From contig OZ199838.1 in assembly GCA_964304625.1 (NCBI GenBank), positions 11,818,324 through 11,882,323 of the forward strand: a stretch of DNA of 64,000 bases. Reading direction: 5' to 3'. The DNA comes from Kudoa neothunni (Eukaryota; Animalia; Cnidaria). The notes below the pieces were generated by a model. It made no database searches, was not told where the DNA came from, and saw nothing but the letters and a program-made list of their open reading frames with translations. Both the position numbers and the translations under genes were made by a program. Positions 1 to 64,000 of this stretch are shown here, in pieces; positions within the stretch are counted from its first letter, which is position 1; every line of letters starts with the position of its first letter.

Positions 1-80
1 ACATCTTTATTTACAGCAGGTTTTTATAATTTTAATTGGTCCTTTTAAACAAAAAATATTTTAAAATTTTTTCCATATAG

Positions 81-1357
81 TTATTGATTATGGGGTTAAC
101 TGTGACTCTGTTAAAATCCATAAAATTATACATAACGCAAGACTTGTAAATGGTTTGGATGCAGGAAAATTTGTTAATCATGGCAAATATTCTACAATCC
201 GGAAGTGTATTCAGTCTGTTTGCGACTTTCAGTCACAATCCAATCTTGTTTATTATATTGATCAACTTTGTATCGGTGTGGAATGCTACAATGATACTAC
301 TTGCACATATGAGACATTCGATGCAACTCCTCACACAGTAGGGGTCATCAATTCTACCCTTGTACTTTTAAACCTAACCACAAATCATCAAAACTCCATT
401 GTATCGGTATCAGGTAAATCAATGAATGTGATTAGATGGAGATGATTACATTTAGAGATACAAGTAGGTGAAAACCCTCCCAAAAAATGTTATAGTCATA
501 ACTCATTCGTTGGGACCCTACTACAAAATCAATCAAAACGTTTATTATATTTTACAACAAATTAGTTAATTAATTTTATTAAGTCATTGCAAACAATCAA
601 GGTGCTTCATTCAGCATACTTCAATGTGTTTCCAAATGCTGCTTTCTAAATAACTGTGACATCGCCTACTTGGAGGGGGATGTATGTTTCGTTCAAATTT
701 GTAATGAACCAATTGACTGTCTTCTTTCCAAAACTGACAACATTCTTTCTACTATTACCTACATAACTAGAAATCCATTTGATGAAGGTGATTTATAATG
801 AAATTCTTAGATTATCGTTTGTTTCATAGTTCCTGAACTGGAAATAGGAACTCCATGTAAACCAATATCTAGGAGCAATTTTATTATAGCAAGTCATCTT
901 CATCAGTCGAATCCAAAGAATTTCCGGAAATTTCTAGCTATAACGAAGTAAAATTCAACAAATAACTATTCAAATATTCTTAAGTTTTACATAGAATAAA
1001 ACATTAATTTTTTTTTTTAGTAATATCACACATTGTTATGAACTATGTTGCAAATTAGAACCTTGTGATACCATTTTTTACATTAGTCAATCTTGCTGGG
1101 GCTATTTCTGTGATGATATGAAGGAATGTACCGCAGAGAATGATTCCAAGGGAACTATTGTTGGCAGGGTTGTTCCTTACATAAGAACTTCCTCACCTAG
1201 ATTACATTCAAGTATCTTTTGCAATTGTTTATTTTTCTTAATTATAATTATAGAAACCATTATTGTGGCAATAAGTACACTTTCGATGGCCACTATTATA
1301 GTGCTTGGGTTGGGAAGATGCTTTTATGTTAAATTATATAAAAATCCAAAAATTTAA
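81..1357 (+). CDS. 3' part of a multi-exon type I membrane protein with at least 3 Cys-rich MANSC/PAN-like repeats (cnidarian-type)
   Basis: Spliced repeats ARLVNGLDAGKFVNHGKYSTIRKC..C...C..VEC....C, CVSKCCFLNNCDIAYLEGDVCFVQIC and CYELCCKLEPCDTIFYISQSCWGYFC. The last exon (from ~1253) encodes TIIVAISTLSMATIIVLGLGRCFY plus a basic tail ending at TAA 1357. The 5' end lies outside the window. Confidence 0.65.
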
Positions 1358-2324
1358 ATTGTAAATAAAATATACTCATTTATTATATTTGTATTATTTT
1401 ATATACTTTTTATAAATATCTAATATGTGAATTATTTTTAGTTCCATCAAATCAATTGTGTATAGATTATAATTAACAATACATTTAAACAGTATTTATA
1501 TAAAAATAAATTTTTTTTCCATATTTAAAAGTGTAAAATATTATTTAATTTTAGAATCTAATGACAAAAAGTTAGTTCCAGACGATCAACTCGTCACTAA
1601 AATTTAAACTTTCTTCTTGCAGCCATTTAGTCGGGGCCTGAGAAAATTTAATCGTCTTTATATTAGTCATAAAATACAGGTGTGTGGAAGAGAAATAATT
1701 TTTTCTAATTTTGGAAAATTCATATTTTATAAAGATATAACTAAATTTAAAAAATTTTTAATGACCTATTCTAAAGAAAATTTAGTGTGATATTCTATTA
1801 ATTGGTTAAGATGTATAAAATTCACCAAGGACAGAAAGATTATACTTCTGAGATATGCTACCTGTCTGTCCAGAGTCAGGATTGTTTATACCTGTTTCTA
1901 GGCAACCTGTATCAAAATTGATCATCTAACAATTCACAATAAATAAATATATTCTGGTTTCCGCAACAGTTGACAATAGTTGATAAGTTCGACTAAACCA
2001 ACAATAATATCTGAAATAAAAAATGTTGATTGGAAACAAAAGTAATAAATTTTTGATTATATAGTAACCCCCAGTGAGTAAATAATGTTGTTCTTGTAGA
2101 CAAAACTGGTACAGTGAACTTTTTAGCATGATTGTGTCGCTCGAATGTTAAAATGGTTTGTTAGCAGAATATTTAAAATTGAATTGACCAGATAATTAGA
2201 AATTTTCTCCATCAAACCCAAAGGATCGAGTAATTAAGAAATGTAACGCGTCAACTCAGCGTCTGTAACTTGTCAACACACTTATTCACGCGTTGTTTTG
2301 GTGTGTGGCAATAGTTCATATAAA

Positions 2325-4029
2325 ATGCTTCAAACGACACTTGCAGTAATATTATTTATTATTCCACTCATAAGAAGTGAAGGAATTTTGGACGATTTAA
2401 ATGCGGAAACAGTAAAAATAACCACCTGCGATGCAAAAGAATGTCCAGAAAAACAAGCTGGAGAACAGCTGTCCAATGGACCACTAAAAAAACTTGATCC
2501 CGTGAAAGTAAATGCTCATAAAACAAAACTCCTCTTACGGATATTAAAATGACTAAAAGACAAAATGAGAACCTTTTTTTAGATCGGCCATGAAAGAAAA
2601 ATTGAAATAACTCCAAATGTAGAAAGGACTCTTGAAACTGTAGCCCTCAGTCCAATAATATTTAGTAGATAGATGTCCAATTATAAATAAATAATTTTAA
2701 TGTTTTCAACTAGAAATGGATAACTTCCTAAACGATGAAGAGTGTGATCGTATAATGAAGCTTGCAGAAGAATTTGGATTGCACAGCAGTGATCTTCACA
2801 TGGATAGGAAATCGATAGAAAATAGAGACTATAGAAAGTCATCTACTTCTAAGGGTTCTGAGATGAGTTATTGGGATCTTAATCAGGACGGCAGAATCAG
2901 TGTTCCTGAAGAAGTAATTTCGATTAGTTGACATTTTTTAAGTGTTCCTAACTAAAGATAAAACAAGTTGCTATCAAGGAGCACTTGCTCTATATCAGTG
3001 ACGAAGAGGTTGGCAAAATGTAGTCTAATTATACTTGAATTGATTATTAATGTTATTTTAGGTTAAAAAAATTTGAAGTACCTGTAGAAATAGACGCAAA
3101 CACTACTTATATTTCACCACAAGGTTTGAGTACATTCAACGCAGCTGGTATGGCCCAATATCTTCACGATACTCGCATGAGTCATCCTCATCATCGGGAC
3201 AGAACAAGTGACCAAGTTTGGCTAAGTGCTTATGGAACAAATGACACATTACTCCATGGAATTTATGCCAAGTTAGATGGTTAAAAAATTAAAGGTTTTA
3301 TTAAATCAAACCTTAGACTACAAAAAGTAACTCAACTCCCCAAAGATATTGTAGATGCTTCTGAACCTTTCCAGGTATTCAGAAAATCAACGAATAATTC
3401 CAGTTATCTATTTCCTTTAATAATTTCAGGTGGTAAGATACGGTGAAAGAGGACATTATTACGCACACTATGACTCACAATCCAGGAAAGAATTCCAGGA
3501 ATTGCAATGTTGCCAATATATTGATGATATGCCCACCGGCTCGTCATGCAGAATTTGCAGGTAGAAAAATACAACATTCCTATCAATAGTTAAAACCATT
3601 ATTAATAATCTTACTCTAAATAGATATCTGACTGCTCTTTATTTCCTGAATGATCCAGTGGAAGGCGGTGAAACTGCCTTTCCAGTAGCTGATCAAAAAA
3701 ATTTTGATGAAAAGGTACCTACCTATTTCTCTTCGCTATAACACTTAGAGTTGAATTACAAAATGTAGGAATTCAGAGAGAGAAAAAACGGTGATATGTA
3801 CAATCTCAGCAAATTCTGCCATAGAGCTAACATTGTTGTAAAACCCAAGAAGGGTACAATGGTTCTATGGTACAATCATTTCACCACTGATGATGGCTTC
3901 CTTGGCGAATTAGACGAAGCTTCATTGCATGGTGGATGTGATGTCATCCAAGGAGAGAAATGGATAGCCACCACTTGGATTCCAGCTCCTGAAAGGGACT
4001 CGCCCAAACCCAAATATGGTCATCAATAA
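2325..4029 (+). CDS. P4HTM: Transmembrane prolyl 4-hydroxylase (2OG-Fe(II) dioxygenase with EF-hand), multi-exon
   Basis: Hydrophobic N-terminus; LKKLDPVK/IGHERKIE; MDNFLNDEECDRIMKLA; EF-hand DLNQDGRISVPE; HYYAHYDS (HxD); CRICRYLTALYFLND..EGGETAFPVAD; SLHGGCDVIQGEKWIA. GT-AG introns restore the frame. Confidence 0.9.
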
Positions 4030-4742
4030 TAAGTTTGCGTCCTTCTTTAGGCTATTATGGACTATCACTTTAATAGTATTTGCTAAAATAGTATCTATTT
4101 GAAATATTGTCAAATTTACTTACTTCTGTCTCCTCCATTTGATTATTAAATCTAACACAATGTAAATGATTAGATCGTGCGATCCAGTTGCATACGTTCG
4201 CTACGTTATTAATTTATTTAAGAGGTAGAATCGTATTCAAGTCAAACACATTTTTATTTATATAAAGCAGTATTATATAACCTCTTTGAGTAGGAATGCT
4301 GGTTTTTGACGACGGTTAAACTAATTAATAGCTTTTGTCAGACATCTCAAGAAAGCGTCGTTTCCATCGAAACTCCCTAGGTAGATTGATTACTGCTTTA
4401 ACTTAGTAGCACACATAAAACTATATAACAAATGATCTACATCGAAATCCCTTTTTACGTGCGAAAGTAATTACATGCCCCAAAATTGCCACCATGATTA
4501 AACAGAATCTATATTTTAGATTTAGTTAGTCTATATTAATTATAGCCCTCAAATAATACGCCAAATTTTGGATAATTAGTTGATATAAATCCTTCTTTAA
4601 TTCAAATTTATTTCCTAACTTATTTTTAAGAAACATTATCAAATTTGGAAACTGATTCATTATTGCTTTAATGCAATTAAATTGTTCAAAAAAGTCCACA
4701 TACAATAACAACGTAAAAAATAACGAGATTAAACGTCAACAA

Positions 4743-5394
4743 CTATTTTGGAAGTAATAAAGATATCACCAGCGGGACCAAGAACAGATACCAATATTTA
4801 AGATAGAAGGGACGATTATCTTCCATACTTTTCTGTTCGTTAGCTCTTTTAAGTACTTCTGTGTAATTTTTCAATCTTATTGGAGGAAGGTGTTCAGGAA
4901 CGTCAGTTTTGGTGTCAAAATTCATTCGACCTACAATAACGAATAAAAACTGAAATTTGCATTTTAATGCTTTCATTACTTCTTGATGATAATTTTAAAG
5001 CATTCGTTTTTGGCATTAAAGATAACGCAATCAGAGTGGTGGGATTGTGTGTGGTTGAAAAATAGCCGACGAATGATAACTGGAATCTGGCATTTTTTAG
5101 GTGGCTGATTTCTATGCAAGATGAATAATGATTCTTAGGTGTGTTTGCTGACTGGCATTCAACACAATAGAATCCATTTCCCATCTTTGAAATTTTCTTG
5201 TAGTTTTTTTCAGAGATATCAATTATCTTATCTTTAAGCAGTGGTAGTGCGCCATCCTCTTGAATTATTCGCATACTACCAAGGTTTTCGGCGGTTTTCC
5301 AATTGTCAATAGAATATGTACACGAAAGCAAATCGATATGATTGCTATAAATACCACTTAACAATAGCAGTACGAGTCCCCAGGCCCAAATCAT
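4743..5394 (-). CDS. EMC10: ER membrane protein complex subunit 10-like
   Basis: Signal peptide and C-terminal DNRPFYLKYWYLFLVPLVISLLL (EMC10 DNRSF..KYW motif plus TM). A 49-nt GT-AG intron at 4979-4931 joins the two ORFs in frame. Confidence 0.8.
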
Positions 5395-7670
5395 TATCTC
5401 GCTATTGCGTGCGCAAGAATATTTAATCGTTTAACAACTTTAGGTTATCTCAAAATGTTACATTTAAATAATATCGAAAATTTTTTTTTGATCCAATATA
5501 GAAAAATTTCACTGTTATCTAAAGATTTATTTAGTAATTTTTGATTTTTTGATTTTTAATTATATGAAATATATTATTGGTGTTGGAAAACATTGACGTT
5601 TAAGATTTTTTGGGTCTAAGAAAGAAAGTACTTATATCTAGAATTAGCGCAAGCTCGAGTGAAGATTCATAAAAATTATAGCTATATTCTATTTCTTCTC
5701 GAAAGCATGGATCGATGGAAAGAAAAATGATTTTGATTTTATAGAGCAAATACGTTTAATAATGTTTCATTTTTATTAAATATGTAAATCTACTAATTTT
5801 GGTTCATATTAATAGACTGTCGCTAATCGCGCGTAGAAATATAACCTTAATATCATACGTACGCGAGACATCCGTTTTTAAACCCTACATCTTCTACTTA
5901 AGTGTTAAGTTGCAATAAATTTTTTTAAATTGTTTTAAGAATAATGATTCAATTTAAAGGGAAATCGTTGCGGATGTTCATAATTTGTATAAATACAATA
6001 TGGTGAAATATCTAGAACAAAATTATAATATTTTTAAACTTAATGTTTGTATGTATTAATTTATTTAAAATGATTGATAATTAAGAAATAAATGGTTTGA
6101 GAAAAAAAATTTTTAGCTTAAAAGAATCATTTTTTACTTCACTTGTAAAATTAAACTTTCACATTGCAACGAACCTTTATTGCAATATAACCCAAAACTT
6201 TAATTTAGTTAATAATTTCTTTAACATTTATTTGTGTTAAAAAAATTAATAATAGAACAAATAATGATAATAACTCATGATTCCCTTTAAAATAATTTTT
6301 TGAGCGAAATTTTGGTATTTTTTAGAATATTTGATAAATTTCCGTCGTGTACATTAATAAATAATATCGAAAATTTCAGTCCTCTATAAAACACTTAAAT
6401 TATTGAAATCTCATTTTAAATTATCTAATAAAATTTGAAGGATTCAATAAAGTTAGTTAGCTTTGGGGAATTTTTTTACTTTACGGTCAGGAAAATAGCG
6501 ATTTAAATAAGACATCCTCATTTAGAAATACGCGGGAGTTCATGCCGACTCAAAATAAACTTTGAATAAAAATAATAATTTTATTAGGGGTTTTAATGCA
6601 ATTTATTTATATGAAAGTGATTATTAGTATGGTAAATAATATTAAGGTGACATTAAGTATAACGGATTCTAAGAAATTGAATCTGTAAATAGTTTGCTAA
6701 TAAGAGTTCCTAAGACTACAAAATTTCATTGCACATGCTTACATTTTAGAATGAAATTTTACCGTGCTAATGTAAGTAATAATTAAATTCCTAACATCAA
6801 ATTTATTCTTTTTTGTAATGGGGTATACTAATACACAGATATGATTTTTTTATGTACGGACGAAACAAATTTTCATTTTTTTGATAAGCTTCCTTTTTAT
6901 TTTAAATAGAAAGAATTACAATTTTAAAGTTTACTGAGAAATTCGACGAATTATTCCTAAATATACTAAATATTTTGTTGGTATATTATTCAATAAATAA
7001 GTAAACGTTTTTTCAACGTAAAGTACAAAAATATCTTACGAAAAATCAGTAATTATTATACATATCTTAATAACCTCAAAAAATTTGATATATTTAGTCA
7101 TGGTACTTTAGAAAATATTTCGTATAAGAATAATTAATAAAATTTTCCGATCCAATTTCGACATTATTTTGTTATTTTATATGCTAGTATTTTTTGAAAG
7201 AATTTTAAGTGAGGTCGAAAGATTTTGTATACAGATCAGAATCATCCTGGAATGATAAACACTAAATGTTCAAGTGTCTAATTAAGTTTTTCCCTTTAAA
7301 ATTACACCACTCACATTAATTAGTAATTATTAAATAAGTCCGTCTTCATCAGTATAAATTTTAGTCATATTTTAACAATTTAGATGAAATATATCTTAAA
7401 GCGTGTATATTCTGTTTCTAAATTCAACTCGCTGGAAAATATGATGTATTACGAAAAAGAATAAATTTATTTTATATTAAATGTATTGTATTGACTCACA
7501 ATAAAATTTTACATAATTCTGATTCCTTTGTGGGATCAATATTTCAACAAAATGGGCAAAAAACTTGAATCAGATTCAAAAAATTAATTTACTATGAAGA
7601 ATAATAATAAATTCACTAAAAACTAAGAAGTTGTGAAAATGGTTATCTTGCTTATGGAAAGCTGGCAGGC

Positions 7671-10567
7671 TTATTTCGTAATTTGAGCTACGGCGTAAAT
7701 AGGAGCCTTCTTCTTTCTTTTGGACAGTCCGAAAAGCAAAAGGGCAATCAATCCAATAAGACACAATAATCCAAGCCTAAAATGATTATTACGCGCTATT
7801 GAAAATTACTTTTTATAAATAGTTACATCGAAAACAAGATTGTTTTGTTCCTTAAATAATAATATTAGTCAAATATATGATCAAACATTTTAAATACTTT
7901 GATTTAGAAGCACTCGCATTGTCTGATTGATCTTCTGGCACTATCGGGAAAAGATAATTATTGCCCGATAACTACAATCCAATTTACCCTCTTCTGGTAC
8001 AGCAGCAACTGGATTAGCAACAGCTGTATTAGTAGCAACTGGTTTAGTGTCACCTGAGACAGTACCAACGGGTATAGAACCGATTGGTACATCATCATCA
8101 TCATCATCATTAGTTGGCATATGATTCACGGTTGCACCTCCAGCTGGAACAGTTTGTATAACTTTGTGTTGACCCGGATTTTGACCATCGGCTATTTTAC
8201 CCTAAAATTTATTAGATTGATTGCATTGTTACGTATTCGAGCAAGTAAATAATTAATTATTAAAAGTGAAATTTTACATTGAAATCTTGGGCGTGAACGT
8301 TGGACACAGGTGGAGCATATTCTATTAATTATTTGATAAAAGTAAAAATTTATAACAACAATGGATTATTACTGTTGGATTTTGGATTTTGTACAACAAA
8401 AATATTTGAATCATGATTGGGATCCATAATGATGACGTTACCGTCGGCAAATATTTTTCTTTTGTGTGCTCTCACATTCGATATATCATATAAGTTGGTT
8501 TCATCCATTGTCAGTTGGATAGGTCTACGATTCGATTCCAATTCAAATGAAGGATCGGTATATTTCCTCATTCTATCAACTTCATAGTCAACTTCGATAT
8601 TGGGATCGTTATTAGTAGCAATATTGATGTTAATGTATTGATCAGAATTTGGCTTTTTGAGAAAGGTCTTGGCCACACCGAAATGTCTCGGGCGTACAAT
8701 GAATCGGGTAATTTTAGGGACAGCTTTGTTGTCAATAATAAAACCATCGTCGCATTTCACACTGCAATGTGTGGTGTAATCGCATTGAGCAGCCAGCTTA
8801 AGACGTGTTCCTTCCTTGTTCGACGAATACAATGTGTAATCGCAGTAAGTGTCTGGTCTATTCTCTCTAGGAAGTTGAACCTTGATTTGATCTCCGGTTA
8901 ATTGGGTAAGCACAACCGGATAATCTTCCAAACGACTCTCTATAATGCATAAATAATTAAAATCTATCATTATTTAATTCGTATATACTGGTTTTCACTT
9001 GAAACACTTTCTCTGAGTAATGCGAAAATGGCACAACTTTTATCGAATAAAGATGATATTGCTTGAGACCAATTACCTCAAATGTTGAACTACATGTATT
9101 CACACATCTGTCACTGTGAAGACATCTTCCAGGATGATAAACACCCGTATTATCATTCTGAATAAAAACCATACAGTAGGTTTGGTGGGCTAAAGCATCC
9201 GTTGATGGGGTAATAACCACGGAGTTGAGTCCAGGGTGTGCAATTAACTTGAGTAGTTCAGCTTCAACCGTTTTAAATGACACACTCGATTCGCAAGTCG
9301 AATTTCTAACTACAACTAATCTATATCGGGTATTTGGTTTTAGGTTTAACAGCCTTTTAGATGCACATTGAGTATCACATGATTGTTTCCCATCTTCGCC
9401 ACATATGTGACTCATCTCATAACCGGGATATTCCTCATAATAAAGCTTCATTTGGCAGTGGTGACCTTCTTCAGCTAAAAGATCTAAGCGAACCAAAACT
9501 GAATTGTGGGTTATATCTTCCAATTCAACAATATTTTTCCCGACTAAATACAACAATAATCTAATAAATCGAACCTTAAAAACTACTAATGAAGCAATTT
9601 TCGTAGTGAGAACTCATGTATTTGGTCTTTATTTTTAGAGTATAAGAAGGTGATGATCCTGTGGTGAGTGTCATAGTCACGTTGTTGCATGGGGTGAAGC
9701 ATTTGGTTGGTTGAGTACTCGAACCACAATTTTGGATCCACGTACCACTAGAAGTTCCTTCACATACTTGAAACTCACACATTTCCTTTGGTTTAGCATT
9801 CGAGAATTCCACTTTTAATGCAGTGGTAGAGCTCCCTTTTTTCATACTTAAGGAAAATTGCTTAGCGCCTTGATCTTTGACCAAATGAGTTTTTTTGGTA
9901 TAGACATACAGAGGAGCCTGTTCTTCGCCACAGAAGAGTTTGACACGATCTTTTGTGGAAATAAATTCGGTTGAAATGGTTCCAAATCGGTGGCATTCAA
10001 CATGATTTGACATGAATTTGATTGGGATATTGTTTTCCTTGATTTGACAAACGGTGTTGCCGGTGCATAGTTTAATGGTTTCGAACACAATTTTATCCTC
10101 TTGAAAGGATGCTTTTGCGTAGAGGGGTTTTTCAAAAACTAATTAAAATCAGAAACATTTCAACTTTACAAAAATATCACTATTTTTGAGCGTCAGATAA
10201 ATGTCGGAAGTAGAGGTACTACCACTGATTTTAACATAATAGGTGTCTTTGGGATCTGGGGGTATAAAGCTGTAGACTCCAACGCAACTGACCTGTGCTT
10301 CCTCTTGATTATCAGCAATGATAGGTTGATAGGAAAGAGTGTCGTTATGGAAGGTTAAAAGACTAATTGTGCATTTTTCTGTGGGATCTCCATTCAAGCT
10401 CAAATGAACGGTGTCTTTAGTAGTTGTAGGAGATCGCTCAATTTTGTATTTGGTTGCATAAACTATGGAATATATGAGTTAATTATAACTGACAAAGATG
10501 ATTCCACAATCTCACCTGATTTGTAAATCAGTTGAAAAGTCAACAGAGCGAAAAACACCAACCCCAT
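7671..10567 (-). CDS. Gene C: type I membrane protein with Cys-rich and 4-Cys FN3-like domains; distant paralog of array genes A and B
   Basis: Signal-peptide exon MGLVFFALLTFQLIYKS at 10567. FN3-like LEDITHNSVLV...LNLKPNTRYRLVV and VIGLKQYHLYSIKV. Poly-Asp and Pro/Ala/Val/Thr stalk. TM and tail MLGLLCLIGLIALLLFGLSKRKKKAPIYAVAQITK, stop at 7671-7673. Confidence 0.8.
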
Positions 10568-12514
10568 TGTTATCGTGTAGTTGACCAAAGGCAGACAAAA
10601 ATTAACGAGTTAATACTATAATAATTAAATAGAATTGATATTTTCGGCAATTATTGATAATTTCCAGATAGTATCTATTCATACTAATAATTTTTCCATA
10701 ATGCTATAGTAGCGAACAAAAAAACTAACAACTACCTAAGTTCAAATATAACGAGAAGTATCAATAAAAAATAAAGACATGAGTCTATCTATTTAATATT
10801 GTTTACGTCCATAATTAATGAAATTAGTGGATTGTCATTCATATTGAATATTTGAATCGATATTATCGGGTATGAATGTATACAACAAGAGATTCACTCT
10901 TAATCAATCTATTGAAATAAAACTCTTTTTGATACATTAATGTAATCTTCTTCCAGCCATCTCTACCTTCATTTAAAGTTCCCAAATAAAGTATATTAAT
11001 AAAAACTTGGTATATTCTACCAAATGTAATGAACGTATGGGAGTTTTGATAAAATGAATTTCAGAAATTCTATATTTTTAATCGATGTAAGTTATACAAT
11101 TTTAACAAACACTACTTTTAAATTTTTCGAAAAATTTTATCCATTAACAAAAATAAGATCACATTAATATTTTGCCATTAGAAGTTGATAAATATGGTTG
11201 TCTCTAGTCCCCTGACAACTATAAATAAAATCTAATATATTATAAATTAATATCTTCAGCTCATATTATTCTAATTTATTATAAAGTAAATAAATATAAT
11301 TTATTACAAAAACAACTACCAATTAAGTTAGTTATGTGTTTATCGACCTACAAAATTAATCCCTTGTGTGTAATTTTGATTATAATTGATTATTTGAGTC
11401 CCCGAAGAGCTTGGTTATATACCAGAATTGATTACCTATACCAGATGTAAACAAATCAAATTTATAAGTAGATTATAAACACACGTTGCAAATATTGAAA
11501 ATTGAAAGTTGCGCGAGCGTACATTCATTTTAAGATTAAAGTTGTATGGATCAATAATTACAGTCTTAAGTTAATCCAAAAATCGGATTCACTCCATATT
11601 CAGTGTGGTTTAATAATCATTCGGCAATAGCAACGTTGCGGTTATTCTTACGAAAAAATTTAATCCTAAATGGACCAAAGCATGCGCGACCGCCATTTTT
11701 AATCCCACATTCTCTAATAAATATATGATATTCATAGTAAATTTTTAAAGCTGCAATTTTAACGTCCATAATAATGCATACATATTTTATCATTACAATG
11801 GAAATTTACACTGTATTTTAAAATATGAAACGTGAAATTTTCAGCTAAATATCATAGCTATATTTCATTTTTATTATCTTATCTCTACTTTTCTCGCAGA
11901 AATAATTCAATGCGGAGGCTATTCGCATGCCAAATTTTTAACTTAAACAGCAAGTGCGCCCGAGCAATGACAATTTTTAATCCCAACGAGTCGTACTCAC
12001 AAACTGTATAGAGATCTAATTTTCTAGAATCCGCTATATTTAATTATTCCTGATTTATCGCTTCAATCAATAGTCAGAATTAATTAAATATAATCAAAAC
12101 TAATGACACCTGAAAATTATCTATCGTTCCAATAGCCACTTTCTCTTTTAAACAATTTAAAACGATAAAGTACAGGCTCTATAACTCTAATTTTAATTTT
12201 GGTAATAAAAATCTGGGGATGAAATAAATAAACAGAATCAGATTTATCCGAATGAATTATAAAGGTACTAAAACCTTCAATATTTCGAAGAAATATCCAC
12301 CGTATACAGTCTAATTTAAAACGAAAATAAAATTCACTATTCCATTAATTTAATTTAGTTCTCATGTTCTCTGTGCTATTATAAATTAAACGCGGTTTTT
12401 ACTATTTTACGCAAGCGCTGAATTAATTACTCCTCCAACAATATTACATTAGCTGTGCAAAGAGCCACTTTCAAAATGCAAAATATTAAAAAATAGGCCT
12501 AATTATAATGAATA

Positions 12515-12587
12515 GCCCCGGGCGGGGTTCGAACCCCCCAGCCATAGTGTAAAAGGCGGTGATGCCGTAGCGCTCTGCTGATCGCTC
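12515..12587 (-). pseudogene. Degenerate tRNA-like sequence (tRNA pseudogene or SINE head)
   Basis: GC-rich island in AT-rich DNA with B-box/T-arm GGGGGTTCGAACCCC. The acceptor and anticodon stems do not pair convincingly. Confidence 0.5.
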
Positions 12588-13445
12588 ATACATTAGCTTT
12601 GGTCACATACCTCACAGGACCGACCATTACATACTTGAATATTATGGCTCATGAAGATAACAAGTTCTTTATTTTAAATGGGGATATCAAATTCTGTTTT
12701 AGCGAAGCTTACCGAAGCAATATTGATGTTATCCGAAATATATTTATTGAAGGTTAATTAATTTATTTATTTTTAATTCACTCCCAATTCTTCAAACGAA
12801 AATCATTTCAATATACCTATTATTTATCAACAGAATTATAGAATAAACGTAAGCAAATAACGCCGTATTTTTAACATAAAAATCAGCCTAGATGTGTATC
12901 CTCTATATTGGGCGCCTAATTATTTTCAACAGAAAATTTAACATATAAAGCGCCAAAACATATTTTATTTTTACACGTCACAAAAGCTCTATAAACTACG
13001 TTAACATTGAGAATCATACCAAAATTTGTCATGGCTAAAAACATTCCAACCCCACCCAATAATTATGCTAATCAAAAATAAATAAAAAAGAAAAACTGAA
13101 ATTCATCATCTCCCAATAAAATCAAGACTTCGCCTGTATTATAATCACTATCGTAATTAATCAATTAATTTGTTGAGAAACTAAGTCCAGAAATATCTCC
13201 TCAAACGTTAATCTGAGGCAACAATCACAAATATCAAATGATTGGATACATTAAAAATGATTTTTATCAATAAATTTGTTCATTAACCAAACAATTTGAC
13301 TGTAATCAAATTCAAACAACTATACGAATGATGACGGTTAGAGACGAATCATTGCAGATTAATCTCTAGGTTGAATCACACAGAAGCGCCACTAGCAACC
13401 TGTGAAATTCACTATTAACTCTGCGATCCTCCTGGAATAGTTGCG

Positions 13446-14593
13446 ATGAACAAAAGGGTTCCCTTTTTTATGGATAAAACCATATCGGATCCATGGTTTG
13501 ATGAATTGGACGATAATACAAATAACCGCCTTAATGAGCAACCGCTAACTGATTGGTATCCTACCACAACAAATCAGCCGGAGTTCTCAGATAAAGTCAC
13601 CGTAAACAACTCCAAATACTATAATCTACCATGCGATTGTGGACTCGTTGATAATATCGCTATGTATCAAAAACTTCGGACCCACATTTACTATGATACA
13701 CACACCCAGAATTTTTACAAATCGGACATCAATTCTACAGCAATTTTGCCTGATGGACTTCCTTACATGGGTTGTCCTAGACACAGCCAATACTTTTCAG
13801 ACGTGATACGTTGCCATGTGAACGTTGTTGGATTTGGTGAAGGTGTTCATCAGAAGATATTTCTATTTGACGCTACTTCACAGCATAACTATGCGATTCC
13901 GAAGCCTAATACAAATTATCCCACCTTTGACGAGGGTATTATTTGTGATAAATTGTTTTGGTGATTTTAATTTTCGTGAGGTAGAGAGTGAAGCAATGGA
14001 TAAAAAACGAAAAGTTCTATACAACTTGGCTACCACTAAACCTACTCGTCTAGAATCAGACATCTACCAACCAGTCCAGTGGGAGCTAACAAACATTTCC
14101 CCAATTGTGCAGCTTATCATAATGAAAAGGCTGACTGCACATGTAAGGAATATCTTGCAGCTGTACGTCAGAAATATATCAGAGCAAATTCTGCCGTTGC
14201 TGATGTGTTAGCCGATCATGGCATAGATATTGTTGTGACACCTGAAGGAATTCAGTAAGATTAACCAACCATTATTCAAAAATGTACTATTGCAGTTTTT
14301 TTGGTGATGACGTTAATTTTTGATTTCATTAGGGTGAATACGTTGGCACAAGATTGGCTAGAGCACCTTGGGTCAGAAGGTCTACGCGTAAATGTACTAG
14401 TTCCTCAAAACACAATAGCTCTTTGTTGGGTCATCGTGATAAGCTCAATAAACCACAAAATAGTCCCCATGTGGAATTATATTATAGAAGCCCTAACCGA
14501 ACGATTGTTGATGCGAATAATTCTCGTTGTTCTAACTCACTGTCTTTATTGGATAATGAAGACGGCATCGAGTACAAAATTTTAGCATATTGA
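13446..14593 (+). CDS. Uncharacterised Cys/His-containing protein, about 4 exons
   Basis: A 172-aa ORF continues after short introns (~13936-13988, 14014-14053, ~14255-14332) as KQWIKNEKIRHLPTSPVGANKHFPNCAAYHNEKADCTCKEYLAAVRQKYIRAN...GEYVGTRLARAPWVRRSTRKC, stop at 14593. Composition is coding-like. Confidence 0.6.
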
Positions 14594-17500
14594 TTCGAAT
14601 CTCACGTTAATGTCCTTTAGTTCTTTATATCGCAGTGATCATGATTCTCCAAACGAACAGTAACGTTCAATGAATCCCTCAATAGGATCTACCCCGATAA
14701 AGTACCCCAGCAGAATACTGCCGCCAAAAATGCCACATTCACAGTGTTGACTAGACCGAAAAAGCATCATGTTGAACATGTATTTATCAGATTTGATTGT
14801 TTTCACTTACCGATTTTATTTTTTTTATCTATATATAGGATGAGTTTTTGCCAAGCACTTTCTCCAATAGAAATAAGTCCCAAAATATTGATGGTTCACG
14901 ATTGTCCTCGTTGTCACTATTAAAGTGTGATTCGTTTGTTTGGATGTTGTCGTTTTGTGTTGCTGAAATTATTTGTTTATTTGTTAGATGTGGCTTGCCT
15001 GAGGACGACCTTCAACGATGGGTTACTGTTATTGGTTTCCAACCAAGATTCACCGGTCATGTTGTACGTTTCATGAGCTCTTTTGGCCCTATTATCAAAA
15101 TCAAAGTAGTCTATTGTGTGGAGTGTTCTATTTTATTGTTCTATTCGGTTAGTCATCCAAAACTTGCAACTATCTCCATTTAATGTTTAGTAAGTCAGCT
15201 ACGCAGATATTGTAATTGAAATCTTTTCAGGTTTTCTCATTAGAATCACTAATGCGATCCAATTTTAGGCAATACAGAAAGGCACCTTCAAATTAGATAA
15301 TTCGATAATTATTAGTATAAAACCATGCACTAACACTGTAAATTCTATGACAATAGCTAGACATAACTCTTTCTGTTTATAGTTCATACCAAACGAACAA
15401 GTTCATTGTTACGATAGTGAGAGAGATCGCAACAACAGTTTCCAATCCGTATTCAATGTCTCCAACTACGTATCTTGGTTCACGTCGGCTTTTTCAAAGT
15501 CGTGGATTATGTTGATGGTTTCATCAACGAACCATAATCGTTCACTGCTCGATTACTCTTATATATGCTAGCATTGTTCAACACATTGTTTAATTTCCTG
15601 TAGTATATTAACGATTGTTTTGTTACTGCGTGTATTGCAAACATTTATCTGAGTTGTTCTAAATAACAATCTTATTTATATGCCTGGGATTTACCGATTT
15701 CATGAATTTTTTGGATAAAATATCTACTCCAGAGATTGTCAACGGTTTTTTCCAATTTACTCTCTCAGTCTAATGAAGAATCCAAATTTGCCCCCTTAAT
15801 TTGGAGGCCACATTCATATATATTTTAAGGTTTTCGATCGATTCAGCTATGGCAGAGGTTATTTGTCATGATAAACTCTGATCCGAAAAGGGATGTGTGT
15901 TTGCATAATGACAATGTGTTTCCCCATCAACTCTTACTCACAAGCCGTACAGGTTTAATTTTTTAGATTTTGCTAGATCAAATTAATTTTTGTCCATTCA
16001 TTAGATTCATTAGCACCTAAGACCTAGAAATAATTAAAAATAGTCTAAACTAATGACACCTATATATTATTTACCATGAAAAATAATCATTTTAAATATT
16101 ATTATTATTATTACTATAAGGCAACATCACTAAAAGATAACGAGCCTTAACAGAAAGAGTCTGATTATAGTTCTATAAATAATTGTCACATACTAATTCC
16201 TAAGGACATTTAAAAAATTTCTGCCTAATTCTCATTGATTTTAATATCCATGAATAATATGATTCCTTAGAAATCCTGAAGTACATCGCAAACCCACAAT
16301 GCAAAAATTTCCCCTATCTAATTTTTATACCACTTAATCTATTCCTGCCAATTAAATTTTACTCCCAAGAGGTCAATGTACCTCCGGTTGACAACCCCTG
16401 ATTTACAGCAAAAGCAATAGCCATTTTAATTATTTTATCCATTTAAAGTTTACGTATTGTTTTCGGCACGCTTCAATAGAAACGTTTCTTCTAATTAATT
16501 TTCTAACAGTAAATTTTTATTATAATATGCTAATAACCAATATTTCAGATATTTTAAACAATACGAATGAAAAATTTTATACTTTTTAAATTCTTAAAAA
16601 TACATAATATTTAACTATCGTTAACACAAGGAACCATCATTCAACTAAGACAATAATAATAAGGTAAGCTAGTTCGTTCGTATATAACCGGTTAATATTA
16701 TACAGAGAGATTTTCACAGATAGCGGTATCTCAGACTGATCGTAAATACCTCATCGGTACGTAAAAGATTATTTCAGAAACCCACATACAATCATCCAGT
16801 CCCAGCAGCGATCGAGAAGTTTCCCGCGCACTTTACCTGTTTTAAAAATTTATATGAAAACATGTCTAATTAAACAAAAAATACTTTCATATTTTTAACT
16901 TTTTTATGATATAAATTTAATTACTTTAAATAAAAAAAATAATGATTTCCAAAAAATTAAATACGGGTTTTTAAGAGAAAAAATAAATAAACGATTATAA
17001 TTGTATATGAAGTTGAAATAGTGATTAATTTGAAATTATTAATAAAATAATAAAGAATTGAGGTGTTAAAAGCGAGCTACCTAATTCCAAATATGTTCCA
17101 ATCTACTGTATTTTTGGTTATTTAAGATAATTACAAGCAAATGATGCCTAAAACAACTAGCAAACTGATCGACTAAATTAAAAAACATCAGGGAAACTAT
17201 TGTAATTATTGGCATAAGTTATGTGAAAACGTATATTATTTAAATTCATTTTTGAATTTTATTTATCCATCACTAAGTCTTAATTTCGTATTGTCGTTAT
17301 CCTTTTTTTATGTTCGATCTATAACCAATCATATGACCTTAGTTGTATTATTAAAAATTGATATTCTTTTAATAATTGTAATTATTTATTTCTAAAAAAA
17401 CTAAGGTTGATTAAAAATGGCTTTTAAATACAATAAAAGTTTAGTTATTGTTATAGAAAACTTAGAAAATTTTTGAATCAACCTATAATAAAATATGGAT

Positions 17501-19732
17501 TTTGCCCAATTATAGTCATACACGTGGCACAACGGATTCTGAATGCACTGAATACGATCACCATTTTGAGGAAACTAGTTCTGAATTTAATAATTGTATA
17601 ATTGAAAACCCATATCGGATTAACATCATTCCGATAATGAAATTTATTTTTCCAGCGAAACAATTTAAGCAATGAAATTTAAGAGGGGAGAAAATTTTCC
17701 AACGTAAAATCCCCTTCAAAAATAATACATAAAAAAATTGCGATATTCTATTTTCTGCGTTCTTAAATTTTTGAACAATAAAATGTTAGATTTTCTTTTT
17801 GAATATATAAATACATATATGAAGAATGAGTTACAAGAGCAAAGTTAGATTACAACAAAATGACCGAATGAAGTATATTGGTTGTTGCTTGCTTATAAGA
17901 ATAATGAGAAGGAATAATATGGATGTGCACAAATTATTGATGTTTACAATATCGAGTTGAATGAATTTATAGGTACGTATGTAATTTTTAAAAAGTCCTA
18001 TTAGATAAGTTAGTCCTCGAATGCGAGCTAAATGTTGAGTGATATTTATGGTACAACCGTGTATACAACCTTATTGTTAAAATCAATCTCACCATGAAGA
18101 TCTTGGCAGTCTGATTGTAATCGGGAATTTAAAATATTCCTTCGTCACGTATAAATTATGTATTATTTAAAACAATTGCTTAGAAATTTTTCTGTTTCTA
18201 AAAGATGCAAATTTTCGGCGAGTCACAATCTACGTCACGTGTTTGAATAAGAGAGTAATTTCTTATTATTTATAATATTATATTTTAATAATATTAGTTT
18301 CTCTGTTATATCAAACGCTCCTATTTTAAAATATAATGTGAACTGCCTAATTACTATTTAGGGTTGTCAACAAAATAGTGTGGAACGCCATTTTTTATGT
18401 ATCGAAGCTTAAATGTCTTTAGAGATGACACACAACAAATTTTAATAGTAAATTGTAATTATTAAGCTACGAAAATATATAAGATATAAAATTTAATCTT
18501 GGATGTGTTTACAAGAGAACATTGAATAATTCCGGTGGGTATGAGCGTTAAAAATATTTAATTCATTGTAACGCAAGTGTAACCCAGTTAACTTAATTAT
18601 ATCAAGATAATGAGTGGTTTTATGGAATTTTTTAAAATTTCAGTAATTTAAACTGTTTTTAAAATTATAATTTTTATATTTTGAATAAAAAAGTTGCCAT
18701 AATTGATTGTAACAATTTTTAAGTAAGACCTGTTTCTAAAGGTTTGCTTTTATACTTTAATAATTAATATCGTTTTATTAAACAGAAAAACTATTTATAT
18801 AATTTAAATTTTCAGCGATAAATAAAGTCTTTATCTTCTTTGCGCATGCTCGAAAATTGGGAATTCAGTAAAGAAATGTGCTGAAAAACAATTAATTCCT
18901 TTTCTAGAAAGTTTTGGAATTTTAAATAATTCTAGCACTCAAAAATATCCACAATAATGCTTGCTTAAAGTTTAAAAAAATTTCTGTAAACAAATTACGA
19001 AGAATTATAAACAAATCCCCTAAAATGCAAAATATAGGATGAGTAACATTAGTTAATTACTATATTCTTTAAGTTAAGGAGATGCTTAAAGAACAATTTA
19101 TTATTTAATTTGATTTGATTTTTTAATTATTTTTCATTAACTAAATTAGCTTTTCGAAAATATTTATTTTTGGTGATATTATGACAATTCTAACACATAA
19201 AATGATTAAACTAAGTAAATGAATGCAAATAAAGTATTTTCAAATCACAAATATTCATTAGAAAAAATTTATAACGATTAAAAAATACATTTCAAATGAA
19301 GCTTTAATTAAATCTGCTTGTTTTTTATCCTACAATGTAAAAAGTGGAACGCCTAATAAATTAATGATCAATTCAACCTTTCAGAAAATCATTACCTCCC
19401 GTTATGTATAATAACAAGTGATACTTAGAGCGGGATTAAAGATAAAAAGTAATTTATTATACACAAAATAATAATTATCACCCAATTAAAAAATTATCAA
19501 ATGAATAAATTGCGCATGTATTTTAATCTAGGATATAAAGCTCAAAGAATATTTTTTAAATTATAACAAAATTTTATGAAACAGTTAATAAATAGAATAA
19601 AAAATTGATTAACAGAATAACGATTTATAGTGAAATATAACGAGTATTCTGTTCGCGCAACGTAACAATCGTATGTTACGTGTTTACGCTAGGTTGTGCT
19701 GACAGGAATATAGTTGATGATTCGTTGGTGCT

Positions 19733-20936
19733 ATGTTCAACCGTTTATTTGCAGCTTTTCTAAGAAATCATCGCGAGGATTATCCGGGCGAACGTAGTGG
19801 CCATAAGGCCACCAGAGCTGGGCCGTATATTATAATTTTTGGAGGATACAACAATATTGAGAACCATCGTGTATACACTGAGCTATGGTTCTATCATATT
19901 TATTTCAAGAAATGGCATCGATTCTTGTTTCCTTCCAATTTCACCAAAGCAACTCTTTCTTCGTCGGTTCTGTTCCACAATGGAAATATCTACATATTTG
20001 GTGGTACTGGCTTTCCATTCGCTCAAGAATGTACCAACTACATCACAGTGTTTGATATTGAAAAACACTCGTGGCATATTACCGGTGATGAATCGATAAG
20101 CGCTCATCAACCAAGCAAAAAATATTGTCAGTCGATGGTGTTCTATCAAAACAAATTGTACGTGTTCGGTGGAACAACTGGATTTGTTGAAAATAATGAC
20201 CTTAATATTTTTGATTTGACACTAAAGAAATGGATTCCAGTTGAACCAGCCCCCAGTGGGTTAGAACCTCTCAGATGTTTTCGACATGAAGCAGTAGTTT
20301 TCAACCACAAGTAATTCGATACATCAAACAATTAAAAGATCTTATCAACCTTTAGAATGTATGTGATCGGTGGAGCGGTTGTTTCGAGCGACCGTTTGTA
20401 CTCATTTGTAAATATCAGGTCGTTCGATTTGATAACACATGTGTGGGAAGAATCTCCCACCAACGGTGACAAACAGTTCAACTACCCAATCAGTCGTACG
20501 TGTTTTGCTGTCGCTCAACAAAGTGAATTTCTTTTTGTGAGTGGAGGTAAAGGGGTTGATGGCAATGTTTTCGATGATATTTGGAAACTAAATCTGCTCA
20601 CCATGACCTGGTCCAAGTTGCGTGTGGTAAACTTTCCACCAACCAGATTATTAATGTCTTTTGATTGTTGTTTAGAATTTGTTATGCCCTGTGTATTTTC
20701 ATTCAATGGTTTATGGATCTGATGATCGACTCTACATATTTGGAGGTATCAAAAATGACTACAATACACGTTCCAATGCACTCCAAGTGATAACCCACCA
20801 AGTTCAACGGTTGATGCATATTGCTGCGGATGTGGTGGGCTCAAACACACAATTTGAAGCGTTTGTGTCCAAACACACATTAACTCATTTTAGACCATGC
20901 CAACCGTATGAGCTTTGTTTCCAAAAGGTTATCTAA
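19733..20936 (+). CDS. KLHDC10: Kelch domain-containing protein 10-like (3 exons)
   Basis: PGERSGH..IIIFGGYN; YIFGGTGFPF; YVFGGTTG; MYVIGG; LFVSGG; PVYFHS..LYIFGG. Six kelch repeats with the KLHDC10-type GGTG.PF motif. Confidence 0.85.
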
Positions 20937-23900
20937 TTTTGTATCCAAAAGTTTGTGTTGTTATTCGAATGATTTTATTATTTGTGTATAGCGATGATAG
21001 TTTTGTAGTGTGTTTGGAATTGTTAGCTTTAATTTAAGCTTTAATTATTCACGCTTTTTTCCATAAGTATCTTACGAAATATTTGGAGTTTGTGTCTGCA
21101 TCGGTTAGGTGAAAAAAAATAATTACAAAAAAATGCATTATTAATTTTTAAGCGTTATTTTAACTCATTGTTTCCAGTGTGGAATGGAACATGAAAATTT
21201 CTGAGCGTTCGATTTACAATATCCAATGAATAATTTGCAAATTTTGTAGCTTAGTTTCAGCTCACAGGGTTCAACAATCTTTATTTCAGTTGAATTTATT
21301 CGAATTACTTAAGGCCTAAATTTTTCACTACAAGAAGAGTATTGTTGTAAATATAGAGACTCTGATAATTCATTCATTAAAAAGTCATTTTTATATGATA
21401 GAAGTATTTTTTTATCATATTGAAGTGCGTTAGTTATGTTTATATTTGTTTTACTATATAAACTCTTCTTATTTTTGCGTCAAACAGTATCCACGTGATT
21501 CTTATTCTTAATTTTTTCCATTTAACGAATTGAATATGTATAATTTTGTTAAATATAACATTTTTTCAATACAATTATGTTAGTTTTAGTTTATATATTT
21601 TTTCGACAAGTTTATGTTTATTTTAGAAAACTAATTGAAACAATAATGGCAGTAATAACGGATTAATATTTATAAAAACATTTTTATGTAGTTAACATCT
21701 TTTGAATATACAAAATTTAAGTTAAAAAAAATCCTTATAATATTTATTTTATAATTACATTATTATACAACCAGATTTTTGTATTTAGATATAAATAGCG
21801 TTTATTATCTACGTCAAATAGATGTCTGCTAAATTATTTGATTATTTGTATCAAAAATTTAAAGTATTGTTTTTTTAGGATTGTGTTAAAAATCAATTTT
21901 TATTCCCTTATTCTTAATAAATTAGAACTTTATAATGAATTAAACTAAAATCAAAATATATTAGAACATTTAATGGATGTTTTCCATATGTTACTTTACG
22001 ATGATATTGAAAATTGTTAAATTGTAGAATAATGGCCGTAATCCAAAGCAGCGACAACGGACCACATCATTTAATCGATCGAGTAAAGCAATGTTTCACT
22101 ATGTGGGCGCGACAAAACTTTTGTGTGACGCGGTTAATAGTGAAATAATTGGTCAACCTGGCGTACTTTGAAGTCAATATCGCTTATTTATAAATGACAA
22201 TTAATATAATAGAAACTACAAAAAAACAATGAATAATTATACGGAAATTAATACTAAAATTTAAAGTGTCTTTCATCAGAATAGAATCATACAACCCCTT
22301 TTTGATTTAACCAAATATAATATTAATTAATTTCCGATATTGACTATTTATTTTCAGTTTATAAGCTCCTTATAAACAAAATTCTTTCCTAATGAAGATT
22401 GGATTATCCCGAGTTTCACTTGATGCTGTTTTTGACACAATGAAGAACTAAGTATATTAACTCTTAAGGTCTATCGATAAATTGAGTTTTGTTTCCGAAA
22501 AAATTTCAATATGATAGAGAGCTTTATTCAAAATTATGAACCATTTAAGTTAAGAAATTAATCGTTTGAAAAAGGCGGGCGCGAGAGAAAAAAGTTTGGG
22601 AAACACTGGAGTAAAGCATGATTTATTTACCCTAAATATGAGTTTGACAATTATGATTTTGATGGATTGTCCAAATTTCTCCTCGGCGATTACCTGCCAT
22701 TAATTCTGTGTCTATAAGAATTATATATTTTCTGCAAGCATTAGGTGTTAAATTATATCAAATTCATAACGTTAATATCAAAAATAATTTTAATGGATGA
22801 AATGCAGAGAATCCTAATGAAAATTTTTCAACAAAGTTCGTACTAATTTGTTTTAAACAATTCAGGATTAATGTCCGAACTAATTATAATCTTTTATCGG
22901 AAAATGTGACCACTACTCTACATTTTAACCATTTGATTATATTAATATTACGATGAAGAATACAAAATTTTCAGCAAGATAACATGGAGTCAATCAGGGT
23001 AATAAGGTAGGATGTGTCACCTAAAAAACACCCTACTGCGCGTCGTTTTTTTCGTCGATTCTTTCACGAATGTTCATAATAGAATAAAAGGATACCAAGG
23101 AGAAGTATTCAGCTAATTATGATAACATCTAATTTTGGTGCAAATCCCGAATATAACGCCGGCGACACGCGTGAAATCTTCGTTAAGTTTCCAATAACCA
23201 ATGAAAACCCACCTTATTGTGCATACATTGACATCTACATTTATTATACACCTTAATAACATTTTTTTGGAACGAAATGTTTGATTTAAATAACAATATA
23301 TAAAATATTTAAGTGAGTGGTCTACTCAATTTTCGTATAATTCTAGATTAAATTTCAAATATATTAAAAGATGAAGTTTCCGTAAACCATAACAAATTAG
23401 TTTGAGCCAATGCATTGTTTATTTCAATAAAATTCTATAAATGTGTAATTTTGCGCACGCTCATTATCTGAATATTGCGCACTACTTTGAACCTTGAACT
23501 CCCCCGTTCGGTGTGCGATATCCAGAGACGACTGTATACAGTAAATTCTTGCTATTTTGTAACTTTCCTTTGTCCAAAAAATTGACGCAATATCGATAAT
23601 CTACTGTAGCGGTCAACAAAGTACGGCCCGCAGTGTCCCCTCACATTCGAATGCGTATGCGCATATGAAATTATGTTGACTTACTTAAAGACTATCACTA
23701 CATTGTTTTAGTAGATGAGTATTGATTATAAATTTCATTTAATTACTATAAAGTTTTTATTTTATCTTAATTGAAACAAAAGAGAAAATCGAGAAAATAC
23801 ATGTTTCAAGGTTTTTTTGATTCGTATGCTTCTAATAATTTAGAATTCTTAATTATTTAAACTTATAAACTAAATTGATTAGTTCTAATTTTTAATCTAG

Positions 23901-25652
23901 TTGAGTTTAATTGATTTGTTACTAGAAATTTAAAATGATGGGACAATAATCACCGTTTGTTAGATATTTTCTAGCATCATATACAGCATTTTATAAAATT
24001 ATATACTTATCTTCAAATTTTGGTTAATAAAGAAATAATGAAAAAATTTAAAGCTCGACAAATGAATACCTTATTAGCATTTATACAATTTAAGTATGAT
24101 CGAATAAATAAACTATGAATTTTATACCTGAAAAAATTGTAATTCTAAATTACAACTACAAATATAGTTAACTTTGCGATTTTTGTGAATTATACAGTAG
24201 ACAACGGAAGGTTCGTAATCCCATTGTGGGTCTCAAAACTGAAATATACTAAATCCTGCCACGGGAATTAGTTAACTGTTTCACATTCACATTTAAATAC
24301 AAATTCATTATTTTGTTATATTTATATTATTTTCGTCTCATCTTTATAACTGCTTTTCAGCAAAAAATTTTTAATCCGGCCTTGAGGCTTGTAAAAATCG
24401 AAAATAATTAAGTTTGGGAAGATTAAATTCGCTTCAACAATATTCAGTGCGCTTTCATTTCTAAATTTTGGTAAAAATTTAGCGTCAATGATTGAATTCC
24501 TGATTTTCAATGCCTCAAAGGGGTTGCAAAATTTCAGTTACCTGCTGAAGCCTTTGTTAGTCATCTTAAGGACTGGATTAAGATTCGACAGCAAGATTAT
24601 ATGAATAATGATATTGCAAGAATAACCTATTCAATATTGTATTTAATAAAATATAGCTCCAATGGAAATAAGCAAATATAAATAAATTTGGTAACGTTAA
24701 AATTCAACGATCACCAACGAATATCACTCTCGTAATCATTCTTAGTTCCTTATACTCTTTAAATTATTCAAATTATTTTGTCTTATGTCATTTTGTTAAA
24801 TTATTGATAGATACATTAACAACAAAGTTGATGTTTACGCCCCGTGAACTGAGTTTTTCCGCGATTTTCCACAGTAGCGATTAAACCCGATCCCGTGGGG
24901 ATATAATATTACAACCAAATGATTAGTGGGGCGTATAAATGCACTGTTAAGCCATCGAAAAAGTTTATTATTGCAATATATAGAACGCAATTATATGATA
25001 ATATTCTTCTTTTATTGAAAACGTCAGAATTTCGGAATAGAAATCAATAATTCCAATATCAAAAGTCACTAATTAAATAAAGCTAATTAACATTTATTTG
25101 ATAATAAACATAGTTTTGGTTACAGATGATGGATGCAGTCAAGGTATCTTGTTAATTATTGAATAATTGGGATTAGGACAGTCACAAAAATGTTATCTAT
25201 ATGTCACAATTATAGAAATGCAATTCTTTTGATGATTGTTTTGTGTTAAGGGAATCGAATAATTTCAACATAAATTTAAAGCGTATATCAACTTAATTGG
25301 GCTGATATACAGAACAGAAATTAATAAGTATATAATCACATAAGATCTAGTTGAAAGATGTAATGTATTAGGATTAATCTTATTTTAATAATAATATTTA
25401 ACCTCAATTTAGGAAATTTTCTAATTAAACAACAACAATGTACATCTCGCAATTAATATTAAAAATAAATAATACTACCGTATCAGCTAATAATACAAAA
25501 TATACTGAAAATACGCAAATTGATCTGTGCCGATTATTTTATCCCCGACGAAGCATCATTTCAACGGGTGGCATTCGGCTGAACTAGACAATAAAATCCA
25601 ACTATAATCTATTTTCAAAAGTTTTTTTTCTTGAAAAATATTTCTTATTTAC

Positions 25653-27875
25653 ATGCTTCAGCAGATAATCACCATATTCGTATCATTTTCTCTATCAGCT
25701 ATAATGTGGATGATATCGTTGAGTTCAACATTGTTTTTGGCCTCATACTACAAATATTCCAACGGATACACACAACCGTTTTCTCTATTCTATCATTTGC
25801 TTAAGACTTTGCCTAGAGATTTATGGTAATTGATATGATTGATGAAATGTGAATTTGAGTTGGATGGTTGATTTGTCTTAGGTTTGTGTACATCATATTT
25901 TGCTGGAACTTGCAGTTGTTCTATCGAAAAATAAGAAATCTATCGATTATTGATGATCTTCGTTCGAACGTCAACAAAACACCACATAAAGAAGCTCTTG
26001 TTGGTTTGAACGGTACCACCTACACTTTTCAACAGTTGGAGGATTATTCGAACCAGGTTTCAAATTTTATTCTCTCCAAAGGACACATTAATGAAAAATC
26101 TATTGTGCTTATTATGGAAAATTGCCCCGAGTACATTGCGTTATGGCTTGGAATTGCGAAGTGTGGTATTATCACCTCACTTCAAAATTACAATCTCACT
26201 GGAGAGCAGCTGATTAATTGTCTCAACTCATCCCAAGCCAACACAATTATCGTTTCCAACAAATACTATCAACATTCGTTGGCTGATCTGGATTTGAATG
26301 ATTTCGTGGTGCATATTTATGATGTGCCTTCCACCGAAAATAAATCATCAACTCCAGCCGCCCTTTCTACTATCAATAACCAAATATTGGAACAATCGAC
26401 TCAACCTATTGTTTACACCGAAGGTGGTCCTGTAAAAAAACCTTCGTTTGATGGTACATACAATAAAATTTCGATCATTAGCCTCTAATATATTTTCTCC
26501 CAATTAAAAATCTAGATATTCTTTTCTACATCTATACATCGGGAACCACAGGCCTTCCAAAGCCAGTCAAAGTGTCCCATAGAAAGTAGATCTATGTTCA
26601 ACTGCTTACGCTGAAATTTGACTATTTAGAGCATATGTATTCGCTTCGAGTGGGGCTTTTCTCAGCACGACCTCAAAGGATGTCATTTACACCTTTCTTC
26701 CACTCTACCATATCAGCAGTGGTGTTGTGTGCGTGATGCAATGCTTCCTATTTGGCGCCACTATGGTTATTCGAGAAAAGTTTTCCGCTTCCAACCTTGT
26801 CAAAGACTGTATCAAATATCATGCTACTGTATGGTGGTTGTTTTTGTGAGTGCGAATTTGCTTTAACTATCATACAGGGATTCAATTATGTTGGTGAGGT
26901 GTGTCGCTATCTGATGAATATACCGGTGCAGAAGGAGGAAAAAGATCTTAGACTGAGAATTGTTTTCGGTAATGGTCTTCGAGAGAATATTTGGAACGAT
27001 TTTGCTGCTCGTTATCATATCGATCTTATTGGAGAATTCTATGGTAGCACCGAAGGCAATGTAGCTTTTATGAATGCAAGCAATAAAACTGGTGCATGTG
27101 GTTTCCTACCAATATGGACCAAGCCATTTATTCCTTACTGTATTGTAAAATGTGATCTATCGACTGGCGAAATTATCAAAGATAAGAACGGTCATTGTAT
27201 CCAATGCGATATTGGAGAGCCCGGACACATTATTGGACAAATCACAAAGTGTATGTGTGTTGATTTCTCTATCTCTCCATTATCTGAATGTATTTTTTTA
27301 TTTTAGTAATCACCCTATCCAATGTGGACGGCTACACCTGCGAAAAAGCAACAAACGCCAAGCTTATTAGAAATGCATTTAGAGATGGCGATGTTTATTT
27401 CATCACTGGAGACATTATGCGCCAAGATGAAGAGGGATATTTCTATTTTATGGATCGTGTGGGAGATACGTTCCGCTGGAAGGGAGAAAACGTGTCCACT
27501 CAGGAACTCGAGAATATCATTATCAAAAAATTGAACAATCAGGATGTTGTTGTGTATGGGGTGGAAGTACCGGGCAAAGAAGGCAAGGCTGGAATGCTCA
27601 CCTTGGTTGATCAAAACCAGAATATCTCATTGTCTCGTGTGTATGATGCTGTACGCGATATGCCAGTATACCAACAACCATTGTTTGTACGAATTTCGTC
27701 TCAACATCACATCACTACCACTTTCAAATTCAACAAAGTCAACCTCAAAAAAGAAGGTTTCAATCCTCATTTGGTGACGGACAAACTTTTCTACCTGGAT
27801 CAACAAAATAAAACCTATCTACCACTAACCAAAGAAATCTATGATGATATTACTAATGGCGGGATCAATTTTTGA
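25653..27875 (+). CDS. SLC27A: Long-chain fatty acid transport protein / very-long-chain acyl-CoA synthetase (SLC27A1/4-like)
   Basis: N-terminal TM then KTLPRDL; AMP-binding YIYTSGTTGLPK; LPLYH; GEFYGSTEGN; FATP signature GDIMRQDEEGYFYFMDRVGDTFRWKGENVST; VYGVEVPGKEGKAGM. Confidence 0.93.
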
Positions 27876-29437
27876 GTCTTATTCACTAGTTTCTGTGATG
27901 TAAAACGATCTAACTCCGAGTGATTTTTTCTCTGTTTCATTGTCATACTGACCTTTGACCGAACCTATTTGTCCTTGTATTGATAAAATCTATACTTTAG
28001 TCATGTTACATTTGTGATGATTTCCATCTTATTTGCTTCGAGCTGATGCGTGCATATGCTGAAACTGACTAAATATTATTATTGGATTAATCGTATTCAG
28101 ATTTTCTTCCATCTTTCAATTAAGTCCCAATTTAAAAATGAACCGATTTAAGGTTTTATGTCTAGAAAATTACAATTAATTATTAATGTTATGATATGTC
28201 TGTGAAACTATATTAAATAATTTATCCTTAAGCAGTAGTATAAGATGCAAATCTTCAGTAATGTATTAAGTCTCGATATTGAGTAATTTAAAGTTTATCT
28301 TCTATAAATTTATTTAAGTGCGTCTTTTGTCAGTAGTTATCCAAAATAATCGACAATAAATATTTTAATGAAAAAATGTGATACATTTTATAAAAAAATC
28401 GATTTCATCAGAAATTTTCGTATTTGCACGCATATAACCAAAATAATGAGAATGAGTAATAATAATAATAACGAGCTGCAAGAGTGTTCAAGTTAAAAAA
28501 TCAACAATCTTTCTGACGCGCTAGGAGAATCATTGCAGAAAATTGAAGAATCATGTATTTAAGGGATCATTACGAAACGAATCCAAATTTTTAAATTAAA
28601 TTGATGAGGATTTAGGATTATTTCATCTGCTGATTGTTTCGGATATTACAAAAAACGCTCCGTTTTCTCGTAAGGAACCTAAATAAAGACATTAAATTAG
28701 AATAAAACATTTACATATAGTAATATTATTTTTATTTTCTCTGTGCCGAAATAAAATATATTTCATTATTGTAAGTCAATGTTGACGAACAAATTTGACA
28801 AAATGACGAAATAGCTTGGAAACTCCGATATTACTCTATAGATAATTTTAGGTCCATTGATAAAACCAATGCAAAGAGTTTATATTTTTTATGGCCGATG
28901 AAAATAGAAATAACTTCGAGTTATCCCAAAATTAATTCAATAATAAATGTTTTTGATCAAAAATATTTTTTTTAAAATAACCTCTCAAAATTCTTTCTTT
29001 TTAAAATTGATAAATTATACACAGATTTATTGAGTAATCATAAGTTTAAACGATTATTTTCTTCTCTATTTTTTATCACAACTTTGTGTCCCTATTTGAG
29101 TGTTAGCGCCACGTGACCATTCATAGGGAGTTATTTCGCAAATTGCATATAATCAAAGTATGTATCTTTAACAAATTAAAAAGTCTCATTTTAAATCTCT
29201 AACTTTTTAGATGAGTACGCGAAAATTTAAGTGTAAAATTATTTCCAATAAATATGATTTTTGTACTAAATAATTTGATATGACATAAATTTTAATTGAA
29301 AAAAGTTAAAATAAAATTAAGTAGAGAATTTTCATTAACAATGAATAAAGGATTTTAAAAAAATTCTTCTCAAACTGACTCGCGCATCGTGTGTTAATTC
29401 TCATATTTTTCGCGTGCATTCCAATTTGTTTATCTTA

Positions 29438-31343
29438 ATGTTGCTTTTAAAACATTTTTCGAGAAGAATACATTATGATTATGTGATTTGCGGAGGTGGA
29501 TCGAGCGGTTTGGCGTTGGCAAATAGAATAGGTTTTTTATCAACATTCAAATTCTAACCTTTTTTAAGCTGTTAGCAATTATCTGAAAGAAAAAAAAGTG
29601 TTGGTTATTGACAAAGGAAAGGGATTAGATCTTAATGTGAAACATTCCTTTCCCGAAACAATTAATCGAGTGTTTTTAACTAACCCTAGATCAGTTGAAC
29701 TTTTTAAAAGTATGTCTCTTTATTTATTTATCTGTCTATCGTTCCTTTATTTCTCCGATATAATAGCGATCGGGATATGGGATGAGCTCGAAAAAACTGC
29801 TTCAAACCCTATTCGAAGAATAGAAGTTGTTTTTTATATGTAAAGTTGCAACTGAATGTATTCTGAAACCAGATTTGGGACGAATATACTGGAAATCTTG
29901 ATTTTAACCCTCTTGATAAAAGCTCAAACTTATGTTACATGATTGACAACGCTGTTCTTCAGATCATACTCTACAAAAAATTTTTATCATTTGTCTCAAA
30001 AAAAGCACATTCTCACAAACTTAAAACTCATATAACCTATTTGAAATCATTCACAGTATTGTGATTGTTATGTTTTTACGACTGTAAAGACTTTAAGGGG
30101 GATAAGAACCATTTGGAAATCGGTCTTTCAGATGGCTCATTTGTAACAGCAAACTTGCTTGTATGTTTTGTGACAATGCTTGATGAACCTTTAATATCTC
30201 TATAGATTGGTTGTGATGGTGCTAATTCTAAAGTGAGAGAATTCGCACAAATCGATACCTTAACACATGATTACAACATTACTGATCATGTTGGAACCAT
30301 CAAATATATTCCAGTAATTGTTGGCGCTCTTTTTTGACTTTTTTATCGTTTCATTAGAATGACGATGGGTTCATAACGTTCAAGAAAATCACCAAAAATG
30401 GATTTGTTGCCTTCCTTACGGTATTGAATTTTGTCGATTGTAATTTTATCTTTGTTTCTTGTGATAGCTAAGTCCTGGAGTTGCTTCGTTGTCTTGGTGT
30501 GTTAATAATCCATTTGGTGCTGAACTTAGCACGATGGATGATAAAGAATTCATAGACGAGCTCAATAAAATTTTAGTAAATCTTTGTTAATTATTGAAGG
30601 TGTTTGATTTATTTGGCTATTTGAAGGCCAGAAAATCAGATATCCCACCTATTCTAAGTTCATGCAGGAATATGTTTGATAATTTGTGGATGGGATTGAA
30701 ACCTGGTAGGTCTTAAGACTTTTATTGTTACACTTGCTGATTTAAATTGCTTAGGAATGCATGGGTCACATATGAGCGATTTTAATTATAGACCGATAAA
30801 AGTTGATTCCATTATTGCCGGTTCCAGGTTGTCGTACCCACTCAGATTGATTCTTGCAAAAACTTTTGTGAAGAATAATATTGTTCTCGTTGGGTAATAG
30901 AGTCATCAACAAATTATATAAATCTAAAAATTGGATAGCGATGCAGCTCATCGTCTAAACCCCATAACTGGACAAGGTTTGAACCTGGGACTTCGAGATG
31001 TTGAAGAACTTGTTACTATTCTTGAAAAAACTCAACTTAAAGGATACAATAATTGTTAATTTAATCCATTTCCAATTCCAACTACTGCTAATATTCAAAC
31101 TATAGATTGTCCTTCACTTCTTCAAAACTATAACAACTACAGACGACTTGAAACTTTGATGCACGCTGGATTTGGAACTGCAACCAATTATCTTTTCGCT
31201 AACGATATCAAATTAGTTGGCTTGTTTCGCTCATTTGGTCTAAATGTTGCCAACATATTACCCTTTAAAGTGATTGCTATTTACCAATGCTCCTTACATT
31301 AATTTTCATTTAGGATTCAATTGTGAACAAATGTATTGGATAA
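29438..31343 (+). CDS. COQ6: Ubiquinone biosynthesis FAD-dependent monooxygenase COQ6-like, copy a (many short introns)
   Basis: YDYVICGGGSSG (GxGxxG); RVFLTNPRS; GIWDEL; YMIDNAVLQ; LIGCDGANSKVRE; VLVGDAAHRLNPITGQGLNLGLRDV; stop 31341-31343. Confidence 0.8.
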
Positions 31344-31689
31344 ATTATTTATAATTTTAAATTTTTCGCATAACGAAATTTCTCGTTTATTACAACTGAA
31401 CCGTCATATGATTCACTAATTTTTTACTTAAGTTAACCCTTCATTTTTACATCTATTTTATCCATGTAATTTTATGTAAGTTAAAGAAACCTTAGAAATA
31501 TATTTAGTAGTATTTAACAGTCTAATATCCTTAATTTTCGTATATCTTAGATTTACCATATTAATTTAATTTAAACGAAAGCTTAACAACAGGTATCGTT
31601 AATGTTATGGCATATTTTGAACATGCAATTTTCAATTAAAATCAATTTAAACCGTCGAATTGGAAGAAAATAGCCGGTTTTTATTTGTT

Positions 31690-32568
31690 ATAACCGAACA
31701 AAATCAATATTCGTCAAAGGAAAGCGTTTGAATGTGGGAAGGAAACAACGTGAATTGATTAATTACTTGGTGGAATGGAACACTTACGAAGCTATTGGGG
31801 ATTTCCCGGTTTGTAAATATTGCATAGGACTTAACGAATTTTCCGATATACGATCTGATAGCCTTAATATGCCTAACTTTTCATTAAATTTTTTAACTAA
31901 TGCTCTTACTCCGTTATGTGATTTCTCAAAATTAATACAACAAACGACAATTTTACATCATGGATCTTTGATCCGATAAAGGATGACTTTCTAAGTAATG
32001 GAGATCATTTGGTCGAAAATTGCAAAGGTATTATTGGCTTTGTTCCATTTAAATCTTGAAACAATTTTATATTTAAATTTGAAAATTTGTGTGATGCCAC
32101 AAACGAAAAAATTGATCGATAAATGCTCAGAAATTTTGATTATCTTTATTACTTTTTAGAAGGTGAAAAGAAGATTGAGGTTAATAACAAATACTACATG
32201 TTATGTAAAATGATAAAAGATTCAACTCAACCCTCAAAGATTGATTCCTGAAATAAAGTGTGGAATGCTTGTCCCACTCTTTAGAGACTTTATCAAGATA
32301 TATTGATGCTACCAGTTTCCTCTATTAATGTTGAAAGCAGTTTCTCAAGATTGCAAAATATATTTGGAAAAAAAGGATCAATCTTTTTGATGGGAGCCTG
32401 GCAGTGCTCTAAATACTCGATTTTAATGGTCCATTATAACTAAACTTAAAGTTATTGGATCTATTTTTTTGTTAATTATGATTTTTTTTCCAAAATAAAA
32501 GCCGATAAAAATCGAATTAAATTTTTTTTATTTCGGTCAATAAAAACCGTCGAAAATCACCAACCCTA
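31690..32568 (+). mobile_element. Degenerate hAT-like transposon remnant between the COQ6 copies
   Basis: Broken reading frame with a dimerisation-domain-like LMLPVSSINVESSFSRLQNIF (~32300-32365). Ends in CACCAACCCTA, a TAGGG-type terminus. The left end was not located. Confidence 0.5.
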
Positions 32569-34088
32569 GTTATAAGTAGGCGTCATAATTTTAAACGATT
32601 ATGTTTAAAAAATTCGACGTTATTTTAAAAACTGCCGCATGCGTAACAAAAAAGTTTTTTTACCAAGCTCGGGGTTGTGGAAAAAATATTAATATAACTT
32701 TTTTATAAAATTTTCCTCTGGAATATAATATTTAACTCATTCGCTCAAACGTTAGGTTTAATTTATAACTTTGGATAAAATGCTTCAATTTCGGAAAACT
32801 TCTTTCCATCGCTATAGGTGATAGCGGTATAAGCACCAAATCTTGGCCTACCCTAGGCACTATGAAATACTTTGATTTGTTTATTCTTTAAATCCGAGAT
32901 CTATCATTTTATCATTTCTATGGAGTGAAAGTTTCAACAACTCTTGTTGAGGAATTCTCGATGATCGACGTTAACCAATGTTGATATATTTTTTAGGTCA
33001 TTTCCTCATTTAAACCTGTTTATTCAGGCTATATAATTGTAAATCCGTTTTCCCTTGTTGCCCATAAATAGACGCAAAATAATCAAAGAACTCTCTCGAT
33101 TTTAACCGAAAAATTTAAAAATACTTAAAAAATTAGACGGTTTTCGATTTAAATCGATTTTAGTCGTTTTAAATCGTCAATTGTTTTTAAAAGTTTCGAC
33201 GTTTATTATACGAGAAAATTCGAAATCTTCCAATAAAATTGAAAGGGGTAGTAACCGAAGAGAGAATGATATTTTCTTGATGAATGGATAGACATAGAGA
33301 AGATGGAAAATGAATTAGTCTGTAAATATTGTAAAGTGGAATTATCTCTACTTCAAAATTGAACTTACAAGGAAATAAAATCAAAGAAACATTCTTCGTT
33401 AAAAATGCGTTTCGAGACACTTCTCTGCCAGTTAATTTTTAATGATTTAAAAAATGGCAACATTGTGAGAAATTTGGTCTCTGTTATTGTTCTCGCCATC
33501 TTCTCCTATGGTTATTCGATAAGAAAACTTTTTTGTGGTGATACCGTTCCAAATTTTTATAATTTAAATGCTCAAACTAGGGCACATGTGCCTAGTTTGA
33601 ACTAACCAAAATAAACGTCGAAAACTACGATCTCTAGCTATAAATTATAGAACAGCTTTAGTTATAGCATTAGATTTAATTTATATCATTAGATTTTACT
33701 ATCCTGCCCTGTTATGAATATTTTTCTGGAGCAATCTTCCTAATCACGCACGCACGCATGCGCACATGAAATTGATATTTTCCGGAATTATGTGTTTTTG
33801 AATAAGTAATTGAGTTTAATTCCTTTATATCATATTAAATAACATAATAATTAATTTTAAGAACACGATTATTTAGCTCTTGGGCCACATGTGCAAATGC
33901 GTCTTACGAAGCAAGATTATTTTTTCATCATGTTATTCATATTATTACTAAGTTAATGATTCCTAATAATTGTAAAAAATGTAACGTTAATAATGATACC
34001 ATAAAAATATTGTTACCGATGTAGTAATTATAAAAAACAAATTTAACCCCTTTATAAGAATAAGCGCACGCATCCCAGAATACGCAAA

Positions 34089-36123
34089 ATGAATTTGATT
34101 AAAAAATTTTGTAGAAATATTCATTATGACTACGTGATTTGTGGCGGAGCGTCAACAGGACTTGGCCTGGCCAATAAAATAGGCATTATTGGATCACCCA
34201 CATGATTAATTTGATAACTGTCATTAGCACAAAGTCAATATTTGAAAAATAAAAGATTACTTTTGATCGAAAAAAGTGATGGAATTGATTTTAATAAAAA
34301 GCACAACTTTCCCCGAACTGTTAATCGAGTGCTGTGCACAAATCCAAAAACAGTAGATCTATTTAAAGGTAACGTTTGAAGTACACACGCCTTTATTAGT
34401 TTTAATTTTGAATCATTATAAAGAGCTCAATATATGGGATGAACTTTCGAAATGCGCTGTCCATCCCAGTAAACGTATTGAAGTAATAAAATTCACAGTG
34501 ATATTAGTAGTTCGGTAAATGCGAACATTTATAGATTTGGGACGAATACACTGGTCTCCTTGAATTTAAGCCCATAACAAACGATTATTATCTTTGTTAC
34601 ATGATCGACAATGCTGTCCTTCAAACCTTGTTGTATAAGAAATTTTTGGGTTACGTGTCCGCGAAAAGGCACGACCTAATGTTAAACACTAGCATCGATT
34701 CAGTTCAGCGCTTTAAGGTACAAATTTGATTTTAAACATGAAATTTAATAGCATGTTTATAAAAATAAAAAGATGCTTTAAAACTATAAAATTTCTCATC
34801 TATTTTAATTGTTTAAATATTAAATATAGGAAAATAATGTGGATCGTATCGAGTTAAGGTTAAGTGACGATTCTACTGTTACTACGGATTTGTTGGTGGG
34901 TGTTCATATGACTATTAGATTGAATAAAAAATTACTTAGATTGGTTGTGATGGTGCTATGTCTCGAGTGAGAGAATTGGCTGAAATTCCCACCTGGACAC
35001 ATGATTACAACATGAGTTTGCATGTTGGTACCGCCAAGCATTCAAATGTAATTGGGCTATATAATTTTTATTGACATTTACTTATTTTTAAGGATGTCAA
35101 TGGAGATTATTACATTTAAAAAATTTACATCCAATGGATACGTAGCATTTCTACCTGTAATTCAACAATTTATTTAAACAATCTGACGCATTGAACAAAA
35201 ATTTTTTAAACATTATTAACGATTTTCTAAATAAATGCTACTGTATATAGCTGGGGTCCGGTTAATACATCATATGCTTGGTGTGTAAATGATCCAGAAG
35301 GGGATCGATTGGATCTTTTGGATAGTGTGGCATTGACTAATGTGATGAATGAATATTTGGTATGGATTATTTTGTCAAGGCTTACTTTACTTGACGGTAG
35401 GCGAGAAAATGTGAAATGTCGTCAATCTATTCTAAAGGCAAATCATTTTTGGACAATGTTATCATGGGATTAAAACCTGGTGCGGATATTTTCATTTCAG
35501 CAAATAAATAATTAATTACATTTAGGAAAACATGCCTCACTGTTAAGTGATTTCAATTATCGACCTCTTTTTATTGAATCTATTGACCAAAATTCGCGTT
35601 ATTCCTTCCCATTGAGACTTATATTGGCTAAGCAATATGTTAAAAATAATATAATTTTGGTTGGGTAAGTATATATATATATATATAGTTTTTGCTGATG
35701 ATTTGATATTATTAAAAATAAGAGATGCCGCTCATCGTATCAATCCAATTACGGCGCAAGGATTAAATCATGGTTACAAAGATGTTGTACAACTCACCAA
35801 ACTCTTAGAAGATACTCATTTACTTGGTTTCAATAACTGTAGCTTTATTCGTATAAAACAACGACACTTATCTAACTTATATTACTTAAGACAATGCAAA
35901 GTTTTTAAAAAAATATGATAGAAGAAGAAAGCTCGACGTGGCTTTGCATGTGGGATTCGGATCTATCACCAACTATGCATATGCAAACGACATAAAATCA
36001 TTGACGTTTGTTAGGTCGTTTTTCCTACATGCTGCTAACAAATTCCCATACAAAGTAACTTTATGATGTATTGTTTAGTCAGCTGTATTTTAGAATTCAA
36101 TTGTTCACAAAATTACATGCTAA
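34089..36123 (+). CDS. COQ6: COQ6-like monooxygenase, copy b (divergent tandem paralog, matching exon structure)
   Basis: YDYVICGGASTG; RVLCTNPKT; YMIDNAVLQ; LIGCDGAMSRVRE; ILVGDAAHRINPITAQGLNHGYKDV. Introns fall at the same positions as copy a where checked; stop 36121-36123. Confidence 0.78.
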
Positions 36124-36357
36124 ATTATCGCCTTGGTTATTTTCTCCACCCTTTGAAATTGAAAGTTTTAATAATGTAGATTGATAACTCGATTATGAAT
36201 ATATTTATTATTGAAATAATTATACATCTATTGTGGGAATAATAATTTTTTCATCTTATGGATAAAATCACCTATTTTTAAAGCAATAATTTTGTTGCAA
36301 CGGGTAAGAAACAATTTTTTTTGAAAACGAAGAAAATATTAATTTTAAAGTAAAAGT

Positions 36358-38681
36358 TTATTTGCTGCTTTTGATTGATAGCACCGTTATCACTATTATG
36401 ATAGCCAAGATAAACAGACTAGCTAGGACCCTATAACAACGTTATCTACCACCATGATTAATAACAGACTATTTACATCCACCAGTTGTCTTCGATCCAT
36501 GTTCTAAATTGATAATTAAATATACGATATTATATTTAACGTAACACTTACGATTTTGCGGGAGCTAAAAATATAATATTAATAAACAATAGAATAAGAA
36601 TGTTTAATGGTATTCCAAACATAAACAGAAAATTAATCGGCAACATGTCATTAAATTTATTGTTTGGAAAATTATAATGAGAGTAATTTAGAAAAGTTAC
36701 AAGTGAGAAAAAATTTGGTTGGAAGACTGTAGAATTGAGCTTCAGCCACCACTGTATATGAAGTTGATTCACTCAACCCATAAATAAACAAGTATGATCC
36801 ACAGGAATACGAACAATCTTCTTTGCTCTCACAGCGCGCAACAATCAGATCAGCCTTGGTCCTGGGATCGGTTTTGTAAATTTTGAAATTGCACACCGTA
36901 GAAATTTCGGAATGTTGCAGATTGAATGCTAGACGTAGTTTTGTGCCATCGATCCACAGCGAGGAACTTTTTAAGGTTTCATATTGAGACACTTAATTTT
37001 TTGTTATTTAGAATTTGAAATGAGTTTATGGATAAATATGTTAATAGATAATTACATGTAGTTGCAGCTATGTCGATGCTACTGGGTGCGTAATAATTCA
37101 ATGGCTCTAGTACAATCGTGTATTTGGTTTTTGGAGTCAAAACTCCCATAAAAAATCCGTTAGAACAGAGATTAACACAAGGAAAACCAAATGAACATTG
37201 AATATTATCTAGAAACGCTTCAGTGCCTGTTTTCTTGACTTTAAGTTGACATAATGCATCCTTTATTTGAGAGTCAACTTTTATATTCAATTGTGCATAT
37301 TGTTTGGATGGATGTATCGTATAGTCAAGTTTTGGTAGTCCCACTAAGGTTAGATGTCGATTAATTATAACGAAACTAATTAATCACCTGTTTCGAATGA
37401 TGTATATGAAAACTGGTTTTCGGTGTGTTCAACTTCAACTATGTACTTGGTTTTTGGTAGAAGATTTTCCAGTTTTAAGTCAACACAGGTGTTGGTGCAT
37501 TTTTGCTTACCATCTTTTCCGCAAATTCTCTTTCGCCCGCTCTTCGGGTAGCCAAAATGATAGAGAGTTACTTCACATCGAGTATTATCATCCACCTTCA
37601 ACGATGACATATTCAATGTAACGGAACTTTGAGTTATTGCCGTAACCTCAATGATATTCTTATCAGCTTTATTCAGATTAATGATTTAGAATTACTAATT
37701 TCAATTACAGTTTAGTTCTACTATGTAGGGATCCTTATCATGGCGTGTGTTTATTGATACTGTGAAAATACCATTTGCTGGACTTATTTTCATCTTGACG
37801 TGTGTACATGGTCTGAAACATTTGTTCGGAGTTGAAGTTGAATTAATAAAGCAATCTTCAACATAGTTAGAGGTAGATTTCCCTCCTTGTTTTATTTTAA
37901 ATTGACATATATCGTCAGGTTTAGGATCGTGAAAATGAATAACTAGACTATCTGTTACACCGGAAGTTTTATTTAGAGAAATGGCAAATTTTCTAGGTCC
38001 TTCTGGAATCATCAACTCCGTGTTGGCGTAGTCGAAGAATACGTTCGCCTCAGACGTTCCACAGAATAACTCTAGGGGAAAATTCGACGGTCGTCTATAC
38101 GTAGCCGATAGCTCGTAGTATCTCCCACAGTTAACATTAGCAGGAATACTATCCAAAACTATATGTTTATGTCTGATTTGGCATGTTGTTGAAAACTGGC
38201 AATTTTTCTTCACTTTAAAGTAGACATTGTCTTCTATCAATTTGGGAACCACATTTGGTGGCTTGGGAAAGTCTATTTTATAATATTAAACTCTTATAGA
38301 AACAGAATTATATTACTGTTTTCTACATAAATATAATGTGTTGACTTTTTTGATTTAATTGACATGTAGTATGATGTTTGAGCTTTGTTAGTTTTAACCG
38401 ATACTTCATCACGACAATCCACCGTACAAAATGGTAAAATTCCACATCGTACGTCTTCATATTGAGCTACGTTATCGGTTACACTAAGTAACTTTATCGT
38501 GCATGATGTTTTTGCCGTCCCTCTCAATCTCAAGTAAATTGTGTCACTCCCAGCAATTCGTTCTACCATATACTGATGCAGACAAACTAAGAATAAGGTA
38601 GCTAAACTACGATTTAATTCAGTTATATGTACCTTGTTTGACACAAAACAATGACCATATCAACCACAACCATAGCTCCAT
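36358..38681 (-). CDS. Gene A1: type I membrane protein with Cys-rich and three 4-Cys FN3-like domains
   Basis: Signal exon MELWLWLIWSLFCVKQ. FN3-like LENLLPKTKYIVEVE, LTPKTKYTIVLE and GLSESTSYTVVAE. 13-nt microexon 36552-36564, then a 27-nt exon (TWIEDNWW) and TM exon VLASLFILAIIIVITVLSIKSSK*. Confidence 0.8.
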
Positions 38682-38759
38682 CGTATTTTTTATTTAATAT
38701 AAAGGGATAAAAATTCAAAGGTCTAGGATTAGATTAATACAGACTAAAGATCCTATAGA

Positions 38760-41700
38760 TTGTAAATTTCCGGATCAATATTTACGAAGAAGTATTATAT
38801 CCATTTATTGTCGAATGATTATTTCATCGAATTCATGAAACGGTATATAATACAATTGATTGTCGGTTAGTTGGACATGAGATCTAATTTTTGGATAGCA
38901 TGCAAATAATGTTTATTTTTATGTTAACTAACATTTATGTATTTAATCGAATATAACTGAAATATCATTGAACAGAATCAAAGCTTTTTTTACTTTTTTT
39001 TCTGCGAATAAAGATATATAGGGATATTTTAATATTGATTGAATATACACCGTAAATAAATATTTTTTACATTTTAAATAATATTGAATGATAATCAATA
39101 TAAATATAACGATAAACGTGACCTGCATTTTTTATATAATTATAAGTTATTAGGCAAATAAAAATTTATTTTATATAGGCTTAGATAAAACGTGATAAAT
39201 AAATCTGAATAAAATTTAATAATAAATAATAATTATCATTTCATTGAAAGTAAAATAATTATTTCGTTCAGTAGAAAGAGGAAAGCCGCTTAGTCACCAG
39301 CTCTAGTTGCTACAAAAGCCACTCCTCCAATAACCACAGCCAAAGCACCCAACACTGCGAGGATGCTAAATAAAAGAATTATGAAATTTTTAACCATATT
39401 TCACATCAAAATTACATCCACCAGTTCTTCTTCATCCAACCACTATATATAAAAAATAAATAGTTAAAATTCGTAATTTATATAATAATTATTATTACCC
39501 AGTCCCTTGTTCTATACAAAATTATATAACAATATATAGATAACCTAATAATTTACTTCCAACTTCAATCTCTTCAATAAGTGCTGCAGATTGTCCATCG
39601 TCAGATAACAACTGATAACTGTAATTTATATCTATATCCTCAAATACAACGGAGCTTGCACAATCAATATCTTGATCAGTTGGTTTTCCTATCTTCTCAA
39701 ATAAGAATTTATCCTCGGGATCTTTGGGATTGACGGCGTAGATAACCACATTACATAAATTCCCTGACTGAGTTTTGTCTGGTATGATGGTTAATCTCCT
39801 TTCGTAACCATCAAAAATGATGTCTGGTTTTACTTTATCATTATTTTTTCCTAAAAATAACGTTATAACGTTTTCAAATCAAGATTTAATCACTTAGCAG
39901 TCGCGACACTTGATAAACTGTGTAATCAATGTGACCAGCATGAACCAACTCGATATTTATGGTTACATTCACTGGCAAATCCACCACTTCGAATCTGTGA
40001 GAACATAAACCCCAACATGGTTTTCCATCAGAACAGGTGGCTATTGTTTTTTTAAATCTTCTGGATCTCTTGTATCTCACGTAACATGTCATTTTTGGAA
40101 GATACGACTCATATTCACTCCCTGCTCCTGGGATCATGAGCATTGTATCACCGAAAAAGAATGTTTGTGTCTCGCTGAATTGTATTGTTTCTAATCATAC
40201 TAAGTATTTATAATATAATATATGTATACTTGTGGCGAAAAACGAATTAACAGCATATTCAGCACTATTTTTTTCTGCTCCAATTTTCATCTCAAGAATG
40301 TATGCTGTGTTGGGAGTCAAAAGCTTTAGCGGTGTCTTATTGTCACATGCTTCAGGGCAAGCTTCATTTCTCTCTTCCCCACATATCGCAGTCATTGGTA
40401 GACCGGGAAGTTTCGCGTGTACCAATGATGGAAAACACTTAGGTGAATTCTCAAGGTTTGATACTTGAAAACTAGCTGAGGTTGCTGTGATATCAGATAT
40501 AGCAACAGTATTTTTTGTATCTATAAAATTCTGTAATTTATTATTTCGTTAAGGTTATACCTTTAACTTTATATTCTGCATATCCACGTCTAGTTCCAAT
40601 TTTGACTGTATAATGATCTGCAGCAGCATTTTGATTAGCCAAGTTTAAAGTAGTAGCTCCACCACAGTACTTGAAACATTTATCACTTTCGCCATTTCCA
40701 GCCTGACTACATTTTTCCGCGTATGTGCTAACACTATTACTCTTTATTTGGAAATTGCAGATCTCATTGTTCAAATATGGATTATGCATTTGTAATGAGA
40801 AATCTGTGTGTGGAGAGGTGGATTGAGAAGAAGTAAAAGGAACATATTGGTATTTGTTATCTTTATTGTAGAAAGACTTGTTAGCGTAAAACATGACTTT
40901 AGCTTGATTAGCCCCACAGTAAGAATAATAGGCATTGGACATTGAGTATCGAATTGGTATAGTAATGTTATGTAGATTACAGCTGTTATTTTCTACTTTA
41001 GCCAAAGTTCTATCATGTTTTGTACTTTTAACTCGGCATTTATAGTTGTCAGTGCAGAAATTGTTAACTCCGAATTGCGCTTCTTCTTCACTCAATGTTA
41101 CATTAGTTTCAGGAAGTCTGGGCATATCTATTGAAAAATGAGCTGAAAATTATAAGTATTATTGCTGTTTACCTGCCGGAATCGCTAATATATTTATTTT
41201 TCTTCCTTCAACAATTCTGAAATAGTGCATCAACCGTCCACTATTGACATTAATCACAACTATCTGATTACATTTCGTTTCGCACACAGGTAGAATATTT
41301 GCTTCAGTGGTTGCTCCAGATATTTTGCATATTGTCTCATTAAATTTTGCTCTAACTCCATTTCTAAATAAATGGTCTATTTTACAATCTTCGTTTTCGT
41401 CTCCTTTCAGATAAATTGTAATTTCGTCCATGTATGTTGAGATTTCTTGATCAACTATAGGTATATCGTCTGGATTTATTGTAGTTTCGGGAGGAGGGGT
41501 AGTGGTAATAGTTTCGGTAGCATCAATCGAGATGTCATTATCAGTTGGCGCGGAATCTTCATTTTCAGAATCATCGTCAGCTCCAGAATCATCTCCATTT
41601 TCAGAATCAACTTCAGTTTGAGAATTATCACCAGTTCTAGTACTATCTTCAATAACAGGATTAACATCACCAGAGTCACTTTCAGCATCAGGACTATCGG

Positions 41701-42055
41701 ATTTCATAAATATCGGATGAATATTCGACATTAAAAGCCGGCTACTTTGAGCAGCAGTAACATCGGTATTGGGAGCTTCTTCTGCTGCTGGTTTTTCCAC
41801 TACTGATGGAGGTGGTGGTGGTGGGCGTTTAATTTGTTGAACGAAATATTTGTGACAACGTGCTAAATATGAATAACAGAATTAAAAAATGACAGAAAAG
41901 CAATATATTACTAGTTGTGAGAGCTGTTAAAAATAAAAACAATATTGACAGCCTCATTTTATTAATTCTTCGTTATTAATCATTCATCGGAGTTATTGAA
42001 GTCACTAAAATTACGTCGCCAATAAACGATAATAGTCTATAAGAATTAGTTAATT
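38760..42055. repeat. Tandem segmental duplication unit (B gene plus B-A intergenic region), repeated at 48366-51755 and partly at 61860-64000
   Basis: Direct comparison shows long identical and near-identical tracts, including introns and flanks. Confidence 0.95.
39290..41957 (-). CDS. Gene B1: type I membrane protein with acidic/mucin-like N-terminus, Cys-rich and 4-Cys FN3-like domains
   Basis: Signal exon MRLSILFLFLTALTT; D/E/S/T-rich region; ICGEERNEACPEACD..LLTPNTAYILEM; 13-nt microexon 39499-39511; GWMKKNWW; TM IILAVLGALAVVIGGVAFVATRAGD*. Confidence 0.82.
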
Positions 42056-42101
42056 AATACTCAGTATATGCTTCCGAAGATGCTTTCTTACTTTTTTTAA
42101 T

Positions 42102-45100
42102 GGCAGTGTCTATTTTGCCGGACGCGCTTTTTCTCTTAAAATAATAATTCAATCGCTACAATTTTTTCCAAAAAATATCTTTTATAAATGCAGAATATAA
42201 ATTTAGTTTCATTTATCTTTTAATTAATAATTAGGTATCAAAATACATCGAGGATATTTTAAACTCATTCATAAGTATCATTATAAATGACATTAAATTT
42301 TTTATAAATCTGTATTATTTACATAATTAATTTAATTTTATGTGTAACAGAATCATAAACGAGTAAAATACCCTCTAGCGTGCGGTTGTAACTTTGATAG
42401 TCGCGAGTAGAATCACTATGGAAGGAGAGTCTGATCAAACACTACTAATTCAGGATATTACATCAGGCCCTAAGGTCGGAAATGCATTTACAAACTTTGA
42501 AAAGGCTAAAAAAATCATGGATAAGTACTCAAAGCGGAACAACCTTTGTTACTGGGTCCGAGACTCTAGAAAAATCTCAACTGCCCTAAAAAAATTTGAT
42601 AGAGACATGAACTCTGATCTTGTTTATTATGAAGCCACTTTTTGTTGTGTTCATGGTGGTAAAAATGTAATTATCTATATAAAAATTGATGTAATTAATT
42701 TGAATTCAGATACAATCTAAAAGTTCTGGAAAGAGAAAAATCAACAGCCATAAAAGTGGTTGCAATTTCTTCATTACACTGCGAGTTCCTAAAAACATGA
42801 ATATGTTAGTTATTAGAAAATTGGATCATACTCACAGCTGCAACAGAAATGAGCATTTTAGGAATTTTTTACCAATGAATAGAAAATTAGATGAAGAAAG
42901 CAAGAATCTTATAAAAAATGTTCATTTTTATGATGGAAATTTAAAAAGAGTACAAGTAGAAATCATGAACCAATCACAAAAAAAGGTTTCGTTGAAGCAA
43001 ATCCATAATTATATTCAAACACTAAAAAAATGTTTCGTTGGATATTTCGGAATTGTTTAATTCAATAAAAAAATTCTTACCCAAATGCAACTATCGAAAT
43101 ATTGCACAATAACTCCAATGAAATGACTGGAATATTTTTCCAAGACCTTTATATGAAAAATGTTATTAAAAAATTCCCCGAATTAGTATTTATGGATGCT
43201 ACTTATAAATTAATCAATAATCGTATCCCATTGTATATAAGTCTGTTTATCGATTCTTTTGAGCAAAGCCAAATAGGAGCTATTGCTCTTTTATCTGAGG
43301 AGAGTACCGTGACTGTTACCTGGTTATGTCAATCTCTACTTAAACATAACGAGGAAATGTCAACCAAAACAGTTTGTTTCATTACGGATAAAGACATAAT
43401 TGAAAGAAACTCTATGAGATCTGTATTTCCTAACGTAAGTACAAACTTATGCCTGTACCGTGTCTTAAGAACATTTGGTAGAGAAATCTCTACTTTAAGA
43501 ATGAGAATAAACAAAGCTGAAAGAAAAGCTGCCTTAGAGTTGATTCAAAAGCTTTGTTATACCGATGATCCAAAAATTTATGAAAATTACCATGAATTGT
43601 TAAATAAGACATGTAACAAAAAATCATTAGTTATTATAATAAATCTTGGGATCCAATCAAATATGAATGGTGCCCGGCATACATGAACCTAAAGGGTACT
43701 TTTTAAATGAAACCAATAATCGATTAGAATGCATAAATTCCAAAGTTAAACAAATCTTAAAAAAATTATCAACAATTGAAGTCTTTTTCAGCGATCTACT
43801 TATTTATTTATCAAGTATGAGGACTGAGCGTGAGAGTAAAGCAGTTAAAGAGTTTACAACCCAAAATGTTGAGAAATTAAATTCGGACATTAACGGACGA
43901 TATAAAACATTGTTACCTTCATATGCGTATAATATTATGCAGAATGAAATAAATAATTATATCGAACCCTATACCAATCCTGATCCCAATAGTTGTACAT
44001 GTTATTTCTACGTAAGTATGGAGTTGCCATGTAGGCATATTATTTACGCTAGAAAAATAATGAACATGAATTTATATGACGAGAAAATTTGTAATAAGAG
44101 GTGGCACAAAGAATATTACCTGTCATTTATTCAAATGACCAAAAATTTATATCTTCAAAATCCTTCGTGTTGTGTGCAACCAAGTATTACAGAAATTTAG
44201 AGTCAGTGACCTGTTCCGAATTCTGCTTTTAAGCGATACAGGGAGCTAGAAATTCTTTGTAAGAAAATAGCTTCGCTAGGGTCTGAAAAAACAGGGAGTC
44301 AATATGATTCATTAAAAAAGATTTTAGGTGAATTAATCTCTCTTATTTCCAATGGGGATTCTCTGGATAAGGTGACTATTTTTTCCACTATTCATATATC
44401 AACTTAATTTAGTTCAAGTTAATGTCTGAATCTGTCATCATAAACAATCAAGAGATTTCAATCCCAACATGTAATTAATGATATTGTCTTTAGTAGAATT
44501 TTTATTTCGTGTTTAGTTACTGAGGAATCACGATTAGAGAATGAGGATATACTAGAAGCAGTTAATGATAATGCTCCATCATCAATAATTGATATGGAGA
44601 TCCCGAATATTGTAGATGATACCACAACTAAAAATCCATCTTTGAAGGGTGTGTATCTTTTGTCCATTTTGCTAAATTCATAAAATTATAGGAATTAAGC
44701 TGCCAACAGTAGTGAAATTGAGAGGTAGACCAAAAGGTGTATTTCAAACAGTTATTGGTTTAAGAAAAAAAAGAAAATTATAATTATGATAATAATAAAC
44801 ACCAGTATCGATATATAGTATTCAAATATAGTTTTACGTGGATGTTAAACAGTCCCAATTATTTGGCGTTGCATTACAAGATAATTTCAAACATTTATTA
44901 TTTAAAAGCAGTATACTCAACATTTTATTAAATTTTAGTAGTGTATCAATCATCTGTTAAAAACATTTACCTAATTATAAAAATTTTAAATACGAATTGG
45001 CCAAATAGTTTTACTTTACTGTATTTTCATTTGGATATTATGGATACAAATTAGCTATGTTAAAATTCGTCACTGAATTAATGAAACTAAATTTATATTC

Positions 45101-45191
45101 TGCATTTATAAAAGATATTTTTTGGAAAAAATTGTAGCGATTGAATTATTATTTTAAGAGAAAAAGCGCGTCCGGCAAAATAGACACTGCC
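42102..45191 (+). mobile_element. Mutator-like (MULE) DNA transposon with ~110-bp TIRs and 9-bp TSD
   Basis: TIR GGCAGTGTCTATTTTGCCGGACGCGCTTTTTCTC... at 42102, inverted and ending at 45191. TSD TTTTTTAAT at 42093-42101 and 45192-45200. Confidence 0.93.
42418..44783 (+). pseudogene. MULE/SWIM (ZSWIM1/3-like) transposase, intron-containing, with frameshifts
   Basis: FMDATYK, FITDKD, TNNRLECIN (DDE); SWIM zinc finger CTCYFYVSMELPCRH; AT-hook RGRPK. Frame breaks near 43030-43100 and 43620. Confidence 0.8.
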
Positions 45192-45986
45192 TTTTTTAAT
45201 TTTAAATTGGCATATATCATCAAGGTTAGGATCGTGAAAATGAATAACTAGACTATTAGGTTTATCGGAAGTTTTATGAAGGGAAATGGCAAATTTCCTA
45301 GGTCCTTCTGGAATCATCAACTCCGTGTTGGCGTAGTCGAAGAATACGTTTGCCTCAGACGTTCCACAATATAACTCTAGGAGAAAATTTGACGGTCGTC
45401 GATATGTAGCCGATAACTCGTAGTATCTCCCACAGTTAACATTAGCAGGAATACTATCCAAAACTATATGTTTATGTCTGATTTGGCATGTTGTTGAAAA
45501 CTGACAGTTTTTCTTCACTTTAAAGTAGACATTGTCTTCTATCAATTTGGGAACCACATTTGGTGGCTTGGGAAAGTCTATTTTATAATATTAAACTCTT
45601 ATAGAAACAGAATTATATTACTGTTTTCTACATAAATATAATGTGTTGACTTTTTTGATTTAATTAACATGTAGTATGATGTTTGAGCTTTGTTAGTTTT
45701 AACCAATACTTAATCACGACAATCCACCGTACAAAATGGTAAAATTCCACATCGTACGTCTTCATATTGAGCTACGTTATCGGTTACACTAAGCAACTTT
45801 ATTGTGCATGACGTTTTTGCCGTCCCTCTCAATCTCAAGTAAATTGTGTCACTCCCAGCAATTCGTTCTACCATATACTGATGCAGACAAACTAAGAATA
45901 AGGTAGCTAAACTACGATTTAATTCAGTTATATGTACCTTGTTTGACACAAAACAATGACCATATCAACCACAACCATAGCTCCAT
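45192..45986 (-). pseudogene. Gene A2: 5' part of a duplicate of A1, disrupted
   Basis: Near-identical to A1 37905-38681. In-frame stop at 45710-45712 (GAA in A1). Interrupted by the MULE; ~40 nt continue on the far side (42060-42101) and the rest of the gene is missing. Confidence 0.85.
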
Positions 45987-46067
45987 CGTATTTTTTTTAT
46001 TTAATATAAAGGGATAAAAATTCAAAAGCCTAGGATTAGATTAATACAGACTAAAGATCCTATAGAT

Positions 46068-48357
46068 CAGTGGCTCTTAACCTGGGTTCGATGAAAAAAT
46101 TCCTAATATTAGATCACATTTAGGATTAATATTCTTTATAATTTTAATATTTTAAATAAACCTTCTATTGGTTGTCTTTATAATCCTGATTAGGAGCTCA
46201 ATTAAAAAGATAATAATGATCACTTAAAAAATTATGGATAATTTAGCTAAAATTATTATTTGAGCATTTGAAATTCTTTTCGATTTATCTGATTAGTACA
46301 ATCACGTGTAACTGGTTACAGAGTTTACTTCGCGTCAGTGTTATTTACTTGCTAATTTTGTGAGGGTTACTGGAAATAAACATTGGCACTTTGAATGTTT
46401 AACCAAAAAAGAAAGTGATCAATTGATTTTGTACAGTTCGGTTTTACCTATGTAACGGAACTTAATTGTATTCAACGACCTCTTTGCATGATATGCAACT
46501 CGAAGTTAAGTAATTCTAGTTTGGTACCGGCGAAACTAAAAGAGCATTTTACAATTGTCCATGGAGACTCTGCATATAGGAATATGACTCTTTCCGAACT
46601 TGGAGCAAAGAGAGTAAGATATGACGTAAGATCTACTTTGCAAAATTTTTGATTTGTTAATATCGATAAGCCTATCTTAACAGTAACATATGAAGTTTCA
46701 TATCGCATTGGAAAACAAGGTGAACCTCACAATATTAGTGAAACGCTCGTTAAAGCTGTCGCGTTGAAGATGGCAAATATTTTATTGGGAAGTATTGCAG
46801 AAAAAAAATTAGCACAAATTCCTTTGTCAAATGATACCGTTAAGAAAAGAATTGATGATATGATTAAAGATATTTTGGATCAATTATTTTCTGATCTAAT
46901 TTCATGTAAAGCAAAGTTTAGTATACAATTTGAAGAAACTGCTGATATATCAAACCTAAGTCAACTGGTTTCGTTTGTTAGATATTTGAAAAATGGTGTT
47001 ATTGTTGAATATTTTCTTTTTTGCAAACCTTTAACAACAACTGCCAAGGCAGTGGATGTTAAGAAAGTTGTCGATGAGTTTTTCAAAGACAATGGGCTTT
47101 CATGGAATATGGTTTCTTCTTTTTGCACTGATAGTGCCCAAGCTATGCTGGAGCGTAACTCTGGTTTTTGTGCTCTTGTGAAAGCAGATGCACCTCATAT
47201 TATTGTTATGCATTGCATTTTACATTGATATGCATTAGCAACAAAGAATATGTCTCCAAGGTTGGCAGAAGTGTTGAAAATCGTGATAGATTGTGTAAAT
47301 TTTGTGAGACGTAATGCTTTGAACCATCGAATTTTTAAATATTGCTGCAAAGAAATGGATTCTGAGTTTGAATTACTTTTGTTTTATTAAAATGTGAGGT
47401 GGCTGTCTCGAGGGAAGTATTAAACCGCGTTTTCACTCTGCGAAAGGAAATGGGTATATTTTTGCTGGAATGTAACCATTGCCATGCACAATGTTTCAAT
47501 AATTTGGAATTTAATCTTCTTTTGGTATACATGGCTGATATTTTTGATTCCATAAACTGTTTGAACCTGCAGATGAAAGTAAATGGAGTCAAAATCATTG
47601 AGGCAGAGATGCATCTTAGTGCATTCCAAATAAAATAATCTTTATACAAACGAAGAATAATGGTCGACAATTATGCAAACTTTCCACGTTTAGACGATAT
47701 TTGTAATATTAATGGCGACGGTAACAACGAATTGATCATTTTACCTTTTGCATTAAGGGAAATAATTACTGCAAATTTAAAAGAACTTTCTAACTCACTC
47801 GATGGCTATTTCCCTTCTAAAAATTCATTCCCCGGCTGGGTGAGGCAGCCATTTAGCTGAGGATGCCAATAATAAATATCTTGATGAGCTAATCGAACTT
47901 CAACACAACACAATTCAAAAACAACTTTTCGAAAAAGTTTCACCATCAATCTTTTGGATAAATCAAATTGAGAAATATCCTGCAATTTCGATGAAAGCAT
48001 GGAAGTTTTTATTCCTTTCGTAATAACTTATCTTTGCGAACAATCATTTTCAAGATTGGTCACCATGAAAACTAAATTAAGAAATAAGCTTTTCTGTGAA
48101 AACGATATGCGAATTGCTCTCTCCAGCATTTTGCCTCGTATTGTGGATTTGGTTGCAAAAAAACAAGAACAAAAATCGCACTAATTGGATTTATATTAAT
48201 TTTATTTATACGTTTTGCAATTTTTATGATGTGCAAAATAATGATTAAATTGTAATTCATTTTATTTAAAATTTAAAAAATTTTATGTTTGAGGTTCGAC
48301 GAGGCGTGCTATAGGGTAATAGTGGTTCGGCGACTCTCAAAATGTTGAGAACCACTG
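46068..48357 (+). mobile_element. hAT (Buster/SPIN/ZBED8-like) transposon with decayed transposase
   Basis: TIRs CAGTGGCTCTTAAC / GTTGAGAACCACTG; 8-bp TSD CTATAGAT (46060-46067, 48358-48365). The empty site is seen in the paralogous region at ~38753. Motifs IPLSNDTVKKRIDDM, FCTDSAQAML, HCILH, TYLCEQSFS; multiple stops. Confidence 0.95.
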
Positions 48358-48953
48358 CTATAGATTGTAAATTTCCGGATCAATATTTACGAAGGAGTAT
48401 TATATCCATTTATTGTCGAATGATTATCTCATCGAATTCATAAAACGGTATATAATACAATTGACGAACGATTAGTTCGGCATGAGATCTAATTTTTGGA
48501 TAGCATGCAAACGGTGTTTATTTTTTTGTTAACTAACATTTTATATATTTAATTAAATATAACTAAAATATCATTGGATCGAATAAAAGCTTTTTTAATA
48601 TTTTTTATATAATTAAGAATATATAAGGATTCTCATAATATTGATTGCATATATATCGAAAATAAATTCGAAATTTTTATGAATAACCATGTTAAAAATT
48701 TTTGGAAAACAAGTAAATAAATATTTTTTACATTTCGAATAATGATTAATTAATAAAAACATAAATATAACGATAAACGTGATCAGCATGATTTTTTATA
48801 TAATCATAATTCATCTGGCAAATAAAAATTTATTTTATATAGGCTTAGATAAAACGTGATAAATAAATCTGAATAAAATTTAATAATAAATAATAATTAT
48901 CATTTCATTGAAAGTAAAATAATTATTTCGTTCAGTAGAAAGAGGAAAGCCGC

Positions 48954-51651
48954 TTAGTCACCAGCTCTAGTTGCTACAAAAGCCACTCCTCCAATAACCA
49001 CAGCCAAAGCACCCAACACTGCGAGGATGCTAAATAAAAGAATTATGAAATTTTTAACCATATTTCACATCAAAATTACATCCACCAGTTCTTCTTCATC
49101 CAACCACTATATATAAAAAATAAATAGTTAAAATTCGTAATTTATATAATAATTATTATTACCCAGTCCCTTGTTCTATACAAAATTATATAACAATATA
49201 TAGATAACCTAATAACTTACTTCCAACTTCAATCTCTTCAATAAGTGCTGCAGATTGTCCATCGTCAGATAACAACTGATAACTGTAATTTATATCTATA
49301 TCCTCAAATACAACGGAGCTTGCACAATCAATATCTTGATCAGTTGGTTTTCCTATCTTCTCAAATAAGAATTTATCCTCGGGATCTTTGGGATTGACGG
49401 CGTAGATAACCACATTACATAAATTCCCTGACTGAGTTTTGTCTGGTATGATGGTTAATCTCCTTTCGTAACCATCAAAAATGATGTCTGGTTTTACTTT
49501 ATCATTATTTTTTCCTAAAAATAACGTTATAACGTTTTCAAATCAAGATTTAATCACTTAGCAGTCGCGACACTTGATAAACTGTGTAATCAATGTGACC
49601 AGCATGAACCAACTCGATATTTATGGTTACATTCACTGGCAAATCCACCACTTCGAATCTGTGAGAACATAAACCCCAACATGGTTTTCCATCAGAACAG
49701 GTGGCTATTGTTTTTTTAAATCTTCTGGATCTCTTGTATCTCACGTAACATGTCATTTTTGGAAGATACGACTCATATTCACTCCCTGCTCCTGGGATCA
49801 TGAGCATTGTATCACCGAAAAAGAATGTTTGTGTCTCGCTGAATTGTATTGTTTCTAATCATACTAAGTATTTATAATATAATATATGTATACTTGTGGC
49901 GAAAAACGAATTAACAGCATATTCAGCACTATTTTTTTCTGCTCCAATTTTCATCTCAAGAATGTATGCTGTGTTGGGAGTCAAAAGCTTTAGCGGTGTC
50001 TTATTGTCACATGCTTCAGGGCAAGCTTCATTTCTCTCTTCCCCACATATCGCAGTCATTGGTAAACCAGGTAGATTCGCGTGTACCAATGATGGAAAAC
50101 ACTTTGGTGTATTCTCAAGGTTTGATACTTGAAAACTAGCTGAGGTTGTTGTGATGTCAGATAACGTAACAGTATTTTTTGTATCTATAAAATATCGTAA
50201 TTTATAATTTAGTTAAGCTTATACCTTTAATTTTATATTCTGCATATCCATGTCTAGTTCCAATTTTGACGGTATAATCAGCATTAAGAGCACTATCTTG
50301 CCCATCCACGACCAATGTGGTGGCTCCACCACAGTACTTGAAACATTTGTCATTGACAGTACTTCCAGTCTGACTACATTTATCCTTAAAATCATTGCCA
50401 GTATCTTTAATTTTGAAATTGCATATCTCATTGTTCAAATATGGATTATGCATTTGTAATGAGAAATCTGTGTGTGGAGAGGTGGATTGAGAAGAAGTAA
50501 AAGGAACATATTGGTATTTGTTATCTTTATTGTAGAAAGACTTGTTAGCGTAAAACATGACTTTAGCTTGATTAGCCCCACAGTAAGAATAATAGGCATT
50601 GGACATTGAGTATCGAATTGGTATAGTAATGTTATGTAGATTACAGCTGTTATTTTCTACTTTAGCCAAAGTTCTATCATGTTTTGTACTTTTAACTCGG
50701 CATTTATAGTTGTCAGTGCAGAAATTGTTAACTCCGAATTGCGCCTCTTCTTCACTTAATGTTACATTAGTTTCCGGAAGTCTTGGCATATCTATTAAAG
50801 AATAAGCTTAAAATTATAGGTAATACTATTATTTACCTGCTGGAATCGCTAATATATTAATTTTTCTTCCTTCGACAATTCTGAAATAGTGCATCAATCG
50901 CCCACTATTGACATTAATCACAACTATCTGATTACATTTCGTTTCGCACACAGGTAGAATGTTTGCTTCAGTGGTTGCTCCAGATATTTTGCATATTGTC
51001 TCATTAAATTTTGCTCTAACTCCATTTCTAAATAAATGGTCTATTTTACAATCTTCATTTTCGTCTCCTTTCAGATAAATTGTAACTTCGTCCATGTATG
51101 TTGAGATTTCTTGATCAACTATAGGTATATCGTCTGGATTTATTGTAGTTTCGGGAGGAGGGGTAGTGGTAATAGTTTCGGTAGCATCAATCGAGATGTC
51201 ACTATCAGTTGAAATGTCACTATCAGTTGAATTGTCACCCTCAGTTTCAGAATCATCTTTAATTTCTGGATTATCTTCAACCTCAGGATTGTCATCAGCA
51301 CTAGCATCTCCATCAGCCTTAGGAGTACCTTCAACGCTAGATTCAACTTCGGTTCTAGAATCACCTCCAGCACTAGAACTACTATCATCATTAGAAGTAA
51401 TGGATTTCATAAATATCAAGGGAACATGTGACATTGAACTCTGGCTGTCTTTAGTAGCATCAGCAGCGGGTTGGGAGTCTCCTGCTGGATTTTCTACTGC
51501 TAATACTGGTGGTGGAGGGCGTAGAATTTGTTGAATGAAGTATTTGTGACAACATGCTAAATATGAATAAGAGAATTAAAATATGACAAAAAGTTAAATA
51601 GTTACTAGTTGTGAGAGCTGTTAAAAATACAAACAATATTGACAGCCTCAT
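48954..51651 (-). CDS. Gene B2: paralog of B1
   Basis: Same exon structure as B1. The 3' exons are essentially identical; the N-terminal acidic region and third Cys domain diverge. ORFs are intact. Confidence 0.82.
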
Positions 51652-51897
51652 TTAATTAATTCTTCGTTATTAATCCTTCATCGGAGTCATTGAAATCAAT
51701 AAAATTACATCGTCAATAAAGGATAATAATGTCTAAAAATAAAAGTTAATCAATCCTAGTACCATGGGTGGTCAAAAATTAATTGGTGCAATTAATTGAT
51801 TGCAATAAAATCTCCAATTATAATTTAAAATTAAATTTTTCAAATTTATGATTCCGTTTTGCATTTATCTATCGCAGCGTTGTGTTTTTGTATGTTG

Positions 51898-52371
51898 TTT
51901 TTTTGTTTACAAGGTAAAACCACTGGCGCAACTTATTAGGTTGTGGAATTCTGGTTGGTCAGACCTCTTCCATTAACGCTTTAGGCACCGCAAGACGTAG
52001 CATGAAACCCCGTCGCTTATCTTTATGCGGTAGTGTGGGGCTTTACCCCACTAAGCATCCCCGTCTCAGGGCGACCACCATCCCAAACCCTATACCTTTA
52101 AGGACGTTGGCTCTGCGGGAACTGCAAACCATTTTGTCTGTCGATGGGTTCCGGAGATTCAAACTCCTATTCACGCTCATCCCACTTCATGCAAATCTGG
52201 CTGCCAGTGCATCCCACTCCACAGCGAGCGTACACGTTAACCACAGCCCCCAAATATGGGGTAGAGACCCACCGACACGGAAGCAGTAGTCTGACCACCG
52301 GCGGATTCGAACCCATTACCTCAAGGTTCTGAGTCAGAGTGTCACACCAATGTGCTATCTGTCCACGGTTA
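51898..52371 (-). mobile_element. tRNA-derived SINE (~474 bp) with 14-bp TSD
   Basis: Head with A-box TAGCACATTGG and B-box GGTTCGAATCC; GC-rich body; A-rich tail. Direct repeat GTTTTTGTATGTTG at 51884-51897 and 52372-52385. Confidence 0.85.
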
Positions 52372-52999
52372 GTTTTTGTATGTTGAATACCGTTAGGGTT
52401 TGAAAAATCATGGCGCACCGACAACAAATGTGACCTACGACTGTTATATTGCAACGCTTGTATAGAAAAATATTTAGATATCGATTATTTTATAAACTCA
52501 TTTAAAATAAAATCCAATAATAGACATATATACATATATACATATAGTCGTTTCTAGATATGGCGCAACCAGTTAATATTAACCCATAGCGATTTTTCGT
52601 TCCCTTTTCGGCACGGTCTTCACACCTCTCTACAACTTACAATAATTTGTTTAATAATGTAATTCTAGGATATATGATTCACATAAATAATTTCTATATA
52701 ATACGAAAATATTAATTAAATATATTTCACATTGCGCCAGATACTGTTCTATATTACCCTTGTAAAGTGATCACTACAAATAGAACAGGAATTCCACTTG
52801 GCTGTTATTTATAAATATTATATTTTCAATATATAATAATACAAAAACAAAAGTTTAATATAAGTGAAAATAAAACAAAAGGTATAAGAGTGCTACAAAT
52901 AGTTATCAAAATAAAACGGTGCCGAAAAAGGCAAGATAAACAACCGACGTGCGATTTCTCAATTAATCTTTTTGTTGCTCTCGCACTAAAAGCTTCAAG

Positions 53000-54230
53000 G
53001 TGAGGTACAGAAACTTAGTTGATGCTATCGAAAATATTGATAGCTTATCAAATACTGTTGATTTTGTGTTCATACCCCAAAATCTTATGGATACATTGGC
53101 TTATGAACGATATGAATTCGTTCACAGAGACTACGTCAACATTGATATTTGATTTGTTCCCGATATATGTGGCGAAGTAGAAATCCTCGTTAATTTCTAA
53201 AATGACGAAAATATCGAAAATGGCGGATCATTATTATATAAAATCATCCCCTGTTTCGTTCAACCACGAACGCAATAAATGAAGACATGACAACCTATAG
53301 TACAGACGATATCTATAATGATTACTCAGACATGTATGAGTCGTATGAAAATTTTCTTGAATTTGTTAATGAAAACTTGTTATTACATATCGTAAAAAGA
53401 AAATTTGCTCGTTAAACAAAAGAACAACCATAAATTTCATTTGACGATAAAGGAACTCAAATGTTTCGTCGGAATTTAACTATTAAGGGGATATAATAAA
53501 TTATCCCAGAAACGTATGTAATGGGAATCTACTACGGGAGGTGACGTTTAACTAGTGAAAAAGTCAATTTCATGCAGTAGATTCAAGTTAATAAAGATAC
53601 ACCTACATTTTGACGACAATTCAGAGTTGTTTAAAAATGATTAACTTTTCAAAGTAAGGCCACTACTTGAAAAAAATGAATTACAATCTTAAAAAATTTG
53701 ATTTTTTTCATAACTTTGCAATTGACGAGCATATGATACCATACACCGGTTATCACACCCGCAAAGTGTACATGTAAGGGAAACCGGTTCGTTTTGGCTT
53801 AAAGAAATGGAGTTTAGCATCTTTTAATGGTTATGTTTCAGCTTTCATGCGTACTCTGGTAGGTTAGAATTGTATTGCAAATATTTTGGTTTAGGCGATA
53901 ATGTTGTGTTAAAATTAATCAAAGAACTTGATGGAAGAAGTGATATTCGTGTTTTTTTTGGATAATTTTTTCATCTCATAAATTAATGGCTGAAATGAAG
54001 AAGAGAGATGCAAATGTCATGTGAACAGTGAGGTTAAAGCGGACGTTTAAATGCCCATCGATAGATCCTAAGGTAATGGAAAAGAAACCTAGAGGTTTTT
54101 ATTAGACCAACGAAGATTTTTCAACCAAGATAATTGATTTTTATTGGGATGATCGCAACCAACTGACTTTATCAGCAATATGCTTTCTGTTGAGCTGGCT
54201 CAACATTCAAAACTTTGTTGTTAAATCAGA
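53000..54230 (+). mobile_element. Degenerate piggyBac (PGBD2/3-like) transposase remnant
   Basis: AIDEHMIPYTGYHTRKVYM*GKPVRFG (~53720-53800), LHFDDN, DNFF; many stops and frameshifts; ends not defined. Confidence 0.8.
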
Positions 54231-54599
54231 AAGTGGCACAGTAGTGTATGGATCGTGCGCAATATGGCTCCAACGCAATTTTTAAAATTACTTGCCTGCT
54301 ACTTATTTTGTTTTAATTCAAATTTAAATGGACAGTTCAATAAAAAATAAATAATTTTTCAACAAATAATTGATTTTCAACAAAATATTAATGCTGAAAA
54401 CTTACTGTATGGATCCAACGTAAAAATGGTTCGAGCGCAGCGCTTAATCTGAACTTTGCAAAAAAATAATGGATGAGTCGAAAATTTTAGCGAAACGAAA
54501 CCACTTTACACTACCAAAAACCCCGATATTACAAGGTTTTACGAGTTCATATCATATAACAAAGATGTTAAGTTTCAAGCGACGGAAAGGTTTATCAAT

Positions 54600-55000
54600 A
54601 AAATAGCACGATAATAAAAAGGTCTAAATGACCAGTTCCATTTTTGTATTTTTTCTTGAAAAATAGAATAGGAAACCCACCAAAAAATATTCGTCTAATG
54701 TAACACTGCAATTTTTCTTCGAACACAACCAGTGTGCTTCAGCCACTGGATCATGGAATTATTATAGTTTTAAAATGATGCACAAAAGAAATCTAATTAC
54801 GTCATTTATGCATCAGATCGAATTTCAAAATTGTGGCTACATTACAACTAATGTCATAGATGTTATTTATTTGACAATCAAATTATGAGAATATACTAAT
54901 ACGAAAACCATAGTTAACTGCTTTAGGAAATCAATTTTCCTCTCTGAAAATCAACTAGATGATGATTCCTATGATGTTCCTGACGATAATCAATTAAATA
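54600..55000 (+). mobile_element. Tigger/pogo (Tc1-mariner DDE_1) transposase fragment
   Basis: NTTSVLQPLDHGII at ~54722-54765 and TIVNCFRK at ~54907; degenerate. Confidence 0.7.
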
Positions 55001-55376
55001 TGGCATAATTGAGCTAATTGAAGGGGAAAAATCACTAGAATTAACAAATCCTATTGAAGAAACTCTTGAAGCAGCACAGTCGACGCCCCTGATATTTTGA
55101 CAACACCAGATTTCCTTGACTTCAACAGGAATGATGACGACTCTGATTATACTGATAAAGTTATTATATCAAACCAAGAGTAACCATATTAATTTGCAAA
55201 AGTTAGAACACTCTTTCTAAATAAAATTTTGTCAATGCTTTATAATATAAACCGAACTTAAACTGGCTGACTCAGTATTTAAACAATTTTTTCAGAACAA
55301 AAAATATAGAACCACATTTTAATAACAAAAGGTATACAAGTTATTTTTTGCTTAAAATTAAATTATTATTAATTAA

Positions 55377-57564
55377 CCCATTCAGGTTTTCAATATTAAA
55401 AAATTATAAGAATTAAAATTATTATATATTATTAATAGAAAATTATTAATTTGAATATAAAATTAAACTGAGATAATAGGTTAAAAAAATATTGCGATTT
55501 TATGAATGTATCATTTTCGATACATAAAACCCCCGAGAACGTGCATGCGCAAAAAATATAACTCAATTAATTAATATTATATAAGAATAATTGTTTTAAT
55601 TATATTATTACGACATTATATTGAAAATTATTAGTCAACTGTGAAATAGGGCGATGCATTTTGTATGGAGTCTGGTGGAGCACCCTTTACAAAAATATAC
55701 GGTGATTTTATGGCATATGGCGCATCTCAGTCTTTTTCCAGATTTATCAGTTGTTATTAGGGGCTTTGGGCACATATTAGATTTAATAATTTGAGATAAT
55801 TTGGATTTTTTCTTGTTAGGTACATCATATGAGGGTTTTATCAAATTTGACACGATTGCTCTGGTGTGCTCTAAAAGATCAATAGGTTTGTCTGTTAAGG
55901 AATTATAAATTTTCCAGGAGTTAACAACACACATGGATATCAGGTTTGTGAAAATTGGCCGATACCATTTTTTTCATCTTATAGAAATTCTATAATTGGC
56001 AATACCATTATCGGCCAAATCAACACCACCCATGTTTTTGTTGTATTTATGTATCATTTGAGGCTGGTCCATAATTATATTTTTGTTATCCTTTTTGGAG
56101 TATTTTTTTATGGATACTAATGGATAACATGTGTAGTGGTTGTTCATTACAATAACCGGCTTCGTGTCATTCCATTGGGAACAATAAATTTGATGAGAAT
56201 CTTCATATTGTTCGAAATATCCTCTTTTATTTTTGGAAAAAACATTAGAGCAAAAAAGAGGACACTTCCCAGTTCGATTCGGTCTTACTGTGCCAGTAGC
56301 CGCCTCATTCATTTCCTTCAACAACTTTAGTAATTTGTAGGATGTAAAGAAGTTATCAATATAAAGATCCACTTCATTTAAATCATCAATATCCTTTAGA
56401 AAATTTAAAACCACATTCTCACCGAGACAAAATTGGTTATTTGCTCTTTCTTTACCGCAATAAATTTTGAAGCTGTATATATGACCAGACTTGCTGGCCA
56501 TAATCCATAACTTGAATCCGAACCTTACTGGTTTGCCTTTTATAAACATTTTTGCCGAGTGCATACCAAAATAAGGCACCATTTGTTCATCAATTGATAA
56601 TGTTTTATCAAAAATCCCGAACTTTTTAAAATTAGCATTCAATTTATCGATTAACGGCCTTAATTTAGCTATTTTATCGCTTACATCGATTGAGTTGTTA
56701 TCAGCAAAGTGTACATAACTTTTAATTTCTTTAAAACGTTTTAAAGTCATGGCTTTTTTAACTAATTGGACGCCAGAGTTTTCGGCAGTTTCCCAATACA
56801 TTTTCTGTCTTGGTAAGTTATGATAACCAGATAATATAAGTATGCCTATGAAATTTTTCATTTCATCAACAGATACGTGAAAGTCATGATCACTCCTCTG
56901 GCGAGAGTAAATATTTGTCTGCTTAACTATTTTCAATACAAGATTGTCATCAAATAATTGCTTATATATTTCATATGAATCTAAATTTTGTTAAAATAAC
57001 AGATTTAATTAAAAAAATCTTTTCATTAAATTCTGTTTCTCCCGGGCCCCCTAAAGTAGTAAATATTTCAACATGACTCGCAATATCATGGATATCATTG
57101 TCTCTGATGATGTTATCGCAAATTTCGTCTAAATTTTCGATTGCATCAGGTAATTTTAAATACTCAGTGACGTTCATTTTGAGAGTTTACCGAAAACACG
57201 TGGGTTTTATGTATCGAAAATGATACACGCGGTAAAGTATATTATTTCCGCAATCAGTTTAGGTATGATGTTTAAATTGAATATAATGTAAAATTAATTC
57301 AAAAGATAATATATGTTAGCAGTTGTAGTTTCTTCTAGCGCAATAGAAACATTTTTTCGTTCTAATGCTCATACTTAGGCGGACGGAAAAAAAAAAGAAT
57401 CAATAAAACTTCCAAATAAATAATTTTACATTTATATCGTTATATTATAAACAATTTTTATTTTTTACTTAAACTAAAATGGAAAAAAGCGGATATATTA
57501 TTTATATATAGATATACAATCGAAATACTGGTGTATCATTTTCGATACATAAAACCCGAATGAG
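55377..57564 (-). mobile_element. Full-length piggyBac element with nearly intact PGBD2/3-like transposase
   Basis: TTAA at 55373-55376 and 57565-57568; imperfect TIR CCCATTCAGGTTTT / AAAACCCGAATGAG; subterminal repeat TGTATCATTTTCGATACATAAAACCC three times. ORF motifs SIDEQM, GKPVRFG, DNFFTS, MGGVD and a C-terminal Cys-rich domain. One in-frame TGA at 55974-55976. Confidence 0.93.
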
Positions 57565-57603
57565 TTAAACACAGTTATTTTCCCCAACGCATGCGTTATT
57601 CGA

Positions 57604-58820
57604 ATGTGTCCAGTGCTAAAATGGATGCAACGCAGTGGTTTTCGTCTTCCCTATTTCTGCGTCACATCCATACATTACTGTATCTATCAAATGTTGCGAT
57701 TTTATGCTAAAGATACAAGAACTGAACGTAAGAAAAAGTCAAATGATAATTTCGAGGCGATCCGAAACGTTTTTCAAACTTTCAATAATAATAGTCTGAA
57801 AAATTTTTGGTCAGGACCCTACGTCACTGTGGATGAAAGGTTGGTGAAATTTAGAGAAAAACGCCCCTTCCAGGTATGTATGAGGTCTAAGCCAGGTCTT
57901 TGTGGCATCAAATTATGGGTGGCCGCAGATGCCGAAACATCATATCTTCTAAACATACAGCCTTATACGGGAAAGGTTGGCGGATTAAGAGGGATGAACC
58001 AAGGTGCAAGGGTAGTAAAAGACCTTATTTCACCTTTTTACGGCACATGTCGAAGAGTTACAGTCGACAACTTCTTTACGTCTATTCCACGCGCCTAGGA
58101 ACCACTTTCAAATAAACTAACTTTGACTAGAACTATCCGATCCAACAAACGCGAGATTCCTAAAGAATTCCTCAAAAATTCTAGGCGTGAGGTTTGCTCG
58201 TCAATTTTCGGCTTTCATGGAGACCTCACTTTGGTCTCATATGCCCCAAACAAAATTACACTGTGAACCTTCTCTCAACCGAACATAACGATTGTTTGAT
58301 TGAAAATGAGAAGAGAAAACGATTTAGTGTAATTATTCATTGCAATAAAACAAAATGACTGTGCTTTATTCCTGTTCAAAACCAACACGCAAATGGCCAA
58401 TGAAAATTTGTATGGATCTGCTAGACATTGCAGGTTTAAACTCTTATATCTTATTTACCAAAAAATATCACAAATGTCAAAAAAATAATAAAAGCAGGAG
58501 ACAATACTTTATTAGAGAGCTATCCATTGATTTGGCCAGAGAAAATGTTTCTCGACGCTAAACAAATTCTGAAAGATTACCAATCTACATAAAGTATGGT
58601 TTTGGTATTTTTGATGATAATAATAACGATAATAATAATAATAATAAATCAATAAAATCGAATTTACCACAGTTACCAAATAGAAAAAGATGTTCCTTGT
58701 GCCCAAGAAATGTCGACAAGAAAACAATGCTAATGTGCTTCAATTGTCGAAAATTCGTGTGTGCAAAACACAGAGCCCAAAAAAATATTATTGTATGTAC
58801 CGGATGCAGCAAATAGTTTC
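57604..58820 (+). mobile_element. Degenerate piggyBac (PGBD4-like) transposase
   Basis: VTVDERLVKFRE..F.V.M.SKPG..GIKLW; VTVDNFFTS; RKWPM; Cys-rich RCSLCPRNVDKKTMLMCFNCRKFVCAKH. A possible right terminus ...CCGTGCAGGGAAGG|TTAA lies at 61425. Confidence 0.85.
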
Positions 58821-59199
58821 TTTTTAAACAGTGATTATATAGATCTTACTCGATGTAACTATTTAAGCGCCATTTATGATACGCTGATTTTATTGCATCT
58901 TTGGTTCTGCATTACTTTTGAAACGAAAAACTATAATTCTGTGGGAAAAATTAAAATATCTAACGTCTAGTATTAAATCTTGTTTCAAAAAAAGGAAAAT
59001 TTTATTATTTATGCAATTCTGTTACGTAAGGATTATTTTTTTAACTGTTTGGTGTAATACTTTGTGGTATAATTATTTTGCTTTTTCTATATGCTAAAAA
59101 TAAAATCGTTAATTGACATCCAACATTCAAACAAAGGATAAAAACATTCGGAGAAAACGAAGAATGCAGCTAAAATATGTGGTATAGTTAAAAATTTGT

Positions 59200-60953
59200 G
59201 TTAAAGTTTAGTTCCTCCCCTTCGGCGTCCGCCGGTTAACCGTCATAGATAATAATCAGGGTTCACGCTGTTTACACTTTCCGGAGTATGTTTCCTGAAG
59301 TCTTCACTTACAAAAATTTAGATAACCTAAATTTTGAAGACCTATGTTACTTCGAGGATCATCCTGAAGATTTAATTATTTTTTTCCAGCAACTTGATTT
59401 GCTACCAACATCAATGGTTTGTTCTTGTTAAGGTCGAATGATACTTTCTCCAAGGAACAATACTGTTGATGGCTACAGTTTTCTGCTGTTGTTTCAAGTC
59501 ATGCAAGAAGGAATTTTCGTTACGAAAGAACACGTTTTTTCCACCTAGCCCAACTTTCTCTGTATCAAATTTTAAAGATTTTATATTTTTGGGGCGTGGG
59601 AGCGACGGAACAATCTTTCTTAATGAAAGAATGCTGTATTAATTCTTCCGCCATTATTGTGGCTTGGAAAAATTTTATACGTGACATTTGTTTGAGTAAC
59701 TTCATTTGTGACCCAAACAAAGTGGTGGTCCTGGCGTACAAGTCCAAATAGACGAAAGTCGAATCTGTAAGAGGAAGTTTGGGATTGGTAGAATCCTAAA
59801 AAATCAATGTTTATGGATAGTTGGTGGATGAGGATGGAAGAGTCTCTATTGTGGAAACCGAAAAGAGAGACACTCCCACTCCCGAAAATATTATTACCAC
59901 TCATGTTAAAAGGGGATCTGTTATACATACAGATGGATGGCCTGCCTATAGTTCATTCGTTGAACTAGGTTATGAATACGGTCATGAGACAGTAATTCAT
60001 GATAGGGAGTTTGTCTCGTCTACAGGAATCCACAACAATCGAATTGAAGGACTGTGGAGCGCGTTTAATTGAAAATATCGCTTCCTATATTGCCGAATGG
60101 ATATTTAGAAGACTCCACAGGAAGCGTGTTCTTTCTAAACTTTTAGAAGCAATTAAACATACTTATATTTGTGGATTTTATTTTATTGTAAAAATTTATA
60201 TAATCATGTCTTTTTCCAATCGTCAATGGATAAATATCTATAGTGAATTACGGCATTGTTAGGTTTCATTTTAATTAGTGTTGAGTGTTAACCTATTATT
60301 TTTTATAATGATTGTATACATATTTATCAAATAAATTAAAATTTTTGTATAAAATAACAAAATCTTCCGAAAATTAAGTTAACAGACAGATTATTTTATA
60401 TTAACTTAGGCTCATTAGGGTACAATTAAATAGAAATGGCATATGTGATTTTTATCCATCTAAAAACTATTAAAAATTACATTAAGATACAAATATCATG
60501 AGTCGATATATTGTTTTAGTTTATAAATTAAAAAAAAGGACAAAATATAAAAAATATTTACTATGTATCTTTAAAATGTAATCTTATTTTAGGTTTGATA
60601 CCGTTATCTATCATTTGTTTTAAAAAATAACAAATAAAATCCATAATTAAATCAATGATATCTATAACACCATAAAAAATATTCGTTTATATATAATTCT
60701 CAAGTTTAATGATAAAAACATATATTAACTTATTTCATATTATTTTGTTGTGCACGTAAATTGACATCTTATTTTATAATTTATAACATTTATAATAATA
60801 AATATTATACTTTTCTCATTGATATATTTTGTTTAATTACATCTAACTGAAGTAAACTGGATTTTACTGGGTTTATATTTTATGGAACGTGACCCGATTA
60901 TAACCGATGGCGGGTAACCGGGGGACGCCAAAGGGGGAACAGAACTTTAACCC
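59200..60953 (+). mobile_element. Merlin (IS1595/ISXO2-like) DNA transposon, decayed
   Basis: GPGVQVQIDES, GSVIHTDGWPAY, GIHNNRIEGLWS. Imperfect ~45-bp GC-rich TIRs at 59200-59245 and 60906-60953; candidate 8-bp TSD AAATTTGT (59192-59199, 60954-60961). Confidence 0.85.
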
Positions 60954-61949
60954 AAATTTGTATATTTTTATGAATTTATCAGTGAAACGCTTAGTAGTAA
61001 GGTTAATTAGAAAATCTCGAATTTGAGTTACGTAATCTCCGTTAACCGAAAATAAATGAATGTTTTGCATGCCGTGGTGATATTGCGAGTTTCGGCGATA
61101 AATTAATTATCCATTATTCAGTAGTAACATATTATATTTAATTTAAATGTTATATGTTCCTTTTAATGTTTAATTTGTTTTAATTTTAATGCACATAACT
61201 TTGCTTGGTTGCATGATGCCTTAACTCATAAATATTTGCATTTTCTAACCCATATGTGCTAAAAGCTTTCTTAAATGATTCACTCCTGAATTTATCAATG
61301 TTTCAAATATCATAAAATTTATGTTTTAACTAATGAAAAATTGATTAAGGTAAGTTTCTACTTGGATCACTCAGTAACCCCACCGCGGACAGGGCGTGAT
61401 TTTTTCTGAGTCCGTGCAGGGAAGGTTAATAATAAATTTTATAACTAGGATTAATTTTGAACGCGAAATTTTAAAAGAACTGGAAGTCCTATTTAAGTTA
61501 CTTAATGACTTTGTTTAGTAAATAAATGAACTTTAATCGTTAATTAAGTTGCTCATCAAATTAAGGAAATTGTATTTTTGGTAAATAATTTTAAAATAAA
61601 CTTAGAAATACTCATTAATTTCTCTCAATACCTCTATTTATATTTGAATGGAAAGCGCGTGAATAATTTGGTGTATCAAAATCACTACACTGAAAAAATA
61701 ATGTCAAGTTATAAAATGCAACAATTAAATAGAAAAATACAATTTACAGGGTTTAACACGCTAATTAGATTAACTCTTACGTAGAATTTCTTCATTCAAA
61801 ATATAACTAAAAGTAAAAATTTTCCATCACATAGTACAAGAAAAAACTGGGCATTATCACTAATTAGAATAAAATTTAATTTTAAATAGTATCTATCATT
61901 TCATAAGAAGTAGTATAATTATTTTGTCTAGTACAAAGATGAATGACGT

Positions 61950-64000
61950 TTAGTCACTGGCTCTAGTTGCTACAAAAGCCACCCCTCCAATAACCACAGC
62001 CAAAGCACCCAACACTGCGAGAATACTAAAAAAAGAATTATGAACTTTTTTACTATATTTCACATCAAATTACATCCACCAATTCTTCTTCATCCAACCA
62101 CTATATATAAAAAATAAACAATTATAATTAATAATTTATATAATAATTATTGTTACCCAGTTCCTTGTTCTATACAAAATTATATAACAATAAATAGATA
62201 ACCTAATAATTTACTTCCAACTTCAATCTCTTCAATAAGTGCTGCAGATTGTCCATCGCCAGATAACAACTGATAACTGTAATTTTATATCTATATCCTC
62301 AAATACAACGGAGCTTGCACAATCAATATCTTGATCAGTTGGTTTTCCTATTTTCTCAAATAAGAATTTATCCTCGGGATCTTTGGATTGACGGCGTAGA
62401 TAACCACATTACATAAATTCCCTGGCTGAGTTTTGTCTGGTATGATGGTTAATCTCCTTTCATAACCATCAAAAATGATGTCTGGTTTTACTTTATCATT
62501 ATTTTTTCCTAAAAATAAAGTTACAATGCTTTCAAATCAAGATTTAATCACTTAGCAGTCGCGAAACTTGATAAACTGTGTAATCAATGTGGCCAGCATG
62601 AACCAACTCGATATTTATGGTTACATTCACTGGCAAATCCACCACTTCGAATCTGTGAGAACATAAACCCCAACATGGTTTTCCATCAGAACAGGTGGCT
62701 ATTGTTTTTTTAAATCTCTGGATCTCTTGTATCTCACGTAACATGTCATTTTGGAAGATACGACTCATATTCACTTCCTGTTCCTGGGATCATGAGCATT
62801 GTATCACCGAAAAAGAATGTTTGTGTCTCGCTGAATTGTATTGTTTCTAATCATACTAAGTATTTATAATATAATATATGTATACTTGTGGCGAAAATGT
62901 ATTAACAGCGTAGTCAGCACTACTTTTTTGAGTGCCAATTTTCACCTCAAGAATGTATGCTGTGTTGGGAGTCAAAAGCTTTAGCGGTGTCTTATTGTCA
63001 CATGTTTCAGGGCAATTTTCATTTCTCTCTTCCCCACATATCGCAGTCATTGGTAGACGGGAAGTTTCGCGTGTACCAATGATGGAAAACACTTAGGTGA
63101 ATTCTCAAGGTTTGATACTTGATAACTTGCTGAGGTTGTTGTGATATCAGATATAGCAACAGTATTTTTTGTATCTATAAAATATCGTAATTTATAATTT
63201 AGTTAAGCTTATACCTTTAATTTTATATTCTGCATATCCATGTCTAGTTCCAATTTTGACGGTATAATCAGCATTAAGAGCACTATCTTGCCCATCCACG
63301 ACCAATGTGGTGGCTCCACCACAGTACTTGAAACATTTGTCATTGACAGTACTTCCAGTCTGACTACATTTATCCTTATAATCACTGCTCACTTTTATTT
63401 GAAAATTGCAGATCTCATTGTTCAAATATGGATTATGCATTTGTAATGAGAAATCTGTGCGTGAGAGGTGGATTGAGAAGAAGTAAAAGGAACATATTGG
63501 TATTTGTTATCTTTATTGTAGAAAGACTTGTTAGCGTAAAACATGACTTTAGCTTGATTAGCCCCCACAGTAAGAATAATAGGCATTGGACATTGAGTAT
63601 CGAATTGGTATAGTAATGTTATGTAGATTACAGCTGTTATTTTCTACTTTAGCCAAAGTTCTATCATGTTTTGTACTTTTAACTCGGCATTTATAGTTGT
63701 CAGTGCAGAAATTGTTAACTCCGAATTGCGCCTCTTCTTCACTTAATGTTACATTAGTTTCCGGAAGTCTTGGCATATCTATTAAAGAATAAGCTTAAAA
63801 TTATAGGTAATACTATTATTTACCTGCTGGAATCGCTAATATATTAATTTTTCTTCCTTCAACAATTCTGAAATAGTGCATCAACCGTCCACTATTGACA
63901 TTAATCACAACTATCTGATTACATTTCGTTTCGCACACAGGTAGAATGTTTGCTTCAGTGGTTGCTCCAGATATTTTGCATATTGTCTCATTAAATTTTG
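61950..64000 (-). CDS. Gene B3: third B paralog, 5' end beyond the window; apparent frameshifts all in homopolymer runs
   Basis: Collinear with B1/B2 including the microexon and TM exon (..VATRASD*). Single-base indels near 62284, 62385, 62716, 62750, 62897, 63057 and 63562. Confidence 0.72.

Follow-up and report, generated by a model that had tools for sequence, protein, structure and literature searches.

Gene models and layout of the array

The analysed window is a stretch of 64,000 nucleotides from the genome of Kudoa neothunni, and the probable myxozoan source proposed in an earlier note, made from the sequence alone, was therefore right. K. neothunni is a parasite of tuna muscle. The window carries a tandem array of minus-strand genes which that note had read, in transcription order, as B3, a nest of transposable elements, B2, A2, B1 and A1, with a distant paralogue, C, at 7671-10567. 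Both the order and the position of C were borne out by rebuilt gene models and alignments. Full models with GT-AG introns were obtained for A1 (625 aa), B1 (766 aa) and B2 (776 aa), and for most of C; the open models of these four genes span 626-777 codons, with splice sites intact.

Gene A1 (36358-39128) has nine exons totalling 1878 nt, all open and separated by GT-AG introns. A candidate signal-peptide exon (39128-39071), which is uncertain and is followed by an intron of ~470 nt, precedes exons for modules D1 (38601-38317), D2 and D3 together (38272-37709), D4 (37666-37388), D5 (37343-37056) and D6 (36991-36701). These are followed by a 13-nt micro-exon (36564-36552), a 27-nt exon encoding TWIEDNWW (36503-36477), and the exon of the transmembrane (TM) helix (36430-36358). 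The module exons are of phase 1-1, and the summed exon length is divisible by 3. The A type also has a second candidate start at 38657, and a copy of its candidate signal-peptide exon lies at ~48790-48733, just downstream of B2.

Gene B1 (39290-41957) likewise has nine exons (2301 nt). The signal-peptide exon (41957-41912) is followed by an exon that joins an acidic low-complexity region to D1 (41862-41173), and then by those of D2 and D3 (41127-40561), D4 (40520-40230), D5 (40190-39894) and D6 (39850-39557), the micro-exon (39511-39499), a 27-nt exon encoding GWMKKNWW (39442-39416), and the TM exon (39365-39290). The introns of B1 measure 39-56 nt, in agreement with the published median of 49 nt for K. 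neothunni. The exons of gene B2 (48954-51651; nine exons, 2331 nt) were transferred from B1 via alignment; all are open, all introns are GT-AG, and the layout is that of B1.

Gene C (7671-10567) shares 28-37% identity with the modules of A1, and is the best match of the A1 exons within their own genome. Its signal-peptide exon (10567-10516) is followed by D1, by D2 and D3, and by D4 and D5 fused into a single exon, after which come D6 with a long linker, an Asp-rich stalk, the TM helix and a tail of 17 aa.

As assembled, two of the five array genes counted in the earlier note are not intact. A2 (45190-46067, minus strand) is present only as the 5' fragment of an A gene, in which D1 and 130 aa from the start of the D2-D3 exon remain, and is 95.9% identical to positions 37885-38760 of A1. 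It lacks the later modules and the TM helix, and its open frame enters the inverted repeat of a transposon. The A-type D4 module occurs only once in the whole genome. B3 (61950-64000, minus strand) is a B-type copy in which about ten 1-nt indels, most of them within homopolymer runs, break the frame in exons 3-6, and whose 5' end is truncated by a 200-N assembly gap starting at 64001; either the copy is a pseudogene or its assembly is poor. One intronic indel of B3 (at B1 position 39371) is also present in a contig of one DNA sequencing run. In the neighbouring copy, B4, a stop codon lies ahead of the TM exon as assembled.

The nest of transposable elements (55638-60072, mixed strands) is real. 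On the minus strand it contains a piggyBac transposase (55638-56990), and on the plus strand a second piggyBac fragment (57604-58098) and a fragment of an IS1595/ISXO2-like transposase (59821-60072). Two further elements lie within the array. A MULE DNA transposon (42103-45191, plus strand) with ZSWIM/MULE/SWIM open reading frames, terminal inverted repeats of ~100 nt and a 9-bp target-site duplication (TTTTTTAAT) occupies the junction of the upstream DNA of B1 with the truncated A2. The remnant of a hAT-like (DUF4371) transposase (46764-47228, plus strand) is found within a 2.3-kb insertion between A2 and B2.

Protein architecture and cysteine signature

The intact genes encode a signal peptide, six cysteine-containing beta-sandwich modules, a Trp-rich NWW juxtamembrane motif and one TM helix; the signal peptide and the helix were read by judgement directly from the sequence of the exon models. 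B proteins alone carry an acidic disordered stretch of ~150 aa after the signal peptide. The array contains two subtypes: the A type, which is nearly unique, and a B subfamily whose proteins have six modules and the acidic extension at their N-terminus. A signal-peptide exon shared by all members, as had been claimed, is present in B1, B2 and C, and is only a candidate in A. The exon models support a type I topology with a minimal tail. B1 and B2 end in ILAVLGALAVVIGGVAFVATRAGD and A1 in VLASLFILAIIIVITVLSIKSSK, in each case directly before the stop codon. Hence the single helix with a tail of about 5 aa holds for A1, B1 and B2 (4-5 aa), while C has a longer tail and A2 has no helix.

The motifs quoted in support of the family, ICGEDGKQSCDTQC..LKPNTRY in C, ICGKDGKQKCTNTC..LLPKTKY in A and ICGEERNEACPEAC..LTPNTAY in B, are all present. 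In an alignment of 23 module sequences, C37, L41, L75, T79 and Y81 are invariant, and P47, C55, C63, C67 and P77 nearly so. The four-cysteine insert described ahead of LxPxTxY needs correction in one respect: three of the cysteines lie inside the insert, and the fourth is upstream of it. The division into three N-terminal Cys-rich domains followed by fibronectin type III (FN3) modules was wrong, as five of the six modules (D1 and D3-D6) share the signature C-x17-19-C-x5-10-C-x3-C, and D2 alone is of another type. In a profile-profile comparison the cysteines of D3 and D4 are in register, but the E value of 0.029 and the low probability leave the sameness of these two modules unproven. The four-cysteine modules presumably form two disulfides each. 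Typical FN3 domains usually lack disulfides.

Fold of the modules

All searches and folds were run exon by exon. The AlphaFold2 model of D4 (37383-37685) has a pLDDT of 83 and a pTM of 0.75, and Foldseek returned 12 matches to it at E <= 0.001, nearly all of them FN3 domains (sDscam, tenascin, fibronectin) with TM scores of 0.6-0.7. A profile of the modules, searched against PDB sequences, matched FN3 domains of fibronectin (E value 7.8e-6) and Tie2 (E value 3.6e-5); the matches cover profile positions 4-81 and bring the LxPxTxY motif into register. The model of D3 aligned with FN3 domains over 80 residues (Z ~7); a two-module model of D2-D3 was of low confidence (pLDDT 64). No Pfam family reached threshold with any of ten exons, the best sub-threshold matches being DUF5581, which is Fn3-like (E value 0.061), and Fn3_Dep-1_4th (E value 0.066). 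The FN3-like character ascribed to the modules is thus supported both by the D4 model with its Foldseek matches and by the PDB profile search, and on these predictions the modules have the FN3 fold.

The sequence of D2 shows many weak, in-register matches to the C...L.CG...P pattern of the ~25 CUB repeats in each starfish cubilin-like protein. Against these proteins the summed E value is 1e-35, a single repeat scoring at best 10.6 bits (hmmsearch), and when profiles were compared with each other, one P0002 segment reached an E value of 1.6e-5. The Kudoa exons had no Pfam CUB match, no CUB domain was found among the PDB sequence matches or among the top 50 structural matches of D2, and the AlphaFold2 model of D2 matched only generic Ig/FN3-like sandwiches (Z ~7). 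Based on hhalign, Pfam, the PDB profile and the structural search, support for a CUB identity of D2 is limited to this weak but consistent motif. A feature search of the ESM Atlas with exon 3 of B1 was uninformative, its best matches (0.79) being hypothetical phage proteins.

Duplication, gene conversion and selection

The array has grown through the duplication of a 4.2-kb segment, which consists of the 5' part of A together with B. The B copies are gene-conversion mosaics in which the grouping of copies shifts along the gene: B1 and B2 are 100% identical over ~1.1 kb, and elsewhere B2 and B3 are 100% identical where B1 reaches only 70%. As read from these alignments, the copies have evidently been overwritten repeatedly by gene conversion, and the transposons evidently invaded the array later.

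Ratios of dN/dS among B1, B2 and B4, determined by the method of Nei and Gojobori, were 0-0.24 for D1 and D2, 0.42-0.48 for D3, and 0.24-0.45 for D4, while D5 and D6 had 0-5 substitutions, too few for a usable ratio. The disordered acidic region gave 1.0-1.65. By these ratios, purifying selection acts on D1 and D2, and with values of 0-0.48 in the folded modules diversifying selection is not supported there. That the array might be mostly decaying, non-functional DNA amid transposons, as the truncated A2, the broken frame of B3, the stop codon ahead of the TM exon in B4 and the presence of five families of transposable elements could suggest, is highly improbable given the fully open frames and intact splice sites of A1, B1, B2 and C and the purifying selection on D1 and D2.

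Family size and relatives

Within its own genome, module D4 has 36 matches and the D2-D3 exon, used as a single sequence, has 127; the profile of that exon has at least 149, a lower bound since 360 candidates were found and 150 of them scored. The matches, mostly open frames of ~200 aa, are located on all three chromosomes, with some arrays near chromosome ends. In both copy number and exon layout the genes behave as members of one K. neothunni family, having many paralogues and the four-cysteine module. Among 1.8 billion proteins, only exon-sized fragments from three public datasets were found outside K. neothunni. This distribution agrees with the lineage-expanded family that had been predicted. 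Contigs of three other public datasets keep the same exon layout, and one of them is 64% identical to exon 3 of B1. The SNF5 exon in SRR31175926 is only 44% identical to that of K. neothunni. A description of the family was not found in the searchable literature.

About 5,300 genes are annotated in K. neothunni, in an annotation that was built on protein hints from other species (PMC12239612). Such an annotation may overlook lineage-restricted families, and 150 or more membrane-protein genes would account for a few percent of all genes.

Proposed role of the encoded proteins

We propose, with a probability of about 0.6, that the array encodes a type I membrane family which is specific to the Kudoa lineage and whose outward stalk serves a passive function in binding, adhesion or coat formation. 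The stalk, rigid and stabilised by disulfides, would project outward from the plasma membrane of the parasite; tails of 4-5 aa, as in A and B, would be too short for signalling alone. The proteins are probably exposed on the parasite surface. The life of Kudoa plasmodia inside muscle fibres counts against an outward-facing coat. In the one RNA run that was checked, no match to the locus was found, and three runs that do bear the locus yielded colinear DNA contigs without splice joints.

A role in self-adhesion or structure is unlikely, although it would suit much of the same architecture. The proteins would then be located at the junctions of valvogenic, capsulogenic and sporoplasm cells or on the spore surface, rather than facing the host. 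Adhesion molecules typically have this type I build, with an FN3 stalk and a minimal tail, and myxozoan spores are assembled from several tightly joined cells. For a structural role alone, however, there is no obvious need for at least 150 divergent paralogues.

Both the size of the family and its conversion mosaics invite comparison with variant surface antigens. It is quite doubtful, and suggested by analogy, that this cnidarian might have its own conversion-driven variable coat of disulfide-braced FN3 modules, an analogue of VSG, var or VSP systems, for which the array would serve as a donor or expression locus. Slightly less probable still is programmed antigenic variation, in which one or a few members would be expressed and conversion would yield new variants that evade fish antibodies. 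It would accommodate the tandem arrays, some of them near chromosome ends, the evident mosaics, and the concentration of variability in D3 and the acidic N-terminal region, where dN/dS reaches 1.0-1.65; variant surface families have moreover been proposed in Sphaerospora molnari (bioRxiv 10.64898/2026.02.11.705288). Against it stand the dN/dS of 0-0.48 in the folded modules, the fact that neither a feature akin to an expression site nor any sign of switching between copies was seen, and the growth of Kudoa within myofibres, largely hidden from antibody. The divergent patch in D3 also has a high dS, and thus looks like an old unconverted segment and not like a selected one.

Ligand-binding receptor subunits which signal via a partner chain, in the manner of the paired FN3 domains of cytokine receptors, are extremely unlikely: the D2-D3 model does retrieve the tandem-FN3 ectodomains of EPOR, IL-21R and GHR, but at TM scores of ~0.3, from a model with a pLDDT of 64. 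The absence of a WSXWS motif from the exon translations and the tails of 4-5 aa, together with these scores, rule against a class I cytokine-receptor module.

A membrane-protein family of this size would be an obvious place to seek host-contact molecules, diagnostics and vaccine targets in parasites that spoil commercial fish. The modules represent a naturally occurring FN3 scaffold in which four cysteines are conserved and probably form disulfides, and the array shows clearly how gene conversion has shaped tandem copies within a small animal genome.

Comparison with known surface protein families

Like the VSPs of Giardia and the VSP-, RIFIN- and STEVOR-like genes of S. molnari, the Kudoa genes form a large family in which copies recombine and the encoded type I proteins contain cysteines and have very short tails. 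In contrast, their fold is FN3-like, whereas VSPs are built from CXXC repeats, and they do not carry the conserved C-terminal motif listed for VSPs (bioRxiv 10.64898/2026.02.11.705288). Protein searches found no sequence similarity to variant surface families.

With the FN3-repeat type I ectodomains of animals (fibronectin, tenascin, the FNIII domains of sDscam, the FN3 domains of Tie2, contactin, and RPTP delta), the Kudoa proteins share the beta-sandwich at TM scores of 0.6-0.7, the LxPxTxY motif in strand F, module exons of phase 1-1, and a single-pass type I layout. Unlike those domains, each Kudoa module has four conserved cysteines, one upstream and three in the insert before LxPxTxY, and falls short of the Pfam FN3 thresholds. 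The proteins also differ from animal FN3 receptors in having no Ig, kinase or phosphatase parts, and those of A and B have tails of only 4-5 aa. The family is further set apart by its at least 149 copies in a genome of 40 Mb.

Gene structure of the array

The exon series of the FN3-like membrane-protein genes were located as stop-to-stop frames on the minus strand, with enumeration of the frame-keeping GT-AG introns, and the 3' gene ends were read base by base for the complete models. Within the tandem array, A1 (39128-36358), B1 (41957-39290) and B2 (51651-48954), all on the minus strand, each contain nine exons and encode proteins of 625, 766 and 776 amino acids, respectively. The distant paralogue C (10567-7671, minus strand) appears intact, its exon number and the small exon or exons preceding the transmembrane (TM) helix not being fully fixed. 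Introns are mostly 39-64 nt long with GTAA, GTAT or GTGA donors; longer ones are found in A1 (~135 nt) and C (181 nt). The assignment of the A signal-peptide exon, MQVTFIVIFILIIIQYYLK, to 39128-39071 is uncertain and implies a candidate first intron of ~470 nt, while a closer alternative ATG at 38657 would require an intron of 26 nt.

The proteins are built of six beta-sandwich modules, D1 to D6 from the N- to the C-terminus, whose exons are of phase 1-1 in every case. In both A and B, the TM region is preceded by a 13-nt micro-exon and then a 27-nt exon encoding W(I/M)(E/K)(D/K)NWW, with identical phases (minus strand; 39511-39499 and 39442-39416 in B, 36564-36552 and 36503-36477 in A). In B the C-terminal tail reads TRAGD and in A KSSK; that of C has 17 residues. 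An additional N-terminal stretch of ~150 residues, acidic and rich in proline, serine and threonine, is present in B only.

C and A1 are separated by ordinary genes, and C is thus not contiguous with the A/B array. The intervening genes include a Kelch-repeat protein gene at 19733-20722 (plus strand; Pfam E value 2e-26) and a gene at 25868-27875 (plus strand) that resembles, by eye only, the fatty-acid transport/acyl-CoA synthetase type; a Pfam scan of its 27288-27875 part gave no match. Short open frames were also seen at 4915-5394 (minus strand) and 155-445 (plus strand), one beginning like a signal peptide (MIWAWGLVLLLLSGIYS), the other cysteine-rich.

Incomplete copies and segmental duplication

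The earlier note described a five-gene A/B array, of which A1, B1 and B2 are complete; A2 proved to be a 5' fragment, and B3 carries indels. The similarity of A2 is confined to A1 37885-38760 (95.9% identity), the A-type D4 module occurs a single time in the genome, and the open frame of A2 continues into the terminal inverted repeat of a transposon of the MULE type (42103-45191). From these three features we conclude that A2 is a by-product of tandem duplication. The transposon has terminal inverted repeats of ~100 nt that are 99% identical, together with a 9-bp target-site duplication, TTTTTTAAT. It is located at the junction with the DNA upstream of B1, at most ~10 bp from the breakpoint of the segmental duplication that gave A2 and B2. 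The duplicated unit, 4.2 kb in length, consists of the 5' portion of A together with B.

A fourth B copy, B4 (L042:4043-6726, minus strand), is found on L042, a piece of DNA reaching beyond the window end (L042:325 is window-equivalent 64001). Compared with B1, B2 and B4, B3 has about ten one-base exonic indels, mostly in homopolymer runs, and these occur also in near-identical stretches (3 substitutions and 2 indels relative to B2; 5 and 3 relative to B4). A run of 200 N (L042:325-524, window-equivalent 64001-64200) directly past the window end, either a scaffold gap or withheld sequence, cuts B3 exon 2, and the many homopolymer indels of this copy thereby come under suspicion of being assembly errors. 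B3 is compatible both with a young pseudogene and with poor contig-end assembly. Beyond this gap, the module exons of B4 are all open, and its juxtamembrane exon is 31 nt instead of 27 nt long and contains a TAG stop in frame (GWMKKN*). The product of B4 would, in the present assembly, lack the TM helix, being either a secreted form or the product of a pseudogene. Just past the array, a long open frame rich in Ser, Pro and Tyr (L042:8941-9999, minus strand) carries degenerate YSPTSPS-like repeats and may encode the C-terminal domain of the largest RNA polymerase II subunit.

Sequence exchange and selection

Sliding-window comparison of B1 to B4 revealed a mosaic of identity. B1 and B2 are 100% identical over 40315-39216; elsewhere B2 equals B3 at 100% where B1 has only 70% identity, B1, B2 and B3 agree where B4 has 76% identity, and in the 3' third B3 equals B4. 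Such a pattern is the hallmark of recurrent gene conversion or unequal exchange. The dN/dS values were 0-0.24 for D1 and D2, 0.42-0.48 for D3 (where dS is high), 0.24-0.45 for D4 and 1.0-1.65 for the acidic N-terminal region of B, the 0-5 substitutions in D5 and D6 being too few for an estimate. These values do not demonstrate diversifying selection on the folded parts.

Family size, distribution and expression

The window (GC ~31%, eukaryotic DNA) corresponds to C1:11,818,324-11,882,323 of an assembly of 40,260,978 bp in four contigs. This was taken as the published K. neothunni assembly, and the earlier attribution to a probable myxozoan was right; that assembly spans 40.2 Mb (N50 12.0 Mb) in three chromosome-scale scaffolds, with a mitochondrial contig of 18,219 bp, 5,316 predicted proteins and introns of median 49 bp, and derives from yellowfin tuna HiFi reads, Kudoa genomes having been salvaged from contaminated fish data (PMC12239612).

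Searches of this genome located 36 places with the A1 D4 module and 127 with the D2-D3 exon. A D2-D3 profile gave at least 149 matches (E value <= 1e-5), a lower bound because only 150 of 360 candidates were scored. Family matches occur on all three chromosomes and are frequently clustered; among the matches listed, ~21 lie at C2 7.96-8.20 Mb, ~12 at C3 0.07-0.33 Mb and 7 near a chromosome end at C1 16.85-17.11 Mb.

Outside this genome, a word-index search of 5.8 billion proteins returned one relative and an exhaustive HMM search of 1.84 billion representatives 18 matches, and neither matched an annotated cnidarian or myxozoan protein. Thirteen of the 18 are exon-sized fragments, the others being four starfish cubilin-like proteins and one JGI protein, all five matched via many weak repeats. 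The seven fragments traced come from three datasets, namely an ENA metagenome contig and the Logan runs SRR31175926 and SRR33849685. The contigs from these datasets are genomic, with the exon layout of K. neothunni, and the ENA contig shares 64% identity with B1 exon 3 and conserves the intron position. A literature search found no account of the family.

The sequencing runs containing the locus represent colinear DNA contigs; none of the runs recorded as RNA contains it, and the one RNA run checked had no match. Very few host transcriptome reads map to K. neothunni (PMC12239612).

Module fold and relationships

Every search and fold used single exons as queries, and Pfam assigned no family at threshold to the array exons. 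The spacing C-x17-19-C-x5-10-C-x3-C is common to D1, D3, D4, D5 and D6, and D2 deviates from it. The exon encoding D2 and D3 (187 residues) has ten cysteines invariant in 21 paralogues, and its model is weak (pLDDT 64); D3 aligns structurally with FN3 domains (Z ~7) and D2 with generic Ig-like sandwiches. D2 (A1 38272-37990 and equivalents) also gave weak but numerous, in-register matches to the CUB repeats of cubilin-like proteins from the starfish Patiria, Acanthaster and Asterias (summed E value 1e-35). Beyond these repeat matches, a CUB assignment had no support from Pfam, from PDB sequences or from structural comparison.

Among 23 D4-type modules aligned genome-wide, C37, L41, L75, T79 and Y81 are invariant and P47, C55, C63, C67 and P77 nearly so. 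With this alignment as input, AlphaFold2 gave a D4 model with pLDDT 83 and pTM 0.75. In support of the FN3-like character originally proposed from sequence, nearly all Foldseek matches with E <= 0.001 were to FN3 domains (TM 0.6-0.7). Against PDB sequences, the D4 profile likewise matched fibronectin (E value 7.8e-6) and the FN3 domain of Tie2 (E value 3.6e-5).

What the first reader, a model, noticed from the sequence alone, without database searches (positions are those of the whole stretch)
40541..40810. Variation concentrated in the same homologous domain (third Cys domain) in both subfamilies
Seen: B1 EICNFQIKSNSVSTYAEKCSQAGNGESDKCFKYCGGATTLNLANQNAAADHY; B2 EICNFKIKDTGNDFKDKCSQTGSTVNDKCFKYCGGATTLVVDGQDSALNADY; B3 EICNFQIKVSSDYKDKC. 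The preceding ~120 aa of the exon are identical in B1 and B2. A1 and A2 differ in the equivalent domain (KTSGVTDS..DPKPDDICQFKIKQGGKSTSNYVE vs KTSDKPNS..DPNLDDICQFKIKKSKKASSEAYTE) while upstream domains are nearly identical. Cysteines are fixed and inter-Cys loops vary, including in length. Inference: variable loops on a fixed disulfide scaffold under diversifying (host immune or ligand) selection.
Basis: partly seen in the sequence, partly recalled or inferred. Interest (0 to 1): 0.76.

Follow-up and report, generated by a model that had tools for sequence, protein, structure and literature searches.

The report
Surface protein family with variable loops
Near-identical genes for a predicted cell-surface protein, in what is likely a fish parasite, differ mainly in the loops of two neighbouring domains, likely because copying between genes evens out everything except a surface that would touch host molecules; the usual signal of positive selection was not found.

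Summary
The variation is real and strongly clustered, but positive selection is not shown. The window holds an unnamed family of predicted single-pass surface proteins with six cysteine-braced, fibronectin-III-like domains (B1, B2, B3, A1, broken A2, distant C) in an AT-rich, short-intron animal, probably a myxozoan (inferred). Among folded domains, 30 of 31 B1/B2, 31 of 34 B1/B3 and 18 of 21 B2/B3 replacements lie in domains 3 and 4, mostly in predicted loops. An unnamed relative and contigs of one sequencing sample show the same hot spot. However, synonymous divergence in the block is also high (dS 0.48-0.64); dN/dS is 0.37-0.52 for the block and about 1.0-1.15 for the loops, not above 1. 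The genes are mosaics with long identical tracts. The N-terminal acidic region is even more divergent, and the A2 comparison rests on a truncated pseudogene split by a transposon. Best reading: a divergence island at the domain 3/4 junction, kept by selection against gene conversion (about 0.5); relaxed loops escaping conversion neutrally is close behind (about 0.3).

The parts
39290..41957 (-). Gene B1, 9 exons, 766 aa: signal peptide, acidic/Pro region, Thr/Pro linker, six Cys-braced domains, hydrophobic C-terminal helix, 5-residue tail
   Evidence: GT-AG introns of 39-56 bases give one open frame; hydropathy peak 2.9 at residue 742; splicing inferred, no RNA
40562..40765 (-). Divergence block in domain 3 of B1 (codons 367-434), the finding
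   Evidence: 50 of 202 bases differ from B2, against 20 of 584 upstream and 1 of 940 in the 3' part
40715..40738 (-). Variable loop after strand C (C-C' loop), length varies among B1, B2, B3
   Evidence: Strand assignment from the model; lowest contig depth, 7-11
40679..40708 (-). Variable loop between second and third cysteine (C'-E loop)
40613..40642 (-). Variable E-F loop of domain 3, length varies
40230..40520 (-). Domain 4 of B1, second variable domain; B3-type cluster at 40255-40279 (inferred F-G hairpin) and a variant with indels at 40438-40462 (inferred B-C loop)
   Evidence: 13 replacements B2/B3, 10 B1/B3, 5 B1/B2; same letters in contigs of X1-X3; loop names from sequence pattern only
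41543..41862 (-). N-terminal acidic/Pro low-complexity region of B1, most divergent part of the protein, absent from A1 and C
   Evidence: 60 of 104 residues differ from B2, dN/dS about 1
48954..51651 (-). Gene B2, 776 aa, mosaic: 5' half like B3, 3' half like B1
61950..64000 (-). Gene B3, cut by the window end, ten one-base indels (broken or unpolished)
36358..38681 (-). Gene A1, six collinear domains, no acidic region, hydrophobic C-terminus
   Evidence: first six exons splice in frame; each domain best matches the same-numbered domain of B1 or C in most cases; 3' exons not modelled exactly
45192..45986 (-). A2, 5' part of a truncated pseudogene copy of A1 (stop in domain 1)
   Evidence: A2-type letters also in X1-X3 contigs
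42102..45191 (.). Mutator-like DNA transposon inserted in the domain 3 loop of A2, 9-base target duplication
   Evidence: 118-base inverted match, junctions, Pfam MULE and ZSWIM hits
42067..42092 (-). Short tail beyond the transposon, possibly the rest of the A2 loop, then sequence homologous to B2 upstream
   Evidence: likeness to A1 not significant, p = 0.38; B1/B2 match starts at 42066
46068..48357 (.). hAT-like DNA transposon between B2 and A2, 8-base target duplication
   Evidence: junctions; weak DUF4371 hit; class name from recalled end pattern
7671..10567 (-). Gene C, distant paralog: six domains, membrane-proximal low-complexity stalk, helix, short basic tail
   Evidence: first five exons splice in frame (my stalk exon coordinates were off); domain matches

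Best explanation
These genes encode a family of predicted membrane-anchored surface proteins with six small cysteine-braced domains, in which long stretches are identical between copies, likely through gene conversion and unequal crossing over, while the loops of domains 3 and 4 stay different, likely because selection keeps several versions of a surface that would contact host molecules. Shown: the gene structure, the mosaic of identical tracts, the clustering of replacements in domains 3-4, strong constraint on domains 1-2 and on the domain 3 strands, and loops changing at about the neutral rate. Predicted: a seven-strand fibronectin-III-like fold. Inferred: the C-C' and E-F loops of domain 3 (A-B in other copies) and the B-C and F-G loops of domain 4 would meet at the domain 3/4 junction, the geometry that cytokine receptors use to bind ligand; conversion tracts that overwrite this patch would be selected against, so synonymous sites beside it diverge too; recombination would reshuffle old loop sets (B2 is a B3/B1 chimera) rather than create them by fast point mutation. 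The selecting agent (host antibody or a variable host ligand) and the parasitic lifestyle are inferred, not tested.
For: Replacements in domains 3-4: 30 of 31, 31 of 34, 18 of 21 in the three pairs. Replacement-to-synonymous contrast against other folded domains: p = 0.0003 (B1/B2), 0.0009 (B1/B3), 0.078 (B2/B3). Scaffold dN 0.03 with dS 0.45-0.48 in the block; domains 1-2 dN/dS 0.02. Identical tracts of 848 and 320 bases (B1/B2), 399 and 218 (B2/B3), with a switch of the odd copy near 40450-40350. Independent sequences: P0121 matches B1 at 71 of 92 residues in domain 2 and 49 of 91 in domain 3 (p = 0.001); A1/A2 7 of 9 replacements in domain 3; in runs X1 and X2 (one sample) summed contig depth at 80% likeness falls to 7-12 over 40685-40741 against 49-120 over 40837-40960, and one contig replaces 40438-40741 by 301 other letters. 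B1-type and A1-type domain 3 recur almost unchanged in that sample (4 differences in 160 bases; 0 in 319 and 435), as expected of old maintained types. A peak of divergence marks selected sites under conversion (PMC3924837, passages). E-F, linker, B-C and F-G loops form the ligand site of IL3R-alpha (PMC5785977, passages).
Against: No test gives dN/dS above 1: block 0.37-0.40 (ML) or 0.52 (NG86), loops 0.92 (chosen after the fact) and 1.04-1.15 (model-defined), none above 1 significantly. Only one intact pair was available at DNA level. Introns 1 and 2 differ at 10 of 49 and 10 of 45 bases, more than the intron beside the block (6 of 40), so patchy escape from conversion also happens at neutral sites. 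The C'-E loop, also variable, would lie at the other end of the domain from the junction. Domain 4 loop names come from sequence pattern, not a model. Summed contig depth is no copy number, and X1-X4 are one sample that may be related to the window's source. The organism was not identified by any search.
Confidence: 0.5

Rival explanations
1. Neutral escape: the domain 3 loops tolerate change, early indels there blocked gene conversion locally, and the island then persisted in all copies without selection for difference.
For: Loop dN/dS is indistinguishable from 1; dS in the block is 4-6 times that of domains 1-2; introns 1-2 and the low-complexity N-terminal region also stay divergent; loop lengths differ, which impedes conversion (established knowledge).
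Against: Loops of domains 1, 2, 5 and 6 show almost no replacements even where synonymous changes have built up (1 to 11 for B1/B2; 3 to 12 for B1/B3); a separate cluster sits in domain 4 without an indel in B1/B2/B3; the domain 3 and 4 scaffolds are the best conserved between A, B and C, which suggests a working site rather than a dispensable one.
Confidence: 0.3
2. Self-recognition or adhesion code: the variable loops would set isoform-specific binding between the organism's own cells, as Hydractinia Alr proteins mark self, with no host involvement.
For: Clustered single-pass genes with tandem beta-sandwich domains and pseudogenes resemble the Alr complex (PMC9546547, abstract and section 6); a cnidarian affinity is plausible but unproven.
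Against: Tail of about five residues with no signalling motif; domains 2 and 3 share one exon, whereas Alr domains are each one exon (PMC9546547, section 6); variation lies between paralogs, while A1 domain 3 is unchanged in the other sample, unlike a highly polymorphic self marker.
Confidence: 0.1
3. Assembly effect: B2-A2 and B1-A1 are two haplotypes laid in tandem, or polishing made their 3' halves identical, so the contrast between block and flanks is partly artificial.
For: B1 and B2 share letters at 39601 and 39767 that all listed contig depth in 4 of 4 runs lacks; B3 is full of one-base indels; no listed contig spans the A2-tail/B1 junction.
Against: The sample's contigs carry B1-type, B3-type, A1-type and A2-type letters and further types, and the hot spot shows in B1/B3, B2/B3, P0121 and the contigs without using the B1/B2 3' identity. 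It would change paralog to allele, not remove the hot spot.
Confidence: 0.07

Closest known systems
Taeniid oncosphere antigens (EG95 family of Echinococcus)
   Same: Parasite surface proteins with signal peptide, fibronectin type III domain and C-terminal anchor, multi-isoform, variable under proposed host pressure (PMC2671473, abstract)
   Different: EG95 is described with one FN3 domain and a GPI anchor and has positively selected sites; this family has six domains with a C-x(13-20)-C-x(5-14)-C-x3-C brace, no sequence match to named proteins and no dN/dS above 1
Hydractinia Alr family (allorecognition complex)
   Same: Clustered single-pass genes and pseudogenes with divergent Ig-like and FN3-like domains that Pfam barely detects (PMC9546547, abstract, sections 6 and 12)
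   Different: [quoted passage not shown]
Variant surface proteins reported in Sphaerospora molnari (VSP-like, RIFIN/STEVOR-like, ETRAMP-like)
   Same: Duplicated single-pass membrane proteins clustered with Mutator-like elements in a myxozoan genome (10.64898/2026.02.11.705288, sections 10 and 11)
   Different: VSP criteria fail (3% Cys, no CXC/CXXC); fold predicted as beta-sandwich; that paper's main text has no occurrence of 'fibronectin' or 'gene conversion' (supplements not seen)
Divergence peaks under gene conversion (primate red/green opsins, MHC, plant R genes)
   Same: Homogenised flanks with a local island of divergence and nearby pseudogenes (PMC3924837, passages)
   Different: There the selected sites are known from function; here function is untested
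Class I cytokine receptor binding module
   Same: Variable loops map by inference to the same inter-domain elbow (E-F, linker, B-C, F-G; PMC5785977, passages)
   Different: No WSXWS motif, no signalling tail, different cysteine pattern (recalled); fold scores are generic (best Z 7.4)

Membership tests
Fibronectin type III domain (PF00041) | Seven-strand beta-sandwich | tested here: met
   Model of domain 3, pLDDT 81, seven long strands; FN3 chains at Z 6.2-7.1 tied with other Ig-like sandwiches, best Z 7.4, rmsd 3.0, 83 aligned. Predicted, and does not separate FN3 from other Ig-like folds
Fibronectin type III domain (PF00041) | Score above the Pfam cut-off | tested here: not met
   0 of 15 family stretches pass; best fn3 row E 0.061, 14 bits against 25; 0 of 8 relatives hit fn3. 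ESM Atlas lists fn3 clusters at 0.94 for domains 4-5 of C but with low recognition
Fibronectin type III domain (PF00041) | Strand B tryptophan and E-F leucine/tyrosine corner (PMC9546547, section 12) | tested here: inconclusive
   By eye: an L-x-P-x-T-x-Y pattern in domain 4 of B1, A1, C and domain 5 of A1; only the tyrosine in domain 3; no conserved tryptophan
   Loops 0.92-1.15, p 0.75-0.93 against 1; one pair, 26-28 codons, low power
Divergence peak under gene conversion | Local island of divergence between homogenised flanks, recurring in several copies | tested here: met
Divergence peak under gene conversion | Orthologous copies in a sister species showing that the duplicates are old and converted | not testable with these tools
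   No genome held; no related loci found
Diplomonad-type VSP as defined for S. molnari | At least 5% cysteine and at least 6 CXC/CXXC motifs | tested here: not met
   3.0-3.1% Cys, 0 CXC, 0 CXXC in B1 and B2 (criteria)
Diplomonad-type VSP as defined for S. molnari | Signal peptide, single C-terminal membrane helix, short tail | tested here: met
   Hydropathy peak at 736-765; signal peptide judged by eye
Hydractinia Alr family | Each domain on its own exon; cytoplasmic tail, often with ITAM/ITIM | tested here: not met
   Domains 2 and 3 share an exon in B, A and C; B tail is 5 residues
Hydractinia Alr family | V-set domain 1 and I-set domains 2-3 | tested here: inconclusive
   Only domain 3 has a usable model; domain 1 was not folded; the domain 2-3 model had pLDDT 48
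Class I cytokine receptor | WSXWS motif and cytoplasmic signalling region (recalled) | tested here: not met
   Neither present in B1 or B2 by inspection
EG95/45W oncosphere antigens | Detectable sequence relationship and GPI anchor | tested here: inconclusive
   No such hit; no direct comparison run; no GPI predictor available
Myxozoa (taxon of the window) | Phylogenetic placement of marker genes | not testable with these tools
   FATP exon is 36-52% identical to the 120 listed hits, mostly animal, none close; kelch exon 26-28%; no rRNA in the window. AT-richness, 39-56 base introns and Mutator/hAT/piggyBac load fit published myxozoan traits but do not prove it

The most novel reading that the evidence does not exclude
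A cnidarian fish parasite has built its own variant receptor repertoire: a six-domain fibronectin-III-like surface protein whose domain 3/4 elbow works like a cytokine-receptor or antibody combining site, diversified by segmental gene conversion among many paralogs and pseudogene donors, and used to bind variable host molecules or to stay ahead of fish antibodies.
Probability: 0.2. Interest if true: 0.8.

Novelty: new variant of a known kind. Interest (0 to 1): 0.5.

Why it matters
The family has no named relative or Pfam family in the searches run, and five literature searches listed no paper describing it. If the organism is a myxozoan, antigenic variation has been documented in that group with its molecular basis largely unknown (10.64898/2026.02.11.705288, section 10). 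A family with constrained domains 1-2 and 5-6 and a narrow variable patch gives a direct test, with named loops, of whether a parasitic animal varies a binding surface by gene conversion, and points to the conserved domains as the better diagnostic or vaccine antigens. The evolutionary pattern itself (variable loops on a fixed scaffold in a converting surface-gene cluster) is well known from other systems.

Tried and rejected
No whole genome held. Word-based protein search with the domain 2-3 exon among longer proteins: 224 candidates, none at E 0.01. ESM Atlas, same exon: no usable hit. Profile search of 1.84 billion proteins: 10 hits; 2 of 10 (P0125, a fish Ig-like protein, and P0128, a cadherin-domain protein) lack the cysteine pattern and were dropped; P0130 was left out of alignment A3. 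Related loci: none in metagenome or prokaryote genome contigs. Rfam: 0 matches. Two-domain model too poor to use (pLDDT 48); its Foldseek rows (CD4, cytokine receptors, TM 0.2-0.36) were not relied on. Foldseek with the domain 3 model: nothing at E 0.001. Two copies of domain 3 folded together: no answer, score 0.00, no evidence either way. No RNA holder listed; X7 (DNA) and X10 (RNA) laid 0 reads, which is no test. Earlier findings: nothing in 3 look-ups. Taxon searches with FATP and kelch exons gave no close relative. Rejected: that the A2 loop is a usable homologous comparison; that variation is confined to domain 3; VSP, Alr and cytokine receptor membership. The first loop-only dN/dS (0.92) used loops picked after seeing the differences and was replaced by model-defined loops.

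Full report
Setting. The window is 22-39% G+C by kilobase, has short GT-AG introns (39-56 bases in B1), animal-type housekeeping genes without close relatives (FATP exon 36-52% identical to the 120 listed hits of 7,603; kelch exon 26-28% to 3 hits) and several DNA transposons. No genome is held. Four runs of one sample hold 32-65% of the words of B1. A myxozoan fish parasite fits these traits: Mutator-like, hAT, pogo and piggyBac elements are reported as expanded in that group (10.64898/2026.02.11.705288, section 11 part 1 of 2) and mean introns can be short (82 bases in Kudoa iwatai, PMC8855578, passages). This is inference; no call placed the organism.

The family. On the minus strand lie B3 (cut by the window end), B2, A2, B1, A1 and, 26 kb away, C. 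B1 and B2 splice to 766 and 776 residues: signal peptide, acidic/Pro region, Thr/Pro linker, six domains of about 93 residues, a hydrophobic helix and five more residues. A1 and C have the same six domains in the same order. Two cysteines are invariant and two nearly so across 24 aligned domains. Domain 3 folds with pLDDT 81 as a seven-strand sandwich that matches Ig-like and FN3 chains generically (best Z 7.4, none at 8). Pfam gives only sub-threshold FN3-type rows. A profile search found 10 proteins, 8 of them unnamed relatives that keep the domain 3 cysteines, and 2 dropped as spurious.

The observation. The quoted peptides are there. Between B1 and B2, 25 of 67 aligned codons in the block 367-434 change residue, against 1 in domain 1, 0 in domain 2, 5 in domain 4 and 0 in domains 5, 6 and the anchor; a shuffle test gives p below 0.0001. 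Differences fall on 21 of 50 non-strand and 5 of 46 strand positions of the model. Three things were missed. The N-terminal acidic region differs more (60 of 104, dN/dS about 1). Domain 4 is part of the hot spot: B2 and B3 differ at 13 residues there and 5 in domain 3, and the B3 cluster at 40255-40279 is also in contigs of X1-X3; domains 3-4 together hold 30 of 31, 31 of 34 and 18 of 21 folded-domain replacements. A2 is a truncated pseudogene with a stop, split in the loop by a Mutator-like element; its tail does not match A1 better than shuffles (p = 0.38). The A evidence is 7 of 9 replacements in the first 34 codons of domain 3, in loops that B1 and B2 share.

The selection test. In the block NG86 gives dN 0.25 and dS 0.48; a codon model gives dN/dS 0.37-0.40, significantly below 1, with scaffold dN 0.03 and dS 0.45-0.48. 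Synonymous changes at unchanged residues are enriched in the block (9 of 42 against 16 of 524 elsewhere, p = 0.00002; against 11 of 180 in domains 1-2, p = 0.005). With a shared synonymous rate, model-defined loops (28 codons, 21 changed) give 1.04-1.15 and the scaffold 0.09-0.10. So the loops change at about the neutral rate inside an old segment. Power is low: one pair.

Mosaic structure. B1 and B2 are identical over 848 and 320 bases, B2 and B3 over 399 and 218. Upstream of about 40450 B1 is the odd copy, downstream of 40350 B3 is, so B2 is a chimera. B2-A2 followed by B1-A1 reads as a tandem duplication whose unit ends inside A domain 3 (inference). Introns 1-3 differ at 10 of 49, 10 of 45 and 6 of 40 bases, introns 4-8 at 1 of 233.

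Outside evidence. P0121 is 77% identical to B1 in domain 2 and 54% in domain 3 (p = 0.001). In X1 and X2 the summed contig depth at 80% likeness drops about sixfold or more over the first two loops and again over the E-F loop, and one contig replaces 304 bases by 301 others; depth is no copy number and the four runs are one sample. That sample also holds B1-type and A1-type domain 3 almost unchanged, so the types look old and stable, not hypermutating. It differs from B1/B2 at all listed depth at 39601 and 39767, so it is probably not the window's own DNA, or the window has shared consensus errors.

Mechanism. Under frequent conversion, selection to keep duplicates different produces a local peak of divergence, and pseudogenes can act as donors (PMC3924837, passages). 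That fits: homogenised flanks, a recurring island with raised dS, constrained strands and free loops, and purifying selection on the loops of the other domains (replacement to synonymous 1:11 for B1/B2, 3:12 for B1/B3, 3:8 for B2/B3, the last contrast not significant). In FN3 topology (established knowledge) the A-B, C-C' and E-F loops of domain 3 face the B-C and F-G loops of domain 4; E-F, linker, B-C and F-G loops make the ligand site of IL3R-alpha (PMC5785977, passages; elbow binding also in PMC5382266, passages). I therefore propose a variable binding or antibody-exposed patch at the domain 3/4 junction (0.5). The C'-E loop does not fit that patch, and domain 4 was not modelled. Neutral escape helped by loop indels explains the same rates (0.3). 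Self-recognition (0.1) and assembly effects (0.07) are less likely.

Comparison. It works like taeniid FN3 antigens (PMC2671473, abstract) or other converting surface-gene clusters, but is not shown to belong to any: VSP criteria fail, Alr exon and tail rules fail (PMC9546547, abstract and sections 6, 12), cytokine receptor motifs are absent (recalled features, checked by eye). Papers seen: 10.64898/2026.02.11.705288 abstract, sections 5, 9, 10, 11 (first part), 22 and passages, supplements not seen and possibly relevant; PMC11792419 passages, which mention up-regulated Ig-superfamily-like genes in one stage without describing this architecture; the rest as stated. Searches listed no paper on such a family; the library lacks most subscription journals.

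Verdict. Real feature, undescribed family, known kind of evolutionary pattern, selection unproven. Interest 0.5.

Noticed in passing
window 39416-39511, minus strand: B genes encode the membrane-proximal Trp-rich segment on two micro-exons of 13 and 27 bases; A1 has a similar motif.
   Followed up: partly
window 41543-41862 and 51200-51556, minus strand: B-specific N-terminal acidic/Pro region, most divergent part of the protein (dN/dS about 1, indels); could be a disordered decoy at the membrane-distal tip.
   Followed up: partly
window 65-1354, plus strand: Gene with three KIAA0319_N-like domains (one above the Pfam cut-off) and a hydrophobic stretch.
   Followed up: no
window 59189-60962: Element with 30-base inverted arms and an ISXO2/IS1595-like transposase domain (E 7e-11), likely a Merlin-type transposon (name recalled).
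   Followed up: no
window 55507-57227 and 57531-58813: Two piggyBac-like elements (DDE_Tnp_1_7) in opposite orientation sharing 27-29 base ends.
   Followed up: no
window 11966-16073: Two 69%-identical direct repeats of about 160 bases flank frames at 13419-15180 with no Pfam hit for the two tested; possibly an unclassified mobile element.
   Followed up: no
window 29345-35915, plus strand: Pieces of an FAD-dependent monooxygenase (COQ6-like by eye) spread over 6.5 kb, with repeats at 29871-30298 and 34533-35032 (75-80% identical); possibly a partial duplication.
   Followed up: no
window 42102-45191: The Mutator-like element's ends occur with many different flanks in X1-X4 contigs, so it is a multi-copy family; here it sits in the variable loop of A2.
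   Followed up: partly
window 2247-5430, 19721-20933, 25859-27872: Housekeeping neighbours: EF-hand/2OG-Fe(II) oxygenase (P4HTM-like by eye), EMC10-like, kelch-repeat protein, fatty acid transport protein.
   Followed up: partly
P0124, P0126, P0127, P0129, P0130: Distant unnamed relatives (15-17% identity to B1) form a further subgroup with the same domain 3 cysteines, so the family extends to other samples or species.
   Followed up: partly
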